DNA of 64,000 bases from Polaromonas sp. Its GTDB lineage: Bacteria; Pseudomonadota; Gammaproteobacteria; Burkholderiales; Burkholderiaceae_C. The notes beneath the pieces were generated by a model. The model made no database searches. It saw only the letters and a program-made list of their open reading frames with translations, and was not told the origin of the DNA. A program made the translations under genes and the position numbers. Location: assembly GCA_031422495.1 (NCBI GenBank), contig JANPLX010000100.1, forward strand, positions 197 through 64,196. The letters run 5' to 3'. Positions 1-64,000 of the stretch are shown here, piece after piece. Numbering within the stretch: position 1 is the first letter of the stretch; each line of letters starts with the position of its first letter.

Positions 1-886
1 CGCCCGTAAAGCCAATGAATACCAGCGCCACTACGGTGTTGAAAACCAAGTGAAAAACAACCACTTGCGTCGCTGCGCCGGTGATGATGCCACTGCTGTA
101 TTTCAGCCAAACGCCAATAAATGGTGCAGCAAACAAAATACCTAAAGCTTTGAAAAACAAATTGCCCAAAGGCACTTGGCGTATCGTCACGGCAGAGTTG
201 ATGGTCGTCAGCACAGCTAATAACCCACTGCCTAAATTGGCACCCAGTACCAGACCGAGTGCGACGTCCATAGGGATAACTTGCGAAGCTGCAAGCGTAG
301 CGACTAACAAGACAGTCGCTAAACTTGAGTAAGCTAAACAGGCGATTACGGCACCTACAAGTATTTCAAGAAGTAAATCACTGCTAAGTGATTTCAAAGC
401 CAGTTGCACAACTTCTGATTGCGTTAACACGCGAGTTGATGCACTGATTAAACTCAGAGCTAATAGCATCAAGCCCAGCCCAATCAATATCCGACCCACA
501 CGTCCAACAGTGGTGTTTTGTCTAGCAATAAACAACAAAACACCTATGAAAATGAGTAGCGGTGATAACCAGCTCAAATCAAAGTGGAATACCACCGCCA
601 TCAAACTAGTGCCTACATCTGCACCCAGCATCACGGCAAGTGCTGCAGTTAGTGTCACCAAACCTTGTCCCACAAACGCAGACACAATGAGTGCAGTCGC
701 CGTGCTGGACTGCACCACAGCGGTTACGCCCAAACCAGCCAATGCTGCAGTAGCTCGGTTACCCGTTGCCTGAGACAAGATTTGCCTAAGATTTGCACCA
801 AACACGCGCAAGATGCCTGTTCGCACAAGTTGTGTTCCCCATACCAACAGCGCGATTGCAGCTAATAAATTTAATAATTGTTTCAT
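1..886 (-). CDS. Na+/phosphate cotransporter family protein (YjbB/NptA-like), N-terminal part; the gene runs off the left edge
   Basis: Absent from the ORF track because it is open at the window edge. The reverse complement from CAT 884-886 reads MKQLLNLLAAIALLVWGTQLVRTGILRVFGANLRQ.... This closely matches the conserved N-terminus of E. coli YjbB-type Na/Pi cotransporters. Plus-strand ORFs 81-332 and 510-773 are its antisense shadows. Confidence 0.8.
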   Translation of the reverse strand, partial: MKQLLNLLAAIALLVWGTQLVRTGILRVFGANLRQILSQATGNRATAALAGLGVTAVVQSSTATALIVSAFVGQGLVTLTAALAVMLGADVGTSLMAVVFHFDLSWLSPLLIFIGVLLFIARQNTTVGRVGRILIGLGLMLLALSLISASTRVLTQSEVVQLALKSLSSDLLLEILVGAVIACLAYSSLATVLLVATLAASQVIPMDVALGLVLGANLGSGLLAVLTTINSAVTIRQVPLGNLFFKALGILFAAPFIGVWLKYSSGIITGAATQVVVFHLVFNTVVALVFIGFTG

Positions 887-992
887 CTAACTCCAAACCT
901 AGTCATCATCATAACGGGTCGCTGAAGTGACGACATATTGAAAAATATTAAGTTTTTGTGATGGATCTAGACTTTATTGCGTTTATGCTGTT

Positions 993-2708
993 ATGAACAA
1001 AAAGCACTATGGAGACGATATGCTGACAAAAAATAAATTTTGGCCGAAACGCGTACCACGCAGTATCACGCCGCCGCAAACACCGTTGTGGGACAACTTG
1101 GCGATCAGCGCCAAGCGCTACCCAGACAAAGCTGCCTTGGTGTTTTTTGGTAGCGTGTTGACTTATGCTGAATTGATGCAAAAAGCAGAGCGACTAGCTG
1201 CTTATTTATCTCAGCTAGGTGTAAAAAAAGGCGACAGAGTTGTGCTGAACATGCAAAATTGCCCGCAGCTCATCATTGCACATTGGGCGATATTGCGGGC
1301 CAATGCTGTGGTCGTCCCTGTGAACCCGATGAACCGCGCTGAAGAATTAAAGCATTACGTTACTGACCCTGATGCCAAAGTCGCCATCACCACGGGAGAT
1401 TTGGCAGCTGAGTTGGTGCTGGCTAACGATGCATTAGAGCCGAGCTTGCGCTTGAATCACCTCATTGTGACTCAATTTACGGATGCATTCGACGCACAAG
1501 TCGAAGGCGAAGACGCACCGCCTACGGCTTGGCGCGATTGGTTATTGACCAAGCATGCATTGCCTCGATTACAGGGTGATGTGGCACATGCTTGGCTGGA
1601 CGCTATAGCTTGTCAAGACAACCCTCCAGAGCTGACCGTCAAACCTGCTGACCTTGCCATCTTACCCTACACCAGCGGCACGACGGGGCTGCCCAAAGGC
1701 TGCATGCATACACAAGCCAGCATCATGCACAACGCCGTTGCTAGCAATTTATGGGGCAACGGTTCGGCAGAAACCGTGGGCTTGGTCGTTGTGCCGATGT
1801 TTCATATCACGGGCATGGTCAGCGTGATGCACGGCAGCATTTACAGCGGCGCGACCATGGTGCTGATGCCGCGATGGGACAGAGATCTAGCTGGTCGTTT
1901 GATTTCGCGCTACCAAGTGACGCATTGGACAAACATCCCCACGATGGTGATTGATTTGATGGGCAGCCCAAATTTCGAGAAATTTGATTTGACCAGCTTG
2001 GTCACCATTGGTGGGGGGGGCGCTGCCATGCCGCAAGCAGTGGCGCAGCGCTTGTTTGACCAATTTGGTTTGCGCTATGTAGAAGGTTATGGTTTGACGG
2101 AAACAGCTGCACCTTCCCACAGCAACCCACCTGATGCGCCAAAACAGCAGTGCTTAGGCATCCCGTTCATGGGCGTTGATGCACGCGTGATTGACCCAGA
2201 AACCTTGGCTGAAATGCCACAGGGCGAAGCTGGAGAAATCATCATGAATGGACCACAAATATTCTCTGGCTACTGGAAACGACCAGATGCAACAAAGTTG
2301 GCTTTCATCGAGAGAGACGGCAAAAGTTTTTTCCGCTCGGGTGATTTGGGTCGTATCGACGAAGATGGCTACTTCTTTATCACCGATAGGCTCAAACGCA
2401 TGATCAACGCCAGCGGCTTCAAAGTTTGGCCGGCAGAGGTAGAAGCTTTAATGTTCCGCCACCCTGCCATTCAAGAGGCTTGCATCATCAGCACGCAAGA
2501 TACCTATCGCGGTGAATCCGTCAAGGCAGTCGTCGTTTTACGTGGTACACATAAGACAACGACCGAACAAGAAATCATCGACTGGTGCAGAGGCAACATG
2601 GCCGTGTATAAAATGCCGCGCACAGTTCAATTCGTCGATGCATTGCCTAAAAGCGGCAGTGGCAAAGTGATGTGGCGGCTGTTGCAGGATGCCGAAAAGG
2701 TTACTTAA
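993..2708 (+). CDS. AMP-dependent acyl-CoA synthetase / long-chain fatty-acid-CoA ligase
   Basis: 571-aa ORF with the adenylate-forming motifs YTSGTTGLPKG, GYGLTE and SGDLG..DEDGYFFITDRLKRMI. The true start may be the internal MLTKNKF at about 1020. Confidence 0.9.
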   Translation: MNKKHYGDDMLTKNKFWPKRVPRSITPPQTPLWDNLAISAKRYPDKAALVFFGSVLTYAELMQKAERLAAYLSQLGVKKGDRVVLNMQNCPQLIIAHWAILRANAVVVPVNPMNRAEELKHYVTDPDAKVAITTGDLAAELVLANDALEPSLRLNHLIVTQFTDAFDAQVEGEDAPPTAWRDWLLTKHALPRLQGDVAHAWLDAIACQDNPPELTVKPADLAILPYTSGTTGLPKGCMHTQASIMHNAVASNLWGNGSAETVGLVVVPMFHITGMVSVMHGSIYSGATMVLMPRWDRDLAGRLISRYQVTHWTNIPTMVIDLMGSPNFEKFDLTSLVTIGGGGAAMPQAVAQRLFDQFGLRYVEGYGLTETAAPSHSNPPDAPKQQCLGIPFMGVDARVIDPETLAEMPQGEAGEIIMNGPQIFSGYWKRPDATKLAFIERDGKSFFRSGDLGRIDEDGYFFITDRLKRMINASGFKVWPAEVEALMFRHPAIQEACIISTQDTYRGESVKAVVVLRGTHKTTTEQEIIDWCRGNMAVYKMPRTVQFVDALPKSGSGKVMWRLLQDAEKVT

Positions 2709-2725
2709 CTCTAAGGTTTTAGATT

Positions 2726-3991
2726 TCAAGTTTGAAATGCAAAATCCACCTCAGGCGCTAAGCCGCTGATGATGCGGGCAATCGATTTTCCGGAACCACA
2801 AGCGTGGGTCCATCCCAACGTGCCGTGGCCTGTGTTGAGGTAAAAATTGCTGAGTTTGGTTTTGCCGATCAAAGGTACATTGGAAGGCGTGGCTGGTCGT
2901 AAACCGGTCCAAAATTGGGCTTGCTCTGCATCGCCAGCGCCTGGAAAGAGCTGCTCTACACGTTTCACGATCGCTTCGCAGCGAACGCGGTTTAAATATC
3001 GGTCATAGCCATTGAGTTCCGCCGTTCCCGCGATGCGTATTGTGTCGCCCGCAGGCGTGGTATAGCGCGAAAACACCAATTTGTACTCATCGTCAGTCAA
3101 AGACACTTGATAGGCCTTGGCAGCATCGACGACTGGCATGGTGACTGAGTAGCCTTTGGCCGGGTAAATGGGTAGGTTGATGCCCAACGGTGCGGCATAA
3201 ATGGGGCTCATAGAGCCCATCGCCATCACATAGGCATCAGCGCGAACGCGTTGAAACCGACCTTCGCTGTCAGTCGCTTCGACATGGTCAATCGCGCCAC
3301 CTGCTTCACGTAGCGCGGTAACTGTGTGGCTCATCAAAAACTTGACGCCAGCGTTTTGGCACAACTTCACCAGTTCACGCGCAAATAAATTAGCATCGCC
3401 AGATTCGTCTTCCGCAGTATAGGTTGCACCGGCTAACTGGGGGCGAATGTGTTGCAGGGAAGGCTCAAGGCGAACTGCTTCGTCTGCAGAGATGACTTGC
3501 CGCTCACAACCCAAAGAACGCATGAGTTCAGCGGGTTTCAATGCACCGTCAAATTCTTTTTGCGTCGTATAAAAATGCAAAATACCCTGTGTCCGCTGGG
3601 CGTAGCTCAAGCCCGTGTCGCGTCGCAGCGCTTGCAACATGTCGCGGCTATACGTGCCTAATCGCACAATTTGTTCAATGTTATGACGGGTACGCGCAGG
3701 GGTGCATTCACGCAAAAACTGCAATCCCCACAGCCATTGGCGCATGTCTGCGCGAATTCTGAAGAGTAAAGGTGCGTCCTCTTTGCCCAACCACTGCAAC
3801 ACTTTGAGCGGTGCACTCGGATTCGCCCAAGGCTCAGCATGGCTCACTGATATTTGACCGCCATTGGCAAAGCTGGTTTCCGCAGCGGGTGAAGCTTGCC
3901 GGTCTATGACGGTGACCTCATGACCCAACTGAGAAAGATAATAGGCAGAGCTGACGCCAAGCAAACCGCTACCGAGTACTAAAACACGCAT
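2726..3991 (-). CDS. dadA: FAD-dependent D-amino-acid dehydrogenase family oxidoreductase (DadA-like), downstream of a glycine riboswitch
   Basis: 421 aa. The N-terminal MRVLVLGSGLLGVSSAYYLSQLGHEVTVIDR dinucleotide fold and C-terminal FWTGLRPATPSNVPLIG...NTGHGTLGW are collinear with E. coli DadA. Confidence 0.85.
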   Translation of the reverse strand: MRVLVLGSGLLGVSSAYYLSQLGHEVTVIDRQASPAAETSFANGGQISVSHAEPWANPSAPLKVLQWLGKEDAPLLFRIRADMRQWLWGLQFLRECTPARTRHNIEQIVRLGTYSRDMLQALRRDTGLSYAQRTQGILHFYTTQKEFDGALKPAELMRSLGCERQVISADEAVRLEPSLQHIRPQLAGATYTAEDESGDANLFARELVKLCQNAGVKFLMSHTVTALREAGGAIDHVEATDSEGRFQRVRADAYVMAMGSMSPIYAAPLGINLPIYPAKGYSVTMPVVDAAKAYQVSLTDDEYKLVFSRYTTPAGDTIRIAGTAELNGYDRYLNRVRCEAIVKRVEQLFPGAGDAEQAQFWTGLRPATPSNVPLIGKTKLSNFYLNTGHGTLGWTHACGSGKSIARIISGLAPEVDFAFQT

Positions 3992-4004
3992 TTTTGACCT
4001 TTTT

Positions 4005-4068
4005 ATGGATGCAGCCGGCGATTTTATTGTCTAAGTAGCTATAAAAATAATAGCAAAAAACTATAGGA
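4005..4068 (-). repeat. Composite repeat, copy A (GCCGGC core 4013-4029, AT palindrome GCTATAAAAATAATAGC 4038-4054), in the 5' UTR of the dadA-like gene
   Basis: agccggcgattttattgtctaagtagctataaaaataatagc aligns with copy G, tagccggcgtatttattgcctacagcgctattaaaaatatag. Confidence 0.8.
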
Positions 4069-4089
4069 AAAAACAAACGTACGCATGCT

Positions 4090-4338
4090 GCTGTGCCGCT
4101 CCCCCTGTCCTTGGTACCTGAGAGATTCACAGAGAGCCAGTTGGCATTCTGTTTGCTCCTTCGGTGCAAGTCATGCGTTAACACTGATCGGTGATGACGC
4201 TACTTGGCTCTCCAGACGGCTTTTAAAAAGGTGCAGTACATCACCCAAAATTGACGTAGGTCAATTTTATGGATACCTGAGCGTTCATGGGAGTTTGCGC
4301 CTTCGGTGGCATAGTTAGACTATGCTCTCTCCTGCAAA
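4090..4338 (-). promoter_or_regulatory. Tandem glycine riboswitch (two aptamers) on the minus strand, upstream of the dadA-like gene
   Basis: Aptamer 1 (fwd 4271-4338), read on the reverse complement: GCAGGAGAGAGCAUAG-UCUAA-CUAUGC-CACCGAAGGCGCAAAC...CGCUCAGGUAUCC. Aptamer 2 (fwd 4096-4220): GUCUGGAGAGCC...GCACCGAAGGAGCAAAC...AAUCUCUCAGGUACCAAGGACAG. These are the glycine-riboswitch hallmarks: GGAGAG, CACCGAAGG(G/A)GCAA and CUCUCAGG..AAGGACAG. A U-rich tract (fwd 4066-4078) follows. Confidence 0.8.
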
Positions 4339-4384
4339 ATCAATTGTAGTATAAATTTAGACGTTGAAATAATAAACAAAAGGA

Positions 4385-5410
4385 ATGAATATGTTTGAAA
4401 CCGTCATAGCTGGCAGCTTGCCAAAACCCGCTTGGTTGTCTGAAACACAAAAACTCTGGCCACAGTGGAAATCTGAAGGTGCAGAACTGGCTCAAGCCAA
4501 AATAGATGCCACGCTGCTGTGGATCAAAGCGCAAGAAGATGCGGGCCTGGACATCATTGGCGACGGTGAGCAATCACGCCAACACTTCGTACACGGCTTT
4601 TTAGAGCAAGTAGAAGGCATTGATTTTGAGCACAAAGTGACCATGGGCATACGTAACAACCGCTACGACGCCCAAGTGCCACAAGTAGTGTCCGCACTTA
4701 AGCTCAAGGGGCGCGTGCATGAAGTTGAAGCTGGAATTTTGCGTGCGCACACCAAGAAAAAAATCAAATTCACATTGCCTGGCCCAATGACGATTGTGGA
4801 TACGGTTGCCGACAAGTTTTATGGTGACCGTGTGGTCATGGCGATGGCGTTTGCCGATTTGTTGAACCAAGAAGCACGCGCACTGCAAGCGCAAGGCGTG
4901 GACATCATTCAGTTCGATGAGCCAGCGTTTAACGTTTACATGCAAGACGCCGCCGACTGGGGTGTCGCAGCCGTCGAGCGTGCCGCTGCTGGCTTGACAT
5001 GTACAACGGCAGTGCACATTTGCTATGGCTACGGCATCAAAGCCAATGACGATTGGAAAAAAACACTGGGTGATGAGTGGAACCAGTACGAATTGGTACT
5101 ACCCGTTTTGGCTAAAAGCAGCATCAAACAAGTCAGTTTAGAGAGCTACCAGTCGCACGTCCCAGCACATTTGATGGCTTTGCTAGCAGGCAAAGACGTG
5201 ATGGTGGGTGTGATTGATGTTGCCAGTGACACCATTGAAACGCCTGAGCAAATTGCCGACACCATTGGCCGCGCCCTGCAGTTTGTGCCAAAAAACAAGT
5301 TGTTCCCCTGCACCAATTGCGGCTTAGCGCCCATGAGCCGTGAAGTGGCTATCAAAAAGCTTGAGGCTTTGGCGCAAGGTGCTGCTTTGGCGCGAACACG
5401 TTTTGCTTGA
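4385..5410 (+). CDS. Cobalamin-independent methionine synthase family protein (short MetE-like, about 340 aa)
   Basis: The 341-aa ORF reads MFETVIAGSLPKPAWL...GDGEQSRQHFVHGF...IQFDEPAF...CTNCGLAP. The last segment holds the Zn-ligand Cys region typical of the MetE C-terminal catalytic domain family. Confidence 0.8.
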   Translation: MNMFETVIAGSLPKPAWLSETQKLWPQWKSEGAELAQAKIDATLLWIKAQEDAGLDIIGDGEQSRQHFVHGFLEQVEGIDFEHKVTMGIRNNRYDAQVPQVVSALKLKGRVHEVEAGILRAHTKKKIKFTLPGPMTIVDTVADKFYGDRVVMAMAFADLLNQEARALQAQGVDIIQFDEPAFNVYMQDAADWGVAAVERAAAGLTCTTAVHICYGYGIKANDDWKKTLGDEWNQYELVLPVLAKSSIKQVSLESYQSHVPAHLMALLAGKDVMVGVIDVASDTIETPEQIADTIGRALQFVPKNKLFPCTNCGLAPMSREVAIKKLEALAQGAALARTRFA

Positions 5411-5439
5411 GTTTGAGCTCGATAGATTAGGATTATTTT

Positions 5440-6597
5440 ATGCACGAAGATAGAAAAGCGCGTTTACTAGCCACTCTGCAACGTGAAATCGACAGTGGTC
5501 GCTTGCCCGGTGCAGTGGTCATGTTGTCACGTCATGGCAAAGTGGAGCTGTTTGAAAGTCTGGGTCAACAAAATCCAAATGACGGTTCAACAATGGCGTT
5601 AGATTCGATCTTTCGCATTTACTCGATGACCAAACCTATCGTCTCTGTCGCCATCATGATGCTGATGGAGCAGGGCAAGCTGTTGCTGAGCGACAATGTG
5701 GGCAAGTATTTGCCGGAATATGCGAAACAACAGCTTACTATTGAGGTTGGCGGCCAGGTGAACTACGTCGCTGTCAAGTCAGCTACGGTGCAAGATTTGC
5801 TACGACATACTGCAGGTTTAACGTATGAATTTTTGGGTAACTCAGCAGCTCAAAAAGCCTACCGCGCTGCCAAAATTAGTATGGCATTGCGTGACTATAG
5901 TAATGCTGAATTTTCTAAGCTCCTAGCCGCGCAACCCCTTCAGTACGAACCTGGCACAATGTGGGAATACAGCCGAGCCACGGATGTTTTGGGCGCATTG
6001 GTTGAAGTTGTTAGCGGGCAAACACTTGGAAGTTTCCTGAACGAGCAAGTTTTCAAGCCGTTAAAAATGCTAGAGACTGCATTTAGTGTGCCCGAAGACA
6101 AACACCACCGCATCGCTGAGCCTTTCACCAAAGACCCAGATGGTGGTATTCAGCTGAAACTGATCAATATCCAAGACCCACCGAAGTTTGAATCGGGCGG
6201 CGGCGGATTAGTGTCTACTGCGCATGACTACGCAAGGTTTTTGCAGTTCATGCTCAACAAAGGTGATCTGGATAGCGTGCGACTTTTGAGTAGTCATACG
6301 GTTGATTTCATGACTGCCGACCATTTGGGCGATTTGCCCATCAGTACCGCTAGCGCAGGCACGCTGTTGCCACCTGGGCATGGTTTTGGCTTAGGCTTTG
6401 CGGTGCGTAAAGAAACGGGCATCTGCACCGTGCTGGGTTCTGCAGGTGTGTACTACTGGGGCGGTATTGCTGGAACGACGTTTTTTGTCGATCCAAAACT
6501 TGATATGTTTGCGATGATGTTGATTCAAGCGCCGAATCAGCGCGATTATTATCGTCCGCTGTTCAGAAACTTGGTTTACGCGGCACTAGAGCCTTAA
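5440..6597 (+). CDS. Serine hydrolase, beta-lactamase/transpeptidase-like family
   Basis: 385 aa with the S-x-x-K motif in IYSMTKPI and class-C-like family architecture. Confidence 0.8.
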   Translation: MHEDRKARLLATLQREIDSGRLPGAVVMLSRHGKVELFESLGQQNPNDGSTMALDSIFRIYSMTKPIVSVAIMMLMEQGKLLLSDNVGKYLPEYAKQQLTIEVGGQVNYVAVKSATVQDLLRHTAGLTYEFLGNSAAQKAYRAAKISMALRDYSNAEFSKLLAAQPLQYEPGTMWEYSRATDVLGALVEVVSGQTLGSFLNEQVFKPLKMLETAFSVPEDKHHRIAEPFTKDPDGGIQLKLINIQDPPKFESGGGGLVSTAHDYARFLQFMLNKGDLDSVRLLSSHTVDFMTADHLGDLPISTASAGTLLPPGHGFGLGFAVRKETGICTVLGSAGVYYWGGIAGTTFFVDPKLDMFAMMLIQAPNQRDYYRPLFRNLVYAALEP

Positions 6598-6662
6598 AAA
6601 TTAGGTAGTTATGGTTCTAGCCGGTGTATTAATTGATTAAGTAGCTATCATAAATATAGCTT
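6597..6662 (-). repeat. Composite repeat, copy B, abutting two convergent stop codons
   Basis: ggttctagccggtgtattaattgattaagtagctatcataaatatagc. Both the core and the AT palindrome are present. Confidence 0.8.
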
Positions 6663-6670
6663 GATAAAAA

Positions 6671-7714
6671 CTACTCTTTCGCTACTTGCAGCACCAATTT
6701 ACCAAAGTTACTGCCATTAAAGAGGTTGATTAAAGTCTCTGGGAAGGTGTCCAACCCTACGACCACATCTTCTTTGCTCTTCATGCGACCATCTTTCAAA
6801 TAGCCTGCCATTTCAGCAATTGCCAAGTGGTAACGTGGCGCATAGTCAAACACCACAATGCCTTCCATACGGGCGCGGTTGACCAGCAGGCTGAGGTAGT
6901 TTTTTGGCCCTTGAATAGCCGTTGTGTTGTTGTACTGGCTTATCGCGCCGCATATGATGATGCGTGCTTTCATGTTGATGCGAGTTAGCACGGTGTCCAG
7001 AATTTCGCCTCCGACATTGTCAAAATAAATGTCGACGCCTTTGGGGCAGTGTTCTTTGAGACCGTCTTTGACTGCGCTTGGTCCTGATTTGTAGTCGATG
7101 CAAGCATCAAAACCAAGCTCATTCACCACCCAGTCGCATTTCGCTTTGCCGCCTGCAATGCCGACAACTCGGCAGCCCTTGATTTTGGCCATTTGACCGA
7201 CGGTTTGGCCTACCGCACCCGCTGCGCCTGATACAACAACAGTTTCACCCGCTTTGGGTTGCCCCGCGTCCATCAAGCCAAAATAACCGGTCATGCCAGG
7301 CATGCCCAGAACATTGAGCCATTGGTTAACAGTACCGACGTTTAAGTCGATTTTGACAATACCACTTCGTTTGATTTGATCTGCTGGTACTTGCAAATAT
7401 TCTTGTACGCCCAAGCCAGCGTTGACATAATCGCCCACTGCAAAGTCTTTATTTTTTGAAGCGATGACGCGACCCACACCACCAGCTCGCATGACTTCAC
7501 CAATGCCGACAGGTGGAATGTAACTTTTACCTTCGTTCATCCAACCGCGCATGGCGGGATCGAGTGACAGCGATAAAGTTTTGACTACCACGCCGCCGTC
7601 TTGTGGCTCTGCGATGGCTTCCTGTGTGAAGCTCCAGCCTTCACGGGTGGGCAAGCCTACGGGACGTACAGCTAGGCGAATTTGGTGGTTAACTAGGGTG
7701 CTAATCGTTGACAT
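6671..7714 (-). CDS. NADP-dependent oxidoreductase, medium-chain dehydrogenase family (YncB/CurA-like)
   Basis: 347 aa with the VVVSGAAGAVGQTVGQ Rossmann motif and an overall alkenal/one reductase-like pattern. Confidence 0.8.
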   Translation of the reverse strand: MSTISTLVNHQIRLAVRPVGLPTREGWSFTQEAIAEPQDGGVVVKTLSLSLDPAMRGWMNEGKSYIPPVGIGEVMRAGGVGRVIASKNKDFAVGDYVNAGLGVQEYLQVPADQIKRSGIVKIDLNVGTVNQWLNVLGMPGMTGYFGLMDAGQPKAGETVVVSGAAGAVGQTVGQMAKIKGCRVVGIAGGKAKCDWVVNELGFDACIDYKSGPSAVKDGLKEHCPKGVDIYFDNVGGEILDTVLTRINMKARIIICGAISQYNNTTAIQGPKNYLSLLVNRARMEGIVVFDYAPRYHLAIAEMAGYLKDGRMKSKEDVVVGLDTFPETLINLFNGSNFGKLVLQVAKE

Positions 7715-7741
7715 GGTGCAAATCTTTCAAAAGGAAAAAAA

Positions 7742-8686
7742 TTAGGTTATCTTACCTAACAACAAGTATTCCATCAATGCTTTTTGTGCATGAAGACGGT
7801 TCTCAGCTTCCTCCCAAACCACGGATTGTGGACCGTCAATGACTTCAGCTTCCACTTCTTCGCCACGGTGCGCGGGCAGGCAGTGCATGAACAGGGCGTC
7901 AGGTTTAGCGGCGCGCATCATGTCAGTATCTACACACCAATCAGCAAACGCTTTTTTACGCGCTTCGTTTTCAGCCTCAAAGCCCATGCTGGTCCATACG
8001 TCAGTGGTGACCAAATCTGCCCCTTCACACGCTTGCATCGGGTCTTTGAAAACTTTATAGCTGTCTGTCGAGCGCAGTCCTGCAATGTCTTGGTCTACTC
8101 CGTAACCACTTGGGGTGCTGATGTGAACTTTGAAGCCTAAAATCTCGCTAGCTTGTAGCCATGTGTTGGCCATGTTGTTGCCGTCGCCCACCCAGGCTAC
8201 AGTTTTACCTAAAATTGAGCCACGGTGTTCAATGAAAGTAAAAATATCAGCCAAGATTTGGCAGGGATGAAATTCGTTGGTCAAGCCGTTGATCACGGGA
8301 ACGCGTGAATGCGCTGCAAAGCTATCAATTTTGGTTTGCTCAAAAGTGCGAATCATCACCAAATCAACCATGCGGCTGATCACTTTGGCGCTGTCCTCAA
8401 TCGGCTCGGCACGACCCAGTTGGCTGCCATCGGTTGTCAAATGCACTACTGAGCCGCCCAGTTGGTACATGCCTGCTTCAAAGCTCACACGGGTGCGGGT
8501 CGAGGCTTTTTCAAATATCATAGCCAGAGTACGATCAGCTAGGGGCTGGTGCTTTTCGTAAGCTTTGAATTTTTTCTTGATCAGCGCTGCACGCTCAAAA
8601 ATGTACGCGTACTCAGCCGCCGTCAAGTCGCTGAATTGCAGGTAATGTTTGATAGCTTTGGTGCTGATTGGCGTATTTGTACTCAT
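7742..8686 (-). CDS. argF: Ornithine carbamoyltransferase
   Basis: 314 aa with the motifs STRTRVSFE, HPCQ and HCLPAHRGEE. Confidence 0.95.
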   Translation of the reverse strand: MSTNTPISTKAIKHYLQFSDLTAAEYAYIFERAALIKKKFKAYEKHQPLADRTLAMIFEKASTRTRVSFEAGMYQLGGSVVHLTTDGSQLGRAEPIEDSAKVISRMVDLVMIRTFEQTKIDSFAAHSRVPVINGLTNEFHPCQILADIFTFIEHRGSILGKTVAWVGDGNNMANTWLQASEILGFKVHISTPSGYGVDQDIAGLRSTDSYKVFKDPMQACEGADLVTTDVWTSMGFEAENEARKKAFADWCVDTDMMRAAKPDALFMHCLPAHRGEEVEAEVIDGPQSVVWEEAENRLHAQKALMEYLLLGKIT

Positions 8687-9897
8687 GCTTTTTCAGTCAA
8701 CATTTGAATCACCAGTGGTATCAAGATGGAGACAATCTCATCAATCTCAGCCGCTGTGATGATGAGCGGCGGCACCATTCGAATGACGCTGTCTGCTGTC
8801 ACACTGATGAGCAAGCCTTTTTCAGCGCAACGTCCAGTCAACTCGCTGCAGGGTTTGTTAAGCTCCATGCCTATCATCAAACCTTGTCCCCGAATTTCTT
8901 TCAAACCTGCTTTGCCGACTTGGCTGTCATTCATGGCTTTGGTTAAAACGGCTTTGAAATAATCGCCCATCTTGGCTGCATGCGCTAGCAAGCCATCTTC
9001 TTCCATGATGCGAATGGTTTCAATGCCTGCCCGCATTGCCAGTGGGTTACCGCCAAATGTTGTGCCGTGGTTGCCGGGTTGGAAGATGTTGGCTGCTTTG
9101 GGGCCAGCAACGACTGCGCCAATCGGCACACCACTGCCCAAACCTTTAGCCAAAGGCATCACGTCCGGCACGATACCTGCCCACTGGTGAGCAAACCATT
9201 TGCCGGTGCGACCCATACCGCATTGCACTTCGTCAATCATCAAGAGCCAATCGTTGACATCGCACAATTTACGTACTTGCTGCAAATACTCAACCCGCAT
9301 CGGGTTGACACCACCTTCGCCTTGAATGGTTTCAAAAAACACCGCGGTGACATTTTTATTGCCAGCAGTTGCTTTTTTAAGCGCTTCAATGTCGTTTTGC
9401 GGCACGCGAATGAAGCCTTCAACCAGTGGGCCAAAGCCAGCTTGCACTTTCGGGTTGCCCGTCGCACTCAGGGTGGCGATACTGCGACCGTGAAAAGCTT
9501 TTTCATAAACGACGATTTCGGGGCGGTCAATGCCTTTGTCATGGCCATACTTGCGAGCCAGCTTTAGAGCAGCTTCGTTGGCTTCTAAACCTGTACAGCA
9601 GAAAAATACATTGGTCATACCAGACAGTTCAACCAATTTGGCGGCTAATTTCTCCTGTCCCGGCACATGGTAATAGTTGCAACTGTGGATGATTTTGCTC
9701 AGTTGGTCTTGCAAGGCCGGTACCAATTTGGGGTGGTTGTGGCCTAAGGTATTGACCGCAATGCCGCCCAAAGCATCAATATAGCTTTTGCCGTTGATAT
9801 CCCACACGCGGCAGCCTTGACCATGCGATAAGGCTATGGGCACGCGGCCATAGGTATTCATCACATGAGGGGAGGCGGCTTCGATGAATGCGGGCAT
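8683..9897 (-). CDS. argD: Acetylornithine (succinylornithine) aminotransferase, class III PLP enzyme
   Basis: 404 aa with LMIDEVQCGMGRTGKWFA and GTTFGGNPLA motifs. It has a 4-bp ATGA overlap with argF. Confidence 0.9.
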   Translation of the reverse strand: MPAFIEAASPHVMNTYGRVPIALSHGQGCRVWDINGKSYIDALGGIAVNTLGHNHPKLVPALQDQLSKIIHSCNYYHVPGQEKLAAKLVELSGMTNVFFCCTGLEANEAALKLARKYGHDKGIDRPEIVVYEKAFHGRSIATLSATGNPKVQAGFGPLVEGFIRVPQNDIEALKKATAGNKNVTAVFFETIQGEGGVNPMRVEYLQQVRKLCDVNDWLLMIDEVQCGMGRTGKWFAHQWAGIVPDVMPLAKGLGSGVPIGAVVAGPKAANIFQPGNHGTTFGGNPLAMRAGIETIRIMEEDGLLAHAAKMGDYFKAVLTKAMNDSQVGKAGLKEIRGQGLMIGMELNKPCSELTGRCAEKGLLISVTADSVIRMVPPLIITAAEIDEIVSILIPLVIQMLTEKA

Positions 9898-10151
9898 AGT
9901 ATTACTCCAAAAAGACGAGGTGCTATTTAATAGTTGTGGTTTGATTTTAGTAGCAAGATTTCAGTCGGTTCATGCAAGTTTTGAATGGGAATGCATTGCT
10001 TGGCGCATCAATACTTGAGACTTCATCTAAATCTAGTTTAAGTCTTATATAAGATAGAATACTTGTGCAGTGCAGCAAAACCTGTTTCACCGCTACATAA
10101 ACCCTGAAATCCATAGGGTGAATGACAGTATCAACCTCGCAGTCTCGCTAC

Positions 10152-10454
10152 ATGACGACTTACACGGCTAAAGAATTTTTCATACAAGGCATCACCCAGG
10201 ATGGCAAAGTATTTCGCCCCTCTGATTGGGCCGAACGCTTGGCCGGTGTGATGAGCCAATTTCGCCCCGGTGGCCCAAAGCCTGGTAGCCATTTGAGCTA
10301 TTCGCCATGGTGTTTACCAACTAATTTAGGCGATATCAAGTGCGTGATCGTTAACCGAGACATCCGAGATGCAGAACCTATGGCTTGGGATTTTGTGATG
10401 AATTTTGCCAAAGACAACAACTTGGTCATGACCGAAGCCTGCAAATTTCCTTAA
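10152..10454 (+). CDS. DUF3579-like small protein
   Basis: The ORF track gives 10122-10454, and I prefer the internal start MTTYTAKEFFIQGITQDGKVFRPSDWAERL. This sequence pattern and its position next to the arg genes recall the DUF3579 family of Burkholderiales. Confidence 0.6.
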   Translation: MTTYTAKEFFIQGITQDGKVFRPSDWAERLAGVMSQFRPGGPKPGSHLSYSPWCLPTNLGDIKCVIVNRDIRDAEPMAWDFVMNFAKDNNLVMTEACKFP

Positions 10455-10617
10455 ATTTGTAGAATGACCCTAAAAAAGCACGATCGTACTATTTTAGGTA
10501 AAAATGTTGGATAATACTAATTAGAATAGCTGGAAATGTTTGACGTTTACGTAAAGGTAAAGCTAGCGTGAGAATAAACGTCAATCAAAACGAATTCAAT
10601 CTTAGGAGTAGCTCAAA

Positions 10618-11367
10618 ATGAAAGTCTTGGTCGCAGTCAAACGTGTTGTTGATTACAACGTCAAAGTTCGTGTCAAATCGGACAACACCGGCGTCGATAT
10701 CGCCAACGTCAAAATGAGCATGAACCCGTTTGATGAAATCGCGGTTGAAGAAGCCGTTCGCTTGAAAGAAAAAGGCGTTGTGACTGAAATCATCGCCGTG
10801 TCTTGCGGTGTCGCGCAATGTTCCGAGACCTTGCGCACTGCCATGGCCATTGGCGCTGACCGCGCTATTTTGGTTGAAACATCTGAAGAATTGCAACCAC
10901 TCGCCGTTGCAAAATTACTCAAAGCCTTGGTCGACAAAGAGCAGCCAGGTTTGGTCATCTTAGGCAAACAAGCGATTGACGATGATTGCAACCAAACCGG
11001 CCAAATGTTGGCTGCCTTAGGTGACATGCCACAAGCCACGTTTGCATCGAAGGTTGAAATTGTTGATGGTAAAGCAGTTGTGTCACGTGAAGTCGACGGC
11101 GGTATGGAGACCCTGTCTATCAGCATGCCAGCAGTCATCACCACCGATTTGCGCTTGAACGAGCCACGCTACGTGACCTTGCCAAACATCATGAAGGCCA
11201 AGAAAAAGCAACTCGATATCTTCAAACCTGAAGACTTGGGCGTTGACGTCAGCCCTCGCTTGAAGACCCTCAAAGTGTCCGAGCCACCAAAACGCAGCGC
11301 GGGTATCAAAGTGCCCGATGTGGCCACACTCGTCGCTAAATTGAAAACTGAAGCCAAAGTACTCTAA
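10618..11367 (+). CDS. etfB: Electron transfer flavoprotein beta subunit
   Basis: 249 aa, [19 protein letters not shown]...; a canonical EtfB. Confidence 0.95.
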
Positions 11368-11413
11368 GCCATTGCGCTGAATCTCCTGCCGAATCCCTTA
11401 AGGAATCAACATC

Positions 11414-12346
11414 ATGTCATCATTAGTAATCGCCGAACACGACAACGCTAGCATCAAGCCCGCCACTCTTAACACCGTTACTGCTGCATTGCAGTGTGGT
11501 GGTGATGTGCACGTGCTGGTCGCTGGCTCTAACGCAGCCGCTGCCGCTGCAGCCGCCGCACAAATCGCTGGCGTCACCAAAGTATTGCACGCAGACGACG
11601 CTGACTTAGCACATGGCTTGGCAGAAAACGTCGCTGCCCAAGTGTTAGCGGTCGCTTCCAACTACTCTCACATCTTGTTTCCCGCAACGGCCAGCGGCAA
11701 AAACGTCGCGCCTCGCGTGGCTGCCAAATTGGACGTGGGTCAAATCTCTGACATCACCAAAGTTGACAGTCCTGACACATTTGAGCGCCCGATTTATGCA
11801 GGTAATGCGATTGCAACCGTGCAAAGCTTGGATGCCATTAAAGTATTAACCGTTAGAACTACTGGATTCGACCCAGCCGGCGTAAATAATGCCTCAGTAG
11901 CTATTGAAACTGTAGCAATTCAAGCTCCAAGTGCTCAATCTACATTCATGGGCAGCGAGATTGCGAAGAACGACAGACCTGAGCTAACAGCAGCCAAAAT
12001 CATCGTCAGCGGTGGCCGTGCTTTGGGCAGTGCAGAGAAATTCAACGAAGTGATGACCCCACTGGCAGACAAACTGGGTGCAGCCATGGGCGCATCACGA
12101 GCTGCCGTTGATGCCGGTTATGCACCCAACGATTGGCAAGTTGGCCAAACCGGCAAAATTGTTGCCCCACAGTTGTATGTGGCTTGCGGCATCAGCGGCG
12201 CGATTCAGCATTTGGCGGGCATGAAAGACTCCAAAGTCATCGTCGCCATCAACAAAGACGAAGAGGCGCCGATTTTCTCGGTGGCTGACTACGGTCTGGT
12301 GGCAGATTTGTTTACCGCCGTGCCTGAGTTGGTTGCGGCTCTGTAA
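11414..12346 (+). CDS. etfA: Electron transfer flavoprotein alpha subunit
   Basis: 310 aa with C-terminal PQLYVACGISGAIQHLAGMKDSKVIVAINKDEEAPIF. Confidence 0.95.
   Translation: MSSLVIAEHDNASIKPATLNTVTAALQCGGDVHVLVAGSNAAAAAAAAAQIAGVTKVLHADDADLAHGLAENVAAQVLAVASNYSHILFPATASGKNVAPRVAAKLDVGQISDITKVDSPDTFERPIYAGNAIATVQSLDAIKVLTVRTTGFDPAGVNNASVAIETVAIQAPSAQSTFMGSEIAKNDRPELTAAKIIVSGGRALGSAEKFNEVMTPLADKLGAAMGASRAAVDAGYAPNDWQVGQTGKIVAPQLYVACGISGAIQHLAGMKDSKVIVAINKDEEAPIFSVADYGLVADLFTAVPELVAAL
11872..11922 (-). repeat. Composite repeat copy embedded in frame in the etfA inter-domain linker
   Basis: cccagccggcgtaaataatgcctcagtagctattgaaactgtagcaatt versus copy G tctagccggcgtatttattgcctacagcgctattaaaaatatagtaatt. 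This is about 70% identity by eye, with the same spacing between core and palindrome. It encodes ...PAGVNNASVAIETVAI.... Confidence 0.65.
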
Positions 12347-12380
12347 ATTGTTTTAAATTATTTAAACTAGGTAAGCTCTC

Positions 12381-14174
12381 ATGACGTACCGCGCCCCTGT
12401 GAAAGACATGCTGTTCAACATGCAGCATTTGGCAAATATTGAACAAGTGGCGCAGTTGCCAGGTTTTGAGGATGCCGGTTTTGACACCGCGCAAGCCGTG
12501 TTGGAAGAATGCGCCAAATTCAGCGAAGGCGTGCTCAGCCCGTTGAATTGGGAAGGTGATAAAAACCCTTCCAGCTGGAAAAATGGTGTCGTCACCTCCA
12601 CTCCGGGTTTCAAAGAGGCCTTCAAGCAATTTGCCGACGGTGGCTGGCAAGGGCTGCAGCATCCGCAAGCTTTTGGCGGTCAAGGTTTGCCGAAAACGAT
12701 TGGCTCTGCTTGCGGCGAAATGCTGAACAGCGCGAACATGAGTTTTGCCCTTTGCCCTTTACTCAGCGACGGCGCGATTGAAGCTTTACTGACTGCAGGT
12801 TCGGACGATTTAAAAGCGATTTATTTAGAAAACTTGGTCAGCGGCAAATGGACAGGCACCATGAACCTGACCGAGCCACAAGCGGGTAGCGATTTAGCCG
12901 CAGTGCGCACCCGTGCCGAACCGCAAGCCGACGGTAGCTACAAAGTATTTGGTACGAAAATCTACATCACCTGGGGTGAGCACGACATGGCCGAAAACAT
13001 CGTCCATTTGGTGCTGGCTCGTGTGGTCGGTGCGCCTGAAGGCGTCAAAGGCATCAGCTTATTTGTGGTGCCGAAATTTATGGTCAACAAAGATGGCTCA
13101 GTAGGCACACGTAATGACGTGCACTGCGTCAGCATCGAGCACAAAATGGGCATCAAAGCCAGCCCGACGGCGGTTTTGCAGTATGGCGATAACGGCGGAG
13201 CGATTGGCTATTTAGTTGGTCAAGAAAACCGTGGCTTGGAATATATGTTCATCATGATGAACGCCGCACGTTTCGGCGTCGGCGTCCAAGGCATCGCGAT
13301 TGCCGAGCGCGCTTACCAAAAAGCCGTGCAATTCGCCAAAGACCGCGTGCAAAGCCGCCCTGTTGATGGCTCTATTGCCGCCAGCGCCCCCATCATTCAC
13401 CACCCAGACGTCAAGCGCATGCTTATGACCATGCGTGCCTACACCGAAGGCTGCCGCGCCATGGCGATCAGCTCAGCCGCCGCCTACGATGCATCACACC
13501 ACCACCCAGATGCAGACGTGCGCAAACAAAACGCTGCGTTTTACGAATTCATGGTGCCGCTCATCAAAGGTTACAGTACCGAAATGAGTTTGGAAGTTGC
13601 CAGCCTGGGCGTGCAAGTGCACGGTGGCATGGGCTTTATCGAAGAAACCGGCGCAGCGCAGTATTACCGTGATGCGAAGATTTTGACGATTTACGAAGGC
13701 ACAACCGCCATTCAAGCGAACGACTTGGTAGGCCGCAAAACCGCCCGAGACGGCGGTCAAACTGCCAAAGGTATCGCTGCGCAAATTGAAGTGACAGAAG
13801 CAGAATTGGTTCTAAGCGGCAGTATAGAAGCAAAAGCGGTATTGAAACACCTCACTGCAGCGCGTTTGGCGTTCATCGATGTGGTGAACTTCGTCGCTGG
13901 AAATACCAAGGCTTCGCCCAATGCGGTGTTTTCAGGCAGCGTTCCTTACCTCATGCTCGCTGGTAACTTGATGGCTGGTTGGCAATTAGGTCGCAGTCTG
14001 CTGGTTGCAGAAGCTCAACTTGCTGCTGGCGGCGAAGACGCCGCTTTCATGAATGCCAAAATCATCACTGCTCAGTTTTACGCTGAGCACCTGTTGTGCA
14101 GAGTACCAAGTATGCGCGGAAGTATTGTGGATGGCGCAACGTCTGTGACAGCGATGGCTTTAGAGTCGTTCTAA
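12381..14174 (+). CDS. Acyl-CoA dehydrogenase, long (about 600 aa) form
   Basis: 597 aa. Acyl-CoA dehydrogenase (ACAD) N-terminal, middle and C-terminal motifs are present (TEPQAGSD, GGMGFIEETGAAQYYRDAKILTIYEGTT), plus a C-terminal extension. It lies directly downstream of etfBA. Confidence 0.9.
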   Translation: MTYRAPVKDMLFNMQHLANIEQVAQLPGFEDAGFDTAQAVLEECAKFSEGVLSPLNWEGDKNPSSWKNGVVTSTPGFKEAFKQFADGGWQGLQHPQAFGGQGLPKTIGSACGEMLNSANMSFALCPLLSDGAIEALLTAGSDDLKAIYLENLVSGKWTGTMNLTEPQAGSDLAAVRTRAEPQADGSYKVFGTKIYITWGEHDMAENIVHLVLARVVGAPEGVKGISLFVVPKFMVNKDGSVGTRNDVHCVSIEHKMGIKASPTAVLQYGDNGGAIGYLVGQENRGLEYMFIMMNAARFGVGVQGIAIAERAYQKAVQFAKDRVQSRPVDGSIAASAPIIHHPDVKRMLMTMRAYTEGCRAMAISSAAAYDASHHHPDADVRKQNAAFYEFMVPLIKGYSTEMSLEVASLGVQVHGGMGFIEETGAAQYYRDAKILTIYEGTTAIQANDLVGRKTARDGGQTAKGIAAQIEVTEAELVLSGSIEAKAVLKHLTAARLAFIDVVNFVAGNTKASPNAVFSGSVPYLMLAGNLMAGWQLGRSLLVAEAQLAAGGEDAAFMNAKIITAQFYAEHLLCRVPSMRGSIVDGATSVTAMALESF

Positions 14175-14190
14175 AATCATTCATTATTTA

Positions 14191-14258
14191 CCCTAAAACG
14201 CTATAAATATAATAGCTGTTTAAGCAATAAATACGCCGGCTAGAGGCGTACTTAAGTG
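14191..14258 (+). repeat. Composite repeat, copy C
   Basis: ccctaaaacGCTATAAATATAATAGCtgtttaaGCAATAAATACGCCGGCTAGAGGCGTActtaag. The core can fold as a TACGCC/GGCGTA hairpin. Confidence 0.85.
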
Positions 14259-14305
14259 TGAAAAGTGCGTTTCGTTGAAGTTGTTACTATTATTTGGAGA
14301 TATTC

Positions 14306-15259
14306 ATGTCAAAACTGCCCCCGATTCTGCAAAACCTGCCATTCCCCGTCATCGCCAGTCCGTTGTTCATCATCAGCAACCCCAAGTCGGTGATTGCCCA
14401 GTGCATCGCCGGTGTTGTTGGCAGCATGCCAGCCTTGAACGCTCGCCCTGCAGCGCAGCTGGAAGACTGGTTGGCAGAAATCACCGAAGCTTTGGCCGCG
14501 CATGACAAAGCCAATCCGAACAACAAAGCCGCGCCTTTCGCCATCAACCAAATCGTCCATAAAAGCAATGACCGCTTAGAGCACGACATGCAGGTTTGCG
14601 AAAAATACAAAGTGCCTATCGTTATCACCAGCTTGGGTGCCCGCGAAGACGTGAACGTCGCTGTCAAAGCTTGGGGCGGCATCACGCTGCATGACGTGAT
14701 CAGCAACGTGTTTGCCCGCAAAGCCATCGAAAAAGGCGCAACCGGCTTGATTCCCGTCGCTACAGGCGCAGGCGGCCACGCTAGCGTGAAAAGCCCTTTT
14801 GCCATGATTCAAGAAATCCGTCAATGGTTTGACGGCCCGGTCGTCTTGTCTGGCTCTATCGCCACCGGCGGTGCAGTGCTTGCAGCACAAGCTATGGGCG
14901 CAGATTTGGCCTACATCGGCAGCGCCTTTATCGCTACCCACGAAGCTCGCGCGGTAGACGGCTACAAAGAAATGATCACCCAAAGCAATTCAGACGACAT
15001 TGTTTACAGTAACTTCTACACGGGTATTCACGGTAATTACTTGAAGGGAAGCATCCGCAACTCTGGCATGGATCCTGATAACTTGCCCGAAAGTGACCCT
15101 AGCAAGATGAACTTTGGCGGTGGCGGCGAAGCCAAAGCCTGGAAAGACATTTGGGGATGTGGGCAAGGTATTGGCGCGATCAGCAAGGTACAAAGCACCG
15201 CTGATTATGTGGCGCAGCTGAAGCGTGAGTACGCTGAAGCCAAGGCAAAGCTTTGCTAA
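14306..15259 (+). CDS. Nitronate monooxygenase (2-nitropropane dioxygenase) family protein
   Basis: The ORF track starts at 14294. ATG 14306 is preceded by GGAG. The sequence has the NMO-like pattern LPFPVIASPLF...GGHA.... Confidence 0.8.
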   Translation: MSKLPPILQNLPFPVIASPLFIISNPKSVIAQCIAGVVGSMPALNARPAAQLEDWLAEITEALAAHDKANPNNKAAPFAINQIVHKSNDRLEHDMQVCEKYKVPIVITSLGAREDVNVAVKAWGGITLHDVISNVFARKAIEKGATGLIPVATGAGGHASVKSPFAMIQEIRQWFDGPVVLSGSIATGGAVLAAQAMGADLAYIGSAFIATHEARAVDGYKEMITQSNSDDIVYSNFYTGIHGNYLKGSIRNSGMDPDNLPESDPSKMNFGGGGEAKAWKDIWGCGQGIGAISKVQSTADYVAQLKREYAEAKAKLC

Positions 15260-15294
15260 TTTAAAAAAGCCAAAGCTCAAAAACTCAGATTTAA

Positions 15295-15330
15295 CCCCGA
15301 CGCACAGCATTGTGTTGCGGGGTTTTTCTT
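15295..15330 (+). terminator. Rho-independent terminator after the NMO gene
   Basis: CCCCGACGCACA-gcat-TGTGTTGCGGGG stem (9 Watson-Crick pairs, 1 wobble, 2 mismatches) followed by TTTTTCTT. Confidence 0.6.
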
Positions 15331-15339
15331 AGTTTGATA

Positions 15340-15359
15340 TACTGTATAAATTAACAGTA
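15340..15359 (+). promoter_or_regulatory. LexA (SOS) box
   Basis: TACTGTATAAATTAACAGTA is a perfect CTGT-N8-ACAG palindrome 19 bp upstream of the Y-family polymerase start codon. Confidence 0.8.
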
Positions 15360-15377
15360 TTTATTCGTTATTCTCCC

Positions 15378-16679
15378 ATGCTCCGCACCCTTTTTGTCGA
15401 CTTTAACGCCTACTTTGCCTCGGTTGAGCAGCAAATTAACCCCGCGCTACGAGGGCGGCCAGTGGGCGTGGTGCCGGTGATGGCGGCTACCTCTTGCTGT
15501 ATTGCAGCGAGTTATGAGGCGAAGGCTTTTGGGATCAAAACTGGGACGAGCGTGGCAGATGCGAAGAAGCTCTGTCCCGAAATCACACTGGTAGTGGGGC
15601 GGCACGAGGTGTATGTGGACTTTCACCAGCGAGCGGTGGCGGCTGTGGAGCGGATCGCGCCCGTGCGGCAGGTCATGAGTATTGATGAAATGGAGTGCGA
15701 GTTAACAGGGACTTGGCGCGGCCGTGAAAAAGCGGTCAGCATTGCCGAGCGCATCAAAAAAGAGCTAATCAACACCGTGGGCGTGTGCATGCGCAGCTCA
15801 ATCGGCATTGCGCCCAACACCATGCTGGGCAAGTTGGCGTCTGATATGCAAAAGCCCAATGGGCTGACGGTATTGGAACAGGCGGATATTCCAGCCAAGC
15901 TGCTGCACCTGAAGCCCGCTGCCATCAGTGGTGTGGGGCCGCGCATGGTAGAGCGGTTAGAGCGCGCCAAAATCATCACCATGGCTGACTTGTACGCCGC
16001 ACCGCGCGACGTGCTGTACACGGTGTGGGGTGGTGTGGGCGGCACTGAGATGTATGACAAACTGCGTGGGCAGTGGTATGACCCGCGCGATGTGGTGACG
16101 CGTAGTTTAGGCCATTCCCACGTGCTGCCACCTGAGCTTCGCAATGCCGAAGGCGCGTGGAACGTGTTGAATCGGCTCACCCAAAAAGCGGCGATGCGGC
16201 TGCGCAAGCAGGGGTTTTACGCGACAGGGATGAGCGTGTTCGTGAAAGGCAAGCGACTTGGCGATGTGAAATCTGGCAGCCAGCGCGACACTACGTTTTG
16301 CGAAACGCAAGACACGGCCTTCTTTTTGCATGTGTTGGCCAAGCTGTGGACCAAGCCTGCGGGGCAGGGTTTGATCTTGCAGCCTCAGCCATTGGCTGTG
16401 GGGTTGACATTTTTTGGCCTAGTACCCGCAGCACAGCATACGCCGACGCTGTTTGAGGCGAAGTTTGAGTCAATTCTTATACCGCCACCCCTGAGTGCGC
16501 TGGCCAGTCCACCGCTTGCGCCTTTGGGCGACCGCGGTCGTTTGTCTGCCACAGTCGACAAAATCAACCGTTTGTACGGCAAAAACGCCTTGTATTTCGC
16601 CAGCGCACATGGGGCGCTGGACAACGCACCGATGCGGATTGCGTTCACGCGGATTCCTGACATTGAGACAGAGCGATGA
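15378..16679 (+). CDS. Y-family (ImpB/MucB/SamB-type) DNA polymerase
   Basis: 433 aa with N-terminal MLRTLFVDFNAYFASVEQ and SIDEMECEL catalytic-carboxylate motifs. An SOS box lies upstream. Confidence 0.85.
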   Translation: MLRTLFVDFNAYFASVEQQINPALRGRPVGVVPVMAATSCCIAASYEAKAFGIKTGTSVADAKKLCPEITLVVGRHEVYVDFHQRAVAAVERIAPVRQVMSIDEMECELTGTWRGREKAVSIAERIKKELINTVGVCMRSSIGIAPNTMLGKLASDMQKPNGLTVLEQADIPAKLLHLKPAAISGVGPRMVERLERAKIITMADLYAAPRDVLYTVWGGVGGTEMYDKLRGQWYDPRDVVTRSLGHSHVLPPELRNAEGAWNVLNRLTQKAAMRLRKQGFYATGMSVFVKGKRLGDVKSGSQRDTTFCETQDTAFFLHVLAKLWTKPAGQGLILQPQPLAVGLTFFGLVPAAQHTPTLFEAKFESILIPPPLSALASPPLAPLGDRGRLSATVDKINRLYGKNALYFASAHGALDNAPMRIAFTRIPDIETER

Positions 16680-16855
16680 GGCTGGAAATGAGAATAACGG
16701 CAAGTATATTGCTTTCAAAGCATTGTGTTAAGACGGTAAAACACGTAAAACAAGGGGAAACACTTAGCGCGACGCTGCTGAATGTTTAGAAAAGGTAGTA
16801 ATAATTCATCACAACTTATTCAACAAGATGTATATTTATCAAAGGGAAAAGAACC

Positions 16856-17650
16856 ATGAAAAGCATTCAAAAAATAGCATCATTTGCTGCACTGGTTGTA
16901 TCTGCAATTGCATTTAGCGGCGCAGCACAAGCGCAGTCTGCATTGGACGATGTGCTGAAGGCCAAAGAAATCAAAATCGGCATTCCAACAGATTTCCCGC
17001 CTTATGGCTTCGTCGGCACAGACCTGAAGCCACAGGGCTTGGATATTGACATGGGTTTATACATTGCGCAAAAGCTGGGTGTCAAAGCCGAGCTGGTGCC
17101 TGTGAGCAGCGCCAACCGCATTCCTTACTTGCAAACCAAAAAGGCCGATATCGTGATTTCGACTTTGGGCAAAAACGCAGAGCGTGAAAAGGTGATTGAT
17201 TTCACGTCTGCTTACTCACCATTTTTCCAAGCGGTTTTCGCTGCCAAAAATGTTTCCATCAAAAGCTTTGCTGATTTGGCAGGCAAAAGCGTGGGTGTGA
17301 CCCGTGGTGCGATTGAAGACCAAGAGTTGACCAAGCTCGCGTCTAGTGGCACGGATATCAAGCGCTTTGAAGACAACAACGCCACCGTGTCTTCCTTCGT
17401 CGCAGGACAAGTGCAGGCCGTTGCCACGGGTGCATCGGTTGCAGGCAACATGATGGCGAAGAATCCGCAATTGAACACAGAGTACAAACTCTTGCTGAAA
17501 GATTCGCCTAACTTTATCGGCGTTGGCAAGGGCGAAGACAAGCTGCGTTTGAAAGTTAACGAAATCATCGCCGAAGCCAAAAAATCTGGCGACTTGGACA
17601 AAATGGCGAACAAATGGCTGGGTCGCCCTGCTGGCGATTTGCCGCAATAA
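16856..17650 (+). CDS. Amino-acid ABC transporter substrate-binding protein (family 3)
   Basis: 264 aa with a signal peptide (...AFSGAAQAQS) and a polar-amino-acid substrate-binding-protein (SBP) pattern. Confidence 0.85.
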   Translation: MKSIQKIASFAALVVSAIAFSGAAQAQSALDDVLKAKEIKIGIPTDFPPYGFVGTDLKPQGLDIDMGLYIAQKLGVKAELVPVSSANRIPYLQTKKADIVISTLGKNAEREKVIDFTSAYSPFFQAVFAAKNVSIKSFADLAGKSVGVTRGAIEDQELTKLASSGTDIKRFEDNNATVSSFVAGQVQAVATGASVAGNMMAKNPQLNTEYKLLLKDSPNFIGVGKGEDKLRLKVNEIIAEAKKSGDLDKMANKWLGRPAGDLPQ

Positions 17651-17685
17651 ACTGTGCTGACGAGTTGACAAATTTGCACTACTGA

Positions 17686-18348
17686 ATGCGCATTGAGCTT
17701 GATTTTCTAGCGGTGCTGGAGCAATGGCCACTGCTGCTCAAAGGTGTTGCGTGGACATTGGCTTTGACCACCCTTTCCGCCAGCATAGGCGTGGTGGTGG
17801 GTGTTGCCTGCGCTTGGTCTCGTACTTACGGTGCGACTTGGCTCAAGTGGGTGGTCGGCACCTATGTTGAGTTGATTCGCAACACGCCTTTCATCGTTCA
17901 GCTGTTTTTTATTTATTTTGGTTTGCCAGCGGCTGGCGTGAAGTTATCAGCAGAGATGGCATCCGTCATCGCCATGGTGGTGAACTTGGGCGCTTATGCA
18001 ACCGAAATCATACGCGCTGGCATCGAGGCAACACCCAAAGGGCAAATCGAAGCGGCGATCAGCTTGGCTTTGAACCGCATGCAAACATTCACACGCGTCA
18101 TCTTGCCGCCAGCTTTTAAAAAAATATGGCCCGCTTTGGTGAGTCAAATCATCATAGTCATGCTGGGCTCGGCCGTGTGTGGGCAAATATCGACTGAAGA
18201 ACTCAGCTACGCAGCCAATTTGATTCAAAGCCGCAATTTCAGAGCGTTTGAGGCATTCATCATCGCCACGCTGATCTATTTGGCGCTGTCTATGGCGGTG
18301 CGTAAGCTGCTCAACTGGTTAGGACCACGATTCCTGTGGGGGCGCTAA
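17686..18348 (+). CDS. Amino-acid ABC transporter permease (HisM/GlnP type)
   Basis: 220 aa; multi-pass membrane protein with an EAA-like loop (IEAAISLALNRMQTFTRVILP). Confidence 0.85.
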   Translation: MRIELDFLAVLEQWPLLLKGVAWTLALTTLSASIGVVVGVACAWSRTYGATWLKWVVGTYVELIRNTPFIVQLFFIYFGLPAAGVKLSAEMASVIAMVVNLGAYATEIIRAGIEATPKGQIEAAISLALNRMQTFTRVILPPAFKKIWPALVSQIIIVMLGSAVCGQISTEELSYAANLIQSRNFRAFEAFIIATLIYLALSMAVRKLLNWLGPRFLWGR

Positions 18349-18381
18349 TAAGCGTCTAGCCGCTAAGCGCAAAAAACACAC

Positions 18382-19029
18382 ATGGTTGAATTTTCAATTT
18401 GGGATATTTTTCGTAATTTGCTGTTGGCAGGTCGCTGGACAGTTGCTTTATCGCTGGTCGCATTTATTGGCGGTGGCTTGGTGGGCTTGGCATTGTTGGT
18501 GCTGCGTCTGTCCAAATTGCCGATGGCAGATAAATTTGTTGGCGGCTATGTGCAGCTTTTCCAAGGCACACCCTTGTTGATGCAGCTTTTTTTATCGTAC
18601 TTTGGTATTGCGCTGCTTGGCATCAACACCTCTGCTTCGGTGGTAGCTGCTGTGGCATTGACGCTGTATAACAGCGCATTTTTGACCGAAATTTGGCGTG
18701 GCTGTGTCAACGCTATACCCAAGGGGCAATGGGAAGCGGCAGAGAGTTTGGCGCTCAATTTTGGCGAACAACTGCGTTATGTGGTGTTGCCATAAGCGGT
18801 CAATATTGCGATTCCACCCACAGTGGGTTTTCTGGTGCAAGTCATCAAAGGCACGGCTTTGGCGTCGGTCATTGGTTTTATAGAGTTGACCAAAGCGGGC
18901 ACCATGATTACCAACGCCACCTTCAAGCCATTTTTGGTTTACAGCTGTTTGGCGTTGATGTATTTTGCGCTGTGTTTCCCTGTGTCGATGTATGCGCGCA
19001 GGCTTGAGAGGAAGTTAAATCGTGGCTAA
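18382..19029 (+). pseudogene. Second amino-acid ABC permease, interrupted by one in-frame TAA (18793-18795)
   Basis: ORFs 18382-18795 and 18823-19029 are in the same frame. Read through, the junction is ...LRYVVLP*AVNIAIPPTVGFLVQVIKGT.... The stop sits exactly where this family has the conserved Gln of LPQA (TAA versus CAA). Confidence 0.75.
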
Positions 19030-19783
19030 ACATATCACTGACGATTCAAAAAATTTAATTGAAATTAGCCAACTGCGTAAAAGCTTTGGTGCAAACGAGG
19101 TGCTCAAAGGCATTGATTTGCAAGTGCAACAGGGCGAGGTGATTGCCATCATTGGCAAAAGCGGCTCGGGAAAAAGTACGCTGTTGCGCTGCATCAATGG
19201 TTTGGAAGAATTTCAGTCAGGAACCTTAATCGTCGATGGACAAGCCTTGAAGCACAAAGATGCGCTGGCGATGCGAGCACTGCGGCAAAAAGTGGGCATG
19301 ATTTTTCAGAGCTTTAACTTGTTCCCACATCTCAGTGTTGGGAAAAACGTGATGCTTGCTCCCAATTTGGTCAAACAAACTGATGCTGCAACTGGCGAAG
19401 TGCAAGCCCGTAAATTATTAGAACGTGTGGGTTTGGCTGAGAAATACGATGCGTATCCAGACCAGCTTTCGGGTGGACAGCAACAGCGCGTTGCCATTGC
19501 CCGTGCACTGGCTATGGAGCCTGCTGTACTGCTCTGCGATGAAATCACGTCTGCGTTAGACCCAGAGTTAGTCGGTGAAGTGCTGCGAGTCGTGGAGACT
19601 TTGGCGAACGAGGGCATGACGCTTTTGATGGTGACGCACGAAATGAGCTTTGCTCGCAAAGTTAGCGACCGCGTGATTTTCATGCACCAAGGTTGCGTGC
19701 ACGAAATGGGCTCACCTCAAGAGCTGTTTGCAAATCCTAAAACACCTGAGTTACAGCAGTTTTTAGCGTCTATTAACGATTGA
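19022..19783 (+). CDS. Amino-acid ABC transporter ATP-binding protein
   Basis: 253 aa with Walker A GKSGSGKST, signature LSGGQQQR and Walker B LLCDE. Confidence 0.9.
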   Translation: MAKHITDDSKNLIEISQLRKSFGANEVLKGIDLQVQQGEVIAIIGKSGSGKSTLLRCINGLEEFQSGTLIVDGQALKHKDALAMRALRQKVGMIFQSFNLFPHLSVGKNVMLAPNLVKQTDAATGEVQARKLLERVGLAEKYDAYPDQLSGGQQQRVAIARALAMEPAVLLCDEITSALDPELVGEVLRVVETLANEGMTLLMVTHEMSFARKVSDRVIFMHQGCVHEMGSPQELFANPKTPELQQFLASIND

Positions 19784-19795
19784 GCTGTTGAACGT

Positions 19796-21577
19796 TTAAG
19801 CGTCTTGAGATAGCTTCGATAGTAACGCCGAAAAAGCTTCAATTGCCAGTTGCATATCATCGCTGGTTGTAGATTCCAGTGGGTTATGGCTGATACCGGA
19901 ATTTTCGCCCCGCACAAACAGCATCGCTTGCGGCATCACTTCATGCAACTTCATGGCATCGTGGCCAGCGCCACTGGGCATGCGGTACACAGGGACACCT
20001 AAGCTGTCTACAGCTTGCTCCCAGTGCTGTTGCCACGCGGTTGCGCTAGGTGCGGCTGCAGCGCGCATGGTTTCTTCAAGCGTGTAGCGCACTTGGCGGC
20101 GCTCGCAAATCGCTTTAAACTGGCTCACGATGTCGCTAACCAAGGCATCGCGTTGGCCATCGTTGGGTGCGCGCATATCCAGTGTGAACTGGCATCGCCC
20201 AGGCACGACGTTGGTCGAACCATTGGGCACGTTGAGTTGTCCCACCGTTGCAACCGAATCCTCATCTTGTGCGGCGCGTTGCTCAGCAAACAAGATCAAC
20301 TCGGCAACAGCTGCAGCCGCATCGAAGCGTCTGTTCATGGGCGTGGTGCCAGCATGACATGCCATGCCGATCACTTCGCAGGCATAGCGCACGCTGCCGT
20401 TGATAGATGTGACGACACCAAGTGGGATGCTCAACTCATTGAGTACGGGCCCCTGCTCAATGTGTACTTCAACAAAACCCAAATAATCTTCTGTGCGGCG
20501 TTTTACCTTTTCAATATCAGTTAACCCGTTGGGAATCAAGTCAGCATGCAGCATCGCTTGCCGCATAGAGATACCATCTGCATCGAGTTGATCCAACCAC
20601 GCAGGATTGAACTGACCAATCAAAGCACTTGAGCCTAAAAATGTTGCCTTGTAACGTTGACCTTCTTCTTCAGCAAACCCAACCACTTCAATATGAAAAG
20701 GCAAGCGTTTACCTCGACGTTTCAATTCGCGTACACATGCCATCGGTACAAAAATACCCAAGCGACCATCGTATTTGCCGCCGTTGCGCACAGTGTCATA
20801 GTGACTGCCAGTTAGCAGTGATTTTGCGTTAGTAGTAGTCGCGTGATAGCGTCCAACGACATTTCCCACAGCGTCAATGCTGACTTCATCAAAGCCACAA
20901 TCATTCATCGTTTGTGAAATATCTTTAGCGCAGGCGCGGTGTGCATCGGTGAGATACGTCACCGTTAGTTGCTGCTTTTCAGCATAACCAGCATCTGTGT
21001 GCGTGCTCAGGTGCTCTTGCAAATCCCAAACGTCGTTGCCCAAGCTGGGTGCAATGCCAAATTTGTCGTTGAGACGAATTTCGACAATGCGGTGTATTTG
21101 TCGCAAGCATTCTTGCAATTCGAATTCTGGGTGATTGTGCAAACGGCGCTCAAACGTAGCTAATATTTGCGCTTTACTCAAACCCGTGCCGCGTGCTCCG
21201 CGCACTGCCAAAATAAACGGGAAACCAAATTTGTCTGCATACGATTTATTTAGTGCCGCAATTTTGTGCAATTCTTCTGCCGTGCACTGTGTCAAGTCTG
21301 CTTTATTTTGCTCGTTGGTCGATTCTGCTGTCAGCGCATTGCTTTGCATCGCTTTGCCTGCTAACTCTGGATGTGCACGAATCAAATTGAGCTGTTCTTC
21401 TCGTTCAGCTGTCGCGAGTACTTGCGTCATGCAATATTTGAGCTGCGCAAGCGATTTAAAAGGCCGTTGGGCTACTGCACGGTCAGCTATCCAAAGCGAG
21501 TGTTCGTACAAACCTGCCAGCATCACTACCGCATCAGCAGATGTTGCGGCGTTGAGTTTTTGTAAAGTCAAAGTCAT
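19796..21577 (-). CDS. Fusion protein: OHCU decarboxylase (N-terminal) + allantoate amidohydrolase-type M20 hydrolase (C-terminal)
   Basis: The N-terminal part has YEHSLWIA...LIRAHPELAG...KFGFPFILAVRG (UraD hallmarks). The C-terminal part has GSHYDTVRNGGKYDGRLGI...GFAEEEG (AllC/carbamoyl-amidohydrolase). I place the start at MTLTLQKLN (21577) rather than the ORF-track start 21643, which would overlap puuE. Confidence 0.8.
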   Translation of the reverse strand: MTLTLQKLNAATSADAVVMLAGLYEHSLWIADRAVAQRPFKSLAQLKYCMTQVLATAEREEQLNLIRAHPELAGKAMQSNALTAESTNEQNKADLTQCTAEELHKIAALNKSYADKFGFPFILAVRGARGTGLSKAQILATFERRLHNHPEFELQECLRQIHRIVEIRLNDKFGIAPSLGNDVWDLQEHLSTHTDAGYAEKQQLTVTYLTDAHRACAKDISQTMNDCGFDEVSIDAVGNVVGRYHATTTNAKSLLTGSHYDTVRNGGKYDGRLGIFVPMACVRELKRRGKRLPFHIEVVGFAEEEGQRYKATFLGSSALIGQFNPAWLDQLDADGISMRQAMLHADLIPNGLTDIEKVKRRTEDYLGFVEVHIEQGPVLNELSIPLGVVTSINGSVRYACEVIGMACHAGTTPMNRRFDAAAAVAELILFAEQRAAQDEDSVATVGQLNVPNGSTNVVPGRCQFTLDMRAPNDGQRDALVSDIVSQFKAICERRQVRYTLEETMRAAAAPSATAWQQHWEQAVDSLGVPVYRMPSGAGHDAMKLHEVMPQAMLFVRGENSGISHNPLESTTSDDMQLAIEAFSALLSKLSQDA

Positions 21578-21599
21578 GGTGCGTTGGTTCAAGTCAATT

Positions 21600-22550
21600 T
21601 CAAGTTGTTTTGTATGGATGCGTTTGTTTCCAATGCTGCGCAATGTCTAAACGTGTGCAAATCCACACTTTGTTGTGCGCCTGCACATAGTCCAAAAAAT
21701 TTTGAAGTGATTTCATCCGTCCAGGACGTCCTAAAAGACGGCAATGCATACCGACGTTCATCATCTTTGGTGCGTTTAGACCATTCGGGTCGCCTTCTGT
21801 ATACAACACATCAAAACTATCTTTCAGGTAGGTAAAAAAATCGTCACCTTGCGCAAACCCTTGCGCCGATGCAAAACGCATGTCGTTGGTGTCAAGTGTG
21901 TACGGCACAATGAGCTGCGGCACTACATCGCCACTGGTTTTTTGCACTTTCATCCAAAATGGTAAATCGTCACCATAGTAATCACTGTCGTACTCGAAGC
22001 CACCATAATCGGCAACTAGACGTCGTGTGTTTGGGCTGTCGCGTCCGGTGTACCAGCCCAGTGGTCGCTCGCCTGTCATCTGGCTAATGATCTCCATACC
22101 AATGCGCATGTGTTCGCGCTCTAACGCTTCATCAAGGTTTTGGTAGCTGATCCAACGCCAACCGTGGCAAGCGATTTCATGCCCCAGTTCTTTGAACGCG
22201 GCGGTTAACTCTGGGTGACGCTGCAGAGCGATGCTGACACCAAACACCGTCAGCGGTAATTTGCGCAATTCAAACTCCCTTAGCAATCGCCAAACACCTG
22301 CACGAGATCCATATTCGTATATGCTCTCCATGCTCTGATGGCGTGCCGTAAAAGCGCTGGCGTTGAACATTTCAGATAAAAATTGCTCAGACGCCGCATC
22401 GCCATGCAGCACAGAGTTTTCACCGCCTTCTTCATAATTCAACACAAACTGCAACGCAATACGCGACTCATTTGGCCACGCAGCATGTGGCACGTCGCGT
22501 CCATAGCCGATCAAATCGCGAGGGTAGGGCAATGTACTGTCGTAGGTCAT
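21600..22550 (-). CDS. puuE: Allantoinase, PuuE type (polysaccharide deacetylase fold)
   Basis: 316 aa, PYPRDLIGYGRDVPHAAWPNESRIALQFVLNYEEGGENSVLHGD; the typical PuuE N-terminus. Confidence 0.85.
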   Translation of the reverse strand: MTYDSTLPYPRDLIGYGRDVPHAAWPNESRIALQFVLNYEEGGENSVLHGDAASEQFLSEMFNASAFTARHQSMESIYEYGSRAGVWRLLREFELRKLPLTVFGVSIALQRHPELTAAFKELGHEIACHGWRWISYQNLDEALEREHMRIGMEIISQMTGERPLGWYTGRDSPNTRRLVADYGGFEYDSDYYGDDLPFWMKVQKTSGDVVPQLIVPYTLDTNDMRFASAQGFAQGDDFFTYLKDSFDVLYTEGDPNGLNAPKMMNVGMHCRLLGRPGRMKSLQNFLDYVQAHNKVWICTRLDIAQHWKQTHPYKTT

Positions 22551-22588
22551 GGTAATAGAATTTGTTGCGTTTTGAAGTTGAAAACGAG

Positions 22589-23278
22589 TTAATCTTTTAA
22601 ATCTAAACCAGCTAAGACACTTTGTAAATGCTCTTGCATCAGTTGCTTGGCTAAGCTTATGTTTTTATCTGCAATCGCTTGAAGAATATCAACATGCTCG
22701 TCGTGCGAATGCCCAGCAGCGTGATCTGATTGGTATAGCAGGGTGATCAAAGAGCAGCGTGAAATTAAATCCTGCAGTGACTGCGCTAACACGTCATTCT
22801 CTAGAAGCTCAGCCATCAAGACATGAAAATCACCCAGCAGTTCAACTCGGTTGGCAGCATCTGAGCTATGCACAGCCGCCGCTTCGATTTTGATGTGAGC
22901 ACGCAGGACTTTGATTTTTTGCGGGGTGATGCCCGCAATCAACGACTCCAACATCGCAGATTCTAAAATCATGCGTACGGCAAACACCTCACGCGCTTCT
23001 TTGCTGGAAGGGGCGGCTACAAACGCGCCGCGTGCCTGCTCGATCCGTATCAAATGTTTTTGAGAGAGTTGGTAAAGCGCCTGCCGAACCAGCGTACGAG
23101 AGACACCAAATTGATCCGCAATCTGCTGCTCTTTAAGTTTTTCGCCAGGCTGTAAACGATGCTCAATAATGGCCTTCGTTAAAGACTGCACAATATGCTC
23201 TGTGCTTGAAATACCCTTATCGGCAGACACAGTTTCAGCTTGCATTGATGGAAAAATTAGCAATTTGGCAGAAGTCAT
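22589..23278 (-). CDS. GntR-family (FadR/FCD subfamily) transcriptional regulator
   Basis: HTH IADQFGVSRTLVRQALYQLSQKHLI plus a helical FCD-like C-terminus. The start is uncertain (23278 or 23245). The ORF-track start 23335 overlaps hiuH. Confidence 0.8.
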   Translation of the reverse strand: MTSAKLLIFPSMQAETVSADKGISSTEHIVQSLTKAIIEHRLQPGEKLKEQQIADQFGVSRTLVRQALYQLSQKHLIRIEQARGAFVAAPSSKEAREVFAVRMILESAMLESLIAGITPQKIKVLRAHIKIEAAAVHSSDAANRVELLGDFHVLMAELLENDVLAQSLQDLISRCSLITLLYQSDHAAGHSHDEHVDILQAIADKNISLAKQLMQEHLQSVLAGLDLKD

Positions 23279-23319
23279 GGCAAAATTGTATACACTTTTA
23301 AGTAATTCAGGGGAAATAA

Positions 23320-23688
23320 ATGGGACTTTCAACACACGTTCTGGACACGATGCACGGTTGCCCAGCAGCAGGCATGCTAGTCAAACTGTATACGATGACT
23401 TTCGACAGTGTCGGTGGCGAGAATTCCACATTAGTAAAAGCCATAACCCTAAACGCCGATGGCCGCAACCCAGATGGTCTTTTGTTTGACAATGCGAGTC
23501 TGAAGGTCGGCACTTATAGACTGGTTTTTGATGTGGCCGCTTATTTCAAATCATTGGCTGTAGTTTTGCCCGAGCCCAATTTCTTGAGCTTGGTGAGCAT
23601 TGATTTTGGCATTGCCCATGCAGATCAGCACTACCATGTTCCCCTGCTCGTTAGTCCTTGGAGCTACTCAACTTACCGTGGTTCGTAA
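23320..23688 (+). CDS. uraH: 5-hydroxyisourate hydrolase (transthyretin-like)
   Basis: 122 aa with N-terminal LSTHVLDT..G.PA and the C-terminal signature YSTYRGS. Confidence 0.9.
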   Translation: MGLSTHVLDTMHGCPAAGMLVKLYTMTFDSVGGENSTLVKAITLNADGRNPDGLLFDNASLKVGTYRLVFDVAAYFKSLAVVLPEPNFLSLVSIDFGIAHADQHYHVPLLVSPWSYSTYRGS

Positions 23689-23725
23689 TTTAAAGCGACT
23701 CGTAATATTCGGTTCGAAAAATAAT

Positions 23726-24958
23726 ATGGAATCCTATTTATTAGACTGGGCAAACTTGCTATTGCGCTGGGTGCATGTCATCACGGCGATTGCATGGATA
23801 GGCTCATCGTTTTACTTTGTATTTTTAGACAACAACTTGTTGAAGCCAAAATCGCCTGATTTGCTTGAAAAAGGCGTTGATGGGGCGATGTGGGCAGTCC
23901 ATGGTGGTGGGTTTTACAACCCGCAAAAATACATGATTGCCCCCAAAGTTATTCATAGTAAGTTGCACTGGTTTTATTGGGAAAGCTACAGCACATGGTT
24001 GTCGGGTTTTGCACTATTTACGTTGCTTTACCTTTACAACGCATCAACGTATTTGATCGACAAGTCGCTGATGGATTGGACGCCGGCAGCCGCTATCAGT
24101 GCGGCAATCGCGTTTTTAGTCGTCTTTTGGTTGGTTTACGACGGTGTTTGTCGACTTTTTGGTTTCAAAAAAAATGGTGAATTGATCGTTGGCTTGGTCA
24201 TGCTGCTAGTCATCGTGGCTGCCTCATGGCTTGCCTGCCAATTGTTTGCGGGTCGGGCTGCGTTTTTACTGGTCGGTGCCATGGTTGCCACGGCCATGAG
24301 CGCTAACGTGTTCTTTTGGATCATTCCCGGTCAGCGCACCATGGTTGCCGCGATGACCAGCGACCAGCCCTATGACGCCAAAGCCATGGCCATCCACGGC
24401 AAGCGCGGCAAGCAGCGCAGCATTCATAACACTTATTTCACGCTGCCAGTGATCTTTGCCATGTTGAGCAACCACTACAGTTTCACCTACACCCACCCGC
24501 AGAATTGGCTGATTTTGGTGCTCATGATGTTCTCAGGCGCAGCCATTCGCCAGTATTTTGTGATGCGCCACGGCTACAAACATGGCCGCACAGGCAACCC
24601 GTGGCCGTATGCTGCAGTGGGTGTTGTTGCGATATTAGGCGTGATTGTTTGGTTAGCACCCACAGCTAAAACGGCTGCAAAACCTTCTGAAAAACCAATT
24701 TCAATTCAGATAGCTACTCCTTCTGGCGCAAAACCCGTCTCGGCAGAAATAACAAACATCATCGAAAAACGCTGCCTGATGTGCCACGGCGAGCAGGTGC
24801 AAATGAAAAATGTGCGTTTAGATTCAGCAGAAAACCTGCAAAAGAACGCTGCTATGGTGTACCAGCAAGTCATTGTGACAAAACAGATGCCCATGAACAA
24901 CTCAACCGGCTTGACGGACGAAGAGCGTCAAAAGCTGGGTGAATGGGCTAAACCTTAA
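23726..24958 (+). CDS. puuD: Membrane urate hydroxylase, PuuD type, with a C-terminal cytochrome c domain
   Basis: Polytopic membrane protein starting MESYLLDWANLLLRWVHVITAIAWIGSSFYFVFLDN, with C-terminal CLMCHG haem motif. The ORF-track start 23600 overlaps uraH, and ATG 23726 fits better. Confidence 0.8.
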   Translation: MESYLLDWANLLLRWVHVITAIAWIGSSFYFVFLDNNLLKPKSPDLLEKGVDGAMWAVHGGGFYNPQKYMIAPKVIHSKLHWFYWESYSTWLSGFALFTLLYLYNASTYLIDKSLMDWTPAAAISAAIAFLVVFWLVYDGVCRLFGFKKNGELIVGLVMLLVIVAASWLACQLFAGRAAFLLVGAMVATAMSANVFFWIIPGQRTMVAAMTSDQPYDAKAMAIHGKRGKQRSIHNTYFTLPVIFAMLSNHYSFTYTHPQNWLILVLMMFSGAAIRQYFVMRHGYKHGRTGNPWPYAAVGVVAILGVIVWLAPTAKTAAKPSEKPISIQIATPSGAKPVSAEITNIIEKRCLMCHGEQVQMKNVRLDSAENLQKNAAMVYQQVIVTKQMPMNNSTGLTDEERQKLGEWAKP

Positions 24959-25004
24959 GAATATTGAATTGTAAGAATATTGACTTAGAGGAATATAGAC
25001 TTAC
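24957..25004 (+). repeat. Three tandem 16-bp direct repeats upstream of xdhA
   Basis: AAGAATATTGAATTGT / AAGAATATTGACTTAG / AGGAATATAGACTTAC, beginning inside the puuD stop codon. Confidence 0.8.
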
Positions 25005-25074
25005 ATCAAGCCATTTCAAGTTAGGCTGGGTAAAATGGTGATAGGTCATTTTCCAGCCATTTTTAGAGGTCTTC

Positions 25075-26571
25075 ATGAGCCAAGTTACCAACTCCGTTCG
25101 CTTCGTCCTCGACGGCAAGATCGTCGAGGCGCAGGGCGCGCGGCGCACCACAACTGTCTTGGACTATTTGCGCGAGCAAATGCATCGCACCGGTACCAAA
25201 GAGGGCTGCGCTGAGGGGGATTGTGGGGCTTGCGTGGTTTTAGTGGGCGAGTTGAACGCGGCAGGAACAGGCGTTGACTATGTGCCGACGAACAGCTGTA
25301 TGCAATTGCTGCCCTCGTTAGACGGCAAATCCATCAAAACTGTGGAAAGTTTGAAACGTGCTGATGGTACGTTGCATCCGATCCAAGAGTCTATGGCGAC
25401 TTGCTTTGGCTCGCAATGCGGTTTTTGCACACCGGGTATTGTGATGAGTTTGGCGGGTTTGGTGCAAACCAACACCGCACCGAACCGTACAGAAATCAAC
25501 GATGCGCTGAGTGGCAATTTGTGCCGCTGCACAGGCTACAAACCCATCATCGACGCCACCTTACAAGCCTGCAAAGCAGCGCCCGAGCAGCTGAAAATCG
25601 AAGACGAAGCCGACATCGCCCTGCTCAAAAACATCCGCCGCGCCGCTGTGCCGATTTACAACTTGGATGGCGATATCGTCGTGCAGCCCGTCGTGCGCAC
25701 CCGCAAGGGCAACGAATTTGTCGCTCCTGCCACAGTGGCAGAGGTGGCTGATTACCTCGTCAAACACCCCAACGCCACGCTACTCGCAGGCAGCACAGAG
25801 ATCGGTCTGCAGGTCAACAAGCAGTTCACCCGCCCCGACAACATCGTTTACTTGGGTAATGTCACCGAACTGAAAACGATTACCTCTAAAAACGGCATGT
25901 GGCACATTGGCGCAGCCGTGTCGCTCACGCAAGTTCAAAACCTTATTGGTGATACCTATCCTGACTTTGCCGAGGTGCTACGTCGATTTGGCTCACCGCC
26001 TATCCGCTCGACCGCGACCTTAGCCGGCAATATCGCCAACGGCTCGCCGATTGGTGATTCCATGCCGTGTTTGCTCGCTTTGGGGGCAACGATGACGCTA
26101 CGCCGTGGTGACAAAACGCGCCAAGTTGCTTTGGAAAACTTCTATACCGGCATGAAGAAAAACGTGCTGCAAGCGGGCGAATTCATTGAAGCTGTACTCT
26201 TGCCGCAACCCAAAAAGGGTAGCGCCTTCCGCGCCCACAAAATCAGCAAACGCTTCGACCAGGACATCTCTGCCATCGTCTGCGCCATGAGCTACGTGCT
26301 GGTGGGTGGCAAGTTCAAAAATGTCAAAATAGCCTACAACGGTTTAGCATCGTCACCCTGTCGTGCTCCTAAATTAGAAGCAATATTAGAAGAAAATACG
26401 CCGGCTAATGTGCAAAGTGCAGCGCTTGATGCGGCAATCACTGCCAGTTTTCCTGCGCGTGACGGCTTGCGTGCCACTTGGGCGTATCGCTCCTTGGTTG
26501 CGCGCAATTTGGTGATGCAATTTGTGGAAGAGTCAATCGAATCCTCAGACCTCATGAAGGAGACTGTGTAA
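25075..26571 (+). CDS. xdhA: Xanthine dehydrogenase small subunit (2Fe-2S + FAD domains)
   Basis: 498 aa with GCAEGDCGACVV and CRCTGYKPI iron-sulfur motifs, then the FAD-binding domain. Confidence 0.9.
   Translation: MSQVTNSVRFVLDGKIVEAQGARRTTTVLDYLREQMHRTGTKEGCAEGDCGACVVLVGELNAAGTGVDYVPTNSCMQLLPSLDGKSIKTVESLKRADGTLHPIQESMATCFGSQCGFCTPGIVMSLAGLVQTNTAPNRTEINDALSGNLCRCTGYKPIIDATLQACKAAPEQLKIEDEADIALLKNIRRAAVPIYNLDGDIVVQPVVRTRKGNEFVAPATVAEVADYLVKHPNATLLAGSTEIGLQVNKQFTRPDNIVYLGNVTELKTITSKNGMWHIGAAVSLTQVQNLIGDTYPDFAEVLRRFGSPPIRSTATLAGNIANGSPIGDSMPCLLALGATMTLRRGDKTRQVALENFYTGMKKNVLQAGEFIEAVLLPQPKKGSAFRAHKISKRFDQDISAIVCAMSYVLVGGKFKNVKIAYNGLASSPCRAPKLEAILEENTPANVQSAALDAAITASFPARDGLRATWAYRSLVARNLVMQFVEESIESSDLMKETV
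26369..26410 (+). repeat. Partial composite-repeat copy in frame near the xdhA 3' end
   Basis: cctaaattagaaGCAATAttagaagaAAATACGCCGGCTAatg contains a 14-mer identical to the repeat core. It encodes ...LEAILEENTPAN.... Confidence 0.55.
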
Positions 26572-28985
26572 TGAATGCACCTACCACGCTCAAAGAACTG
26601 ATGCCAAACTTGGCCGACTCAGCGGCTCAGGGCACAGACGTAATCCACGAATCCGCCCGACTACACGTCACCGGCGAAGCGGTCTACACCGACGACATTC
26701 CCGAACTGCGTGGAACGCTCTATGCAGCGCTGATTTTGTCCCCCGTCGCCCACGGCGAGTTGATTGGTGAGGGCATTGACCGCGCCGCCATCCTAGCTGA
26801 GCATGGTGTGGTGGCGGTTTACACAGCGAGCGACATTCCGGGTGAAAACAACTGCGGCCCAATCATCCATGACGACCCGTTTCTGGCTTCTGGGAAGGTC
26901 GAATTCATCGGCCAAGCCATTGCAGTGGTCGTGGCACGGGACATGCTTTACGCCCGCGAAGTCGCTAAAAAAGCGGTGGTCAAAGTTAAAGAATTACCAG
27001 CGATTTTGACGATTGACGAAGCCATGACAGCCAAAAGCTTCATCATGCCACCCAAAGGAATCACACGTGGCACGCCGGCCGAGGCCATCAAAACCGCGTC
27101 GCACACCCTCAAAGGCGAAACCACCTGCGGCCAGCAGGAGCAGTTTTACCTAGAAGGCCAAATCACCTACGCTGTACCGCGTGAAGATGGTCAATTGACG
27201 CTGTATGTGTCGACCCAACACCCCGACGGCAACCAGCGCGAAGCAGCAGCAGCGCTGAATTTGTCCACGAATGACGTCGAAGTGATCTGCCGCCGCATGG
27301 GCGGTGCTTTTGGCGGCAAAGAGGGCAATGCCAGCATCTTCTCGCAAAGTGCAGCATTGGCAGCCTTCAAGCTGCAAAAGCCGGTAAAACTGCGTGTGAA
27401 CCGTGATGACGACATGATGATCACCGGTAAACGCCACGATTTCCGCGCCCAATACGAGGTGGGTTTCGATGACGCCGGCCATATTTTGGGTGTTGACGTG
27501 GTTTTAGCCTCGCGCTGCGGCTACAGCACCGACTTTTCTGGCCCAGTGAACGACCGCGCCGTGTTGCACATCGACAACTGCTATTACCTGCCGAATCTTT
27601 CCATCATCAGCCACCGATGCAAAACCAATATGCAAAGCGCCACAGCGTTTCGCGGCTTTGGCGGCCCGCAGGGCATGTTTGCGATTGAGACGGTCATCGA
27701 GCAGATTGCCCAAAAATTAGGAAAAGACCCGTTGGACGTGCGTAAGGCCAATTTGTACAAAGACGCTGCGGTTTCTGGCAATATTGACACGATCACCACC
27801 CAATACGGCCAGCAGATTGAAGACTGGATTGGCGATAAGGTGATGACTCAATTAGAAGAGGAATCTAACTATACCCAGCGCAGAATAAGCCTAGCTAGCT
27901 ACAACAAAACGAGCAAGTACAAGAAGAAGGGCATCGCCCTCGTACCGTTGAAATTCGGTATCAGCTTCACCGCCACCATGTTGAATCAGGGCGGCGCGCT
28001 GCTGAATATTTACATGGACGGCTCGGTCAGCGTCAACCATGGCGGCACGGAGATGGGGCAGGGCTTGAACACCAAAATGGCGCAGGTCGCGGCGGATGGT
28101 TTGGGCATTCCGGTCAGCTTGGTTCGGGTGACGGGTACGGACACGCAGAAAGTGCCGAACGCCTCGGCCACAGCGGCTTCTAGCGGTGCAGACATCAACG
28201 GTGCGGCGGTGAATAACGCTTGCGACCAGATGCGGGTTCGCTTGGCTGCAGTGGCAGGGCGGATGCTTAATTGCGCACCAGATGCTATTAAATTCATAGC
28301 TGGACAGGCAATAAATACGCCGGCTATGTCTAAAAATGACACTAAAAATAGTGTTTCATGGCAAGAAGTCGTCAAACAAGCTTGGCTAGACCGCGTCGGC
28401 CTGTCTGTGACGGGGTTTTACATGACACCAGACATCAAATACGACTTCGCCACCCTGAACGGCAAGGCGTTTTACTACTTCTGCTACGGCGCAGCGGTGA
28501 CCGAGGTCGAAATCGACACCCGCACTGGCGAGTGGTGGCTGCAAAAGGTCGATATCGTGCACGACGCCGGCAAATCCATCAACCCTGCTATTGATTTAGG
28601 TCAAATCGAAGGCGCTTACGTGCAAGGCATGGGCTGGTTGACGATGGAGGAGTGCATTTGGGACATGAAAGCCAAGACGATCGATGGCGTGGACGGACTG
28701 GGTCGCGGAAAACTCCTCACCCACGGCCCCAGCACCTACAAAATCCCGGTGGCGAGTGACATTCCGGAGCATTTCAAAGTCAGCTTTTTCGACGGCGAAA
28801 ACATCAAACCCACGCCGTTTAAGAGCAAAGCCGTCGGCGAGCCGCCGCTGATGCTGGCTTTAAGTGCGTATTTTGCGATCCGTGACGCCGTCAGCGCCTC
28901 TGCAGACCACAAAGTCCCCGTTTTCATGGACGCACCTGCTACACCAGAGCGGATTTTGATGGCTTGCGAAGCCTTGAAACGCTAA
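26571..28985 (+). CDS. xdhB: Xanthine dehydrogenase molybdopterin-binding large subunit
   Basis: Start MNAPTTLKE overlaps the xdhA stop (TAATG). Motifs GGAFGGKE, FRGFGGPQG and GEPPL are present. The ORF-track start 26478 is an upstream extension. Confidence 0.9.
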   Translation: MNAPTTLKELMPNLADSAAQGTDVIHESARLHVTGEAVYTDDIPELRGTLYAALILSPVAHGELIGEGIDRAAILAEHGVVAVYTASDIPGENNCGPIIHDDPFLASGKVEFIGQAIAVVVARDMLYAREVAKKAVVKVKELPAILTIDEAMTAKSFIMPPKGITRGTPAEAIKTASHTLKGETTCGQQEQFYLEGQITYAVPREDGQLTLYVSTQHPDGNQREAAAALNLSTNDVEVICRRMGGAFGGKEGNASIFSQSAALAAFKLQKPVKLRVNRDDDMMITGKRHDFRAQYEVGFDDAGHILGVDVVLASRCGYSTDFSGPVNDRAVLHIDNCYYLPNLSIISHRCKTNMQSATAFRGFGGPQGMFAIETVIEQIAQKLGKDPLDVRKANLYKDAAVSGNIDTITTQYGQQIEDWIGDKVMTQLEEESNYTQRRISLASYNKTSKYKKKGIALVPLKFGISFTATMLNQGGALLNIYMDGSVSVNHGGTEMGQGLNTKMAQVAADGLGIPVSLVRVTGTDTQKVPNASATAASSGADINGAAVNNACDQMRVRLAAVAGRMLNCAPDAIKFIAGQAINTPAMSKNDTKNSVSWQEVVKQAWLDRVGLSVTGFYMTPDIKYDFATLNGKAFYYFCYGAAVTEVEIDTRTGEWWLQKVDIVHDAGKSINPAIDLGQIEGAYVQGMGWLTMEECIWDMKAKTIDGVDGLGRGKLLTHGPSTYKIPVASDIPEHFKVSFFDGENIKPTPFKSKAVGEPPLMLALSAYFAIRDAVSASADHKVPVFMDAPATPERILMACEALKR
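28284..28352 (+). repeat. Full-length composite repeat in frame inside xdhB
   Basis: GCTATTAAATTCATAGCtggacaGGCAATAAATACGCCGGCTAtgtctaaaaatgacactaaaaatag. It matches intergenic copy L (53325) at 36 of 43 nt. It encodes DAIKFIAGQAINTPAMSKNDTKNS. Confidence 0.85.
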
Positions 28986-28992
28986 AAATACC

Positions 28993-29040
28993 GCTCGCCC
29001 TGAGCCTGTCGAAGGGTTTCGACAAGCTCAACCCGAACGG
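28993..29040. repeat. REP-like GC palindrome between xdhB and xdhC
   Basis: GAGCCTGTCGAA-gggt-TTCGACAAGCTC (12-bp stem, 1 mismatch). It belongs to the hairpin type that translates as ...LSLSK.FD.LRA.G... in spurious ORFs (here ORF 28939-29139 minus). Confidence 0.65.
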
Positions 29041-29064
29041 ATACTTCAAAAAATTAGGAAAAAA

Positions 29065-29964
29065 GTGGATTTCACCGCCGAATTTCAACGACTTTTGGCC
29101 AGTGAAGACGCAGTAGTTGTCTCCATAGCGTCCACCCAAGGCTCAGTCCCGCGCGAGACGGGGACGTGGATGGCGGTGTTTGCCGGCCACATCGTCGGCA
29201 CGATAGGCGGCGGTCACGTCGAATTTGAAGCCATTACCGAAGCTAGAGCGCTTTTACGCGGCAATTATTCTTCAGAGCCGTCGTTCCCGCGAAGGCGGGA
29301 ATCCACTGCGGATGACAGCACAAGTTCGTATGCAAAACGATATGTCTTAGGCCCAAGCCTAGGCCAATGCTGCGGTGGTGTGATGACTTTATGCTATCAA
29401 AAATATAGCTATTTAGGCATTAAATACGACGGCTATAGCCAAAATATGCCTAAAAATGAGGCATTTAAGTCGATTTCATACCCAAAACTCCAAAACGTCG
29501 CCCTATTCGGCGGCGGTCACGTCGGCAAAGCCATCGTCAATATCCTCAGCACCTTGCCCATGCAGGTGATGTGGATCGACAGCCGCGATGAAATCTTCCC
29601 AGACGAGCTTCCCAGTAATGTCATCTGCGAACATTCCGACCCTGTGCAAGCCGCAGTCAACGACTTAGCTGCCGGCTGCCACATCCTCATCATGAGCTTC
29701 AGCCACGCCGAAGACCTAGACATCGTCGCCGCATGCCTATTGCGCCAGCGGGAAAGGGCGGATTTGTCTTTCATAGGCTTGATTGGCAGCAAAACCAAGT
29801 GGGCAACTTTTCGGCATCGACTTGAGGACAGAGGATTCACCGCGTCGGAATTGGCGCACGTCACCTGTCCGATAGGGGTAGACGGTGTGAAAGGGAAGGA
29901 GCCTGAGGTGATTGCGGTTGGGGTGGCGGCACAATTACTAAAATTGCGAAGTTTAACCTCTTAA
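29065..29964 (+). CDS. xdhC: Xanthine dehydrogenase accessory (Moco insertion) protein XdhC
   Basis: 299 aa (GTG start). Motifs GSVPRE..GT, GGGHVE, LGQCCGG and the C-terminal Rossmann LFGGGHVGKA are present. Confidence 0.85.
   Translation: MDFTAEFQRLLASEDAVVVSIASTQGSVPRETGTWMAVFAGHIVGTIGGGHVEFEAITEARALLRGNYSSEPSFPRRRESTADDSTSSYAKRYVLGPSLGQCCGGVMTLCYQKYSYLGIKYDGYSQNMPKNEAFKSISYPKLQNVALFGGGHVGKAIVNILSTLPMQVMWIDSRDEIFPDELPSNVICEHSDPVQAAVNDLAAGCHILIMSFSHAEDLDIVAACLLRQRERADLSFIGLIGSKTKWATFRHRLEDRGFTASELAHVTCPIGVDGVKGKEPEVIAVGVAAQLLKLRSLTS
29281..29305. repeat. Short GC hairpin repeat in frame inside xdhC
   Basis: TCGTTCCCGCGAAGGCGGGAATCCA (TTCCCGC/GCGGGAA stem) encodes SFPRRRES inside a variable XdhC loop. 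Confidence 0.6.
29393..29470 (+). repeat. Full-length composite repeat in frame in the xdhC inter-domain linker
   Basis: GCTATCAAAAATATAGCtatttaGGCATTAAATACGACGGCTATAGCCaaaatatgCCTAAAAAtgaggcatttaag. It is about 80% identical by eye to copy K2 (50353). The consensus GGC TAG AGC reads GGC TAT AGC here. It encodes CYQKYSYLGIKYDGYSQNMPKNEAFKS. Confidence 0.85.
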
Positions 29965-30022
29965 GTATGTATCTAGCCGGCGTATTTATTGCCTACAGCG
30001 CTATTAAAAATATAGTAATTTG
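29961..30022 (-). repeat. Composite repeat, copy G, starting at the xdhC stop codon
   Basis: ttaagtatgtatCTAGCCGGCGTATTTATTGCCtacagcGCTATTAAAAATATAGtaatttg. Confidence 0.85.
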
Positions 30023-30034
30023 AGTTTAAAAACT

Positions 30035-30661
30035 ATGTCATCAAAAGAACTCAAACATATCGCAAAGATCACTATCGCGCATTACGACAGCAGCGCAGAA
30101 TCGTTTTGGCAAGGCACCAAAGACCACGATGTGAGCCAAAACATTGCCGCATTGTTGCAATACATAGAAGTGCCTGCGCCGTTTGAGTTGCTTGATTTCG
30201 GTTGTGGGCCAGGGCGGGATTTGAAGACTTTTAAGTCCCTAGGTCACCATCCCGTCGGGCTTGAGGGTGCGACGGCTTTGGCAGCGATGGCGCGTGAATT
30301 CAGCGGCTGCGAGGTGTGGGAGCAGAATTTTTTAGAGTTAGCGCTTCCCAAAGCATGTTTTGACGGTATTTTTGCTAACGCCGTGCTGTTTCATGTGCCA
30401 AGTGCCGCTTTACCCAACATATTGACTCAGCTTTACGAGACGCTCAAACCCGGCGGCGTGCTGTTTTGCTCCAATCCGCGAGGTGAAGGCCAAGAAGGCT
30501 GGCAAGGCGATCGTTATGGTGCTTATCACGACTTAGAAACGTGGCGCGGCTACATGACAGCAGCTGGCTTTGCTGAATTAACCCATTACTACCGACCTGC
30601 TGGGCTGCCGATTGAGCAGCAGCCTTGGTTGGCGACGGTGTGGCGCAGGCCGAGTATTTAG
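30035..30661 (+). CDS. Class I SAM-dependent methyltransferase
   Basis: Motif I LLDFGCGPGRD, with an overall small methyltransferase pattern. ATG 30035 is preferred over TTG 30020. Confidence 0.75.
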   Translation: MSSKELKHIAKITIAHYDSSAESFWQGTKDHDVSQNIAALLQYIEVPAPFELLDFGCGPGRDLKTFKSLGHHPVGLEGATALAAMAREFSGCEVWEQNFLELALPKACFDGIFANAVLFHVPSAALPNILTQLYETLKPGGVLFCSNPRGEGQEGWQGDRYGAYHDLETWRGYMTAAGFAELTHYYRPAGLPIEQQPWLATVWRRPSI

Positions 30662-30664
30662 GGA

Positions 30665-31318
30665 TTATTTCGCCAATTCTTTGGATTTGTTCAACATGGC
30701 TTGAACCGCACGTTCGTCCAAGCCATACATGTCAGCAAACTCTGCAGCGCTCTTGCCGCTGCTCTCAAAAGCACGTTTTAAAGCCGTTTGTTTGGCAAAT
30801 TTAGCGTCGTACTCTGCTAAGGCCTCTTCTAGCAACAGCGTTGCCTCGGCTTCATTGGTTTGCACGCGCAATTGGTACTCTTGGCGGCTCAGGCCGCTAG
30901 CTTCGAAGGCTTTTACCAGTTGCGCTCTGAACTCTGAACGCAGGTCGATTTTGGATCTGGCTTGGCGTCGGCTGAAAAGCTGCAGTAGCGACACGTAAAC
31001 GTGCTCTGGCGAAACGTCTTCGCCTGGATTGCCTTGCAAATCATGGCGTTTGTTGCCAGAAACGACGCATTGCAAATAGCGCGTTGACCGCGCGTGGAAG
31101 CCCAAAGCGGCTTTCAGGCTGTCTTTTTGGAAAACATCCGGATGCGCTGCCATCAGGTCTTGGTAAGTACCTAATTTGAGGGGCATAAACGCGTTACCAA
31201 ACAGGTGAGGGTAGAGTTCAAACAGCTTTTGCAAGACAGGTTGGACATCTATTTTTGGTTTAACAGGTTTTTCAGCGGATTGGGACGTGATCTCAGGCGT
31301 TTGGATAGGTTCGGTCAT
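30665..31318 (-). CDS. proQ: ProQ/FinO-family RNA-binding protein
   Basis: 217 aa. VLQKLFELYPHLFGNAFMPLKLGTYQDLMAAHP...LKAALGFHARSTRYL matches the ProQ/FinO N-terminal domain. Confidence 0.8.
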   Translation of the reverse strand: MTEPIQTPEITSQSAEKPVKPKIDVQPVLQKLFELYPHLFGNAFMPLKLGTYQDLMAAHPDVFQKDSLKAALGFHARSTRYLQCVVSGNKRHDLQGNPGEDVSPEHVYVSLLQLFSRRQARSKIDLRSEFRAQLVKAFEASGLSRQEYQLRVQTNEAEATLLLEEALAEYDAKFAKQTALKRAFESSGKSAAEFADMYGLDERAVQAMLNKSKELAK

Positions 31319-31329
31319 AATTTGAGGTT

Positions 31330-31388
31330 GCTATATTTTTAATAGCAATACAGGCAATAAATATGCTGGCTAACGGCGTATTACAGTG
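31330..31388 (+). repeat. Composite repeat, copy H
   Basis: GCTATATTTTTAATAGCaatacaGGCAATAAATATGCTGGCTAACGGCGTATTacag. Confidence 0.8.
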
Positions 31389-31411
31389 TTTTTTGAGTGA
31401 AAGAGGGTCAA

Positions 31412-32725
31412 TTATAGCGATTTAAACACGTCAGCTGCGACTGCAATCGTTTCATCAATGTCAGCGTCTGTGTGCGCGCTGCTCACGAAGCCAGCTTCGT
31501 ACAAGGCGGGCGCGATGTAAATGCCACGATCCAGCAGGCCGTGGAATAGCTTGTTGAAGCGCGGGCTGTCGGTGGTCATCACTTTGGCGTAGTTTTGCGG
31601 CAGCTCGTTCATCAAGAAAAAGCCAAACATGCCACCCTGGCTGTCACCGCAGAAGGGCACACCAGCGGCTTGGGCGGCTTGGGTCAAACCAGACACCAGA
31701 TTTTGCGTTTTGCGCCCGAGTTCTTCAAAGAAACCGGGTTTTTGGATCTCTTTCAAGGTTGCCAAGCCACAAGCGGTGGCTACTGGGTTGCCCGACAGCG
31801 TGCCCGCTTGGTAAACCCCGCCCAGCGGTGCCAAGTGCTCCATGATGGCGCGGGAAGCGCCAAAAGCCGCCAGTGGCATGCCACCGCCGATGACTTTGCC
31901 CAGCACAGTGATATCAGGTTTGATGCCCAAAACCGCCTGCGCACTGCCCAAAGCGACGCGGCAGCCAGACATGACTTCGTCAAATATCAGCAGCGCGCTA
32001 TATTCGGAACATAGCTCACGGCAACGGGTGGCGAAAGCGTGGCTGGCGCGGACGAAGTTCATGTTGCCAGCTATCGGCTCGATCATGACGCAGGCCAGTT
32101 CTTTGCCATGCTGTGCAAAGGCTTCTTCCAGCTGGGGAATGTTGTTGAACTCCAGCACCAAGGTGTCTTTCACCACGTCTGCAGGCACGCCTGAGCTGGT
32201 GGGGTGGCCAAAAGTGGCCAAACCAGAGCCGGCTTTGACCAACAGCGCATCAGCATGGCCGTGGTAGCAGCCCTCAAATTTGATGAATTTAACGCGTCCC
32301 GTGGCACCCCTAGCCAAGCGAATAGCGCTCATAGAGGCTTCGGTGCCTGAGCTAACTAAGCGCACCATCTCCATCGAAGGCACCAACTTAATGATTTCTT
32401 CAGCTAATTCGACCTCACGCTCTGTCGGTGCACCGAATGAAAATCCATCTAAAGCGGCTTTTTGTACGGCTTCTAGCACGGCTGGGTGGCCGTGGCCCAA
32501 AATCATCGGACCCCAAGAGCCGATGTAATCAATATAGCGCTGACCGTTGGCATCCCAAAAGTAGGCGCCTTGGGCGCGTTTGACGAAGCGAGGTGTACCG
32601 CCTACGGCTTTGAATGCGCGAACCGGAGAGTTAACGCCGCCCGGAATGCTGCGTTTAGCGCGCTCAAACAATTCGACGTTGCTGTCTTGATTTGCGGCAT
32701 TTTGTAAGCTTTTAGTTGTATTCAT
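31412..32725 (-). CDS. hemL: Glutamate-1-semialdehyde 2,1-aminomutase
   Basis: 437 aa with [19 protein letters not shown] and KVIGGGMPL motifs. Confidence 0.95.
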
Positions 32726-32874
32726 GGTTCAAGAATTTTAAAACGAAGCGCAAAACTGCGCTTTTATAGTTGATTACCCCTAGTGCAAGAAGTAACAAGA
32801 CGGCTATTTGTCGGATTATCCCGACACCCAAATGTTAGAAAGTGTAATTTCAGTCAATTGCTGTCCTACAATGG

Positions 32875-33084
32875 ATGAATTCTAATCTTTGTACGAAGGC
32901 GACGCTGGCGGTGACTGATTCTAAAACTTGGTTGTGTTTAATCTGTGGTTGGTTGTATGAAGAGAAGCTGGGCTCGCCTGACGACGGCATACCGCCAGGT
33001 ACACCTTGGGCACAAGTTCCCATGAATTGGACTTGTCCTGAGTGTGGCGCACGTAAAGAAGATTTTGAGATGGTTGAGATTTAA
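32875..33084 (+). CDS. Rubredoxin
   Basis: WLCLICGWLYEE...WTCPECGARKEDFEMVEI carries the two CxxC pairs. The N-terminal extension and start are uncertain. Confidence 0.8.
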   Translation: MNSNLCTKATLAVTDSKTWLCLICGWLYEEKLGSPDDGIPPGTPWAQVPMNWTCPECGARKEDFEMVEI

Positions 33085-33152
33085 GTAAAGATATCAGCAG
33101 AGATATCAGTAAATATATAAGTAGAGATCTGATTGATTTTTGGAGAAATACT

Positions 33153-33548
33153 ATGGCTACATCGAATACAGCATTGAAGATTTTGGTTATTGACGACAGC
33201 AACACTGTGCGTCAAAGCGCGGAAATGTTTTTGCGCCAAGGCGGCCATGAGGTGTTTTTGGCGGAAGATGGTTTTGATGCACTGTCAAAAGTGAGTGATC
33301 ACCAGCCAGACATGATTTTTTGCGATATTTTGATGCCGCGATTGGACGGTTATCAAACCTGCGCCATCATCAAGCGAAACCCGCATTACGAAAACATTCC
33401 TATCGTCATGTTGTCGTCCAAAGACGGCGTTTTTGACAAAGCGCGTGGCCGCATGGTCGGTGCACAGCAATATTTAACCAAACCTTTCATCAAAGACGCT
33501 TTGTTGCAATCTGTGCAGCATTTTGCTGGTCAGAAAGCTGTTCAGTAA
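33153..33548 (+). CDS. pilG: Twitching-motility response regulator PilG (CheY-like)
   Basis: 131-aa receiver domain (VIDDS...DILMPRLDG...K). It is the first gene of the pilGHIJ-chpA order. Confidence 0.85.
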   Translation: MATSNTALKILVIDDSNTVRQSAEMFLRQGGHEVFLAEDGFDALSKVSDHQPDMIFCDILMPRLDGYQTCAIIKRNPHYENIPIVMLSSKDGVFDKARGRMVGAQQYLTKPFIKDALLQSVQHFAGQKAVQ

Positions 33549-33591
33549 ATAGTGCATTAAACAGCGTTGAATAGCGCGTAAGAAAACAGTT

Positions 33592-33628
33592 GAAAAAATC
33601 GAAAAATCGAAAAATCGAAAAATTGAGA
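33592..33628 (+). repeat. Tandem octamer (GAAAAATC) x4 in the pilG-pilH spacer
   Basis: gaaaaaatc gaaaaatc gaaaaatc gaaaaatt, ending 8 nt before the pilH ATG. Confidence 0.85.
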
Positions 33629-33635
33629 ATTAAAA

Positions 33636-34001
33636 ATGACCATTCATAAAGTACTTGTTGTAGATGACTCCAAAACGGAGTTGATGTTTATCTCTGATCT
33701 GTTGCAAAAAAACGGCTTTGAAGTCGCCACTGCTGACGGCGGTGAACAAGCCATGCAATGCTTGGCCAAAGAAACGCCAGATTTGATATTGATGGACGTG
33801 GTGATGCCAGGTAAAAACGGTTTCCAATTGGCCAGAACAATCAATCGCGATCCTTTGTATGCGAATGTACCGATCATTTTTTGCAGCAGTAAAGACCAAG
33901 AAACTGACCGTTTATGGGGCATGCGCCAAGGCGCGAAAGATTACATCACCAAGCCTTTCAATTCAGACGAATTGATTGCCAAAATACGAGCGCAAGGCTG
34001 A
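33636..34001 (+). CDS. pilH: Twitching-motility response regulator PilH (CheY-like)
   Basis: 121-aa receiver domain (VVDDS...DVVMPGKNG...K). Confidence 0.85.
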   Translation: MTIHKVLVVDDSKTELMFISDLLQKNGFEVATADGGEQAMQCLAKETPDLILMDVVMPGKNGFQLARTINRDPLYANVPIIFCSSKDQETDRLWGMRQGAKDYITKPFNSDELIAKIRAQG

Positions 34002-34067
34002 ATTAATACCTTGAAAGGTGTGTCGCTGACATCAGTATAAAGCGCCTTCAAGTTAGAACTACAAAGT

Positions 34068-34604
34068 ATGGACAAGCGACAAAAACTACGTGATATGCAA
34101 ACCCGTTTGGCTGAAAAGCTGCAAGCGGTACGTTCGGGTGAGGTGACGTCTTCTGCTGCCTGGTTGGCTGTGGATTCTGGCGGCGCTAAATACCTGTTTC
34201 CATTGGGGCAATCCGGTGAAATTTTTGCTTGGGCACCGATTCAAAAAGTAGCCCACACGCAAGACTGGTATTTAGGTGTTGCCAATATTCGTGGCTCTTT
34301 GTTCGGTGTGGCTGATTTCACGGGGTTTGTGCAGCGGACTAAAGCAACGCTGAACAATGAGTTGTCGCGCTCAGAGGCACGCTTTGTGACCCTCAATGCC
34401 GCACTGGATGTTAATTGTGCTTTGTATGTGGACCGCTTGGAAGGTTTGCGTAGTACGGAGTCTTTTGTCGAATCGCACGAGCCCACAACAGGTTCCCCAG
34501 AATTTTTTGGACACACTTATGTAGACGTGAATGGCTTGCCTTGGCAAGAAATCAATTTGCAAGTGTTGTCTCAACAAGATAGTTTTTTAAATATTATTGC
34601 GTAA
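34068..34604 (+). CDS. pilI: CheW-like coupling protein PilI
   Basis: 178 aa with a CheW-like pattern, positioned between pilH and pilJ. Confidence 0.75.
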   Translation: MDKRQKLRDMQTRLAEKLQAVRSGEVTSSAAWLAVDSGGAKYLFPLGQSGEIFAWAPIQKVAHTQDWYLGVANIRGSLFGVADFTGFVQRTKATLNNELSRSEARFVTLNAALDVNCALYVDRLEGLRSTESFVESHEPTTGSPEFFGHTYVDVNGLPWQEINLQVLSQQDSFLNIIA

Positions 34605-34625
34605 AGATTTATTAAAGGTCGCCTC

Positions 34626-36902
34626 ATGTCAGAATTAAACCTATTTCAAAAACTGTTTTCTAGAAAATCTTCTCCGGTTGAAGAGGAGCAAACGCGAAGT
34701 TTTGATGCGTCACTTAATTCAGATGATGCGACATCCATGAATGCTGCAGACTCGTCTGCCATGCTATTAAATCCAGCAGCAGCGACCGCTGGAGCAGCTA
34801 CCTACGCGGAAGATGAGCCTGTCGTCTCAGACGCGGATTTGCTTGATATTCCGATTTTAGGCAAAAAAACTGTTACCCAACATCAACGAACTTTGGCCTC
34901 TCTACTTGCTTTAGCATTGTTACTGCTGGCTTTCGTGACGTTTTGGACGCTGAGTCGAGCGGATAAAGTGACGCAGCAGTTGTCAGCCACTGGCCAAGCT
35001 TTGATGCAGTCACAACGTCTCGCTAAATCTGTGTCGCAAGCGATGGTGGGTAGTGCCCAAGCGTTTCCTGACGTGAAAGAAAGCTCTGAAGTCTTTTCTA
35101 AAAGTATTCGTGCTTTAGAAAAGGGTGATGACACCATGCGTATCGATGCTGTGCCAGCAGATGCGCAACAAAATGTAGCTATTATTTCGCCATTGATGGA
35201 GCGAGCTGAAAAAAATGCAAAAACCGTGATGGGTCAGCAAAAAATCTTGACACAAATCAACTCTGCTTTGCGAGCAATTAATCGCCAATCGTCTGATTTG
35301 TTAGAGATTGCAGAAACGATTTCCTCACTAAAACTACAACAAAATGCTGCGCCCACAGAAATTTCAGCTGCCGGTCAGCTTGTGATGTTGACACAACGTA
35401 TCGGTAAATCAGCCAATGAATTTTTGACCATGGAGGGTGTGAGCGCAGAGGCTGTGTTCTTGTTAGGTAAAGACTTAAATTCGTTCAAAGAAATCGCGCA
35501 AGGTCTGCAAACAGGTAGTGCAGAGCTACGGTTGTCGGGCACCAAAGATCCGCAAACGATTGAGCGATTAACAGAGTTGAACAAGTTATACGATCAAACA
35601 CGTGTTCAAGCGGGTGCCATTTTGGGCAACTTGCAAGGTATTGTGTCAGCACGTGAAGCGCAGGTTTCTATTCTCAACGACAGTGAACCATTACGTAAAA
35701 ATTTGGAAGAGTTGCAACTTAAGTTGTCTGGCCAAACGGGTTTGGGTTTTTGGGGTATTTTGGGATTATTTTTATCTACTTTGTTTGCCTTGGCTTGCGC
35801 TGGCGGTTTGGCATTTGTGCAATTGCGGGACAGTAAGCGTCAACAAGCTGTGGCTCAAGCGCAGCGTCTAACAGCTGAAAGTCAAGAGTTGCAAGCCAAG
35901 CGCGTGAATGATGGTAACCAAGCGGCGATTTTGCGATTGATGAACGAGTTGCAAGCAGTTGCAGAGGGTGATTTGACACAAGAAACCACGGTGACTGAAG
36001 ACATTACGGGTGCCATTGCTGACTCTGTGAACTATACAGTCGAAGAATTGCGATTGTTGGTCGGAAACGTGCAAAACACCGCTAGCCGTGTAGCGCAAAC
36101 GACAACACAAGTTGAAAACACTTCAACTGAGCTGTTGGCTGCTTCTACAGAGCAGTTGCGTGAAATTCGTGAAACGGGTCAGTCTGTGTTGGATATGGCC
36201 GGTCGAATCAACAAAGTATCTGCGCAAGCACAAGATTCGGCTTTGGTGGCGCGTCAATCGCTGGTGGCTGCAGAGTCTGGCTTATCAGCGGTGCAAAATG
36301 CGATTGGCGGTATGAATTCCATTCGTGACCAAATTCAAGAAACATCCAAACGTATCAAACGATTGGGCGAATCTTCGCAAGAGATTGGTGAGATTACAGA
36401 ACTGATTTCTGATATTACCGAGCAAACCAACGTGCTGGCTTTGAATGCAACGATTCAAGCTGCATCAGCTGGTGAAGCTGGTCGGGGCTTCTCGGTAGTG
36501 GCGGAAGAGGTGCAGCGATTGGCTGAACGCTCAGCGGATGCGACACGACAAATTTCTGCACTGGTGAAAGCAATTCAAACCGACACTCAAGATGCGGTTG
36601 CTGCGATGGAGCGCTCAACACAGGGTGTGGTTGAAGGTGCAAAACTGTCAGATACTGCAGGTACGGCATTGACTGAGATTGATAAAGTTTCACGTCGTTT
36701 GGCAGAGTTGATTGAGCAAATTTCAAGCGCTACGTCTGCTGAGGCAACTTCTGCGAATACTGTGGCGAATAATATTCAACACATTTTTGCGGTGACCGAG
36801 CAAACCGGTGAAGGTACAAGAGCAACTGCGCAGCAGGTGCGTGAATTGTCGAAAATGGCCAATGATTTACGTGAATCAGTTTCGCGATTCAAGATTGCTT
36901 AA
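34626..36902 (+). CDS. pilJ: Methyl-accepting chemotaxis protein PilJ
   Basis: 758 aa: two transmembrane (TM) segments, a large periplasmic domain, HAMP, and the conserved signalling hairpin [40 protein letters not shown]. Confidence 0.9.
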
Positions 36903-36947
36903 GATTATACTTTTGTAAATTTTTAACCTTCCAATTACAAATCATTT

Positions 36948-39900
36948 ATGCAACTTGTAGATATCCCTTTGACCCCTGAGCTAGACGTGGCTGTAAAGGA
37001 TTTAGGTCCTTTATCGTGGGTATTGGAAGAATTACGCAAATCATTTGATGCGTCCATCAAAGGTTTAAAACGATTTGTACGTGAAACTAATGTTGTGCAG
37101 TCAGATCTTGCCGCTGTTGATGTCAACCCATTACGTGCTGCTAAATTGCATTTGCATCAGGCGTCTGGTGCCTTAAGGTTGTTGGAGTTAGAAGAGACGG
37201 TTGCAATTGTTGAGGCTATGGAGGCTGTCGTCAATAAATTTTCTCTTCGGCCATCATTGGCAACAGAGGATGCAACTAGTAAGCTTGAACACGCTAGCTT
37301 TGCAGTTTTAGAATATTTAGAATCGCTTTTAGCTGGCAAAGAAGTCTCGTCTGTTGGCTTGTTTGTTCAATACAGCGACGTGAAAGTATTGGCGGGTTTT
37401 GATCGTTCTCATCCTGCGGATCTATGGATGCGTCAGCCATTTACTTGGCTCAATCCAAGTATGCCGTCTATACGATCAATTGATTACGCGCCAGAAGTGC
37501 GCGCTTCAATTGATTCTGCCTTATTGAAAATAATGCAGTCTTCTGATGCCCTAGCGGCTAGCGAATTAAACCAAATCAGTCTAGGATTGGCGGAATCGCA
37601 AAGTAACGTAAAAGCCTCAGTATTTTGGAAAATTTGCGCAGCTTTTTTCGAGGCGTTAGCTCAAAAGCGAATTCCTGTGGACCTGTTTGCCAAGCGATCA
37701 GCGTCAGGTATCGTTGTTCATTACAACAATTTGAAGCATGGTGATTGGGTATTTTCAGACAAATTCATGCACAATTTGCTGTTCTTTTGTGATCAAGCGC
37801 AAATCGAAAGTCAAGCGCAATCACCCTGTTTGTCGATTGTTAAAAAAACATGGTCTCTGGCAACAAAACAGCCCGCTAATTACACAACGAGTCATTATGG
37901 GCACTTTGATCCTGCCCTGTTGGCATTGTCGAGAAAACGTATCGTTGTAGCTAAAGAATTGTGGACATCGCTTTCTGGCGGTGATATACAAAAGATTCGT
38001 GGCACATCGGAGCAATTTAAACTCGTTTCTGAATCCTTGTTGAAGCTATATCCTTCTAGCAAACCATTGGCGCAAGCTTTGCTCAATGCTTCTGACATTG
38101 TTGTAGCAACCAAAGAGCCACCACGTACTGAATTAGCCATGGAAGTGGCTACTGCCATACTCTATTTAGAAGCTGTATTTGAAGGCTGGGGCTCAACAGA
38201 TCAAGAGATGGAAAGTCGCGCTATCAAATTAGCGCAGCGTATGGAAAACGTTAGAAATGGCGGTCAATCTGAAACAGTAGAACCTTGGATTGAAGAGCTG
38301 TACCGTAGAGTCAGTGATAGAGAGTCGATGGGAAGTGTCGTCGGCGAGCTACGTATATGTTTGACAGATATTGAAAAATCTATCGACCAATACTTCCGTC
38401 ATCCAACTGAAAAGAATGTTTTGCAATTTGTTCCAAACAAGCTAGGGCAAATGCGCGGTATTTTCTCGGTACTTGGTTTAGATCAGGCTGCAAGTGCTGT
38501 AATAAGTATGCGAGATCGCGTCGAGGAATTTGAGCTAAATAATTTTGATTTTGATGCTGCACGTTTGGGTGGTCAAATCGATAAGTTTGGAAATAATTTA
38601 GGAGCACTCGGTTTTTTAATTGACATGCTCAATTATCAACCGGCTTTGGTGAAAAAATTATTTGTATATGACAGTAAGTCAGGCGATCTAAATCCGTTGA
38701 TGGGTCGTGAAGCAAAACAAATTGAGAGTTTTGCACCAGAGTTGCCTGTAATTCAACCAAGCCCAAGCCCAGTTGAAGCTGCTGCACTAGTCTTGCCCTT
38801 TGTAGCGGCCGTAGCTATTCCTGAGTCTACGTCACTTCCCGTTTCTGTTCCGATGCAATCAACTGTAAATGCATCCTCAACACAAATATCAGCATTGCCA
38901 GCATTGCCAGCAGTGCAAGTAGCACCAGTAACAGCAGCAATACCAGAGCCAGCGGCTGCAGTGATAGCGGTAGTAGCTAAACCTGTAGCCATACCAGAAT
39001 CTAAGTCGGTTACGGCAGAGTCTGAGAAAACTTTATCTGCTGATGAGATCGAACTTCGCTCAATTTTTTTAGAAGAAGCGGCTGAGGTAGTTGTTGCTGG
39101 ACTGCAAGCTTCGAACGCCATGTTGCTGCATCCAGAAAAACCAGAAAATCTTGAACTGCAATCTACTTTGCGCAGAGCCTTTCATACGTTAAAAGGCAGT
39201 GCGCGTATGGTTGGACTGGATGAGTTTGGGGAAGCAGGTTGGGCGTTCGAGCAACTTGTTAATACTAAGCTGGCAGATCAAAAACCATTTGAAGCTGATT
39301 TTTGCAGATTAACTATAGCTGCATTACAGTCGTTTAATATTTGGGCGAAAGACATTGAATCAAATACGGCACAGCGCTGGAAGGCTGATACTTTCCGTAA
39401 CGCTGCTGATGCAATGCGAATTGAAAATCGATTTGATATCACTGGTTTAATGCTTTCTGAAAATGAAATCAAGCAAGAGCAAAAAATTGAAGCAGTATTG
39501 TCTGAAGATGAAGCGTTATTGTTGTCGCTAGAAGCTTTCGAACTTCTAGAGTTGCCAGAAGCTACTTCGGAAATCGATGCAGAGCTTTTGCGCGAAGTTG
39601 TAAATAAAGCTGAGATTCAAGAAGAGGTTGCTAAATCATTTATAGCTCCAGCAGCTCCTGTAGCTTCTGTAGCTCCAGTTACGCCAATCATTGCAGCTGC
39701 AGAAGAAATACAAATTCCAAAAACAATCATCACGCATGACACGCCGAAAGTTGTTACTCAAACAGCTGGAACCATTGAAAACAAGACTCCGCAAATAACT
39801 GTGCCAGTAATAGTGCCAGAACCAGTGCCAGCGCCAGCGTCAGCGTCAGCGTCAGTCATTTTGCAGGTTCAGGAAGCTAAATCAAAACCTTTGACTGTAG

Positions 39901-42900
39901 CCGCTAATTCAGTAGTTGTGCTCAAGCCATCTGTAAATTCTGCGCAACACGAAGAGCAATTCAAAGTCATTGGCTCATTGAAAATTGGCATTCCGCTTTA
40001 CAACGTCTATTTGAATGAAGCGGACGAATGGTCTAGGTGTTTAGTCACAGAATTAGACGAATGGGCGTTGGAGCTACATCGTCCCTTGCTTGCAACGACG
40101 GTCAATTACGCGCATTCTTTGGCTGGTAGTTCTGCTACCGTCGGATTCAAGCAATTGTCAGGATTGGCAAAATTATTAGAGCATGCATTAGACAAGGCAA
40201 CTCAGCAATTGCAAGGAAATGTTGAACATGCTCGTCTCTTCGCTGCTGCTGCTGAAGAATGTCGCCGTTTGTTGCATCAGTTTGCAGCTGGGTTTTTAGT
40301 AGAACCGAAATCAAGTGTTGTTCGCGAACTTGAGGCGTTTAAGTTGTTGGTCGTGAAAGATGAACTTCCTCCTGTTATTGAAGTATTAAATAAATCTAAG
40401 CCCGAGCCCGAGCTTAAAGATGCTGCCAAATTGGAGATTGAGAAGGTAGAGAAGGCAGAGAAGTTAGAACAAGTAACTAATAAAATTTCATTTGCAACCA
40501 TATCTGCGCACGAAACTAAAAATACACAGACTGTACGTAATAAATCTTCAATATTGCACATCGACAATGATGATGATATTGAACTTGTTGACACATTAGA
40601 TGCTGATCTATTTCATATATTTGAAGAAGAGGCACAAGAGTTATTGCCCAATTTGGGTAAAGCAATGCGGCAATGGTCTGTGCATCCAGATAATTTGAGT
40701 GCACGATCTGAAATTTTGCGAACTCTACATACGTTAAAAGGCAGTTCACGTTTGGCAGGCGCTATGCGCTTGGGCGAATTATCGCACCGCATGGAGTCTG
40801 AAATTGAGGCTTTAGGGACTGAGAATTTATCAGTTGATATGCTTGAGCCTTTGAATGTTCGGCTAGAACATCTTCAGCAAAACTTCGAGGCTTTGCGACA
40901 TCCAACTGAGTATTTGAATACTGATAGCAAAGTCGAGCAGATATTAGTTGTTGATGCTGAGGTTGAAAAATCTAGACTGATCAATACGGCACTTGCAAAA
41001 GATGTTTCAAGTGTAGAGGTTGGTAAATCATCAAAAATGATGGTTAAACCACCCGCAAGTAGCATTTTGAAAGCGGATAAAAAGGAATCCAGACAATCAG
41101 TCAGAGTACGCGCACGTTTGTTAGACCGACTGGTCAACCAAGCGGGAGAGGTGATGTTGACGCGGACTCGGATTGAATCTGAATTGGGTCAATTGCGTGG
41201 CACTTTAGGTGACCTCACAGGAAACTTAGATCGCTTGCGTCAACAACTTCGCGATGTTGAGTTTCAAGCAGAAACGCAAATGCAATCGCGGATGGAGCAG
41301 TCAAAAGATTCTCAAAAAGGATTTGATCCGCTCGAGTTTGACCGGTTTACTCGCGTTCAAGAGTTGACGCGTATGATGGCAGAGTCTGTAAACGACGTTG
41401 CAACTGTTCAGCGCAGCTTGCAAAGAACAGTCGATTTAACAGAAGACGATTTGGTGGCTCAGGCGCGACAAACTCGTGATTTGCAGCGGGATTTGTTGCG
41501 TACGCGCATGGAAGAGTTTGAAAGTATTTCAGATCGACTTTATCGTGTTGTTAGACAGGCATCAAAGGATACCGATAAACAAGTAAAGCTTGACATCGTG
41601 GGTGGTTCAATTGAAGTTGACCGTGGCGTGCTTGAGCGCATGACGCCTTCATTCGAGCATTTACTTCGTAATTGTGTAGCACATGGATTGGAATCGGCTG
41701 AAAAAAGAGCTCAAACTGGAAAAGATGCAATTGGTGCTATTGCAATTAATCTGATGCAAGACGGTAATGATGTGGTCATTGAGTTTAGTGATGACGGAGG
41801 CGGTCTCAATTACCAGCGTATCCGCGAGCAAGCGATAGCCCAAAAGTTAATTGATAAAAACAATAAATTGACTGATGCCGAAACTATCAATTTAATTTTT
41901 ACACCAGGATTATCAACTGCCACCAAAGTAACTGAGTTATCGGGTCGCGGCATTGGTTTGGATGTTGTTCGTTCTGAAATTATTGCTTTGGGTGGCCGCA
42001 TTGATGTTAGCAGTGAGCCTAACAAAGGTTCTCGCTTCAAACTGGTGTTACCGTTAACAACAGCAGTCACGCAGGTGGTCATGATGCGTTCTGGCAATTT
42101 GTCTTTTGGTGTTCCATCGCATTTGGTAGAGATTGTACGTAGAGCACCGTTGGCAGATGTAGAGAAAGCTTATAACCACGCGTATTGGGGTACTGCTGAA
42201 GACAACATACCTTTTTATTGGTCCGGGTCTTTACTGCAAGCTTCTCAGCGAAGTAGCGAGCCTTTGACTAAGACAAATCCAGTGGTTATTTTTAGAAGCG
42301 CTGGTCAGCGAATCGCTATCCATGTCGATGAAATCTTTGGTAATAAGGAAGTTGTGATTAAGAATCTAGGCCCACAACTTGCACGCTTGCCAGGCCTTGC
42401 GGGTATGGCGATTCTTGTATCTGGTGCAGTAGCGCTGATATACAACCCAGTAGCACTGGCAGCCGTTTATGGCTCTTCTGTACAGCAATACAGCCCCACA
42501 CGCTTTCAAGATGCACCAGCCGCTGGCGGTGTGATTTCGCCTACGCAAGCAAGCCTCGCTGAGCTTCAAACGCCTTTGGTTTTGGTGGTTGATGACTCGA
42601 TAACTGTACGCCGAGTGACGCAACGAATGTTGCAACGTGAAGGCTTCCGCGTTGTCTTGGCAGTCGATGGTTTGCAAGCGATTGAAAAGTTAAACCTTGA
42701 AATTCCAGCGGTTGTCTTGTCAGACATTGAAATGCCACGTATGGACGGTTTTGATTTGGTGCGCAATATCCGCGCAGACTCTAAGTTGAAGCACTTACCA
42801 ATCGTCATGATCACTTCACGCATTGCTGAGAAGCATCGTGAGTTGGCTATGGAGCTTGGCGTGAATGACTATTTAGGTAAGCCATATTCTGAAGAAGGTT

Positions 42901-42965
42901 TGCTCACTGTGTTGCGTCAGCATACTGCGCAAAAAGTTGCAGAACCAGAAAAAATTAAAGTTTAG
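36948..42965 (+). CDS. chpA: ChpA/PilL hybrid CheA-type histidine kinase (multi-Hpt, HATPase, CheW-like, C-terminal receiver)
   Basis: 2005 aa. Hpt-like motifs are LHLHQASGALRLL, RGIFSVLGLDQAA (no His), FHTLKGSARMVGL, AHSLAGSSATVGF and LHTLKGSSRLAG. The kinase core has GRGIGLDVV, followed by a CheW-like domain and a receiver LVVDDS...DIEMPRMDG. Confidence 0.9.
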   Translation: MQLVDIPLTPELDVAVKDLGPLSWVLEELRKSFDASIKGLKRFVRETNVVQSDLAAVDVNPLRAAKLHLHQASGALRLLELEETVAIVEAMEAVVNKFSLRPSLATEDATSKLEHASFAVLEYLESLLAGKEVSSVGLFVQYSDVKVLAGFDRSHPADLWMRQPFTWLNPSMPSIRSIDYAPEVRASIDSALLKIMQSSDALAASELNQISLGLAESQSNVKASVFWKICAAFFEALAQKRIPVDLFAKRSASGIVVHYNNLKHGDWVFSDKFMHNLLFFCDQAQIESQAQSPCLSIVKKTWSLATKQPANYTTSHYGHFDPALLALSRKRIVVAKELWTSLSGGDIQKIRGTSEQFKLVSESLLKLYPSSKPLAQALLNASDIVVATKEPPRTELAMEVATAILYLEAVFEGWGSTDQEMESRAIKLAQRMENVRNGGQSETVEPWIEELYRRVSDRESMGSVVGELRICLTDIEKSIDQYFRHPTEKNVLQFVPNKLGQMRGIFSVLGLDQAASAVISMRDRVEEFELNNFDFDAARLGGQIDKFGNNLGALGFLIDMLNYQPALVKKLFVYDSKSGDLNPLMGREAKQIESFAPELPVIQPSPSPVEAAALVLPFVAAVAIPESTSLPVSVPMQSTVNASSTQISALPALPAVQVAPVTAAIPEPAAAVIAVVAKPVAIPESKSVTAESEKTLSADEIELRSIFLEEAAEVVVAGLQASNAMLLHPEKPENLELQSTLRRAFHTLKGSARMVGLDEFGEAGWAFEQLVNTKLADQKPFEADFCRLTIAALQSFNIWAKDIESNTAQRWKADTFRNAADAMRIENRFDITGLMLSENEIKQEQKIEAVLSEDEALLLSLEAFELLELPEATSEIDAELLREVVNKAEIQEEVAKSFIAPAAPVASVAPVTPIIAAAEEIQIPKTIITHDTPKVVTQTAGTIENKTPQITVPVIVPEPVPAPASASASVILQVQEAKSKPLTVAANSVVVLKPSVNSAQHEEQFKVIGSLKIGIPLYNVYLNEADEWSRCLVTELDEWALELHRPLLATTVNYAHSLAGSSATVGFKQLSGLAKLLEHALDKATQQLQGNVEHARLFAAAAEECRRLLHQFAAGFLVEPKSSVVRELEAFKLLVVKDELPPVIEVLNKSKPEPELKDAAKLEIEKVEKAEKLEQVTNKISFATISAHETKNTQTVRNKSSILHIDNDDDIELVDTLDADLFHIFEEEAQELLPNLGKAMRQWSVHPDNLSARSEILRTLHTLKGSSRLAGAMRLGELSHRMESEIEALGTENLSVDMLEPLNVRLEHLQQNFEALRHPTEYLNTDSKVEQILVVDAEVEKSRLINTALAKDVSSVEVGKSSKMMVKPPASSILKADKKESRQSVRVRARLLDRLVNQAGEVMLTRTRIESELGQLRGTLGDLTGNLDRLRQQLRDVEFQAETQMQSRMEQSKDSQKGFDPLEFDRFTRVQELTRMMAESVNDVATVQRSLQRTVDLTEDDLVAQARQTRDLQRDLLRTRMEEFESISDRLYRVVRQASKDTDKQVKLDIVGGSIEVDRGVLERMTPSFEHLLRNCVAHGLESAEKRAQTGKDAIGAIAINLMQDGNDVVIEFSDDGGGLNYQRIREQAIAQKLIDKNNKLTDAETINLIFTPGLSTATKVTELSGRGIGLDVVRSEIIALGGRIDVSSEPNKGSRFKLVLPLTTAVTQVVMMRSGNLSFGVPSHLVEIVRRAPLADVEKAYNHAYWGTAEDNIPFYWSGSLLQASQRSSEPLTKTNPVVIFRSAGQRIAIHVDEIFGNKEVVIKNLGPQLARLPGLAGMAILVSGAVALIYNPVALAAVYGSSVQQYSPTRFQDAPAAGGVISPTQASLAELQTPLVLVVDDSITVRRVTQRMLQREGFRVVLAVDGLQAIEKLNLEIPAVVLSDIEMPRMDGFDLVRNIRADSKLKHLPIVMITSRIAEKHRELAMELGVNDYLGKPYSEEGLLTVLRQHTAQKVAEPEKIKV

Positions 42966-44434
42966 TTTTTTACTTTTTTAACTACCGAGTATCTAAGCAA
43001 AGTTTTTTCTCGAGCCTCTGCATGATTCACGACTGGATATGGATAATCCAAACCAATCGTTACGCATGCAGATTCCAAGTCAATAGGTTTTGCGTTCCAC
43101 GGCTCATGCAGTGCTGAATTAGGTAATTTTCTCAATTGTGGCAAATACTTTCTAATAAACTTACCTTCAGCATCAAACTTTTCACTTTGACTGGTTGGAT
43201 TGAAAATTCGAAAGTAGGGTTGTGCATCACAACCACTAGAACTTGCCCATTGCCAACCGCCATTGTTGGCAGATAAATCAAAGTCGTTAAGTTTCTCTGC
43301 GAAATATCGTTCACCCCAGCGCCAGTCGATACCTAAATCTTTGACCAAAAAACTAGCCGCTACCATACGCAAGCGGTTGTGCATATAACCCGTTTGATTG
43401 ATCTGAGCCATGGCAGCATCAACCAAGGGATATCCCGTTCGCCCCTCGCACCAAGCTGCAAACAAGCTATCTGCTCTTTCACCTTGCTCCCATTTGATGG
43501 CGTTGTATTCCGGTTTAAATGCGCCTGATGCCGCGTACGGAAAGTTGCTGAGAATTTGAAAATAGAAATCACGCCAAATCAACTCACTCAACCAAACATT
43601 CGCACCTTGGCTGCCCACTAACACGCGTTGGTACGCTACAGCTGCTAATTTCCGAATTGACACCGTTCCAAACCGCAGGTGCACGCCTAAATAGCTGGGA
43701 CCTTTAACAGCAGGGAAGTCGCGAGTGGCGTGGTAATCATCCATGCGGTCAAAAAAATCTTCAAATAATTGTCGTCCACCCTCCATGCCCGTGGGTATTT
43801 TTAGTGCTGCTAAGTTAGTTGATTCAAAACCTATTTCAGCTAGTTTGGCAACTGATCGTCGATGTTCAACCGGGCGTTCCACTAGAGCATTCTTGTACTT
43901 TTCTACAAGGTAGGGTCGCAGATAAAATTCAGTAAGCTTCTTGAGGTACGCATTTTTGTACGGGGTGAAAACGCCATATGGTTTACCCATTTGTGTGAGA
44001 ATTTCAGTCCGTTCAAAAATCACATGGTCTTTATAAGTGTGAAAAGCAATACCAAGGTTGGCTAATTTCCCGAGTACCACCGAATCTCGATTAACCGCTT
44101 GAGGTTCGTAGTCATGATTGGAGAAAACCGCTTGAGCTGACAACTCTTGTGCTAGCTTTGGAATCTCATCACTCGCCCAAGCATGTCGAACGATCAAACC
44201 GCTATTGGGTTTGTCTGAAAGTTGGCGAATCGATGCATCAAGTTCAACCAAGGACTCGCGTATAAACTCAACCCTGCGGTCGGCTTTCGGCAATGAATCT
44301 AAAATTTCGCGGTCGAATACAAAGACACAATGCACGGTTTTACAGTGTTTTAGGGCGTGGTACAGCGCAGCATTATCATCTGTGCGCAAATCGCGTCTGA
44401 ACCACATTAAGCCGGTGTCAAATTCTTTGTCCAT
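42962..44434 (-). CDS. phrB: Deoxyribodipyrimidine photolyase / cryptochrome family protein
   Basis: 490 aa with N-terminal LMWFRRDLRTDDNAAL and FAD-binding C-terminal WRDFY...TGYPLVDAAM..L..TGYMHNRLRM. It overlaps the chpA stop convergently by 4 bp. Confidence 0.85.
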   Translation of the reverse strand: MDKEFDTGLMWFRRDLRTDDNAALYHALKHCKTVHCVFVFDREILDSLPKADRRVEFIRESLVELDASIRQLSDKPNSGLIVRHAWASDEIPKLAQELSAQAVFSNHDYEPQAVNRDSVVLGKLANLGIAFHTYKDHVIFERTEILTQMGKPYGVFTPYKNAYLKKLTEFYLRPYLVEKYKNALVERPVEHRRSVAKLAEIGFESTNLAALKIPTGMEGGRQLFEDFFDRMDDYHATRDFPAVKGPSYLGVHLRFGTVSIRKLAAVAYQRVLVGSQGANVWLSELIWRDFYFQILSNFPYAASGAFKPEYNAIKWEQGERADSLFAAWCEGRTGYPLVDAAMAQINQTGYMHNRLRMVAASFLVKDLGIDWRWGERYFAEKLNDFDLSANNGGWQWASSSGCDAQPYFRIFNPTSQSEKFDAEGKFIRKYLPQLRKLPNSALHEPWNAKPIDLESACVTIGLDYPYPVVNHAEAREKTLLRYSVVKKVKN

Positions 44435-44477
44435 ATTTTCAGCAAACTTCCTGTTGCGTTCCCGTTAAAATGATGCC

Positions 44478-45089
44478 ATGTCAGCTGATTTTGCACCAAT
44501 TAACCTCACCCACCATTTCTTGATCGCCATGCCGGGTCTTGAGGACGACGGTTTTGCCAGATCGGTGGTGTATTTATGCGAGCATAGTAAGCGTGGCGCC
44601 TTGGGTTTGGTGATCAATAAGCCTAGCGAATTAAATCTAAAAAATTTGTTTGATAAAGTTGACTTGCCCATGCCACGGCAAGATCTGACAACTGCAGTCG
44701 TCTTCCACGGTGGCCCGGTTCAGACTGAGCGTGGTTTTGTGCTCCATGAAGCCATGCATGGCACGCCTTCTGCCGGTGATACGCCCTCTGAAAAATCGGT
44801 TTATGCGTCAACCATGACCATTCCTGGCGGGCTAGAAATGACCACCTCGCGCGATGTTTTAGAAGCCATATCTACTGGTTCAGGCCCGAGCCGCGTTTTG
44901 GTGTCGCTTGGCTATTCCTCATGGGGCAAGGGTCAGCTTGAATCTGAATTGGCTGGCAACAGCTGGCTGACCGTCGCTGCAGACCTCAATGTCATTTTCG
45001 ACACGCCGATTGAGCAGCGTTATGACAAAGCCCTGAAGCTTCTGGGCATTGAGGCATGGATGTTGTCGCCAGTGGCGGGCAGAGCGTGA
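44478..45089 (+). CDS. yqgE: YqgE/AlgH family protein (UPF0301)
   Basis: LTHHFLIAMPGLEDDGFARSVVYLCEHSKRGALGLVINKP is the family hallmark. Confidence 0.85.
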   Translation: MSADFAPINLTHHFLIAMPGLEDDGFARSVVYLCEHSKRGALGLVINKPSELNLKNLFDKVDLPMPRQDLTTAVVFHGGPVQTERGFVLHEAMHGTPSAGDTPSEKSVYASTMTIPGGLEMTTSRDVLEAISTGSGPSRVLVSLGYSSWGKGQLESELAGNSWLTVAADLNVIFDTPIEQRYDKALKLLGIEAWMLSPVAGRA

Positions 45090-45094
45090 GCTCC

Positions 45095-45523
45095 ATGTCT
45101 GCCGCTTCCCCACCTTCAAGCCCACTTACCGTCCCTGCGCATTGCCAGTCATTTTTAGCGTTTGATTTCGGGCTCAAACGCACAGGCGCCGCTGTTGGTA
45201 ATCGCCTCATGCGTACAGCGCAAGGATTAGTCACTATCAAAGCAGAAGGCGATGCTCGCTGGCCTCTCATAGCAGATCGCATCAAAGAGTGGCAGCCTGA
45301 TGCTATAGTGATCGGCGTTCCCTACTACCAAGACGGTGCTGCGCACGATAATACCAGACGAGCAAAAAAATTTGGTCGACAATTGCATGCAAGGTACAAC
45401 TTGCCAGTTTTTGAAGTAGATGAGCGGTATAGCACCACAGAAGCACTAGAAATGGGTGCCAAGGACCCAGATGCTGGTGCAGCCTGTATCATCCTAGAGC
45501 AGTTTTTAAGGAGTTTGCCTTGA
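45095..45523 (+). CDS. ruvX: Holliday-junction resolvase-like nuclease RuvX (YqgF)
   Basis: FLAFDFGLKRTGAAVGN motif. The internal start MSAASPP avoids overlap with yqgE (the ORF track starts at 45056). Confidence 0.8.
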   Translation: MSAASPPSSPLTVPAHCQSFLAFDFGLKRTGAAVGNRLMRTAQGLVTIKAEGDARWPLIADRIKEWQPDAIVIGVPYYQDGAAHDNTRRAKKFGRQLHARYNLPVFEVDERYSTTEALEMGAKDPDAGAACIILEQFLRSLP

Positions 45524-46056
45524 CATCACCGACTTCGCCTTCTGTGGGAACTCTGGCCTTAGACGCCGAGGCCATGTACCAAGATTTGCTTCGCTATGTG
45601 CAGCAAATTCATGCACCAACTATGCAGTTGGTCGGTATTACCTCTGGCGGAGCTTGGTTGGTCGAGCGCTTACATCGCGATTTGAAGTTAACAGGCAAAC
45701 CAGGCATCATTTCCTCGACCTTGCACCGCGACGATTTTTCAAAACGCGGCTTAAGTGATGGCGGTCAGACGACGCTGCCATTTGATGTCGAAGGCGCAGA
45801 TATTTTGTTGGTTGACGACGTGCTGTTCACCGGTCGAACTATACGCGCAGTGGTCAACGAACTCTTCGATTACGGTCGCCCACTCCGAGTGCAACTTGCC
45901 GTTTTGGTGGACAGAGGTGGTCGTGAACTACCTATCCATGCCGAGTATGCCTCAGCTCGTTTATTCTTACCTACTAATCAATCACTCACCTTGGCCCGCA
46001 GCGAAGCTGGAACATTCAGCTTTGAAGTCAGAGAACGCTTGAACACTAAAAAATAA
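45520..46056 (+). CDS. pyrR: PyrR: bifunctional pyr regulator / uracil phosphoribosyltransferase
   Basis: 178 aa with the PRPP-binding loop ILLVDDVLFTGRTIRA. Confidence 0.85.
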   Translation: MTSPTSPSVGTLALDAEAMYQDLLRYVQQIHAPTMQLVGITSGGAWLVERLHRDLKLTGKPGIISSTLHRDDFSKRGLSDGGQTTLPFDVEGADILLVDDVLFTGRTIRAVVNELFDYGRPLRVQLAVLVDRGGRELPIHAEYASARLFLPTNQSLTLARSEAGTFSFEVRERLNTKK

Positions 46057-46085
46057 AACTAAAAAATAAAACTAAAAATACAATA
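46045..46085 (+). repeat. AT-rich 13-bp tandem repeat spanning the pyrR stop and the pyrB leader
   Basis: actaaaaaataaa / actaaaaaataaa / actaaaaatacaa.... Confidence 0.7.
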
Positions 46086-46090
46086 AAAAT

Positions 46091-47053
46091 ATGCTCTACA
46101 AACGCAACCCCCAACTAAATAAAAACGGTGAACTCATCCACTTGCTGTCGATTGAGGGATTGCCCAAAGCAACGCTGACGCATATTTTAGACACCGCAGC
46201 CAACTTCGTTTCAGTCAACGACCGCGAAGTTAAAAAAGTCCCGCTCTTACGCGGTAAAAGTGTTTTTAACCTGTTCTTTGAAAACTCCACCCGCACCCGC
46301 ACGACTTTTGAGATTGCCGCCAAGCGCCTCAGCGCCGACGTCATCAACCTCGACATCGCACGCTCATCTGCCTCCAAAGGCGAGTCCCTGCTAGACACCA
46401 TTGCCAACCTCAGCGCCATGGCTGCTGATTTGTTTGTGGTGCGTCACAGCGAATCCGGCGCTCCTTATTTGATCGCCCAGCATGTCGCGCCGCACGTGCA
46501 TGTGATTAACGCTGGAGATGGCAGACATTCGCACCCGACGCAGGGTTTGCTGGACATGTTCACCATTCGGCACTACAAAAAAGACTTTTCTAACCTTACC
46601 GTCGCCATCGTAGGCGACGTATTACATTCGCGTGTTGCTCGGTCAGATATTCATGCTTTAACAACGCTGGGCTGCGCCGAAGTGCGCGTGGTTGGCCCCA
46701 AAACCTTGGTTCCTAGCGACATGGCGCAAATGGGTGTTCGCGTCTGCCACACCTTGGAAGAGGGCATCAAAGACTGCGACGTCGTCATCACTTTGCGCTT
46801 GCAAAGCGAGCGTATGACGGGAGCGCTGCTGCCCAGTAGCCAAGAATTCTTCAAAAGCTACGGCCTGACGCAAGACAAACTGCAGCTCGCCAAGCCAGAC
46901 GCCATCGTCATGCACCCAGGGCCGATCAACCGGGGCGTCGAAATCGACTCTGCCGTGGTTGACGGCCAGCAAAGCGTGATCTTGCCGCAAGTGACCTTCG
47001 GCATCGCTGTGCGCATGGCGGTGATGAGTATCGTTGCCGGTAATGACGCCTAG
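46091..47053 (+). CDS. pyrB: Aspartate carbamoyltransferase catalytic subunit
   Basis: 320 aa with [17 protein letters not shown] and HPGP motifs. Confidence 0.95.
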
Positions 47054-47098
47054 ACAGATGCTTAAAAAATATAAAAAGACGCATAAAAAAGAGAAGCT

Positions 47099-48406
47099 AT
47101 GAATATCCTCATTAAAAATGGCCGAGTCATCAATCCAGCCACAGGATTTGATGAAATATGTGACATAGCCGTTGAATCACCTCATGTTATAGCTATTAAA
47201 AATATAGCGAAAAACTTCACACCTGATACAACGATTGACGCCACAGGCTGCATCGTCACTGCTGGTTTTGTTGATTTGGCGGCACGTTTACGCGAGCCTG
47301 GCCATGAGCACGAGGGCATGCTGCAAAGTGAGCTGGCCGCTGCAGTGGCTGGTGGTGTGACTAGTTTGGTTTGCATGCCAGACACTGAGCCGGTATTGGA
47401 CGAGCCCGGTTTGATCGAAATGCTCAAATTCCGCGCTGAAAAGCAGCACCAATCGCGTGTTTTCCCGCTAGGTGCGCTCACTGTGAATCTCAAAGGCGAA
47501 GTGTTGACCGAGATGGTCGAGTTGTCCGAAGCCGGCTGCGTGGGCTTTAGCCAAGCAGAAGTTCCTTTAGAAAACACCCAAGTGCTACAGCGCGCTTTGC
47601 AATACGCCAGCACCTTTGGCTACACCGTGTGGCTGCGCCCGCAAGACATCCATTTGGGCAAAGGCGTCGCTGCCAGCGGCGCTTTGGCTACGCGGATGGG
47701 TTTAAGTGGTGTTCCCGTCGCGGCAGAAACAATTGCGTTGCACACGATTTTTGAGTTGATGAAAGCGACCACAGGCTCCCGCGTGCATATTTGCCGCATC
47801 AGCAGCGCTGCAGGCGTGGCACTCGTGCGTCAAGCCAAGGCAGATGGCTTGTTGGTCAGCTGCGATGTGAGTATTAACTCACTTCATTTGACTGACATCG
47901 ATATGGGCTACTACGACAGCCGCGCTAGGCTCAACCCACCCCTGCGCCAGCAGCGCGACCGCGATGCCCTGCGTGCGGCCTTGGTTGACGGCACGATTGA
48001 CGCCTTGGTATCCGACCACACGCCGGTTAGCGACGACGCCAAAACCTTACCTTTCGCCGAAGCCGAAGCCGGTGCTACTGGTTTGGAGTTGCTGCTCAGC
48101 CTCGCCCTCAAATGGCAGTCAGAAAGCAGCGACAAAACGCTGACTTTGGCCAATGCACTCGCCACCATCACCAGCCAACCTGCCAAAATATTGGAGGCCA
48201 ATTTGGGCGCTGAGTACGCCAGCTTGGGCCAATTGGTTGTGGGCGGCGTTGCCGACATTTGCATTTTCGACCCCAAAGCGGCTTGGACTGTTTCCTCAAG
48301 CAGCTTGCGCAGCCAAGGCAAACACACGCCATTCGTGAGCTACGAGCTGCCCGGCAAAGTGGTGGCCACCATCGTGGCTGGGCATGTGGCTTTTGAAGCG
48401 AAGTAA
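47099..48406 (+). CDS. Dihydroorotase-like protein (PyrC'/PyrX type, partner of PyrB)
   Basis: 435 aa. It is a dihydroorotase (DHOase)-family fold directly after pyrB. The first metal motif reads GFVDLAARL instead of the usual HxH, as in non-catalytic PyrC'. Confidence 0.8.
   Translation: MNILIKNGRVINPATGFDEICDIAVESPHVIAIKNIAKNFTPDTTIDATGCIVTAGFVDLAARLREPGHEHEGMLQSELAAAVAGGVTSLVCMPDTEPVLDEPGLIEMLKFRAEKQHQSRVFPLGALTVNLKGEVLTEMVELSEAGCVGFSQAEVPLENTQVLQRALQYASTFGYTVWLRPQDIHLGKGVAASGALATRMGLSGVPVAAETIALHTIFELMKATTGSRVHICRISSAAGVALVRQAKADGLLVSCDVSINSLHLTDIDMGYYDSRARLNPPLRQQRDRDALRAALVDGTIDALVSDHTPVSDDAKTLPFAEAEAGATGLELLLSLALKWQSESSDKTLTLANALATITSQPAKILEANLGAEYASLGQLVVGGVADICIFDPKAAWTVSSSSLRSQGKHTPFVSYELPGKVVATIVAGHVAFEAK
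47164..47209 (-). repeat. Composite repeat copy in frame near the pyrC' N-terminus
   Basis: catagccgttgaatcacctcatgttataGCTATTAAAAATATAGcg. It has 16 nt identical to copy G, and ctcatgt plus the core remnant align with copy J. It encodes ...IAVESPHVIAIKNIAK.... Confidence 0.65.
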
Positions 48407-48450
48407 GTCATTTCTGGTACTTAACTTGCCGATATTGCTTGAAAGTATTG

Positions 48451-49185
48451 ATGTCTCAACTGCGCGCCTTCGGTAAATTGTGCTTATTCATTCCTCATCT
48501 TGTGTGGGGAATTTTCAGTATTTACGTCATATTTCCCAAGTTAAATCAAACTCAAAAAAACAAACGGATTGAGGCTTGGGCCGGTGCATTGCTTGCCAAG
48601 CTTGCTATTAAATTAGTAGTAAAAGGCAACCCACCCACCACAGGCCCGGTACTTTTGGTCTCTAACCATATTTCGTGGCTAGATATCTTGGTCATGCATG
48701 CGTCTAAACATTGCCGCTTCGTCAGCAAAGCAGACGTCAAGCATTGGCCCATTTTGGGTGCCTTGGCGACTGGTGCTGGCACCTTGTACATAGAGCGCGA
48801 GTCTAGGCGCGATGCCATGCGAGTCGTGCATCACATGTGCGAGGCCTTGCAAAATGGCGAGATTTTGGCAGTTTTTCCAGAGGGGACAACGGGCAATGGC
48901 ATTGAGATGCTCCCCTTTCACGCCAACTTGCTGCAAGCCCCCATCGTCTGCAACATACCCGTTCAGCCACTGGCGTTGCGCTATTTAGACCCCCAATCCG
49001 GCCAAACCAGCCAAGCTATGAGCTACGTGGGCGATGAAAGCCTGCTTGACTCGTTGTGGCGAACTTTGAAAGCCAAAGGCGTGATAGCCCAAGTTACCTA
49101 CGGCGAACCCCAATCGTCAAATGACCGAACCCGCAGAATGTGGTCGGATGATTTGAGGGGGGAGATTGAGCGCCTTAAAGCTTAA
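48451..49185 (+). CDS. plsC: 1-acyl-sn-glycerol-3-phosphate (lysophospholipid) acyltransferase
   Basis: NHISWLD (Hx4D) and FPEGTT motifs. The ORF track starts at TTG 48439. Confidence 0.85.
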   Translation: MSQLRAFGKLCLFIPHLVWGIFSIYVIFPKLNQTQKNKRIEAWAGALLAKLAIKLVVKGNPPTTGPVLLVSNHISWLDILVMHASKHCRFVSKADVKHWPILGALATGAGTLYIERESRRDAMRVVHHMCEALQNGEILAVFPEGTTGNGIEMLPFHANLLQAPIVCNIPVQPLALRYLDPQSGQTSQAMSYVGDESLLDSLWRTLKAKGVIAQVTYGEPQSSNDRTRRMWSDDLRGEIERLKA

Positions 49186-49202
49186 AAGGCTTGAATTGCT
49201 TG

Positions 49203-49267
49203 ATTTTTAGGTGTTTTTAGGCTCTAGTCGGCGTATTCATTGCTCATGTAGCTATTTTTTTTATAGC
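49203..49267 (-). repeat. Composite repeat, copy J
   Basis: tttttaggCTCTAGTCGGCGTATTCATTGCtcatgtaGCTATTTTTTTTATAGC. Confidence 0.8.
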
Positions 49268-49297
49268 ATTTTGTGTGTAAAATGTTCGGGTGAGACA

Positions 49298-50086
49298 TCA
49301 CTTCTTTAGCCTTCGGAGCATGGTAGCCGCTGACTCGGAGGGCTTGCAATTCAAGGTGGTCTCGTACTCGACAAGCAATTGACGGATTGCGTGCTCAATC
49401 GCTACAGCACCAAGTCGCTTTGCGTTCAATTCCGTGACCATGATTGCCCGATACACATAGGTGATGAGTTGATTCTGCCACTCTTTAATGCGCGGTGTAC
49501 CGAGCATTCCTGTCATGTGGTATCTCGGAGTAAATCCGCCGTAGAGTTCCATGATGTGAGGGTAGGCTCCGTGAACATAGCCAGAGAAGGCCTTGTGGAC
49601 CGTCTCCAATGTGCCCTGCGCATCGTGCGGATTGAGCTGATCCTTCGAGAGTTTGCCAAATGCCGCGTTGATTTTGCGACGGGGAACCATGTCGCGGTTT
49701 TGAGCGGAACTAAGCAGATCGTTCGGGTTCTCGAATTCTTCTTTGAAGAAATCTTTGAGCATTTTGATCTGGTCCTTGCTCGGACCAGTCTGTTCGACTG
49801 GACCCATGAAGAACAAGATTTCATAAATGAAGTCATCGGCCATTCGACAGAGTGCGCCGATTTCCTGCGTGTATCCAGCTCGCAGTAATACCAAGGCTGC
49901 ATTTAGCGTACTGACCAGTTTTACACCTTTGAGATAGCAGAAGAGTACGTCTGATTGTTCTAGGTGTCGGTAGTACATAAAATCGCCGATCTGAACGCGT
50001 ACCGGTTGAGGCACGAATGAAGACAATGAGTTGTAGTTCGCATTGAGCTTGCGCAAGGCTTCAGTGAGGTATTCGGTGGGTTCCAT
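49298..50086 (-). CDS. Hypothetical protein, predicted all-helical, no recognisable family
   Basis: Clean 262-aa ORF (MEPTEYLTEALRKLNANYNS...). By eye its Leu codon usage is CTC-rich, where neighbours prefer TTG/CTG. It is flanked by repeat copies on both sides. Confidence 0.6.
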   Translation of the reverse strand: MEPTEYLTEALRKLNANYNSLSSFVPQPVRVQIGDFMYYRHLEQSDVLFCYLKGVKLVSTLNAALVLLRAGYTQEIGALCRMADDFIYEILFFMGPVEQTGPSKDQIKMLKDFFKEEFENPNDLLSSAQNRDMVPRRKINAAFGKLSKDQLNPHDAQGTLETVHKAFSGYVHGAYPHIMELYGGFTPRYHMTGMLGTPRIKEWQNQLITYVYRAIMVTELNAKRLGAVAIEHAIRQLLVEYETTLNCKPSESAATMLRRLKK

Positions 50087-50194
50087 GTGCGCCTAACGTA
50101 ATCAATGCCGCAAAACCTTCACCATAATCTGAGGGTTGCCGGAAAATCTCGTCAATAAATTGCTCCTGCGAATGACTTGAACTATAGCTTAGAG

Positions 50195-50337
50195 CAGCAA
50201 TAGGTAGTGTTTTTACTTGCCGCATAAGTTAAACGCGGGTTGTCACGGGTAAGCCATTTTTAGACAAATACCATAGCACTAAAGCCAACAAACACGCCGG
50301 CTAGAGTGTAATTTAGAGGGTCAAAAACCCTAAAACT
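50195..50337 (+). repeat. Degenerate composite-repeat copies K0 and K1
   Basis: K0: ctatagcttagagcagcaataggtag...cgcataagttaa. K1: aaagCCAACAAACACGCCGGCTAGAGtgtaATTTAGAGGGtcaaaaaCCCTAAAAc. Confidence 0.6.
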
Positions 50338-50352
50338 GGACTTCGCCATTTT

Positions 50353-50422
50353 GCTATCAAATAAATAGCGAATTAGGCAATAAATACGCCGGCTAGAGCC
50401 ATATTTAGTCCCTAAAAAGACG
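50353..50422 (+). repeat. Composite repeat, copy K2, ending at the ABC ATPase stop codon
   Basis: GCTATCAAATAAATAGCgaattaGGCAATAAATACGCCGGCTAGAGCCatatttagtCCCTAAAAAgacg. Confidence 0.85.
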
Positions 50423-50423
50423 T

Positions 50424-51563
50424 TTAAACCGTTTTTTCCCGCTCAAACGTCACCACATGGTCCACTTCTGCGCGTATGCCTATCCATTCGCCTAACTGGT
50501 GGTCGTGGTGGCTGGGGACGTGGGCTACGACGGTTTCGCCGGTTTTTAGTTTGAGGGTGTAGAGGAATTCTGAGCCGCGAAAGGCTTTTCTGATGATTTG
50601 CGCTTTGGTGGGGGCGTTGTCGTCGTGGACGATGTCGTCTGCGCGTAGCAGCACGTCGCATTCACCGACGGGCAGGGCTTCTAGCACGGCGGGGCTGATG
50701 TCGTGGAGTTCGCCTAAGGGGGTGACGACGTGTTTGTGCAAGCCGATGCCGGTTTTTCGATGATTTTCATGATTTTCATGATTTCCATGATTTTCATGTC
50801 CACCATGCTCATCATGCAGCTCAACCGTAGCTTTAGAAAACACGCCATGCCCAATGAAATCGGCCACAAACCGCGTGGCGGGGCGGTGGTAGAGGGTGTA
50901 GGCGTCGGCCCATTGGTGCAGCTTGCCTTCATGCATCACGCCGATCAGGTCGCCTATGGCAAAGGCTTCGAGCTGATCGTGGGTGACAAACAGGGCGGTG
51001 GCATTGGCTTTTTTCAAGATGGCGCGTAGCTCATGGGCCAGGCGCTCGCGCAGGTCAACGTCAAGGTTCGAAAACGGCTCATCAAGCAACAAAAGCTGCG
51101 GCTTGGGTGCCAGAGCGCGGGCGAGGGCGACGCGCTGCTGTTGGCCGCCTGAGAGCTCGTGCGGGTAGCGTTTACCAGCATCGGGCAAATCGACCAAAGC
51201 CAGCACCTCGGCAACTCGCGCCATGCGCTGGTCTTTTGGCAGGTGGTGGATGCCAAACGCCACGTTGTGCGCCACGTCCATGTGCGGGAATAGGGCGTAA
51301 TCTTGAAACACCATACCGATGCGGCGTGATTCGGGCGCTAGGTGAACTGTTTCGCTGCTAACAATCGTTTTAGAGAGCAATACTGTCCCAGCGGATGCCC
51401 GCTCTAAGCCCGCTACGGCGCGCAACAACGTGGTTTTGCCGCAGCCAGAAGGGCCGATGAGTACGCCAATGTCGCCAGCGCGCAGGCCAAAGCTGACGCC
51501 GCCAACGGCTTCGGTCGTGCTGTTGCCGTAGCTCACATGAAGGTTTTTGACTTCTAAAAACAT
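50424..51563 (-). CDS. ABC transporter ATP-binding protein (FbpC/PotA-like, Fe3+ or polyamine type) with a His-rich insertion
   Basis: Walker A GPSGCGKTT, LSGGQQQRVALARAL, Walker B LLLDEP, and a C-terminal regulatory domain. Start MFLEVKNLHVSYG (51563) is preferred over the ORF-track start 51668. Confidence 0.85.
   Translation of the reverse strand: MFLEVKNLHVSYGNSTTEAVGGVSFGLRAGDIGVLIGPSGCGKTTLLRAVAGLERASAGTVLLSKTIVSSETVHLAPESRRIGMVFQDYALFPHMDVAHNVAFGIHHLPKDQRMARVAEVLALVDLPDAGKRYPHELSGGQQQRVALARALAPKPQLLLLDEPFSNLDVDLRERLAHELRAILKKANATALFVTHDQLEAFAIGDLIGVMHEGKLHQWADAYTLYHRPATRFVADFIGHGVFSKATVELHDEHGGHENHGNHENHENHRKTGIGLHKHVVTPLGELHDISPAVLEALPVGECDVLLRADDIVHDDNAPTKAQIIRKAFRGSEFLYTLKLKTGETVVAHVPSHHDHQLGEWIGIRAEVDHVVTFEREKTV
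50761..50814 (-). repeat. Coding 9-bp tandem repeat giving a His-rich (HEN)n loop
   Basis: tgattttca x2, tgatttcca, tgattttca, then the degenerate units tgtccacca and tgctcatca. The minus-strand translation is ...HDEHGGHENHGNHENHENH.... Confidence 0.85.
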
Positions 51564-51643
51564 AATGGCAATATCTTGTAGCGGTAATGAAAGCCGGTTT
51601 GTAAATTGAATTTGTAAATGCGTACAATTCTCATTTAGATTGT

Positions 51644-53323
51644 ATGCTGACACAAAAATCCCTATCAAACCCCGACTTTAGCCTGACCAAACGCACCAAG
51701 AGGGGACGTTTTGCCCTCCGTGTCTTGCTGTGCGCGTTCGCCTTGGTGCTGTTGTTGCCTATTTTGGCGGTCATCGCGTCGGTGCTGCAGTGGAATGGGG
51801 AATCCGCGCAAATCCTGCGGGAAATGAGCCAAACCGTGCTGCCAGATTACGCCATAACCTCGCTGATGTTGTGCATCTTGGTGGCGATAGGCGTGGCGGT
51901 GGTTGGCATGGCGACGGCAATTGCAGTCACCTTGTTTGAGTTCGCCGGCCGCAAAACGTTTGAGTGGGCGCTGTTATTGCCCATCGCCATGCCCGCCTAC
52001 GTGGTGGCGTATGCCTATACCGACTTTTTGCAGTTCAGTGGCCCAGCGCAGGGCTGGATTCGTGGTGCTTTTGGCTTAGAAGGGCGCGTGTTACCAGAAA
52101 TTCGCAGCGTTTGGGGGGCGGCCTGGGTGTTCACGTTTTGCCTTTATCCCTATGTGTATTTGCTGGCTCGCACCGCCTTGGCAGAGCGCGCCACGCATTT
52201 GATGGACGCTGCTCGTCTGTTGGGCGCGCCGCTGCGCCGCCGCATCAAAGAAATCGCTTTGCCATTGGCGCGCCCCGCAGTGGCAGCTGGCATCGCCTTG
52301 GCACTGATGGAAACATTGGCAGATTTTGGCGTCTCCAGCTACTTTGGTATCCAAACTTTCACAGCAGGTATTTATAAAGCTTGGTTGGTGTTAGACAGCC
52401 GCATCGCAGCCGCACAACTTGCCACGCTGTTGCTAATTACGGTAGTGTTGCTCTTAAAAATAGAGCGAAAAGCGCAAAAGAAGATGCGATTTTCAGCCGC
52501 CAAAGGTGCTAACCAAGCCCATAAATCCCAAACAGCGGAAAAATTGCAAGGCAAACAGCTCGCCGTCGCATGGCTGGTCTGCATCACGCCGATTTTGATG
52601 GGTTTTGTGTTGCCGCTGCTGTTCATCTTGCGTCCGTTTTTAGCAGCGTTGCGGGCTAACAATGTTCTGCTGCCGTGGGCACAATTTGGTCAATGGGCGG
52701 CGAACAGCCTGTTTTTGGGCGTAGTTAGTGCCGTTTTGGCGGTGGCATTCGCATTAGTCATCGCCTTTGCTATGCGCACCCGGCCTGATAGGTTGACGCA
52801 CTTTGTGGGTAACTTGGCTGGGCTAGGGTATGCCATTCCCGGCGCAGTGATTGTCGTTGGTTTGCTTATCCCAGTCGGTTGGATACAGTCAAAATGGCCT
52901 CAAGCCGGCGTAGGATATTGGGTAACTGCTACAGTTTTAGGAGTAATTTGGGCTTACGTTGTACGCTTTAGCGGCGTGGCGTTGCAATCGGTGCAAAGCG
53001 GTTACGCGAAGATTCCAAGCAGTTTTGACGATTCTGCCCGCATGCTGGGCACGAACGGCTTGAACTTGCTGCGCCGCGTGCATTTGCCCTTGCTCAAGCG
53101 CTCCACAGCGGCGGCGGCATTGTTGGTATTTGTCGATGTGATGAAAGAGCTACCCGCCACGCTGGTGCTGCGTCCTTTCAACATGGACACCTTAGCTGTC
53201 GTCACCTACCAGCTAGCTCGGGATGAACGCTTGGGCGAGGCAGCGTTGCCCGCTTTGGCGTTGGTTTTGGTGGGATTATTGCCGGTTTTGTTACTTAGCC
53301 GAACATTGCGTTCAGCTAAATAA
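51644..53323 (+). CDS. Iron(III)-type ABC transporter permease (two fused permease domains, FbpB-like)
   Basis: 559 aa, about 12 TM segments, with two EAA-like loops (AARLLGAPLRRRIKEIALPLARP and SARMLGTNGLNLLRRVHLPLLKRS). Confidence 0.8.
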   Translation: MLTQKSLSNPDFSLTKRTKRGRFALRVLLCAFALVLLLPILAVIASVLQWNGESAQILREMSQTVLPDYAITSLMLCILVAIGVAVVGMATAIAVTLFEFAGRKTFEWALLLPIAMPAYVVAYAYTDFLQFSGPAQGWIRGAFGLEGRVLPEIRSVWGAAWVFTFCLYPYVYLLARTALAERATHLMDAARLLGAPLRRRIKEIALPLARPAVAAGIALALMETLADFGVSSYFGIQTFTAGIYKAWLVLDSRIAAAQLATLLLITVVLLLKIERKAQKKMRFSAAKGANQAHKSQTAEKLQGKQLAVAWLVCITPILMGFVLPLLFILRPFLAALRANNVLLPWAQFGQWAANSLFLGVVSAVLAVAFALVIAFAMRTRPDRLTHFVGNLAGLGYAIPGAVIVVGLLIPVGWIQSKWPQAGVGYWVTATVLGVIWAYVVRFSGVALQSVQSGYAKIPSSFDDSARMLGTNGLNLLRRVHLPLLKRSTAAAALLVFVDVMKELPATLVLRPFNMDTLAVVTYQLARDERLGEAALPALALVLVGLLPVLLLSRTLRSAK

Positions 53324-53324
53324 T

Positions 53325-53396
53325 GCTATATATTTAATAGCTGGATAGGCAATAAATACGCCGAATAGCGATATTTGCCTCTAATTTGGTCCCTCG
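53325..53396 (+). repeat. Composite repeat, copy L, starting 2 nt after the permease stop
   Basis: GCTATATATTTAATAGCtggataGGCAATAAATACGCCGAATAGCGatatttgcctctaatttggtCCCTcgac. Confidence 0.85.
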
Positions 53397-54187
53397 ACAG
53401 AAATCATAATGCAGCCTGTAGACCGCATAAATGTTAGTTTCTTCATGATATTTTTGGAAAAGTACCGTCAAAAAGAAAAGTGTCCCCCTTTTGTTGCAGT
53501 TTTGACACATCATGATTGTTCACGTCACGATCTGCGTTGCGTGCGCGAGTGTGAAAGCGTTCGGACTACCAGCGTTTTTCCTAATGAAGCTCTAGACTTT
53601 GCAGGCCCATACCTCTATTTGCACTAATTTGATTTTTTTTTGAATAGGGGATTTAATCTCTGCTTGAGAAAAGGCTAGGGTTCCGCTTCATCAAAGCTGT
53701 AGACATTCAACCCACCCCTCCTGATTCGTGACAGACAGCTACAGAGACAAAGCCGACCTTCAACTGAATTTTTGAAGATCCGCTTTCGCGCTTAAAACAA
53801 CCACTCAAATTCACAACATTTAAACGAAATTAAGTTAAGCTTGATCATGACAAAGTGTAGACAAGGGCATAAGTACCTATACCAGCCATCATTCAGTGCG
53901 CGCTAACTCACAGACCAAAATTACACAAATTGTTGACAAAGGTTGGCTACGGACATCACCCGTAGTCCTGACAAGATCCAGTCCGATAGCCATTGTGGAG
54001 TAGTCCATGTCCAATCCCCTGTCAACCGCCATGGAGCACAATGAGGCCTATCGACTTTTTAACATGCGTGCAACTGGCTTTGCTTGAAACCTTTCGGCCT
54101 AAAACCTGAGGTTTTTCAGCGGACTTTGTGCGTTTGCGCACAGACTGACTCTGCTGTATCAGGAACACTTGTAAATCACCTCAACCC

Positions 54188-54598
54188 ATGGAGCTTTCAA
54201 TGAATTCCAAATCGTTCAATACCTGCCGGGCGCTTTGTGCCACGGCGCTCGCCGCAACCTGCTTTTTGTCATCAGTTCAAGCGCAAACCACCCCTGCGGG
54301 CAATATGCCAGCTGCCATGCCCCACGGCCAGATGCAAAAAGGCATGATGGGTTCCGACGATATGAAAAAATCGATGATGACGGGGATGGACGGCATGAAC
54401 AAAATGACCATGACTGGCGACATCGACAAAGACTTTGCCATGATGATGAAGATTCACCACCAGCAGGCGGTTGACATGTCTGAAATGGAAATTGCACATG
54501 GCAAATCACCCGCCATGAAGGCGATGGCCAAGCAGATCATTGCTGCCCAAAAGAAAGAGATAGCCAAATTTGACCAGTTTCTTGCCAAGCAAAAATGA
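54188..54598 (+). CDS. Met-rich periplasmic DUF305-like protein (putative copper binding)
   Basis: Signal peptide, a Met/His-rich stretch MPAAMPHGQMQKGMMGSDDMKKSMMTGMDGMNKMTM, then DKDFAMMMKIHHQQAVDMSEME...AKQIIAAQKKEI, resembling DUF305. Confidence 0.65.
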   Translation: MELSMNSKSFNTCRALCATALAATCFLSSVQAQTTPAGNMPAAMPHGQMQKGMMGSDDMKKSMMTGMDGMNKMTMTGDIDKDFAMMMKIHHQQAVDMSEMEIAHGKSPAMKAMAKQIIAAQKKEIAKFDQFLAKQK

Positions 54599-54611
54599 TT
54601 GATGGCGTGTT

Positions 54612-56966
54612 ATGGCGTTCCAACCCAGCATCGTCTCCAACGAAGCCGAATTGTCGCTGAATGACCCGGTGTGCGGCATGACCGTGACGCCACAATCGCC
54701 TCACATGCTCCAGCACGAGGGCAAGCCGATTTATTTCTGCAGCGCGGGTTGCAAGGGTAAATTTGCGGCCAATCCGGCCAAGTATCCCTTTGCGACCTTT
54801 GACGCGGCCATGCCCGCTCTGGCACCAACACCGGCGATGTTCGAGCCTGTGGCTGCCGGTGCCATCTACACCTGCCCTATGCACCCCGAGGTGCGGCAGG
54901 ATAAACCCGGTGCCTGCCCCAAATGCGGCATGGCGCTGGAGCCTGAAATGCCCACGCTTGATGAGGGTGAGAGCCCTGAATTGACCGATTTCAAACGGCG
55001 CTTCATCTGGACACTGCCTCTGACCATCGTTGTCACCGCGCTGGCCATGGTAGGCCATGGTCTGCAACTGTTCGAGATGGCGACGCAGAGCTGGATTGAA
55101 CTGATGTTGACCTTGCCCATCGTGCTGTGGGCGGGCTGGCCGTTTTTTGAGCGTGGCGCACAGTCCATCATCAACCGCAGCCCGAACATGTGGACGCTGA
55201 TTGGCCTGGGCACAGCTGCAGCCTTTGTCTACAGCGTAGTCGCCACTGCGGCACCAGACGTGTTTCCCGCCTCGTTCATGTCGATGGGACGCGTGGCGGT
55301 TTACTTTGAAGCAGCAGCGGTGATTATTTCCCTCACGTTGCTTGGCCAGATTCTCGAACTCAAGGCCCGTTCGCAAACCTCGGCCGCCATCAAGTCCCTG
55401 CTCGGTCTGGCACCCAAGACGGCGCGGCGCATCAATGCGGACGGCGCAGAGGAAGACGTGCCCCTCACCCACGTGCATGTAGGCGACTTGCTGCGGATTC
55501 GCCCCGGTGAAAAAGTGCCCGTCGATGGTGTGGTGACCGAGGGCAGCAGCGCCGTGGATGAATCCATGCTGACGGGCGAGCCCATGCCCATCACCAAGCG
55601 CGTGGGCGACAAACTGATTGGCGCGACCATGAATACCAGTGGCGCGCTGGTGATGCGCTCAGAGAAAGTGGGCTCGCAAACGGTGCTGGCCAGCATTGTG
55701 CAGATGGTCATACAGGCACAGCGCTCCAGGGCGCCGATGCAGCGCATGGCCGACCAGGTGGCTGGTTATTTTGTAGTCACCGTGGTCGGCATTGCCTTGC
55801 TGACTTTTGTGGTGTGGGGGCTGGTGGGGCCGGAGCCGAGCTGGGTTTATGGGTTGATCAACGCGGTGGCGGTGCTCATCATCGCGTGTCCCTGCGCATT
55901 GGGTCTGGCCACGCCGATGTCGATCATGGTTGCCACTGGCAAGGCCGCGACCCAGGGCGTGCTGTTTCGGGACGCAGCGGCCATTGAGAATTTTCGCAAG
56001 GTAGACACGCTGATCGTGGACAAGACCGGTACGCTGACAGAGGGCAAGCCGAAGTTTGACCGCGCCGTGGCGGCACCTGGCTTCGCCGAAGACGACGTGC
56101 TGCAGATGGCAGCGAGCCTGGACCAGGGCAGCGAGCACCCATTGGCCCACGCCATCGTGGCAGCGGCGCGCGAGCGGGGTCTGGCGCTGGACAAGGCTGA
56201 AGGATTTGAGTCAAGCACCGGCATCGGCGTGCGCGGCACGGTGGGCGGCAAGCAGCTGGCACTCGGCAACACCGCGCTGATGACACAACTCAACGTCGCG
56301 GTCGATGCCCTCAAGGCGCATGCTGAAGCCTTGCGCGCCACCGGGGCCAGTGTGATGTTCCTCGCGGTGAACGGCCAGAGCGCCGGTCTACTGGCGGTGT
56401 CCGACCCGATCAAGGCCAGCACGGCGGAGGCATTGGCCCTGCTTACGGCATCCGGTCTGCGCGTGATCATGGCTACTGGTGACGGTCTGACGACGGCGAA
56501 AGCGGTCGCGGCCACGCTGGGCATCGACGAGGTTCATGGTGAGGTCAAACCCGCCGACAAGCTGGAAATGGTAAGTCGGCTGCAGCGCGAAGGCCGCATC
56601 GTTGCCATGGCCGGTGACGGTATCAACGACGCGCCGGCGCTGGCCAAGGCCGATGTGGGCGTGGCCATGGGCACGGGCACCGACGTGGCGAGGAACAGCG
56701 CGCAGGTGACGCTGGTTAAAGGCGACCTGCGCGGCATTGCGGTGGCGCGCGAGATATCGCAGCAAACCATTGCCAACATGAAGCAGAACCTTGGCTTTGC
56801 CTTTGTCTACAACGCGTTGGGCGTGCCGCTGGCCGCTGGTGTGCTGTACCCCTTCACCGGCTGGCTGCTGTCGCCGATGATTGCAGCGCTGGCGATGAGC
56901 CTGAGCTCGGTGTCGGTCATCACCAATGCGCTGCGATTGAGACGCGCCGCGCCCAAGCAAGACTGA
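54612..56966 (+). CDS. copA: Copper-translocating P1B-type ATPase
   Basis: 784 aa with CPC ([13 protein letters not shown]), DKTGTLT, SEHPLA and GDGINDAP motifs. The N-terminus has a YHS/TRASH-like CGMTV...FCSAGC and a YTCPMHPEV...CPKCGM metal-binding module instead of a CxxC heavy-metal-associated (HMA) domain. Confidence 0.9.
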
Positions 56967-56982
56967 AAATAGCAGAACAGCC

Positions 56983-57525
56983 ATGGACATCCTTGCACAC
57001 GCTTTATGGGCCGGAGCAGGGATGGCGCTGGCGCGTCGCCGGTGGCCCATCTCCCCGCGCACCGTGATGGTGACTGTGGTGCTGGCCACGTTGCCAGACT
57101 TATTTCATCTGCTGCCAATCGCCGGATGGTGGGCGTTTGGCGATGGTTCTCTGGAGGCGCTGCGGGCCTATGCCGTTGCATTGCCGGGTCAAGAGCCCGC
57201 TCTGCCGCCAATGGTCGAAGCATGGTCGCACCACCTGCACTGTGTAGCGCACAGCGCCATTATCGCTGGTGCTGTGACACTGCTGGTGTGGGCAGTGCTG
57301 CGCTCGCTATGGATACCTTTGCTGGGCTGGTGGTCACACATCGTCATCGACGTGTTCACGCATTCTGCCGATTACTACCCTTCCCCCGTGCTTTATCCCA
57401 TTACAGAGCGCGGTTTTGATGGCCTGGCCTGGAATACACCTTGGTTCATGGTGCTGAACTACGCGGCGCTGGGCTTGACCGGACTGTGGCTATGGCGTTC
57501 CAAAAGAAGCAGACGCAGCCAATAA
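56983..57525 (+). CDS. Membrane protein, possibly YdjM/DUF457-like metal-dependent hydrolase
   Basis: 180 aa, hydrophobic, His-rich at helix ends (MDILAHALWAG..., WSHHLHCVAHS, WSHIVIDVFTHSAD). The family assignment is tentative. Confidence 0.45.
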   Translation: MDILAHALWAGAGMALARRRWPISPRTVMVTVVLATLPDLFHLLPIAGWWAFGDGSLEALRAYAVALPGQEPALPPMVEAWSHHLHCVAHSAIIAGAVTLLVWAVLRSLWIPLLGWWSHIVIDVFTHSADYYPSPVLYPITERGFDGLAWNTPWFMVLNYAALGLTGLWLWRSKRSRRSQ

Positions 57526-57584
57526 TTGCGTCCATGTTCCTTGGCAAAAAACTCGGCGTATTTCACCAAGTAATTGGCGAAAAT

Positions 57585-57822
57585 ATGCCCATGACACCAA
57601 GCCTCGCACCTTTCTTTCAGCCCCTCACGGGCCTCTACGAACCCTCCGCCATCCAGCAGCTGGCGGACGGGCGCTTCCTAGTGGTTGAAGATGAAAAAGA
57701 GCATTCCTTCAGCCTGCTCACCCTGAGCGCCAGCGGGAATGCCAGCAGCAAAGCATTTGGTCCGGGCTGGTTCCATGGCAGGGATCCGATCTGGAAGCTG
57801 GACGACCTGGAAGGATTGCGCT
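57585..57822 (+). pseudogene. 5' fragment of a hypothetical (DUF3616-like?) gene, truncated at the IS630 scar
   Basis: MPMTPSLAPFFQPLTGLYEPSAIQQLADGRFLVVEDEKEHSFSLL...KLDDLEGL. The sensible sequence stops at the GGAATTCA junction. Confidence 0.35.
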
Positions 57823-58034
57823 GGAATTCAAACCGGCACTTTCGTCGATGTGCAGAGACACGGTGCACAGCTTTTCGATGGCTTCGGTCAAACGCCTCAA
57901 TCGGGCGTGGGCTTTTCACAGCAAGGTTTTCAACTTGTCAAAGACTCGTTCCATTGGGTTGAAATCGGGACTGAAGGGTTGCAGATAACACAGAATCGCA
58001 CCAGCGGCCTTGATGGCTGCTTATGGGGAATTCA
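57823..58034 (-). mobile_element. IS630-family transposase C-terminal remnant (pseudogene) bounded by 8-bp direct repeats
   Basis: The minus-strand translation AAIKAAGAILCYLQPFSPDFNPMERVFDKLKTLL*KAHARLRRLTEAIEKLC... matches the IS630/Tc1 DDE C-terminal motif (YSPDLNPIE..F.KLK) and carries an internal stop. GGAATTCA occurs at both ends (57823-57830 and 58027-58034). Confidence 0.7.
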
Positions 58035-58394
58035 GTAGGCACCTAGAAAACTGTCGTTCCCCAATACCCGCTTTCGCTCCCATTCCTGACGACCAAGCAA
58101 ATGGCTGATTAAGAGACAAAGCGGTAGTAGAAAAAGTTGAAAAGCAACCTCAAAAGCGGTCACTGAATTTACTGGCTATTGGTCAGTTTTTTGGCGAAAA
58201 ATTTTACGAAATAAATTTCCAAATTTCACAGTTAAAAAGTGGTGATGGTGAATTAGGATAGGCTACAAAAAATCAACTTTTGGCGTAAGTTCAACTTCTG
58301 ATAACTATCTGCCCCCACAAAGCTCGGAGCCGGCGGGGCAGTTGGGATGGATTAAAGGCTAGCCGGTAAATGCTGGTCCGTGATGATGGTGGCC

Positions 58395-59702
58395 TCAGCG
58401 CGCCGGTGTCACGCGCCAGACGGTGTTGGATAGATCGTCGGCCACGATCAACGCGCCCTTAGGGTCGACGGTCACGCCAACTGGACGGCCCATGGTCTTG
58501 CCCTCGACCTGGAAACCGCTGACGAAGTCGACGGGTGGGCCGCTGGGGCGGCCGTTGGCGTAAGGCACGAAGATCACCTTGTAGCCGACAGGCGCGTCCC
58601 GGTTCCAGCTGCCGTGCAACCCGATGAAAGCGCCTTGGGCAAACGGGGCCGCGAACCCACTCTGTACGAAGGACAGTCCCAAAGGCGCGGAATGTGACTG
58701 CAATGCGAAGTCCGGCCTTACCGAGGCCTGTACCAGTCTCTCGTTCTGTGGCTGTACACGGCGGTCAACGTTGGGCCCCCAATAGGCGTAAGGCCAGCCG
58801 TAAAAAGCACCTTCTCGTACCGAGGTGAGGTAGTCCGGGACGAGGTCGGGGCCCAGCTCGTCTCTTTCATTCACCACAGCCCAAAGCTGCCGGCTTGTGG
58901 GTTCGAAAGCAAGTGCTGTGGGATTGCGTAGGCCTGTTGCGAACGCCCGTGTGGCACCACTGCTAGCGTCGACCTGCCAGACGACTGCCCGGTTCTCCTC
59001 TACCGCCAAGCCGCGCTCGCCGATATTGCTATTTGAACCGATGCCAACATAAAGATAGCGCCCGTCGGCATCAGCGGCGAGCGCCTTCGTCCAGTGGTGG
59101 TTGATCGCTGAAGGCAGTTTGGCCACTGTCACAGGAGTCGCAGTAGCCTGCGTCTGGCCGTCCACATATTCCATCCGCACCAGCGCATCCTGATTGGCAA
59201 CATATAGCCGGTTTCCAACCAAGGCCAAGCCGTACGGCGCATTGAGGTTCTTCGCGTAGACCCACCGTCCTTCGTAAACGCCGTCTCCATCGGCATCGCG
59301 CAACAAGGTCAGTTGGTTGCCGCCTTTAACGGATGTGGTGCCTTTGGATTTGATGATGCCGGCGATGTAGTCCTTGGGTCGGAGGACGGGAGCACCCCCG
59401 CCCTTGCCTTCGGCCACCAGAATGTCGCCATTGGGCAAAACCAGAGTCTGGCGCGGCACTTTCAAATCGGTCGCGATGGCTTTGATTGTCCAGCCCAGCG
59501 GCACGGCGGGAAGGCGGTCACCCCAGCCTGCTGGTTTTGCGATGCTCATACTGGGCAGCAAACCTCGCTGCGGGGGCGGCAGGTTCGGATTGCCGAGTTG
59601 GGCGCTACTTGCTTGGGCCGCCGCGACGGCAAAAATCATTGTGGTGCCAAGAATCACGCCTGTGGTGAAGGTGGCTCTGATGAGCTGACTCAAGGTTCTC
59701 AT
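58395..59702 (-). CDS. PQQ-dependent sugar (sorbosone/glucose) dehydrogenase family beta-propeller protein
   Basis: 435 aa with a signal peptide and GLRNPTALAFEP...DYLTSVREGAFYGWPYAYWG, typical of the sorbosone dehydrogenase family. Confidence 0.75.
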   Translation of the reverse strand: MRTLSQLIRATFTTGVILGTTMIFAVAAAQASSAQLGNPNLPPPQRGLLPSMSIAKPAGWGDRLPAVPLGWTIKAIATDLKVPRQTLVLPNGDILVAEGKGGGAPVLRPKDYIAGIIKSKGTTSVKGGNQLTLLRDADGDGVYEGRWVYAKNLNAPYGLALVGNRLYVANQDALVRMEYVDGQTQATATPVTVAKLPSAINHHWTKALAADADGRYLYVGIGSNSNIGERGLAVEENRAVVWQVDASSGATRAFATGLRNPTALAFEPTSRQLWAVVNERDELGPDLVPDYLTSVREGAFYGWPYAYWGPNVDRRVQPQNERLVQASVRPDFALQSHSAPLGLSFVQSGFAAPFAQGAFIGLHGSWNRDAPVGYKVIFVPYANGRPSGPPVDFVSGFQVEGKTMGRPVGVTVDPKGALIVADDLSNTVWRVTPAR

Positions 59703-60094
59703 GCTGTCCTCCGCAAAGTGCCTTTAAGCCCAACCAGGCTGACCATCGCGGCGAGCACCACCACCATGGCCGACAAAATCAGTCCGGTCGGCATCGCTGC
59801 CCAACCGTCCTTGGCGTGGACCAGGGCATTGAGGAAGCCGACGACAAAAGTCGCCAGCAACAAACTCAGATAAATCATGCTGCGACGATGGCGCGTAGCG
59901 GGCGACCGCAGCAGATCTATCGCACCCCACAGCAACACTGGGCCGACTATAAGCAGGCCTCCTGCCATCAGCCACGAGGCAAAATTCAGCCATTGGATCT
60001 GATGGCTGCTGAAGTAGGCCCAATCGCTGAGCAGCGCTCCCAAGAACAGCGGGAAGGAGGACAAGGCTAAGACTGCGTGCATTCGGGTATTCAT
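59699..60094 (-). CDS. Small membrane protein (DUF2231-like), translationally coupled to the dehydrogenase
   Basis: 131 aa, 4 TM segments, with a 4-bp overlap with the downstream gene. The family call is tentative. Confidence 0.5.
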   Translation of the reverse strand: MNTRMHAVLALSSFPLFLGALLSDWAYFSSHQIQWLNFASWLMAGGLLIVGPVLLWGAIDLLRSPATRHRRSMIYLSLLLATFVVGFLNALVHAKDGWAAMPTGLILSAMVVVLAAMVSLVGLKGTLRRTA

Positions 60095-60374
60095 AGCTGA
60101 AACGATGTTTGCGAAGTAGTAGATTTGGAATCCGTATCAGTTTTACACAACCTCCAGCGCGAATCGCTGATGGCGTGAATCGCTTATAGGCTTTAGGGAC
60201 CAATTTGACAGCCTACACGATCCACAAACTGTAGTGCAAAGGCAATCATCTTAAACCCCATTTTGGCTACCGTCTGTTCGATACCGCACAGAGAGTAATT
60301 TTTCTTAGTGCTTTAATTTGCGTTGCAACTGCCGCATCACAACGGGCCTGCGCCCAAAGCGGAATAACTATGGC

Positions 60375-61139
60375 ATGAAAGAATCATTAAGATGGATCCC
60401 CTACTGCGGCGAGGCACCGGGCCCAGAGGTCTGGCTGAGCCGCTGGAATTTCGATCCGGTGCTCGGCGCAGGGTTGCTACTGCTTGCGCTTGCGCTGTTG
60501 CGCTTGCCACTCAGCCAAGACCTTACTGCCCGGCGACTTTTGAGTCTGCGTAGTGCGTGGGCTCTGGCCGTCGTGCTTTACGTGTCTCCGCTGTGTGCCT
60601 TGAGCTCAGCATTCTTCACAGTGCGGGTAATTCATCACATCGCGCTCGTGTTGGTGATGGCACCCTTGCTTGTGTTCGGATTGGAACCCTGGCTGCAGCG
60701 ACTGCCGATTTCGCTTTGGAGTTCTACCGCCATCGCCGCGGCAATCTTCTGGACTTGGCATGCGCCTGCCCCCTACGCGGCCGCGCTGTCATCGGTCTCG
60801 ATCTACGCGCTGATGCAATTCACGCTGCTGTCCAGCGCGATGGTTTTCTGGATCGCGATCCGTACATCTGATCCGCCTGCGGCGATGGCTGCCATCCTGG
60901 TCACGACTGTGTTGATGGGTTTGCTGGGCGCGTTGATCACCTTCGCAGGTCGGCCGCTGTATGTCCCGCACTTCGCTTCAACACTGAGCTGGGGCGTGTC
61001 GCCGTTGGAAGATCAGCAACTCGCCGGCATCACTATGTGGGCACCCGGCAGCATTGCCTACTTGGCTGCGGCAATGTGGATCGGCTGGCGATGGATGAGC
61101 GCCGCACGTACGCGTGAGATGCGCACCGAGCCAGTATGA
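60375..61139 (+). CDS. Cytochrome c oxidase assembly factor, caa3 CtaG-like membrane protein
   Basis: Polytopic protein with WNFDPVLGAGLLLLALA... and QQLAGITMWAPGSIAYL. The start at MKESLRW is preferred over the ORF-track start 60318. Confidence 0.6.
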   Translation: MKESLRWIPYCGEAPGPEVWLSRWNFDPVLGAGLLLLALALLRLPLSQDLTARRLLSLRSAWALAVVLYVSPLCALSSAFFTVRVIHHIALVLVMAPLLVFGLEPWLQRLPISLWSSTAIAAAIFWTWHAPAPYAAALSSVSIYALMQFTLLSSAMVFWIAIRTSDPPAAMAAILVTTVLMGLLGALITFAGRPLYVPHFASTLSWGVSPLEDQQLAGITMWAPGSIAYLAAAMWIGWRWMSAARTREMRTEPV

Positions 61140-61783
61140 ATCTCGTTGCTGCCATTGAATGGGCCGAGGGCTACCACCGGCGCGGTGTGTACTCGCCCAT
61201 CGGCGTCGCCTTTCACTGGGTAATGGCGGCGCTGATGATTTTTCAGCTTGCGCACGGCTGGTACTTGGGCTGGTTACCGGTGGGCGGTGACAAGTACGTC
61301 GGTTACCAAACCCACACGCAGGTCGGACTGACGATCATGCTGCTTGGCACATTGCGCTTTCTTTGGTACAGCCAACTCAGTGGGCCCGACAACGTTGACG
61401 AAGCCTCGTTGGCAGGTAAGGCCAGCCGCATGCTGCAAACTTGGTTTTATCTGAGCTTCTTCGCGCTTCCGATAAGTGGCTGGGTCATGTGGTCAACGCT
61501 ACCGAGCGATTTGCCGTTGTCAATCGCCGGTGTGCTTCCGTTTCCCAATTTGCCTTTCGATCAGTTGTCTGAACGTTTACAGCACAGCCTGATGCAGTGG
61601 GCCGCAGCAGCGCACTTCTGGATCGTGTGGATCACGGCACTGATCATTCCCGGCCATGCCGGGGCGGCCGTGCTGCACTACCTGGTCAAGCGGGACAAAG
61701 TCCTGCATTCGATGTTCGACCTCAATGGGCCTGAGGTGCCGGGCGTACTGGGATCCGCGCAAGATAAAGGCTCAGCTGTGTGA
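61136..61783 (+). CDS. Cytochrome b561 family protein
   Basis: 215 aa, 4 TM segments, with His ligands in FHWVMAALMIFQLAHGWYL and AAHFWIVW...GHAGAAVLHY. Confidence 0.65.
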   Translation: MNLVAAIEWAEGYHRRGVYSPIGVAFHWVMAALMIFQLAHGWYLGWLPVGGDKYVGYQTHTQVGLTIMLLGTLRFLWYSQLSGPDNVDEASLAGKASRMLQTWFYLSFFALPISGWVMWSTLPSDLPLSIAGVLPFPNLPFDQLSERLQHSLMQWAAAAHFWIVWITALIIPGHAGAAVLHYLVKRDKVLHSMFDLNGPEVPGVLGSAQDKGSAV

Positions 61784-62408
61784 CCTCCGCAGGCTTGAGC
61801 TGCTGCGCCACTTTCAACATCACATGATTGCCATCATTCCGCCTTTTCGAGACCTGCCAGTCCTGCAACTGCTGAACCAGGTAGAACGCTGGCTGCGCGT
61901 TCAGCGGTGGTCCGTTCACAGTGCCGAGACCTTCGGTACCATGGCATTGCATACATGCATCGACGTACAGCTTTGGCGTCGTCGCAGCCAGAAGTTCTTG
62001 ATTAGCAGATGGCAAAGCCTGAGACGGCAGAGCAGCGTAGAAACTGGCTACTCGAACTCGTTCATCGCTGTCAAGAAAGCGCGCCACGTCGCGCATCACC
62101 TCATGTGGCCTCAGGCCAGTCGCATAATCTTCCATCTGTTTTTGCAGATAGCCCGTCGGCAGGCCCGCCAAGCGCGGCGCGTCGAAACCATTGCCCTCGC
62201 CCCGCGCGCCGTGACAGGTGACACAGGCGTAGCGCGCGCCGCCTTCACCACCACTCATTGCAATGAGTTCACCACTTCGGCCCCACTGGTCATCACTGCG
62301 GCTCATGCGATCTGTGCAAGCCGAGGTCAATACTGCCACGATCAAAGTCAGCGTTTGGCTGAAACGGCACGAAAGCCAGTGTCGGGAAAGCGATGGTTGT
62401 CTGCTCAT
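61722..62408 (-). CDS. Dihaem c-type cytochrome (c4-like), probable lipoprotein
   Basis: CVTCHG and CMQCHG motifs. The start at MSRQPS...LIVAVLTSAC (lipobox) is preferred over the ORF-track start 62468. Confidence 0.7.
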   Translation of the reverse strand: MSRQPSLSRHWLSCRFSQTLTLIVAVLTSACTDRMSRSDDQWGRSGELIAMSGGEGGARYACVTCHGARGEGNGFDAPRLAGLPTGYLQKQMEDYATGLRPHEVMRDVARFLDSDERVRVASFYAALPSQALPSANQELLAATTPKLYVDACMQCHGTEGLGTVNGPPLNAQPAFYLVQQLQDWQVSKRRNDGNHVMLKVAQQLKPAEVTQLSLYLARIPVRPAPQAH

Positions 62409-62447
62409 GGAAACTGAATTATCGTCTACACCAAGGAGGGTCTGCCT

Positions 62448-62835
62448 ATGGGCGCGCTCAGCAACCATAGCAGGTCAGTGGTTAATACTTTTGTGTACGT
62501 CCCTTGTTGCATGTGACGGTCCGCCTGATCGGACTTCCACGCTGGGTGACGCCAACACAGCAAAGGGTCGGCAGCTCGTCATAAGCAAAGGCTGCGTTGC
62601 GTGTCACACCTTCCCCGATGTGGAGTGGCCACGTGGCGGGCTAGGACCCTCGCTGCAAAACTTTGGGCGTCAGGGCTTGATCGCTGGACGTCTGCCGAAC
62701 CAACCTGGCGTGTTGATGGAGTTCGTACGGAACGCGCCAATGTTGGTGACCGGAACGGCCATGCCTACCATTTTAATGACTGACCAGGAAGCCCGCGATG
62801 TTACAGCCTATCTCCTCACTCTCAAGCCTAGCTGA
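62448..62835 (+). CDS. Monohaem c-type cytochrome, probable lipoprotein; apparent 1-nt frameshift just after the start codon
   Basis: The CVACH motif lies in the 62263-62835 frame. A strong AAGGAGG plus ATG at 62448 is out of frame by one G. Removing one G of ATGGGC gives MARSATIAGQWLILLCTSLVAC, a perfect lipoprotein signal. Confidence 0.5.
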
Positions 62836-63802
62836 AGCGTTGAGCGGCTGGCCAGCGCCGGTGCTCGATCCGCATGGCCCGTTTTCGAACTCAGTCACCA
62901 CGCTGGCTTGGGTGTTGATCGCCCTTATGACGCTGATCTTCGTGCTGGTGTGTGCAGCCATGTGGGTGGCGCTGTATGGCAGCGACAAGCTGCGCGCCCA
63001 GCTCGGTGGCGAGCACGTCGTCAAATGGTTCGGGCTGATCGTGCCGGCCGGCGTGCTGTTCTTGTTGCTGGCATGGGGCACGACGATGGTTGCAGGAATG
63101 ACGACGATCAAGGGCGACGAGTTGCGTATGCGCGTGTCTGGGAATATCTACTGGTGGCGCGTGTCCTACCTCGATGCTGCGGGCAATCAAGTAATGGCCG
63201 ATGCCAACGAACTGCACATCCCCGCCGGTCGCCCGGTGGTCGTCGACATGGTCTCCGAAGATGTGATCCACAGCTTTTGGGTCCCCAAACTCGGTGGCAA
63301 GATGGACATGATTCCGGGCCGCACGAACCGGCTCAAGCTGCAAGCCGATAAGGCTGGCAACTTCGGGGGTCAATGCGCTGAATTCTGTGGTGGGGCGCAT
63401 TCGCTGATGGGTTTCGTAGTCGTGGCGCATGAGCCTGCTGACTGGCAGCGCTGGTACGATGCACGACTTGCGCGTCTGCACTCAGCACCGGTTCTAACTG
63501 AGACGCCGGTTCCTATCAGCGATGAGGTGAAGCGTGGCCGCCAGCTCTTCGGAGAGGTCGGTTGCGCTGCTTGCCACCGAGTTGCTGGTAGCTCTGCGCA
63601 AGGTCTATCTGGCCCGGACTTGACGCACGTGGGCTCGCGTCTTTCCTTGGGCGCAGGAATTTTGCCTAACACCCGGGGCACGTTGATCGGCTGGATCGGT
63701 GACAGCCAATCGATCAAACCGAATAACCGCATGCCAGCCTACCGCTCGCTGCAGGCCGCCGAGCTGAATGCTCTGGCCGCTTACATGGAGTCGTTGAAAT
63801 GA
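62798..63802 (+). CDS. coxB: Cytochrome c oxidase subunit II with fused C-terminal cytochrome c (caa3 type)
   Basis: CuA motif HSFWVPKLGGKMDMIPGR...GQCAEFCGGAHSLM and C-terminal CAACH. Confidence 0.9.
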   Translation: MLQPISSLSSLAEALSGWPAPVLDPHGPFSNSVTTLAWVLIALMTLIFVLVCAAMWVALYGSDKLRAQLGGEHVVKWFGLIVPAGVLFLLLAWGTTMVAGMTTIKGDELRMRVSGNIYWWRVSYLDAAGNQVMADANELHIPAGRPVVVDMVSEDVIHSFWVPKLGGKMDMIPGRTNRLKLQADKAGNFGGQCAEFCGGAHSLMGFVVVAHEPADWQRWYDARLARLHSAPVLTETPVPISDEVKRGRQLFGEVGCAACHRVAGSSAQGLSGPDLTHVGSRLSLGAGILPNTRGTLIGWIGDSQSIKPNNRMPAYRSLQAAELNALAAYMESLK

Positions 63803-64000
63803 CGCACAGCACTCCTCCTGGCGTTGTCGGCGCTCTTAGAGATGCCGCAACCGCGCCTTCGGAAACCGGCTTCGACGCGCAGCTCTACAAGCGCTTCCCG
63901 ACACAAGGGGACAGGCCGCCCGGCGAACTAGAAACGTTGAAAAAGGTCTGGGAAACCCCGATGGGATGGCGATCTTTCAGCGCTGTCAACAACAACTTCA
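63799..64000 (+). CDS. ctaD: Cytochrome c oxidase subunit I, N-terminal fragment (runs off the window)
   Basis: ATGA overlap with the coxB stop. The ORF is open to the window end (MTHSTPPGVV...TLKKVWETPMGWRSFSAVNNN). The call rests mostly on position. Confidence 0.55.
   Translation, partial: MTHSTPPGVVGALRDAATAPSETGFDAQLYKRFPTQGDRPPGELETLKKVWETPMGWRSFSAVNNNF

Follow-up and report, generated by a model that had tools for sequence, protein, structure and literature searches.

Results and Discussion

Anatomy and abundance of the repeat

The window, by which we mean the whole 64,000-nt stretch of Polaromonas DNA that was analysed, carries genes for several oxidoreductases and transferases, etfA, a set of xdhA-, xdhB- and xdhC-like ORFs and an ABC transporter. 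These are followed at 53.4-64 kb by a segment of 57-61% GC, probably acquired, which encodes heavy-metal ATPase, DUF305 and cytochrome oxidase proteins. Dispersed through the first 53 kb is a Polaromonas-type DNA repeat of about 75 bp, which is real and essentially undescribed. Its conserved unit is a 45-bp module in which a variable spacer (about 7 nt) separates the palindrome GCTAT-N7-ATAGC (P1) from the block TTAGGCAATAAATACGCCGGCTA. In its general form, P1 is a 17-bp AT-centred palindrome, (G/A)CTA(T/C)-W7-ATAGC, with two half-sites around an AT-rich spacer, and the asymmetric block beyond the free spacer reads (T)TAGGCAATAAATACGCCGGCTA. Alignments of 121-151 copies show conservation over the left 45 bp and a degenerate, poorly conserved right part. 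The repeat as a whole is AT-rich with a single GC core.

The 22-mer core GCAATAAATACGCCGGCTAGAG matched the window eight times with up to three mismatches, against 0.00 in 100 shuffles, and GCTAT-N7-ATAGC with at most one mismatch matched 13 times, against 1.38 expected. A profile HMM (nhmmer) trained on 121 copies from outside the window gave 13 matches at E<0.01, and two further weak ones with the window alone as database. Altogether there are 10 strong and about five weak copies, with none expected by chance. An earlier note on this DNA had described a modular repeat dispersed in both orientations at 15 or more sites; the shuffle counts and the profile scan bear out the description and a number of about 15. 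Its three tandem copies at 50195-50422 proved to be two. It was also right that the GC-rich segment lacks the repeat, since the profile scan found no copy from 53.4 to 64 kb, and mistaken about an eroded trace there (58250-58291), which the profile does not support. The copies and partial matches are as follows:

3981..4059, minus strand: copy in the 5' UTR of the DAO-family oxidoreductase gene (2726-3991, minus); nhmmer E=1e-9
6590..6662, minus strand: copy filling the convergent intergenic region between a beta-lactamase-family gene (5440-6597) and an ADH-family gene (6671-7714); nhmmer E=7e-9
11875..11924, minus strand: 45-nt core module inside etfA (11414-12346), encoding PAGVNNASVAIETVA; nhmmer E=2.9e-5
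14191..14272, plus strand: copy between an acyl-CoA dehydrogenase gene (12381-14174) and an NMO gene (14294-15259); nhmmer E=2.5e-17
26365..26415, plus strand: weak core-only copy inside the xdhA-like ORF, with exact AATACGCCGGCTA; E=0.0015, window alone as database
28279..28358, plus strand: copy inside the xdhB-like ORF (26478-28985), encoding AIKFIAGQAINTPAMSKNDTKN; nhmmer E=2e-14
29387..29467, plus strand: in-frame copy inside the xdhC-like ORF (29065-29964), located between the protein's two halves; nhmmer E=5e-12
29945..30024, minus strand: copy overlapping the xdhC stop codon, ahead of a methyltransferase gene (30020-30661); nhmmer E=1.3e-15
31325..31390, plus strand: copy between the start of a ProQ-family gene (30665-31318, minus) and the end of an aminotransferase gene (31412-32725, minus); nhmmer E=9e-12
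47192..47208, no strand: solitary perfect P1 palindrome GCTATTAAAAATATAGC inside ORF 47099-48406; palindrome match
48590..48625, minus strand: weak partial copy inside an acyltransferase ORF (48439-49185); E=0.0065
49204..49271, minus strand: copy between the convergent genes 48439-49185 and 49298-50086; nhmmer E=9e-9
50265..50329, plus strand: degenerate first unit of a direct doublet; nhmmer E=2.7e-6
50346..50428, plus strand: second unit of the doublet and best copy of the window, overlapping the stop codon of an ABC ATPase gene (50424-51668, minus); nhmmer E=1e-18
52884..52950, minus strand: weak copy inside an ABC permease ORF (51644-53323); E=0.011, window alone as database
53319..53391, plus strand: copy 1 nt past the permease stop codon, the last before the GC-rich metal-resistance segment; nhmmer E=7e-12

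About 15 copies in 53 kb correspond to roughly one per 4 kb, clustered rather than evenly spaced. Window copies are mostly single and otherwise form a direct doublet, not inverted doublets. Core 9- to 13-mers are almost confined to full elements, and there is no abundant lone short core. Partial forms do occur in the window, as a solitary P1 and a solitary core; the lone P1 at 47192..47208 is possibly a chance match or a remnant.

Distribution across genomes and relative to genes

The comparison sample comprised about 0.9 Mb of scattered loci (numbered with the prefix L), mostly fetched by an exact 17-mer. The 17-mer occurs in at least 111 loci, nearly all from Polaromonas, 'Variovorax', Rhodoferax or Burkholderiaceae MAGs, and the 45-bp module is present in more than 30 genomes of Polaromonas and related Comamonadaceae. 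A scan of other genomes for further copies, which the earlier note had offered as a way to refute the family, thus found many more.

Two published repeats come close in host range. A spaced motif of Polaromonas naphthalenivorans CJ2, ATAGCT(N)22CAAAAG, has 125 copies, of which 101 are intergenic and 18 lie in genes; 34 stand between convergent genes, close to gene ends, and the authors left the function open (PMC5217627). It belongs to the same genus and starts with the right half of P1 (ATAGC), but in the present repeat CAAAA follows ATAGCN after 29-30 nt rather than 22 nt, and neither the window nor any of the 111 loci contains the exact motif. The betaproteobacterial repeat element BRE, of about 90 bp, occurs in Polaromonas sp. 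JS666 and other Comamonadaceae, mostly in intergenic DNA with some copies in coding sequences, has 69% GC and often forms tandem arrays (PMC3110155). Size class, hosts and location are alike; by its description, BRE is set apart by its GC content and its arrays from an AT-rich repeat with a single GC core.

Convergent intergenic regions hold a copy in 47 of 105 cases (45%), tandem ones in 81 of 429 (19%) and divergent ones in 9 of 108 (8%). Orientation is unbiased among the copies in tandem regions, of which 37 are sense and 44 antisense. The earlier note had almost all copies starting a few nucleotides from a stop codon; the tendency is there, with distances that are mostly 0-50 nt and on either side of the element. 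Its copy near 4005 adjoins a start codon instead, lying in a 5' UTR behind a glycine riboswitch, between aptamer 2 and the ATG, an arrangement kept in L118. Nor is the family purely intergenic. About a quarter of all copies, including five to six in the window, lie inside ORFs, on either strand and with a strong frame preference, and some of them replace native codons at equal length.

The repeat is unlikely to act as an RNA element

Proximity to stop codons, the copy in the riboswitch-controlled 5' UTR and the ability of some copies to form a long hairpin (runs of at least 8 nt in 11 of 151) would fit an element acting in RNA, as a transcript-end hairpin, terminator, stabiliser or small regulatory RNA. 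The long hairpin is, however, barely above shuffled controls. Changes within P1 are not compensatory (68 A-C and 48 C-A mismatches against 6 C-G), and RNAalifold returned no consensus structure for 151 intergenic copies; with the shuffles, these results give no covariation support to the two small hairpins that had been proposed. A terminator scan flagged one of the nine window copies scanned, with totals of 9 against 5.2 expected and 7 against 8.9, which do not greatly exceed shuffles, and the copies lack a T tract, in agreement with the earlier view that they are not classical terminators. Rfam reported only the glycine riboswitch at gathering score and nothing at E<=1 on four copies, so that the repeat indeed belongs to no named RNA family, and no promoter fits it. 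Together with the missing orientation bias and the many copies inside ORFs on either strand, this makes an RNA-level role very unlikely.

Orthologous copies persist near synonymous-site saturation

Several window copies have orthologous counterparts: 6590..6662 in L089 and L118, 14191..14272 in L116, L117 and L118, and the xdhC-internal copy 29387..29467 in L033. The copy 29945..30024 also recurs in L033, split there from xdhC by a toxin-antitoxin cassette, and the direct doublet of about 190 nt (copies at 50265..50428) is conserved in L049, where it is present twice. The window and L118 agree at only 59-63% of third codon positions. All three intergenic copies that they share have nevertheless kept P1 and the left block, and the neighbouring glycine riboswitch is kept as well, whereas the right part and the flanks of these copies are not alignable. 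Thirteen other orthologous sets show the same pattern, so that copies persist at orthologous sites between species near synonymous-site saturation. Part of the apparent conservation of the core is due to ascertainment, since most loci were retrieved through an exact 17-mer; three loci retrieved without regard to it (L112, L113 and L118) also carry this core. Within genomes, a test for homogenisation gave no significant result: at diagnostic columns, 83 states matched the own genome and 73 the partner genome. Recurrent gene conversion is therefore not demonstrated.

Copies inside genes range from insertion to replacement

Copies inside ORFs range from a full in-frame insertion of 28 residues to the replacement of codons at equal length. 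At one end, the copy in an Atm1-type ABC exporter of L014 coincides exactly with a stretch of about 28 additional residues. Intermediate gains are found in AroA (+13 aa), ValRS (+11 aa) and XdhB, in which, by alignment to 1jro_B, P1 overlies native residues and the net gain is only 8 aa. At the other end, the window EtfA aligns without gaps to 1efp and 1efv, its native linker replaced at equal length, and the alignment of a SAM methyltransferase (L023 and L105) with 9rfr needs no gap anywhere along the copy (0 aa gained in both proteins). Among 120 close EtfA homologues, 101 have 310 aa, as does the window protein, and the others 311-317 aa; the linker occurs in two states, AAATGGSAAVE and AGVNNASVAIE. 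In the DNA comparison, an etfA block of about 45 nt differs while the length is equal. The etfA of L117 has P1 only, a possible intermediate state. Real in-ORF copies (etfA, xdhB, xdhC) outscore all 1000 synonymous recodings, and an identical 28-nt variant is common to two unrelated ORFs. Ordinary jumping elements are not known to overwrite native codons without changing length, and equal-length replacement is the most unusual property of this family.

Intergenic copies, by comparison with an outgroup, add about 85 nt. The region between the acyl-CoA dehydrogenase and NMO genes measures 111-119 nt with a copy in four genomes and 29 nt without one in Rhodoferax (L119). No event showed clean junctions, and close relatives yielded no true pair of empty and filled intergenic regions.

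Rickettsia palindromic elements (RPE) are protein-lengthening insertions. The present repeat is likewise dispersed, in frame in functional genes, placed in tolerant surface segments and biased to one preferred frame. It differs in that its gains run from +28 aa down to 0, in overlaying native residues and in being mostly intergenic; the lineages are unrelated and the sequences dissimilar.

The size and abundance of the repeat, its intergenic insertion relative to the outgroup, the full in-frame insertion in L014 and some local duplications of gene plus element would suit a MITE, a deleted derivative of an IS moved in trans by the transposase of that IS. Yet conservation is asymmetric: a conserved left 45 bp is joined to a degenerate right part, without terminal inverted repeats, and the 121-151 aligned copies show neither target-site duplications nor matching ends. 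An all-against-all comparison of about 0.9 Mb held no longer parent element or full-length IS, copies stay in place between species whose synonymous divergence is nearly saturated, and replacement copies in ORFs are foreign to such an origin. We consider a MITE quite unlikely.

The equal-length copies, their tolerant protein segments and their strong frame preference are what one would expect of a self-recognition motif accumulating in place by a biased process, either as a DNA-uptake sequence or as a selected site for a chromosome-organising protein. Like the USS of Pasteurellaceae and the DUS of Neisseria, the motif is shared by related species, stands in both orientations, enters ORFs without length change in preferred frames and is lacking in apparently foreign DNA, here the GC-rich segment; solitary P1 and core forms and the P1-only etfA would be its partial stages. 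Against this, the density is about one per 4 kb (some 15 copies in 53 kb) and not one per kb, four times sparser than uptake signals, with no abundant short core standing alone and with copies clustered. The conserved 45 bp are four to five times longer than known uptake signals, and accretion in place accounts poorly for intergenic additions of about 85 nt. In addition, the near-perfect xdhB copy is complete in the window and absent from the L033 orthologue despite 87% identity of the flanks, and the GCCGGC core has decayed in the in-ORF copies of many EtfA lineages. These features leave the reading a low probability.

Candidate mobilising systems

The window holds neither a transposase nor a RAYT gene, as the earlier note had stated, and the loci of about 0.9 Mb yielded no cognate transposase. 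REP and BIME sequences of enterobacteria and pseudomonads exist as hundreds of short non-coding copies at 3' ends and between convergent genes, kept at orthologous sites, and are thought to serve as protein-binding DNA sites. The present repeat resembles them in its high copy number, its short, non-coding intergenic copies with a 3'-end and convergent bias, its orthologous persistence and its lack of an internal transposase. If it were a classical REP/REPIN, a RAYT with one gene per genome would move its copies as single-stranded DNA, with their hairpins as substrates. A Y1_Tnp protein, which NCBI names 'REP-associated tyrosine transposase', is indeed encoded in related genomes, and in L113 a repeat copy occupies both intergenic regions beside its gene. 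These copies are, however, direct and not inverted. The gene sits in fixed synteny (aroB...gltB), is bracketed in L113-L115 by its own inverted repeat GGGTCAGATTCCAATT, a motif absent from the window, and is present in L114, a Polaromonas locus of 62% GC, without a significant repeat copy. The sole RAYT-type gene seen in the loci examined thus has other flanking repeats. The repeat also departs from REPIN and BIME in its AT-rich, long asymmetric block, its uncompensated P1 without RNAalifold structure and its copies, which are single or in direct doublets and not in inverted pairs. Peel-and-paste transposition does not predict equal-length replacement, and about a quarter of the copies lie in ORFs, some of them as such replacements. 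Mobilisation by a RAYT therefore seems to us unlikely.

A further reading takes the repeat as a site for site-specific recombination, in the manner of attC, dif or NIME/dRS3, capturing small gene cassettes. P1 is shaped like a recombinase core site, toxin-antitoxin cassettes lie directly beside copies in L033, and in L049 one lies between the two direct copies of the 190-nt doublet. Neisserial intergenic mosaic elements with dRS3 repeats are associated with the insertion of foreign cassettes, and they share with the present repeat a short palindrome whose half-sites are fixed and whose spacer is free, set beside longer repeat blocks downstream of genes; there is no sequence similarity, and we saw no sign here of a dedicated integrase or of phage integration. 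The cassettes amount to two anecdotes, with no array and no integrase nearby, and such adjacency is expected by chance because 45% of convergent intergenic regions are occupied. The consensus lacks GTTRRRY/RYYYAAC boxes. An integron attC in particular is ruled out by inspection, the R''/L''...L'/R' boxes being missing and the copies scattered among housekeeping genes; the earlier note had named the end of an IS and attC as identities that could undo its proposal, and in the loci examined neither fits the repeat. A recombination site is, on balance, highly improbable.

A DNA-level module that may spread by copy-and-replace

The anatomy and distribution of the repeat, its orthologous persistence, its want of RNA-type structure and the span of outcomes in genes between insertion and replacement are established; a protein factor and a copy-and-replace mechanism are what we infer. 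Our tentative first choice, to which we give a little less than an even chance, is a REP-like module read at the DNA level by a putative protein and spread by templated copy-and-replace together with insertion. The module would be a recognition site on double-stranded DNA for a conserved putative trans-acting protein, rather than acting as RNA; among the scattered loci of about 0.9 Mb, no such protein or mobilising enzyme was identified. New copies would arise by templated copying from existing ones. Outcomes would range from pure addition, in intergenic DNA or as about 28 aa in frame, to the equal-length overwriting of a module-like target, which would resemble gene conversion or template switching. 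Copies would then survive where they do least harm, immediately downstream of stop codons, particularly in convergent intergenic regions, and in those protein loops and linkers that tolerate them. Alternatively, the equal-length replacements could have arisen gradually elsewhere and been brought in as alleles by homologous recombination.

A more specific version, which we see as an outside possibility with some weight, is a dedicated copy-and-replace system. In it, a putative nuclease or recombinase would act at P1-like palindromes, and repair from another copy would overwrite the target with the 45-bp module and at times add the remainder of the element as well. If this were true, the repeat would spread neither by cut-and-paste nor by copy-and-paste, and short stretches of essential proteins (EtfA, AroA, ValRS, XdhB) would be routinely rewritten in frame.

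Repeat Copies in the Window and in Related Genomes

The composite repeat family described in an earlier note proved to be real: its 22-nt core, searched with up to three mismatches, gave eight matches in the window against none in 100 shuffles, and GCTAT-N7-ATAGC with at most one mismatch gave 13 matches against 1.4 expected. A repeat search of the window recovered both orientations as families of 52 to 55 nt. Using a profile HMM trained on 121 copies in other genomes, we found 13 copies in the window at E < 0.01 (10 of them below 1e-8), and two further weak copies appeared when the window was searched alone. What had been counted as three copies in tandem at 50195-50422 turned out to be two. 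In the GC-rich segment past 53.4 kb, where an eroded trace had been suggested at 58250-58291, the profile did not support the trace, and the segment from 53.4 to 64 kb is free of copies, with a GC content of 57-61% vs ~50% elsewhere in the window. In this segment (53400-64000), which has the appearance of acquired metal-resistance DNA, lie genes for DUF305, a heavy-metal P-type ATPase carrying YHS and HMBD domains, YdjM, a GSDH-like protein, CtaG, and COX2. The 17 kb from 31400 to 48500 is also without any strong copy. It includes, within 33153-42965, ORFs of 131, 121, 178, 758, and 2005 aa with a GC content of only 43-46%; their size and order alone suggest a pilG/H/I/J-chpA chemosensory cluster, which we take as a candidate assignment.

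A scan of relatives, suggested in the earlier note, finds many copies in other genomes. The exact 17-mer AATAAATACGCCGGCTA, scanned in one genome per species, marks at least 111 loci; among the matches listed, nearly all are in MAGs labeled Polaromonas, Variovorax, Rhodoferax, Brachymonas, Ca. Aalborgiella, or Burkholderiaceae, many of them from glacier-fed streams, and the few other listed matches, which have no palindrome, look like chance. The closest matches to the EtfA of the window are 99% identical and lie in metagenome bins. Taken with the spread of the 17-mer, the window most likely belongs to a Polaromonas-like genome of low GC content (~50%). In loci chosen independently of the repeat, the load was 4-5 copies in 17 kb (53% GC) for L118 and one copy each for L116 and L117, all three compared with the etfA region of the window, and 4 copies in 12.7 kb for L113, which surrounds a Y1_Tnp gene. 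No significant copy was found in the Rhodoferax locus L119 (65% GC) or in L114, a second Y1_Tnp locus (62% GC), which holds weak P1-like matches alone (E ~0.001-0.01).

Anatomy of the Repeat

In an alignment of 121-151 copies, the conserved part opens with aaTTT, continues across the palindrome P1, (G/A)CTA(T/C)-W7-ATAGC, and passes through a free spacer of ~7 nt into the block TTAGGCAATAAATACGCCGGCTA. Past this left block, conservation decays, with indels, through GAGGCATATTTA..CCTCTAAAAT. This makes the repeat asymmetric, with 45 conserved bp on the left and 30 loose bp on the right. Neither terminal inverted repeats nor flanking duplications were found in the aligned copies.

The small hairpins proposed earlier were not supported by comparison, as P1 variants disrupt pairing without compensatory change and RNAalifold returned no structure on either strand across 151 copies. 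A longer second hairpin, TTAGGCAATAAATACGCC / GGCGTATTTATTGCCTAA, is convincing in single folds; across the 151 copies it barely exceeds shuffled controls (mean longest complementary run of 5.5 nt vs 4.5 in shuffles) and was rejected. Rfam gave no match for the copies, even at E <= 1 in a search with four of them, and terminator and promoter scans did not single them out. We also rejected a by-eye idea that the reverse strand carries a sigma-54 or sigma-70 promoter, because copies are depleted in divergent intergenic regions and the promoter scan flagged only one. The copy at 29945-30024 has a promoter-like match, TTGCCT-16-TATAGT (29989-30016, reverse strand), which faces a methyltransferase gene starting near 30020-30047; other copies have TATAGC instead of TATAGT and were unflagged.

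No full copy was found in the plasmid collection. A solitary P1 with TTAGGC (TGCTATAAATTTAATAGCTTATTAGGC), lacking the remaining module, lies at 19995-20027 of L120 (megaplasmid CP087967 of Polaromonas sp. P1-6), and a gene starts ~25 nt downstream of it; P1 may be an independent site as well.

Genomic Context and Persistence

We assessed context with crude ORF calls in the window and 111 loci, which contained 210 matches at E <= 1e-6. These fell into convergent (47), tandem (81; 37 co-oriented and 44 opposed), and divergent (9) intergenic regions and inside ORFs (45), with 28 too near a contig end to be classified. Against an intergenic background of 105 convergent, 429 tandem, and 108 divergent regions, occupancy was 45%, 19%, and 8%, respectively; the absolute rates are inflated by locus choice, and the ratios are not. 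Gene ends face the element 186 times vs 113 for gene starts. The reported proximity to stop codons therefore stands as a preference for gene ends, usually at 0-50 nt, and falls as a rule of placement, as either side of the element may face the gene and there is no fixed offset.

Several neighborhoods are worth recording. A DAO-family FAD oxidoreductase gene (2726-3991) is preceded by a tandem glycine riboswitch (4095-4344, reverse strand; two aptamers scoring 53 and 40 bits), and a repeat copy separates the second aptamer from the start codon, at the expected place of the expression platform; this layout is kept in L118. Toxin-antitoxin pairs directly adjoin copies in two loci from other genomes, a RelE/HigB-like pair with an antitoxin in L033 (3050-3670) and a BrnT/BrnA-like pair in L049 (700-2665). 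The L049 cassette, together with a small lipoprotein gene, is flanked by two direct copies of a 190-nt repeat doublet, 81% identical to each other.

As a rule, copies recur at orthologous sites. The four copies at 3.9-14.3 kb of the window are all present in L118 too; L033 has the xdhC copy and the one downstream of xdhC, L049 has the doublet, and the further locus L089 has the 6590 copy. The xdhB copy excepted, the window copies are all shared with these loci. Between the window and L118, identity at third codon positions is 59-63% and intergenic flanks are unalignable, and P1 with the left block is preserved to much the same degree as the neighboring glycine riboswitch aptamers. All lineages have one and the same core consensus, with lineage-typical variants in spacer and loop (ACTATTGAAT in CBDUEA and JAYVSU, CACTCCGCGCAAT in bins labeled "Variovorax"), and in two orthologous pairs each member has its own genome's variant. 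Concerted evolution was considered here; over all diagnostic columns the count was 83 vs 73, which is not significant, so we do not claim homogenization.

For the window copies, comparison with L118, L033, L049, and L089 gave no clean pair of filled and empty intergenic sites, and at the 53319 site L049 differs in gene content. The ACAD-NMO spacer measures 111-119 nt with a copy (four genomes) vs 29 nt without (Rhodoferax). A search for a longer parent element, by comparing ~0.9 Mb of loci all against all, found none, only local duplications of gene-plus-element units.

Copies Inside Genes

Stop-free frames of at least 600 nt hold 63 of 242 matches, some of which may be 5' extensions instead of true coding sequence. 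Reading-frame preference is strong, with ..IA.QAINTPA.. in sense, where TAG becomes CAG, and AGVFIA..AI..IA in antisense. The real in-ORF copies outscored 1000 of 1000 synonymous recodings, and the DNA match is therefore unexplained by protein sequence. We compared seven in-gene copies with solved structures.

Net gain in residues at in-gene copies, from solved-structure comparison (source in parentheses)
EtfA (window): 0
SAM methyltransferase (loci L023/L105): 0, across motif I to post-I
XdhB (window): +8
ValRS (locus L012): +11
AroA (locus L056): +13
Atm1-type exporter (locus L014): about +28
XdhC (window): uninformative, as the alignment to solved structures stops short of the copy-bearing segment

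P1 overlies the native ..VIFDAGQ.. segment in XdhB, and P1 with the block overlies ASYFLAAGAIKGG in AroA. Among 120 close homologues of EtfA, 101 have the 310 aa of the window protein and the rest 311-317 aa, and their linker reads either AAATGGSAAVE or AGVNNASVAIE, with few intermediates. At the DNA level, the etfA genes differ in an equal-length block of ~45 nt that is exactly P1, spacer, and left block; at the block position, the etfA of L117 has only a P1-like palindrome. An identical 28-nt variant, AGCTACTGAGGCATTATTTACGCCGGCT, occurs in window etfA (11879-11906) and in locus L067 (576-603), encoding AGVNNASVA in both. The L067 sequence, from another genome, belongs to an unrelated ORF of 1064 aa, near which an NPPY methylase-like motif occurs. 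From the sequences, this common variant points to copying rather than convergence. We infer that such replacement would be templated, with gene conversion or template switching starting from a chance resemblance; alternatively, the alleles may have arisen gradually elsewhere and then been imported.

The near-perfect xdhB copy is missing from L033 despite flanks that are 87% identical. At the orthologous position (L033 1335-1488; window 28274-28370), L033 has a GC-rich perfect palindromic repeat, CCGTTCGTCCTGAGCCTGTCGAAGGGC...CTTCGACAGGCTCAGTCCGAACGG, translated as ..VRPEPVEGL.., such that this loop takes two unrelated repeats, the AT-palindrome in the window and the GC-rich palindrome in L033.

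Candidate Mobilizing Genes and Interpretation

As the earlier note observed, the window has no transposase or RAYT gene. We found a Pfam-confirmed Y1_Tnp (RAYT-type) gene in locus L097 (1711-2433) and traced it into four more loci (L112-L115). The gene is single, in the fixed synteny aroK-aroB-HD-DUF1415-methyltransferase-RAYT-gltB, and its identity across Polaromonas and Rhodoferax is 72-85%. An inverted repeat of its own, GGGTCAGATTCCAATT, brackets the gene and is absent from the window; the gene is also present in L114, where a significant repeat copy was not found. By the usual criterion it therefore does not qualify as the cognate enzyme, and a RAYT association was rejected for this gene, as it does not co-vary with the element. 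It resembles a domesticated transposase kept in single copy, together with a low-copy repeat of its own.

Taken together, the data fit best a REP-like repeat read at the DNA level, in which the conserved 45-bp module would be the recognition site of a putative conserved protein and copies would be tolerated mainly beyond stop codons. Readings as a RAYT system, a MITE, an uptake sequence, an RNA element, or a recombination site are less likely, as in the loci compared there was at least one test that each of them failed. What sets the family apart is equal-length overwriting of compatible coding sequence alongside ordinary insertions.

Short dispersed repeats are widespread in bacteria, and for most of them we know of no established route of spread or reading factor. 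We found no account in the literature of the present consensus or its in-gene behavior. In P. naphthalenivorans CJ2, a 2017 motif survey reported 125 copies of ATAGCT(N)22CAAAAG, most of them in intergenic DNA close to gene ends, and left the function open (PMC5217627). This exact pattern is absent from the window and the 111 loci; it may represent a sister family. The BRE repeat differs in being GC-rich (PMC3110155) and, judged by its description, is probably unrelated.

The family marks a cold-environment Polaromonas clade and may break up its metagenome assemblies; gene callers could be misled as well, because stop-less copies can extend ORFs. Since the conserved unit is a long primary-sequence module, a protein that binds it should be readily recovered. 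Copies in well-known enzymes offer dated, alignable before and after states, such as the pair of EtfA linkers and the xdhB copy, which one of two close genomes has and the other lacks. If replacement copies do arise by templated overwriting, then tolerant protein segments can be recoded without indels by a DNA motif, whether selfish or used by the host, and the family would provide a natural system for ectopic short-patch conversion in bacteria.

Follow-up and report, generated by a model that had tools for sequence, protein, structure and literature searches.

The dadA locus in the Polaromonas window

The DNA analysed here, called the window below, is a stretch of 64,000 nt from Polaromonas sp. 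(GCA_031422495.1, contig JANPLX010000100.1, positions 197 to 64,196). Within it, a gap of 393 nt separates two divergent genes, one encoding a DadA-family FAD-dependent dehydrogenase of 421 aa (3991..2726, minus strand), the other a short MetE-like methionine synthase (4385..5410, plus strand); it is this gap that carries the riboswitch region. On the minus strand downstream of it the DadA-family reading frame is the only credible one, as originally predicted, and because the next downstream gene (993..2708, plus strand) is convergent, the DadA-like gene is monocistronic. An acyl-CoA ligase, a beta-lactamase-family protein, argF and argD complete the neighbourhood of the locus.

The deduced protein, which we propose to be a glycine dehydrogenase (see below), scores 495.9 bits over residues 1–416 against the model used for the DadA subfamily of D-amino acid dehydrogenases (NCBIfam NF001933/PRK00711; cut-off 383 bits); it also matches Pfam DAO (PF01266, E 1.1e-65), and its N-terminus, MRVLVLGSGLLGV, contains the GxGxxG FAD motif. 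DadA of E. coli (b1189) has the same length and the same N-terminal motif and is 40% identical (59% positives over 417 aa, E 6e-115); there, dadA and the racemase gene dadX share an operon, whereas the gene in the window stands alone and is predicted to be RNA-controlled. Neither a dadX racemase gene nor one for an Lrp/DadR-type regulator adjoins it, and the Variovorax orthologue is likewise solitary; a dadX/Lrp-type context is typical for DadA, not a defining feature of the family. With ThiO, the glycine oxidase converting glycine to glyoxylate, the protein shares the DAO fold superfamily, but the relation is distant: its score against the ThiO model TIGR02352 is 125.4 bits, under the equivalog cut-off of 250.8 bits, and the glycine oxidases in the PDB (4YSH, 1RYI, 1NG3), its nearest solved structures, are matched at E 1e-15 or weaker. 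It is no ThiO orthologue, and its gene is not in a thiamine gene context. D-alanine is typically the preferred substrate of DadA enzymes, and a preference of this kind is not readable from sequence. That a DadA-family gene takes the place of gcvTHP as the riboswitch target, as had been proposed, is borne out by the subfamily score and by the monocistronic arrangement.

A tandem glycine riboswitch

Two matches to the glycine riboswitch model of Rfam (RF00504, Glycine; gathering score 32) lie on the minus strand of the gap: aptamer 1 at 4344..4259 (39.8 bits, E 1.3e-04) and aptamer 2 at 4225..4095 (53.3 bits, E 3.8e-08). Both exceed the gathering score; they are the sole Rfam matches in the 64-kb window, no other family being represented, and a permissive local Rfam scan of the intergenic region returned the same two glycine matches and nothing else. 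With these scores, the two-aptamer tandem glycine riboswitch that had been recognized upstream of the DadA-family gene is genuine.

The core blocks, all read on the minus strand, are GGAGAG (4332-4327 in aptamer 1, 4213-4208 in aptamer 2), CACCGAAGG (4308-4300 and 4166-4158, respectively) and CUCAGG (4281-4276 and 4122-4117). Common to both aptamers, and kept in 64 related leaders, are GGAGAG, CACCGAAGG(C/A)GCAA and CUCAGG. The third block as first described, CUCUCAGGUACCAAGGACAG, is complete in aptamer 2 only, the corresponding part of aptamer 1 reading CGCUCAGGUAUCC...GUACUGCA; the original prediction of diagnostic blocks in both aptamers therefore stands for the first two but, in full, only in aptamer 2 for the third.

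Anatomy of the two aptamers

The anatomy of the RNA was worked out from 64 orthologous leaders aligned by anchors. In aptamer 1, whose corrected extent from P1 and the core blocks is 4232..4336 (minus strand), UGCAG (4336-4332) pairs with CUGCA (4236-4232) to form a short P1 of 4–5 bp; GUA followed by a CUGC(A) that pairs with (U)GCAG is present in 52 of the 64 loci. The pairing varies in a compensatory manner, as GGCAG/CUGCC in four loci and as GACAG/CUGUC in L017, the latter read by eye at a locus where the automatic scan chose a different 3′ partner. The P2 element takes 58 distinct sequences in the 64 loci, all of them hairpins (mean z -3.5), while P3 ends distally in a loop, GCAAACUCCCAUnnACGC, that is unpaired and nearly invariant, and there is no P3b hairpin. 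The Rfam alignment stops aptamer 1 at 4259 with a poor 4-bp P1, UUUU/AAAA; this truncation probably explains both the low score of aptamer 1 and the linker of about 50 nt that had been assigned to the tandem.

What had been taken for a linker element is an expansion hairpin in the P3–P1 junction of aptamer 1 (4240..4275, minus strand), as delimited by comparing the junctions of the 64 loci. The 9-bp AU stem reported from the sequence does exist; its position is not 4243-4264 of the forward strand, however, since AAAAUUGAC at 4268-4260 pairs with GUCAAUUUU at 4255-4247 (minus strand), inside aptamer 1. Measured from CUCAGGU to GUA, the junction is 6 nt long in 30 of the 64 loci; about 20 other loci (Polaromonas, Variovorax, Rhodoferax) carry a hairpin insert, giving junctions of 18–52 nt, and a few others have non-folding junctions of 13–18 nt. 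The inserted hairpins are mutually unrelated in sequence, with predicted dG between -3.7 and -18.3 kcal/mol, the junction of the window having 38 nt and a predicted dG of -10.7. Judged by this comparison of sequences, the AU hairpin is a lineage-variable insertion within aptamer 1 and not part of the linker. The true inter-aptamer linker, delimited across loci, is CCUUUUUAAAA (4221..4231, minus strand), thus 11 nt and not about 50; the distance from the 3′ strand of aptamer-1 P1 to the GCCG of aptamer 2 is 10–13 nt in 53 of 64 loci.

Aptamer 2 occupies 4095..4220 (minus strand). The 5′ strand of its P1 is GCCGUCUG (4220-4213) and the 3′ strand is part of the invariant CAGGGGGAGCGGC (4107-4095); this P1 does not vary across loci and is therefore uninformative on compensatory change. 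Its P2 and P3b are represented by 60 and 61 distinct hairpin-forming sequences, respectively, in the 64 loci, and the mean z of these two elements and of aptamer-1 P2 is -3.0 to -3.5 over the same set. The segment CUCAGGUACC(A/G)AGGACAGGGGGAGCGGC of aptamer 2 is nearly invariant.

Promoter and 5′ end

A -10 box, TACAAT, is predicted at 4343..4348 (minus strand) from its conserved position in the orthologous leaders: a TANNNT hexamer, mostly TACAAT or TAGAAT, ends 10–12 nt ahead of GGAGAG in 56 of the 64, and GC-rich relatives have an additional -35 box of the TTGGCG type 17 nt upstream. A scan for the sigma-70 consensus gave no full match in the window. Because the conserved -10 box ends 10–12 nt ahead of GGAGAG, the predicted transcription start, about 4336 ± 2, coincides with the first stem of aptamer 1, and the transcript would therefore have no 5′ leader. 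A helix between leader and linker (P0, with a kink-turn) has been reported for many tandem glycine switches; it is common, not defining. No complementarity of this kind is visible in the 64 leader sequences, with the start predicted at P1. One candidate in the window, AAUUGAU (4343-4337) with GUCAAUU (4255-4249), was rejected, as it overlaps the -10 box (4348-4343) and is probably upstream of the transcript.

The leader as presumed expression platform

Aptamer 2 and the start codon are separated by an AU-rich leader of 103 nt (3992..4094, minus strand), the presumed expression platform, in which a Shine-Dalgarno-like AAGG (3998..4001, minus strand; read in AAAAAGGUCAAAAAUG) lies 6 nt ahead of the start codon. 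The folding energy of this leader, -22.5 kcal/mol, is no better than that of shuffled sequences (z +1.43). No terminator-like site was found in it; an intrinsic terminator after aptamer 2 was considered and dismissed, the U-runs there having no stable stem before them. A uORF of 15 codons (AUG at 4086-4084) was likewise dropped, being conserved neither in L002, a relative with 94% protein identity, nor in Variovorax.

For each of the 64 loci the platform was folded in two states, with the 3′ strand of aptamer-2 P1 either free (apo) or blocked (glycine-bound, holo). In the window the accessibility of the ribosome-binding site is 0.72 (apo) versus 0.78 (holo), a difference at which the two-state model is uninformative, as it also is for the other long leaders; over all 64 loci it gives a divided outcome, a rise in 16 and a fall in 17. 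In the 26 relatives whose leaders do not exceed 100 nt, sequestering the P1 3′ strand raises the accessibility of the Shine-Dalgarno sequence by more than 0.1 in 14 and lowers it by more than 0.1 in three (L057, L059, L062); in these sequences a CU-rich tract, lying behind the Shine-Dalgarno sequence and ahead of the AUG, is complementary to the G-rich strand. Such a modelled pattern would be that expected of a translational ON switch. For the window locus we infer the ON direction from gene function and precedent, not from structure.

A dispersed repeat about 45 bp long is also represented in the leader, by a single copy (4011..4054, minus strand) composed of a GCUAU-N7-AUAGC hairpin (4054-4038), six nt, and the flank GACAAUAAAAUCGCCGGCUGC (4031-4011), which it shares with other copies in the window; the consensus of the repeat is GCTAT-N7-ATAGC-N6-GGCAATAAATACGCCGGCTA. 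The palindrome pattern has 11 matches in the window versus 0.2 expected, and 10 of the 11, the leader copy included, share the flanks. Copies are found in both orientations and are mostly intergenic. The hairpin part is conserved 44–53 nt ahead of the dadA ATG in 26 leaders from at least four genera, with covariation from U-A to C-G, and outside Polaromonas the palindrome is not dispersed. When the 26 long leaders were folded together by RNAalifold, the GCUAU hairpin was the only structure obtained; long-range pairings seen by eye were not recovered. The palindrome was also compared by eye with consensus sequences of sigma-70 and sigma-54 promoters and known operators, and no convincing match emerged.

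Conservation of the riboswitch–dadA pairing

Orthologues 80–99% identical to the protein of the window are encoded in Variovorax, Acidovorax, Rhodoferax, Ramlibacter, Ideonella, Piscinibacter, Rubrivivax and other Burkholderiales. The closest relative, locus L001 of a Polaromonas MAG, has 99% protein identity and a leader nearly identical to that of the window, and L002 has the same architecture. Seventy-eight orthologous loci have enough upstream sequence for counting core motifs; a riboswitch is present upstream of the orthologue in 67 of them (Polaromonas, Variovorax, Acidovorax, Rhodoferax, Ideonella, Piscinibacter, Ramlibacter) and absent in the other 11. In a sample of 20 loci whose upstream regions were scanned with Rfam, 17 have a glycine aptamer just upstream of the orthologue; aptamer 1 is above the gathering score in seven of these 17, with 33–40 bits in relatives. 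The flanking genes vary between genera, and the riboswitch and dadA therefore travel as one unit.

DadA homologues found on plasmids by tblastn, copies from Comamonas and Variovorax included, are at most 46% identical to the protein of the window; given identities of at least 80% across genera, the riboswitch-linked DadA thus constitutes a separate orthologous group. The riboswitch itself has no match among plasmids (blastn). A search of 50%-cluster representatives with the protein returned Casimicrobiaceae, Moraxella and Sinimarinibacterium, and no Cupriavidus. Two metagenome contigs that match the published dadA6-for primer exactly contain no DadA homologue; the reverse primer and a glycine aptamer are missing from them as well.

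Relation to known systems

The original prediction implied that dadA is a novel target of the glycine riboswitch; this is not so, as the gene is already listed under that riboswitch for Burkholderia xenovorans, B. vietnamiensis and Ralstonia eutropha H16 (Sun et al. 2013, RegPrecise, supplementary file 1, PMC3766115) and, in the same work, for Cupriavidus taiwanensis, C. metallidurans and the Rhodobacterales Paracoccus denitrificans, Loktanella and Oceanicola. The catalogue gives dadA without discussion and does not specify which paralogue is meant in H16; its searchable supplementary tables hold no Comamonadaceae genomes (PMC3766115). The catalogued arrangement is like that of the window, a glycine riboswitch with a stand-alone dadA, the gcvTHP operon there being under separate control.

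What such an enzyme may do is known from Cupriavidus necator, in which glycine induces dadA6 about 200-fold and cells lacking the gene no longer grow on glycine; DadA6, FAD-dependent and annotated as a D-amino-acid dehydrogenase, forms glyoxylate from glycine when tested in a glyoxylate-sensor strain of E. coli (Claassens et al. 2020, bioRxiv 10.1101/2020.03.11.987487). A riboswitch is mentioned neither in that study nor in its follow-ups, and no literature joining “glycine riboswitch” with “D-amino acid dehydrogenase” was found in the searchable collection. The conversion of glycine to glyoxylate is the function proposed for the protein of the window, the two being likened by function, not by sequence; it is reasonable to suppose that the dadA under riboswitch control in H16 is the one encoding DadA6, and that the gene described here is its orthologue.

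With the tandem switches of RF00504 exemplified by B. subtilis gcvT and V. cholerae VCI-II, the RNA in the window shares the GGAGAG/CCGAAGG/CUCAGG cores, a short linker and a single platform. It differs from them in that its target is a DadA-family gene and not gcvT(H)P, in that a terminator was not found, in the predicted start that leaves no 5′ leader for a leader–linker helix, and in an aptamer 1 with a P1 of 4–5 bp, no P3b and a variable junction hairpin. A catabolic target is in line with the ON logic that has been described where such switches precede glycine cleavage genes.

Proposed function and alternative readings

We consider it probable, at roughly 0.7, that the locus consists of a tandem riboswitch turned on by glycine and, under its control, the gene for a dedicated DadA-type glycine dehydrogenase. 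Transcription would start about 7 nt past the TACAAT box, directly at aptamer 1, and run through the two glycine aptamers (4336-4232 and 4220-4095) with the 11-nt linker between them. Abundant glycine would bind the aptamers and stabilize aptamer-2 P1, which would hold the G-rich strand CAGGGGGAGCGGC, and the 103-nt leader would then permit expression of the single gene; in the short-leader relatives the G-rich strand may instead pair with the CU-rich tract at the ribosome-binding site, as a translational ON switch. By analogy with DadA6, the FAD enzyme would oxidize glycine to glyoxylate and ammonium and pass the electrons to the respiratory chain, providing a route of glycine disposal or assimilation independent of the glycine cleavage system. 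The view that the enzyme is glycine-induced and glycine-oxidizing, already put forward for this gene, agrees with the pairing in 67 of 78 loci and, by analogy, with the published behaviour of C. necator DadA6.

It might be argued that the riboswitch is real and the enzyme nevertheless an ordinary D-amino-acid (D-alanine) dehydrogenase of broad specificity, for which glycine would be no substrate but a signal standing for the turnover of amino acids or peptidoglycan. The NF001933 score above its cut-off, the full-length identity of 40% to E. coli DadA and the failure of the ThiO glycine-oxidase model (125 versus 250.8 bits) would be in keeping with this; yet riboswitches nearly always control genes acting on their own ligand, neither a dadX racemase nor an Lrp/DadR-type regulator gene adjoins the gene, DadA6, itself of the DadA family, oxidizes glycine in vivo, and the riboswitch-linked group is distinct from other DadA copies, all of which makes such an enzyme an unlikely one here. 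Less probable still is an OFF switch, or an effective singlet in which aptamer 1 is a non-binding ghost scaffold and aptamer 2 the sole glycine sensor. Context-dependent degradation of one tandem aptamer is on record (Crum et al. 2019), and aptamer 1 with its inserted hairpin, short P1, missing P3b and unpaired, nearly invariant P3 loop, as well as its scores (39.8 bits, 33–40 in relatives, seven of 17 loci at gathering), might be read in this way, as might the split outcome of the platform modelling (16 up versus 17 down in 64 loci). Against a ghost speak the GGAGAG, CACCGAAGGCGCAA and CUCAGG cores of aptamer 1, which, unlike those of ghost aptamers, are kept in essentially all 64 loci; against an OFF switch, that OFF logic goes with transporters and not with catabolic genes (Crum et al. 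2019) and that glycine induces dadA6 and does not repress it.

That the riboswitch is decaying in this Polaromonas lineage, where insertion of the repeat and AT-drift would have uncoupled dadA and left it constitutive or under a secondary promoter within the leader, appears very improbable. The leader has no detectable alternative structure, its ribosome-binding site is predicted to be open in both states and the repeat copy does sit within it (4054-4011), as decay would have it; however, both aptamers are intact and above gathering, the leader of L001 is nearly identical and the architecture of L002 the same, and the repeat's hairpin also occurs, conserved in position, in genera without the dispersed repeat. 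The glycine-ON switch with a dedicated glycine dehydrogenase is hence the reading we prefer.

A wider reading that joins all of these features is speculative, and we doubt that it holds as a whole: the riboswitch-linked DadA would be a distinct clade, widespread in the Burkholderiales, of quinone-linked dehydrogenases dedicated to glycine, its regulator a leaderless tandem variant whose aptamer 1 has a junction hairpin able to expand, and the GCUAU-loop-AUAGC hairpin, which keeps a fixed distance to the start codon and was multiplied in Polaromonas as a repeat, a second, undescribed control element recognized by a protein or nuclease.

The pairing of riboswitch and dadA is already catalogued and is conserved across the Burkholderiales; the locus is a sound and fairly ordinary example, and the current picture of glycine riboswitches is unchanged by it. 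What it adds is that a target catalogued and left undiscussed is tied to a probable physiological role, a second route from glycine to glyoxylate that does not depend on glycine cleavage and is of interest for engineering the reductive glycine pathway. Strong conservation in the Comamonadaceae moreover provides many natural variants of one riboswitch, differing in leader length and in whether aptamer 1 has the expansion hairpin, on which the coupling of tandem glycine switches to expression could be dissected.

The gene context of some relatives deserves mention. In many loci of the Rubrivivax, Ideonella and Piscinibacter type (about 20), genes for a TctC-family receptor and an M20 amidohydrolase are followed by the riboswitch and then dadA; in a few such loci the riboswitch has been lost and dadA is joined directly to the amidohydrolase gene. 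As M20 amidohydrolases are of an enzyme type able to release an amino acid from an N-acyl conjugate, this neighbour could be a hint from context.

Conserved hairpin and dispersed repeat

The leader of dadA, the gene for the DadA-family FAD dehydrogenase (2726–3991, minus strand), contains a hairpin of the form GCUAU(C)-loop-(G)AUAGC (4038–4054), which precedes the dadA start codon by 44–53 nt in 26 orthologous leaders of the genera Polaromonas, Variovorax, Acidovorax, and Ramlibacter (orthologous loci L004–L012, L021, L035, L041, L044, L046, L060, L061, and L069–L073; locus positions ca. 2935–2955); in the stem, a U-A pair covaries to C-G among these leaders. That both sequence and position are kept suggests that the hairpin has a specific partner (a protein or nuclease) or plays a structural part in the expression platform.

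Dispersed over the 64-kb window is a repeat unit of approximately 45 bp, GCTAT-N7-ATAGC-N6-GGCAATAAATACGCCGGCTA; the palindrome pattern was matched 11 times where 0.2 matches are expected. Ten of the matches have common flanks (4011–4054, in the dadA leader; 6610–6660, 14200–14245, 28284–28330, 29393–29440, 31330–31375, 47165–47208, 49225–49267, 50353–50400, and 53325–53370); the eleventh match (31997), with an N9 spacer, looks unrelated. The copies occur in both orientations, usually directly 3′ of stop codons or in the gaps of convergent genes, a pattern similar to that of REP-type elements. The repeat matched no Rfam family.

Coding features near the dadA start

A hydrophobic uORF of 15 codons (MRTFVFSYSFLLLFL; 4039–4086, minus strand) is present in the leader; it begins 12 nt 3′ of the GGGGGAG tract, ends inside the repeat hairpin, and is conserved neither in the orthologous locus L002 nor in the Variovorax leaders. 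The Variovorax DadA orthologues (e.g., of Variovorax paradoxus, L082 10001–11308, CP063166.1) are annotated with 435 amino acids, as opposed to the form of 420–421, and carry about 15 extra N-terminal residues; since this stretch would reach into the riboswitch leader, the true start probably lies further downstream than annotated.

Aptamer complementarity and the divergent gene

The CUCCC loop of the aptamer 1 P3 region (4289–4293) is complementary to GGGAG (4099–4103), which is part of the 3′ strand of aptamer 2 P1 (CAGGGGGAGCGGC). Both motifs are invariant in the 64 aligned loci; covariation thus speaks neither for nor against a pairing between the two aptamers or an alternative pairing. 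On the other side of the riboswitch, in the region 4343–4391, only 37 nt separate the predicted −10 box of the riboswitch promoter (4348–4343, minus strand) from the ATG (4385, plus strand) of the divergently oriented gene for a MetE-like methionine synthase; therefore, the promoter or 5′ UTR of the latter gene must overlap riboswitch DNA on the opposite strand.

Gene neighborhoods in relatives

In genomes of the Rubrivivax, Ideonella, and Piscinibacter type, genes for a TctC-family solute receptor and an M20 amidohydrolase precede dadA, and the riboswitch lies between the M20 gene and dadA (L024, L030, L031, L033, L034, L037, L042, L047, L052, L057, L062, and L072; ca. 500–2750). The riboswitch is absent from L025 and L023, where dadA directly follows the M20 gene (gap of 70 nt in L025), from L028, L039, and L051, which have a wider gap before dadA, and from L053 and L074, where a gene for an FMN-binding domain precedes dadA. 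In Pseudacidovorax intermedius (L058), positions 76–197 (minus strand), which lie approximately 2.8 kb 5′ of the dadA orthologue, match the Burkholderia sRNA Bcj11 (Rfam RF02835, 110 bits).

Follow-up and report, generated by a model that had tools for sequence, protein, structure and literature searches.

Our data show that the linker of a housekeeping enzyme, the electron transfer flavoprotein alpha subunit EtfA, is encoded by a copy of a dispersed and mostly intergenic repeat, which stands in place of an ancestral linker stretch of the same length. This copy is derived, its changes are confined to a sharply bounded block and point towards the repeat consensus, its silent positions have hardly moved, and in-frame copies of the same family lie in further genes. 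Such a linker may well have arisen when a stretch that already looked like the repeat was overprinted from a template in a single step and was then held by a force that conserves the entire repeat family, a reading that we favour while giving it about an even chance.

A conserved two-hairpin repeat family

Repeat finding and a core search across the window, i.e. the whole 64-kb stretch of DNA analysed here, established that the repeat family is real, with 12 copies besides that in etfA. This amounts to 13 copies or about one per 4.9 kb, four of them genic. The 12 non-etfA copies yield a gapless 50-nt consensus, GCTCTAGCCGGCGTATTTATTGCCTAAATAGCTATTAAATTTATAGCAAA, with the pattern CTAGCCGGCGTATTTATTGCCTAA-N3-GCTAT-N7-ATAGCAA, i.e. 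a two-hairpin element, in which 34 of the 50 positions, spread over about 45 nt, carry 1 bit of information or more. The weight matrix (PWM) used for scoring was built from these 12 copies, leaving out that in etfA. Accepted family members score 44–70 bits and the top unrelated site among 128,000 window positions about 6.5 bits; in 1.9 Mb of other Burkholderiales loci no site scores above 36 bits, and whatever scores above 18 bits there is a variant member of the family. The copies not counted as genic are the following:

4008..4057, + strand: intergenic copy between a tandem glycine riboswitch and the start of a DAO-family gene (57 bits; orthologous copies in seven relatives)
6614..6663, + strand: intergenic copy between convergent genes (54.7 bits; orthologous copies in eight relatives)
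14197..14246, − strand: intergenic copy between an acyl-CoA dehydrogenase gene and an NMO-family gene, the nearest to etfA (69.4 bits)
29970..30019, + strand: intergenic copy between xdhC and a methyltransferase gene (64.8 bits)
31327..31376, − strand: intergenic copy, its end 8 nt upstream of a proQ-like gene start (59.5 bits)
49221..49270, + strand: intergenic copy between convergent genes (64.2 bits)
50258..50399, − strand: two tandem intergenic copies, 50258–50307 and 50350–50399 (43.9 and 69.7 bits)
53322..53371, − strand: copy at the 3' end of an ABC permease gene (65.4 bits)

Copies in the window are strongly enriched between genes and occur singly rather than as inverted doublets, with GTAG before the hairpin in just four of the 13. 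The left arm AAATAYGSC pairs with GGCGTATTT, and across the family this pairing beats that of shuffled arms (P = 7e-7), while a comparison of each copy's own arm with those of other copies gave no significant difference that would indicate copy-specific covariation (P = 0.26). The copy at 14197..14246, which has orthologues in 11 relatives, some of them with the ancestral etfA linker, folds into two hairpins (−21.1 kcal/mol, z = −2.9). In Rfam the sole window match at gathering score is the glycine riboswitch, the repeat being unmatched, and a search of 14150–14300 at a permissive E-value gave best matches of at most 13.5 bits (E > 1). No description of the family turned up in Rfam, plasmid BLAST and literature searches, and it has apparently not been described until now. 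It is a conserved two-hairpin repeat of about 65 nt that belongs to this Comamonadaceae lineage.

Two functional readings of the repeat itself were considered and set aside. One frame reads L-A-G-V-F-I-A-stop, but translation by eye found no in-frame start codon upstream in the copy at 14197 (−), and a promoter or sigma-54 look-alike is at odds with the fact that copies occur in either orientation and at the ends of convergent genes.

The copy inside etfA

11414..12346, + strand: etfA, electron transfer flavoprotein alpha subunit, 310 aa, the host gene (open reading frame; homologues with PF01012 and PF00766)
11870..11919, + strand: in-frame repeat copy in sense ('C') orientation, encoding D153–I169, DPAGVNNASVAIETVAI (38.4 bits)
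11876..11884, + strand: family core GCCGGCGTA, found by the core search and read as Ala-Gly-Val in EtfA
11900..11916, + strand: family hairpin GCTAT-TGAAACT-GTAGC (GCTAT-N7-GTAGC), with four pairs plus a U.G wobble in the sense RNA

The host protein matches the structures 1efp_A (E = 1e-105) and 1efv_A (E = 1e-100); its AlphaFold model, made with 36 close homologues, was poor (mean pLDDT 55.7). Positions 11870–11919 of etfA, GACCCAGCCGGCGTAAATAATGCCTCAGTAGCTATTGAAACTGTAGCAAT, agree with the consensus at 37 of 50 bases (74%) and with individual copies at 65–74%, and the spacing between core and palindrome is identical to that of the family. Thus, the initial annotation, which had put the linker at about 70% identity to a repeat copy with the same spacing and had proposed a permutation test, was right about the match, and this match is significant: shuffles of the 90-nt etfA region reach best scores of −32 ± 6.7 (maximum 4.8; 0 of 5000 attain 38.4 bits, z = 10.6), and synonymous recodings drawn from the codon usage of the window reach 0.8 ± 8 (maximum 29.8; 0 of 20,000 attain 38.4 bits). 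Since the best possible synonymous recoding of the linker peptide would score 41.4 bits and the actual codon choice comes to 38.4, the match to the repeat resides in the DNA rather than in the peptide.

The etfA copy is incomplete in that the left arm of the family is missing; the upstream sequence is ancestral coding sequence for VRTTGFDP and lacks complementarity. The etfA hairpin folds weakly (z = −1.0), its loop codon 166 being one that varies among relatives, and a promoter and terminator scan at the copy found neither.

An ancestral linker replaced at constant length

EtfA has 310 aa here as well as in Polaromonas, Variovorax, Paraburkholderia and others, with either class of linker, and the linker aligns without gaps to the structures from Paracoccus (1efp_A, which is one residue shorter farther along) and human (1efv_A). 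With a total length as in distant genera and a linker length as in solved ETFs, the etfA copy is thus length-neutral, which bears out the earlier impression that this linker is no longer than in other EtfA proteins. A longer linker in relatives was found neither among the 120 protein homologues nor among about 205 DNA sequences. No direct repeat or target duplication flanks the copy, and next to it stand the ancestral codons, GAC CCA at one end and CAA at the other, so that a plain insertion with target-site duplication, which had already been regarded as ill-fitting, does not account for the copy.

The linker occurs in two states. Some 195 other etfA sequences from Burkholderiales and metagenomes encode the ancestral linker 'AATGGSAAVE' (class A), while a clade at 92% identity or more encodes the derived linker 'GVNNASVAIE' (class R; ten clade sequences, nine of them distinct, as L083 duplicates L082). 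PWM scores at the homologous site of these approximately 205 sequences range from −86 to −3.6 in class A and from 13.7 to 44 in class R, and none of the sequences is intermediate. A metagenome scan with a degenerate FMGSEIAK pattern, used as a background set alone, returned at least 120 etfA loci, all of the ancestral class and at most 88% identical; a scan of genome contigs showed none closer than 87% identity among the matches listed. In no etfA examined was the class R linker found outside of the clade. The repeat-like linker is therefore the derived state.

Nine residues are changed in the class R linker. Among these is a Gly-Gly that all 80 etfA sequences of other Burkholderiales and Pseudomonas retain, as do the ETF structures of Paracoccus and human, and the earlier picture of a segment that is weakly constrained in the usual sense finds no support here; the conserved residues E165 and S161 have been retained.

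11878..11920, + strand: replaced block, etfA codons 155–169, equal in length to the ancestral block (codon alignments and diagnostic sites)

The bases that are diagnostic for the two classes all lie at gene positions 432–513 (11845–11926), densely at 465–507, i.e. in a block of 43 nt, and none occurs elsewhere in the 930 nt. Derived bases equal the repeat consensus at 11 of 14 positions, where chance would give one third (P ~7e-4), yet repeat-matching and ancestor-matching bases are interleaved in the block at single-nucleotide scale. The ancestral site was itself a look-alike: it scores −46 bits on average at the homologous position and −4 to −16 bits in the closest class A relatives, as compared with a mean of −78 bits and a 99.9th percentile of −30 bits for random etfA 50-mers, and it shares 22–25 of 50 bases with the consensus (25 of 50, in register, in L089).

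This pre-existing similarity, together with a drift of the lineage to lower G+C, is what could be said for coincidence, i.e. for a linker rich in AT, alanine and valine whose resemblance to the repeat is due to chance or composition, or for an unrelated foreign etfA linker that was imported. The permutation tests (38.4 bits, z = 10.6, reached by none of the shuffles or recodings) effectively refute coincidence, and the direction of the derived bases, the lack of any site above 36 bits in the 1.9 Mb of other Burkholderiales loci, where sites above 18 bits are family variants, and the confinement of the linker to the clade add to making it extremely unlikely.

Apparent constraint on silent sites

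Codons with a conserved amino acid are invariant across nine taxa in six of nine cases within the block and in 18.8% elsewhere (Fisher P = 0.0024, based on nine codons in nine related sequences), and the block has the lowest synonymous variability among 1053 sliding windows. Its three valines are all encoded by GTA, the rarest Val codon. With silent positions that have barely changed, DNA-level forces would thus shape the protein sequence here. A similar picture emerges for the family at orthologous intergenic sites, where motif positions are 0.81–0.86 identical, variable positions (loops) 0.37–0.51 and flanks about 0.36; homogenization among intergenic copies within a genome was not seen (0.83 versus 0.82 identity). 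Judging from these comparisons, i.e. static synonymous sites in etfA and 34 motif positions at about 0.83 identity versus about 0.4 for loops and flanks, a DNA-level force, as had been surmised for this linker, does seem to act on the etfA copy, and maintenance of its repeat-matching bases is partly shown. Two members of the clade, L085 (13.7 bits) and L212 (29.9 bits), are losing the match by non-synonymous changes, so that this constraint is not universal.

Other copies within genes

28281..28330, − strand: in-frame copy in xdhB (assigned by Pfam domains), residues 602–618, DAIKFIAGQAINTPAMS (62.6 bits)
29390..29439, − strand: in-frame copy in the inter-domain linker of xdhC (Pfam domains at residues 12–66 and 146–291), CYQKYSYLGIKYDGYS (63.4 bits)
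48574..48623, + strand: in-frame copy in a plsC-like acyltransferase gene, in the reading frame of the etfA copy, AWAGALLAKLAIKLVVK (46 bits)

The etfA case is not isolated, as the same family is found in frame in xdhB, xdhC and the plsC-like gene as well as in an M20 peptidase gene of the relative L212. These hosts differ in what the copy does to protein length. In the plsC-like gene, which starts at ATG 48451, the copy aligns without gaps to Thermotoga maritima PlsC (5kym_A), i.e. it is length-neutral. The alignment of xdhB to 1jro_B continues across the copy, where XdhB gains 8 aa net; in XdhB homologues from other genera, the peptide at this position agrees with the repeat variant of the respective lineage. 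The peptide encoded by the repeat in xdhC is present in every XdhC homologue among the matches listed (best 120; 71–93% identity); searched against protein representatives, the 35-aa repeat peptide found one irrelevant tandem-repeat ORF and no other host proteins. In the M20 peptidase gene, finally, a lineage-specific repeat insertion of +14 aa is present in L212 only.

The length-adding copies in xdhB and in L212 lend some weight to a transposition-type insertion into etfA, of the kind known from MITEs, REPs or RPEs, that was then compensated by the loss of about 15 ancestral codons; for Rickettsia RPEs, PMC10969869 documents palindromic repeats that inserted in frame. Two exactly compensating events are, however, less parsimonious than a single replacement. 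The length of EtfA is exactly ancestral, also with respect to the Paracoccus and human ETF structures, and neither a target duplication nor, among the 120 proteins and about 205 DNA sequences, a longer linker was seen; the left arm of the element is missing, and the copy sits in register with prior similarity, with E165 and S161 retained. We therefore regard insertion and deletion as an unlikely origin of the etfA copy.

Origin of the etfA copy

Family members are present at orthologous intergenic sites in genomes of either etfA class, and the family is therefore older than the etfA event. On flanking genes, class R does not form a monophyletic group, so that a single origin requires later recombination. 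A recent recombination import around the block was considered and dropped, as sliding-window distances are flat at 0.15–0.2 with no tract visible.

The initial annotation had envisaged that the linker was gradually converted towards the repeat. Two separate score groups, the lack of intermediates and the sharp diagnostic block speak against gradual conversion. In a generalized form of this idea, the linker would have converged stepwise under a drive or selection at the level of the motif, similar to USS or DUS sequences: point mutations that improve the match would be preferentially transmitted or selected, with the uptake machinery, a DNA-binding protein or a nuclease as the reader, and the motif would build up one base at a time in tolerant coding sequence and hence be length-neutral by construction. 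Several observations suit such a process. Two genic copies, in etfA and the plsC-like gene, are length-neutral, and their weaker matches (38 and 46 bits, with 55–70 bits for intergenic copies) are expected under protein constraint; repeat-like and ancestral bases are finely interleaved in etfA, where the ancestral site was already a look-alike; orthologous sites keep the motif positions, and within-genome homogenization leaves no signal; the genic xdhB copies follow lineage-specific variants, like DUS dialects; the distribution of the R allele conflicts with the phylogeny of flanking genes; and 4 of 13 copies are genic, the share of uptake sequences in ORFs being 34.5% in Neisseria meningitidis (PMC2817400). 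Against these stand the absence of any intermediate among about 205 etfA, with scores leaping from −4 or below to about +40, and the approximately 14 coordinated substitutions required, which include the loss of a Gly-Gly conserved to human. Moreover, the motif comprises about 34 constrained positions in 45 nt plus a hairpin and, to our knowledge, is far longer than any known uptake signal. Its density of about one per 4.9 kb compares with an estimated one per 1–3 kb in USS/DUS species, the +14 aa insertion in L212 indicates that the family is able to arrive as a block, and a literature search returned no report of uptake specificity in Comamonadaceae. Taken together, we consider stepwise convergence possible but doubtful. 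Of the earlier interpretation, family membership, length neutrality, the rejection of simple insertion and a DNA-level force stand, while the gradual, uptake-sequence-like drive has partial support only, and a link of the repeat to the type IV pilus genes of the window found no support.

The reading that we favour is a single, one-step origin by non-reciprocal templated replacement with a family copy as the donor, either by short-patch gene conversion or by a replication template switch. The overwritten linker stretch would already have resembled the repeat in register, and about 43 nt would have been exchanged in frame with the length unchanged, the surviving allele being one without the consensus stop codon. 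By homologous recombination, the new allele may then have been reshuffled among sister lineages, and the repeat-matching bases, including silent ones, would be kept by a family-wide sequence-specific force, with factor binding or transmission bias as options. The changes in etfA do bear the signature of a gene conversion tract, i.e. a sharp 43-nt cluster with 11 of 14 bases going to the consensus of a family that is present in the genome, and no change in length.

A number of features weigh against templated replacement or restrict its form. No donor copy can be named: none was found that alone accounts for all bases of the etfA block, and the most similar one by eye, L210:66, is about 83% identical (manual count). 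Given the fine interleaving of bases, a contiguous paste needs a donor that differs at the variable positions, or later reversion under protein selection. The family consensus has a stop, TAA, in the etfA frame, where the etfA allele reads TCA, and the donor or the event must therefore have been atypical. Finally, flanking homology at the block extends over a few bases only, whereas RecA-type conversion normally needs far more.

Implications

Thus, a part of the sequence of a housekeeping enzyme appears to be set by a non-coding repeat rather than by protein function. Because overprinting at constant length is invisible to insertion-based repeat annotation and to comparisons of protein length, it could go unnoticed as a cause of abrupt local divergence in proteins, and it could also produce false signals of positive selection. 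With its conservation at orthologous sites and its lineage variants, the family is a tractable case for asking whether dispersed bacterial repeats are kept uniform by binding, drive or conversion, and the dimorphism of class R and class A etfA provides a natural pair of alleles for experiments. In a more far-reaching scenario, which we deem quite unlikely, the repeat would be the motif of an active sequence-specific system, based on uptake or recombination bias or on targeted copy-in, that writes and maintains a 45-nt hairpin motif in essential coding sequences in a length-neutral manner and co-evolves with its reader across Comamonadaceae genera. If true, this would be an uptake-sequence-like or homing-like drive outside of Neisseriaceae and Pasteurellaceae that dictates amino-acid sequence.

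Comparison with known systems

The Rickettsia palindromic elements (RPEs) of Ogata et al. (2000, 2002) are, in the account given in PMC10969869, about 100–150 bp long and add a peptide segment to their hosts. They resemble the present family as palindromic repeats that lie between genes as well as in frame in unrelated housekeeping genes, without destroying these genes. In contrast, the copies in etfA and the plsC-like gene add nothing but replace an equal ancestral length, and an RPE-type extra peptide is absent from EtfA, though found in the M20 peptidase gene of L212 (+14 aa) and in xdhB (+8 aa). The element described here, moreover, is about 50–65 nt long, has no sequence similarity to RPEs and resides in a free-living freshwater betaproteobacterium.

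Uptake sequences (USS/DUS) have a core of 9–12 bp, number hundreds to thousands of copies, occur about once per 1–3 kb (our estimate from the totals below and genome sizes) and confer an experimentally shown uptake bias. Like these, the repeat is over-represented, present on both strands and conserved at orthologous sites, and it has lineage variants or 'dialects', GCCGGCG versus GCCCCCG among them. A sizeable genic share at tolerated positions, with unchanged length and effects on the encoded peptides, may be another common trait (PMC2817400); three reference genomes have 1471, 765 and 1892 uptake sequences, with 34.5–65% of them in ORFs (PMC2817400). The analogy drawn in the initial annotation nevertheless fails on motif length, as there is no short information core of 9–12 bp but constraint on about 34 positions in 45 nt (34 of 50 with at least 1 bit) plus a hairpin, and it is weak on density (about one per 5 kb). 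The copies are also strongly enriched between genes. Partial matches and base-by-base differences between orthologues are likewise not what etfA displays, which has two discrete states that differ in one block.

REPs, REPIN–RAYT systems and MITEs share with the family that they are short, hairpin-forming and mostly extragenic, with hundreds of copies, long vertical inheritance and either orientation to transcription. REPs are extragenic by definition; the family described here also appears to differ from REPs and REPINs, as neither a consistent GTAG or CGTC tag nor inverted doublets were seen, and from MITEs, whose terminal inverted repeats and target duplications were not observed.

Gene conversion and template switching also produce a sharp cluster of substitutions towards a sequence elsewhere in the genome, anchored by local similarity and without changing length. 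As a rule, such events are known from paralogous genes or from quasi-palindromes that lie close together, where homology is much longer or better. In etfA, by contrast, a dispersed non-coding repeat would have served as donor, with a single-copy housekeeping gene as recipient.

A repeat copy within etfA

The repeat copy considered here lies in the inter-domain linker of EtfA, in the following setting.

10618-11367: etfB, neighbour of etfA on one side
11414-12346, plus strand: etfA, 310 aa, host gene of the linker repeat copy
12381-14174: acyl-CoA dehydrogenase gene, neighbour of etfA on the other side

Repeat finding and a core search turned up 12 more copies of the family in the window, which align without gaps over 50 nt (consensus GCTCTAGCCGGCGTATTTATTGCCTAAATAGCTATTAAATTTATAGCAAA). 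With a 50-nt position weight matrix built from these 12 copies, the etfA stretch 11870-11919 scores 38.4 bits, as compared with 44-70 bits for family members, 23 and 18 bits for two partial look-alikes and at most 6.5 bits for all remaining sites of 128,000 positions. The match recorded in the initial annotation is thus genuine, as is the core-to-palindrome spacing shared with the family. Neither 5000 shuffles of the 90-nt surroundings (best score -32 ± 6.7, maximum 4.8) nor 20,000 recodings of the same peptide with the codon usage of the window (0.8 ± 8, maximum 29.8) produced a single score of 38.4 bits; the match is therefore significant, and chance resemblance is so improbable as to be negligible. 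Optimal recoding of the peptide would give 41.4 bits, i.e. the etfA codons are near-optimal for the repeat, and the match thus resides in the DNA and not in the peptide. The etfA copy comprises no more than the right-hand two thirds of the element: ancestral codons for VRTTGFDP stand where the family has its left arm. Where the consensus gives TAA in the frame of the etfA copy, etfA reads TCA.

The nearest named relatives among the matches listed are Rhodoferax and Polaromonas MAGs (EtfA identity 87-89%), the nearest homologues come from metagenome assemblies, and the host probably belongs to a fresh-water lineage of the Comamonadaceae. G+C content, about 50% for the window as a whole, is uneven (44-46% in the pilus-chemosensory cluster at 32001-44000, 58-59% in the final 8 kb at 56001-64000); family copies are absent from both of these regions of the window.

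Architecture and age of the family

Over about 65 nt, the element runs from a left arm conserved in part (AAATAYGSC) through a loop (TCTAGCC) to a right arm (GGCGTATTT); ATTGCCTAA comes next, then a variable spacer, and lastly the second hairpin (GCTAT-N7-ATAGC). Pairing of left arms with the conserved block is stronger than that of shuffled arms (P = 7e-7) and is not copy-specific; for one intergenic copy the folding energy is -21.1 kcal/mol (z = -2.9). Copies are found in 5' leaders, downstream of stop codons and between convergent genes, with about four per orientation relative to transcription in co-directional contexts (hand tally from gene tables). Searches of Rfam, plasmids and the literature returned no description of the family.

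In up to 11 relatives, some of them with the ancestral etfA linker, copies recur at three intergenic sites, which indicates that the family copies are old. At the 34 motif positions of these sites, orthologues are as similar (identity 0.81-0.86) as paralogues (0.82-0.83), with no sign of within-genome homogenization of the intergenic copies, and the variable positions of orthologous copies are 0.37-0.51 identical, the flanks about 0.36. As the motif has been kept while variable positions and flanks diverged, some sequence-specific force holds it. Rhodoferax sp. ELA098 and Ca. Aalborgicola are among the carriers of a Comamonadaceae variant, ...CTAGCCCCCGT...GCG.AAGCAGCTAT-N7-.TAGCAAT, in which the core GCCCCCGT replaces GCCGGCGT and the hairpin GCTAT-N7-.TAGC is unchanged; its presence in other Comamonadaceae likewise points to an old element with lineage-specific forms.

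Copies of the Comamonadaceae variant in loci of relatives (locus: positions)
L003: 826, 2748, 12890
L012: 2566, 12834, 18812
L159: 317
L175: 6991

Some family copies neighbour other features. A DAO-family oxidase gene (2726-3991, minus strand) is preceded by a tandem glycine riboswitch (4095-4344, minus strand; 53 and 40 bits in Rfam), and the copy at 4008-4057 sits between aptamers and ribosome-binding site, at the place expected for an expression platform; the order riboswitch, copy, DAO gene is kept in seven relatives. Two tandem copies, 92 nt apart (50258-50399, minus strand), lie between two minus-strand genes, and an ATG right after the first opens a short frame across the second (MAKSSFRVFDPLNYTLAGVFVGFSAMVFV*), which is probably no gene. 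Another copy is found 7-8 nt before a proQ-like start codon, both in the window (31327-31376) and in a relative (L088:16152), with no obvious Shine-Dalgarno sequence; a TATAAT box about 55 nt upstream would place the whole element in the 5' leader.

Copies inside other genes

The overprinting of etfA is not isolated: four of the 13 copies in the window lie in frame within genes, namely etfA, xdhB, xdhC and a plsC-like gene, and an M20 gene of a relative carries another.

In-frame copies outside etfA
28281-28330, minus-strand copy in the plus-strand ORF 26478-28985: xdhB, 62.6 bits
29390-29439, minus-strand copy in the plus-strand ORF 29065-29964: xdhC, 63.4 bits
48574-48623, plus strand: plsC-like acyltransferase gene (ATG 48451, end 49185), 46 bits
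L212:8867-8916, in a minus-strand gene (7838-9649) of a relative: lineage-specific, +14 aa

The xdhB copy, within the MoCoBD_2 domain, encodes 'DAIKFIAGQAINTPAMS'; the alignment with 1jro_B continues through it, and the copy adds a net 8 aa relative to R. capsulatus XdhB and copy-less homologues (EVSFANGQA-HGG-GKSV). The linker that joins XdhC_CoxI to XdhC_C contains the xdhC copy, whose peptide ('YEKYSCSGNKYAGYSQK' type) is present in all XdhC homologues listed among the best 120 (71-93% identity). Encoding 'AWAGALLAKLAIKLVVK' in the reading frame also used in etfA, the plsC-like copy aligns without gaps to T. maritima PlsC (5kym_A) and is thus a second length-neutral genic copy. The additional residues in L212 ('SRYSNDSELGNNNAGYKS') fall in a loop of an OHCU-decarboxylase/peptidase M20 fusion protein; absence of this copy from the window and six other relatives argues that the family was mobile fairly recently, and the gain in length that it is also able to arrive as a block.

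Genic copies diverge from the consensus precisely at its would-be stop codon. Moreover, peptides at the same spot in XdhB of other lineages and genera agree with what the family variant of each lineage would encode (FVAGCARSTGATS in the homologue P0131 versus FIAACALSTGAS in L003), and a Cys/Tyr/His position mirrors TGC/TAC/CAC of the variants, which suggests, at the level of protein sequences, that genic copies co-evolve with the family.

A second, distinct in-frame repeat in xdhC is a GC-rich hairpin (TTCCCGCGAAGGCGGGAA, 29281-29307, residues 73-81) with CGTC in front, which encodes 'SFPRRREST'. XdhC homologues differ in the number of its copies or related units ('SFPQSTSSFPRRREST', 'SFPQPHLSFPQPHPSFPQPHPSFPRRREST'), and it resembles the CGTC-tagged REPs of PMC3733652.

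Two linker classes and a sharp transition

As the initial annotation had supposed, the linker copy is length-neutral: EtfA has 310 aa here and in most Burkholderiales, and its linker matches the Paracoccus and human ETF alpha chains (solved structures) residue for residue. Relatives with 313-317 aa carry additional residues upstream of the linker; a poly-alanine run (A9; 11534-11560, residues 41-49) is present in the N-terminal domain, and these residues could fall within it.

The 120 closest proteins fall into two discrete classes, i.e. class R with the repeat-bearing linker "DPAGVNNASVAIETVAIQ", found only at 92% identity or higher, and class A with "DPAAATGGSAAVEVVAVQ", found at 93% identity or lower. 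Class A, found in 80 of 80 genome loci and 120 of 120 metagenome loci among the matches listed, has a Gly-Gly that also occurs in ETF of Paracoccus (EGGTAP) and human (SGGSAS), which argues that it is ancestral and class R derived. In codon alignments with nine class R and four class A relatives, codon number is equal in class R (GCC GGC GTA AAT AAT GCC TCA GTA GCT ATT GAA ACT GTA GCA ATT) and class A (GCT GCT GCA ACG GGT GGC TCT GCT GCT GTT GAA TCG GTC GCC GTA).

Class-diagnostic bases, i.e. those in at least eight of nine class R sequences and missing from class A, are confined to gene positions 432-513, with a dense run at 465-507 (window 11878-11920), and matrix scores at the homologous etfA sites form two groups (-86 to -3.6 in class A, 13.7 to 44 in class R) with none in between. 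The change was thus sharp, which speaks against the gradual conversion initially proposed. The class R consensus has 14 derived bases, 11 of which are those of the repeat consensus. The ancestral site resembled the repeat beforehand: homologous class A sites score -46 on average and -4 to -16 in the nearest class A relatives, versus a mean of -78 and a 99.9th percentile of -30 for random etfA 50-mers, and the ancestral site of L089 has 25 of 50 bases as in the consensus, in register. Such a stretch could plausibly have anchored a templated event.

The best fit, with about an even chance of being correct, is one templated replacement of this look-alike stretch, by short-patch conversion or template switch, after which the copy would have been maintained by the same agent that conserves the family. 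Against it stand a tiny anchoring homology, the fine interleaving of repeat-like and ancestral bases and the fact that no donor copy is identifiable. Stepwise motif drive or selection, the idea put forward at first, would account for this interleaving and for length neutrality, but leaves the lack of intermediates, the 34-position motif and the block insertion in L212 unexplained, and seems rather unlikely. Plain insertion fits as poorly as had been noted, since no target duplication was seen at the etfA copy and codon counts are equal in both classes; an insertion whose added length was then removed by an exactly matching deletion, for which analogy with the length-increasing copies is the sole argument, is improbable.

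Evolution after the proposed replacement

Among the nine class R sequences, which diverge by 2-18% overall, six of the nine amino-acid-conserved block codons are wholly invariant versus 18.8% elsewhere in etfB, etfA and acd (Fisher P = 0.0024 in this small test), also when the comparison is limited to A/T-ending codons. Synonymous variability in the block is the lowest among 1053 sliding windows, and its three valines are GTA, the rarest valine codon; variation among block codons is greatest at 166, part of the hairpin loop, a region that is variable family-wide too. Since the copy decays in the class R lineages L085 (13.7 bits) and L212 (29.9 bits), the constraint is real but not absolute. 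Class R is non-monophyletic on flanking genes, with class A L081 and L087 clustering with class R L085 and L086 (99% bootstrap in one data set); as gene trees conflict and no recent recombination tract was found around the block, we read the two classes as an old dimorphism reshuffled through recombination.

Comparison with known systems

By outcome, the closest working likeness is to Rickettsia palindromic elements, i.e. repeats in frame within housekeeping genes (PMC10969869), although their defining length gain is missing in etfA. The family has several population-level traits in common with uptake sequences (PMC2817400), but fails on motif size and gradualness. Lacking a consistent tag, doublets and target duplication, it does not look like a typical REP or MITE.
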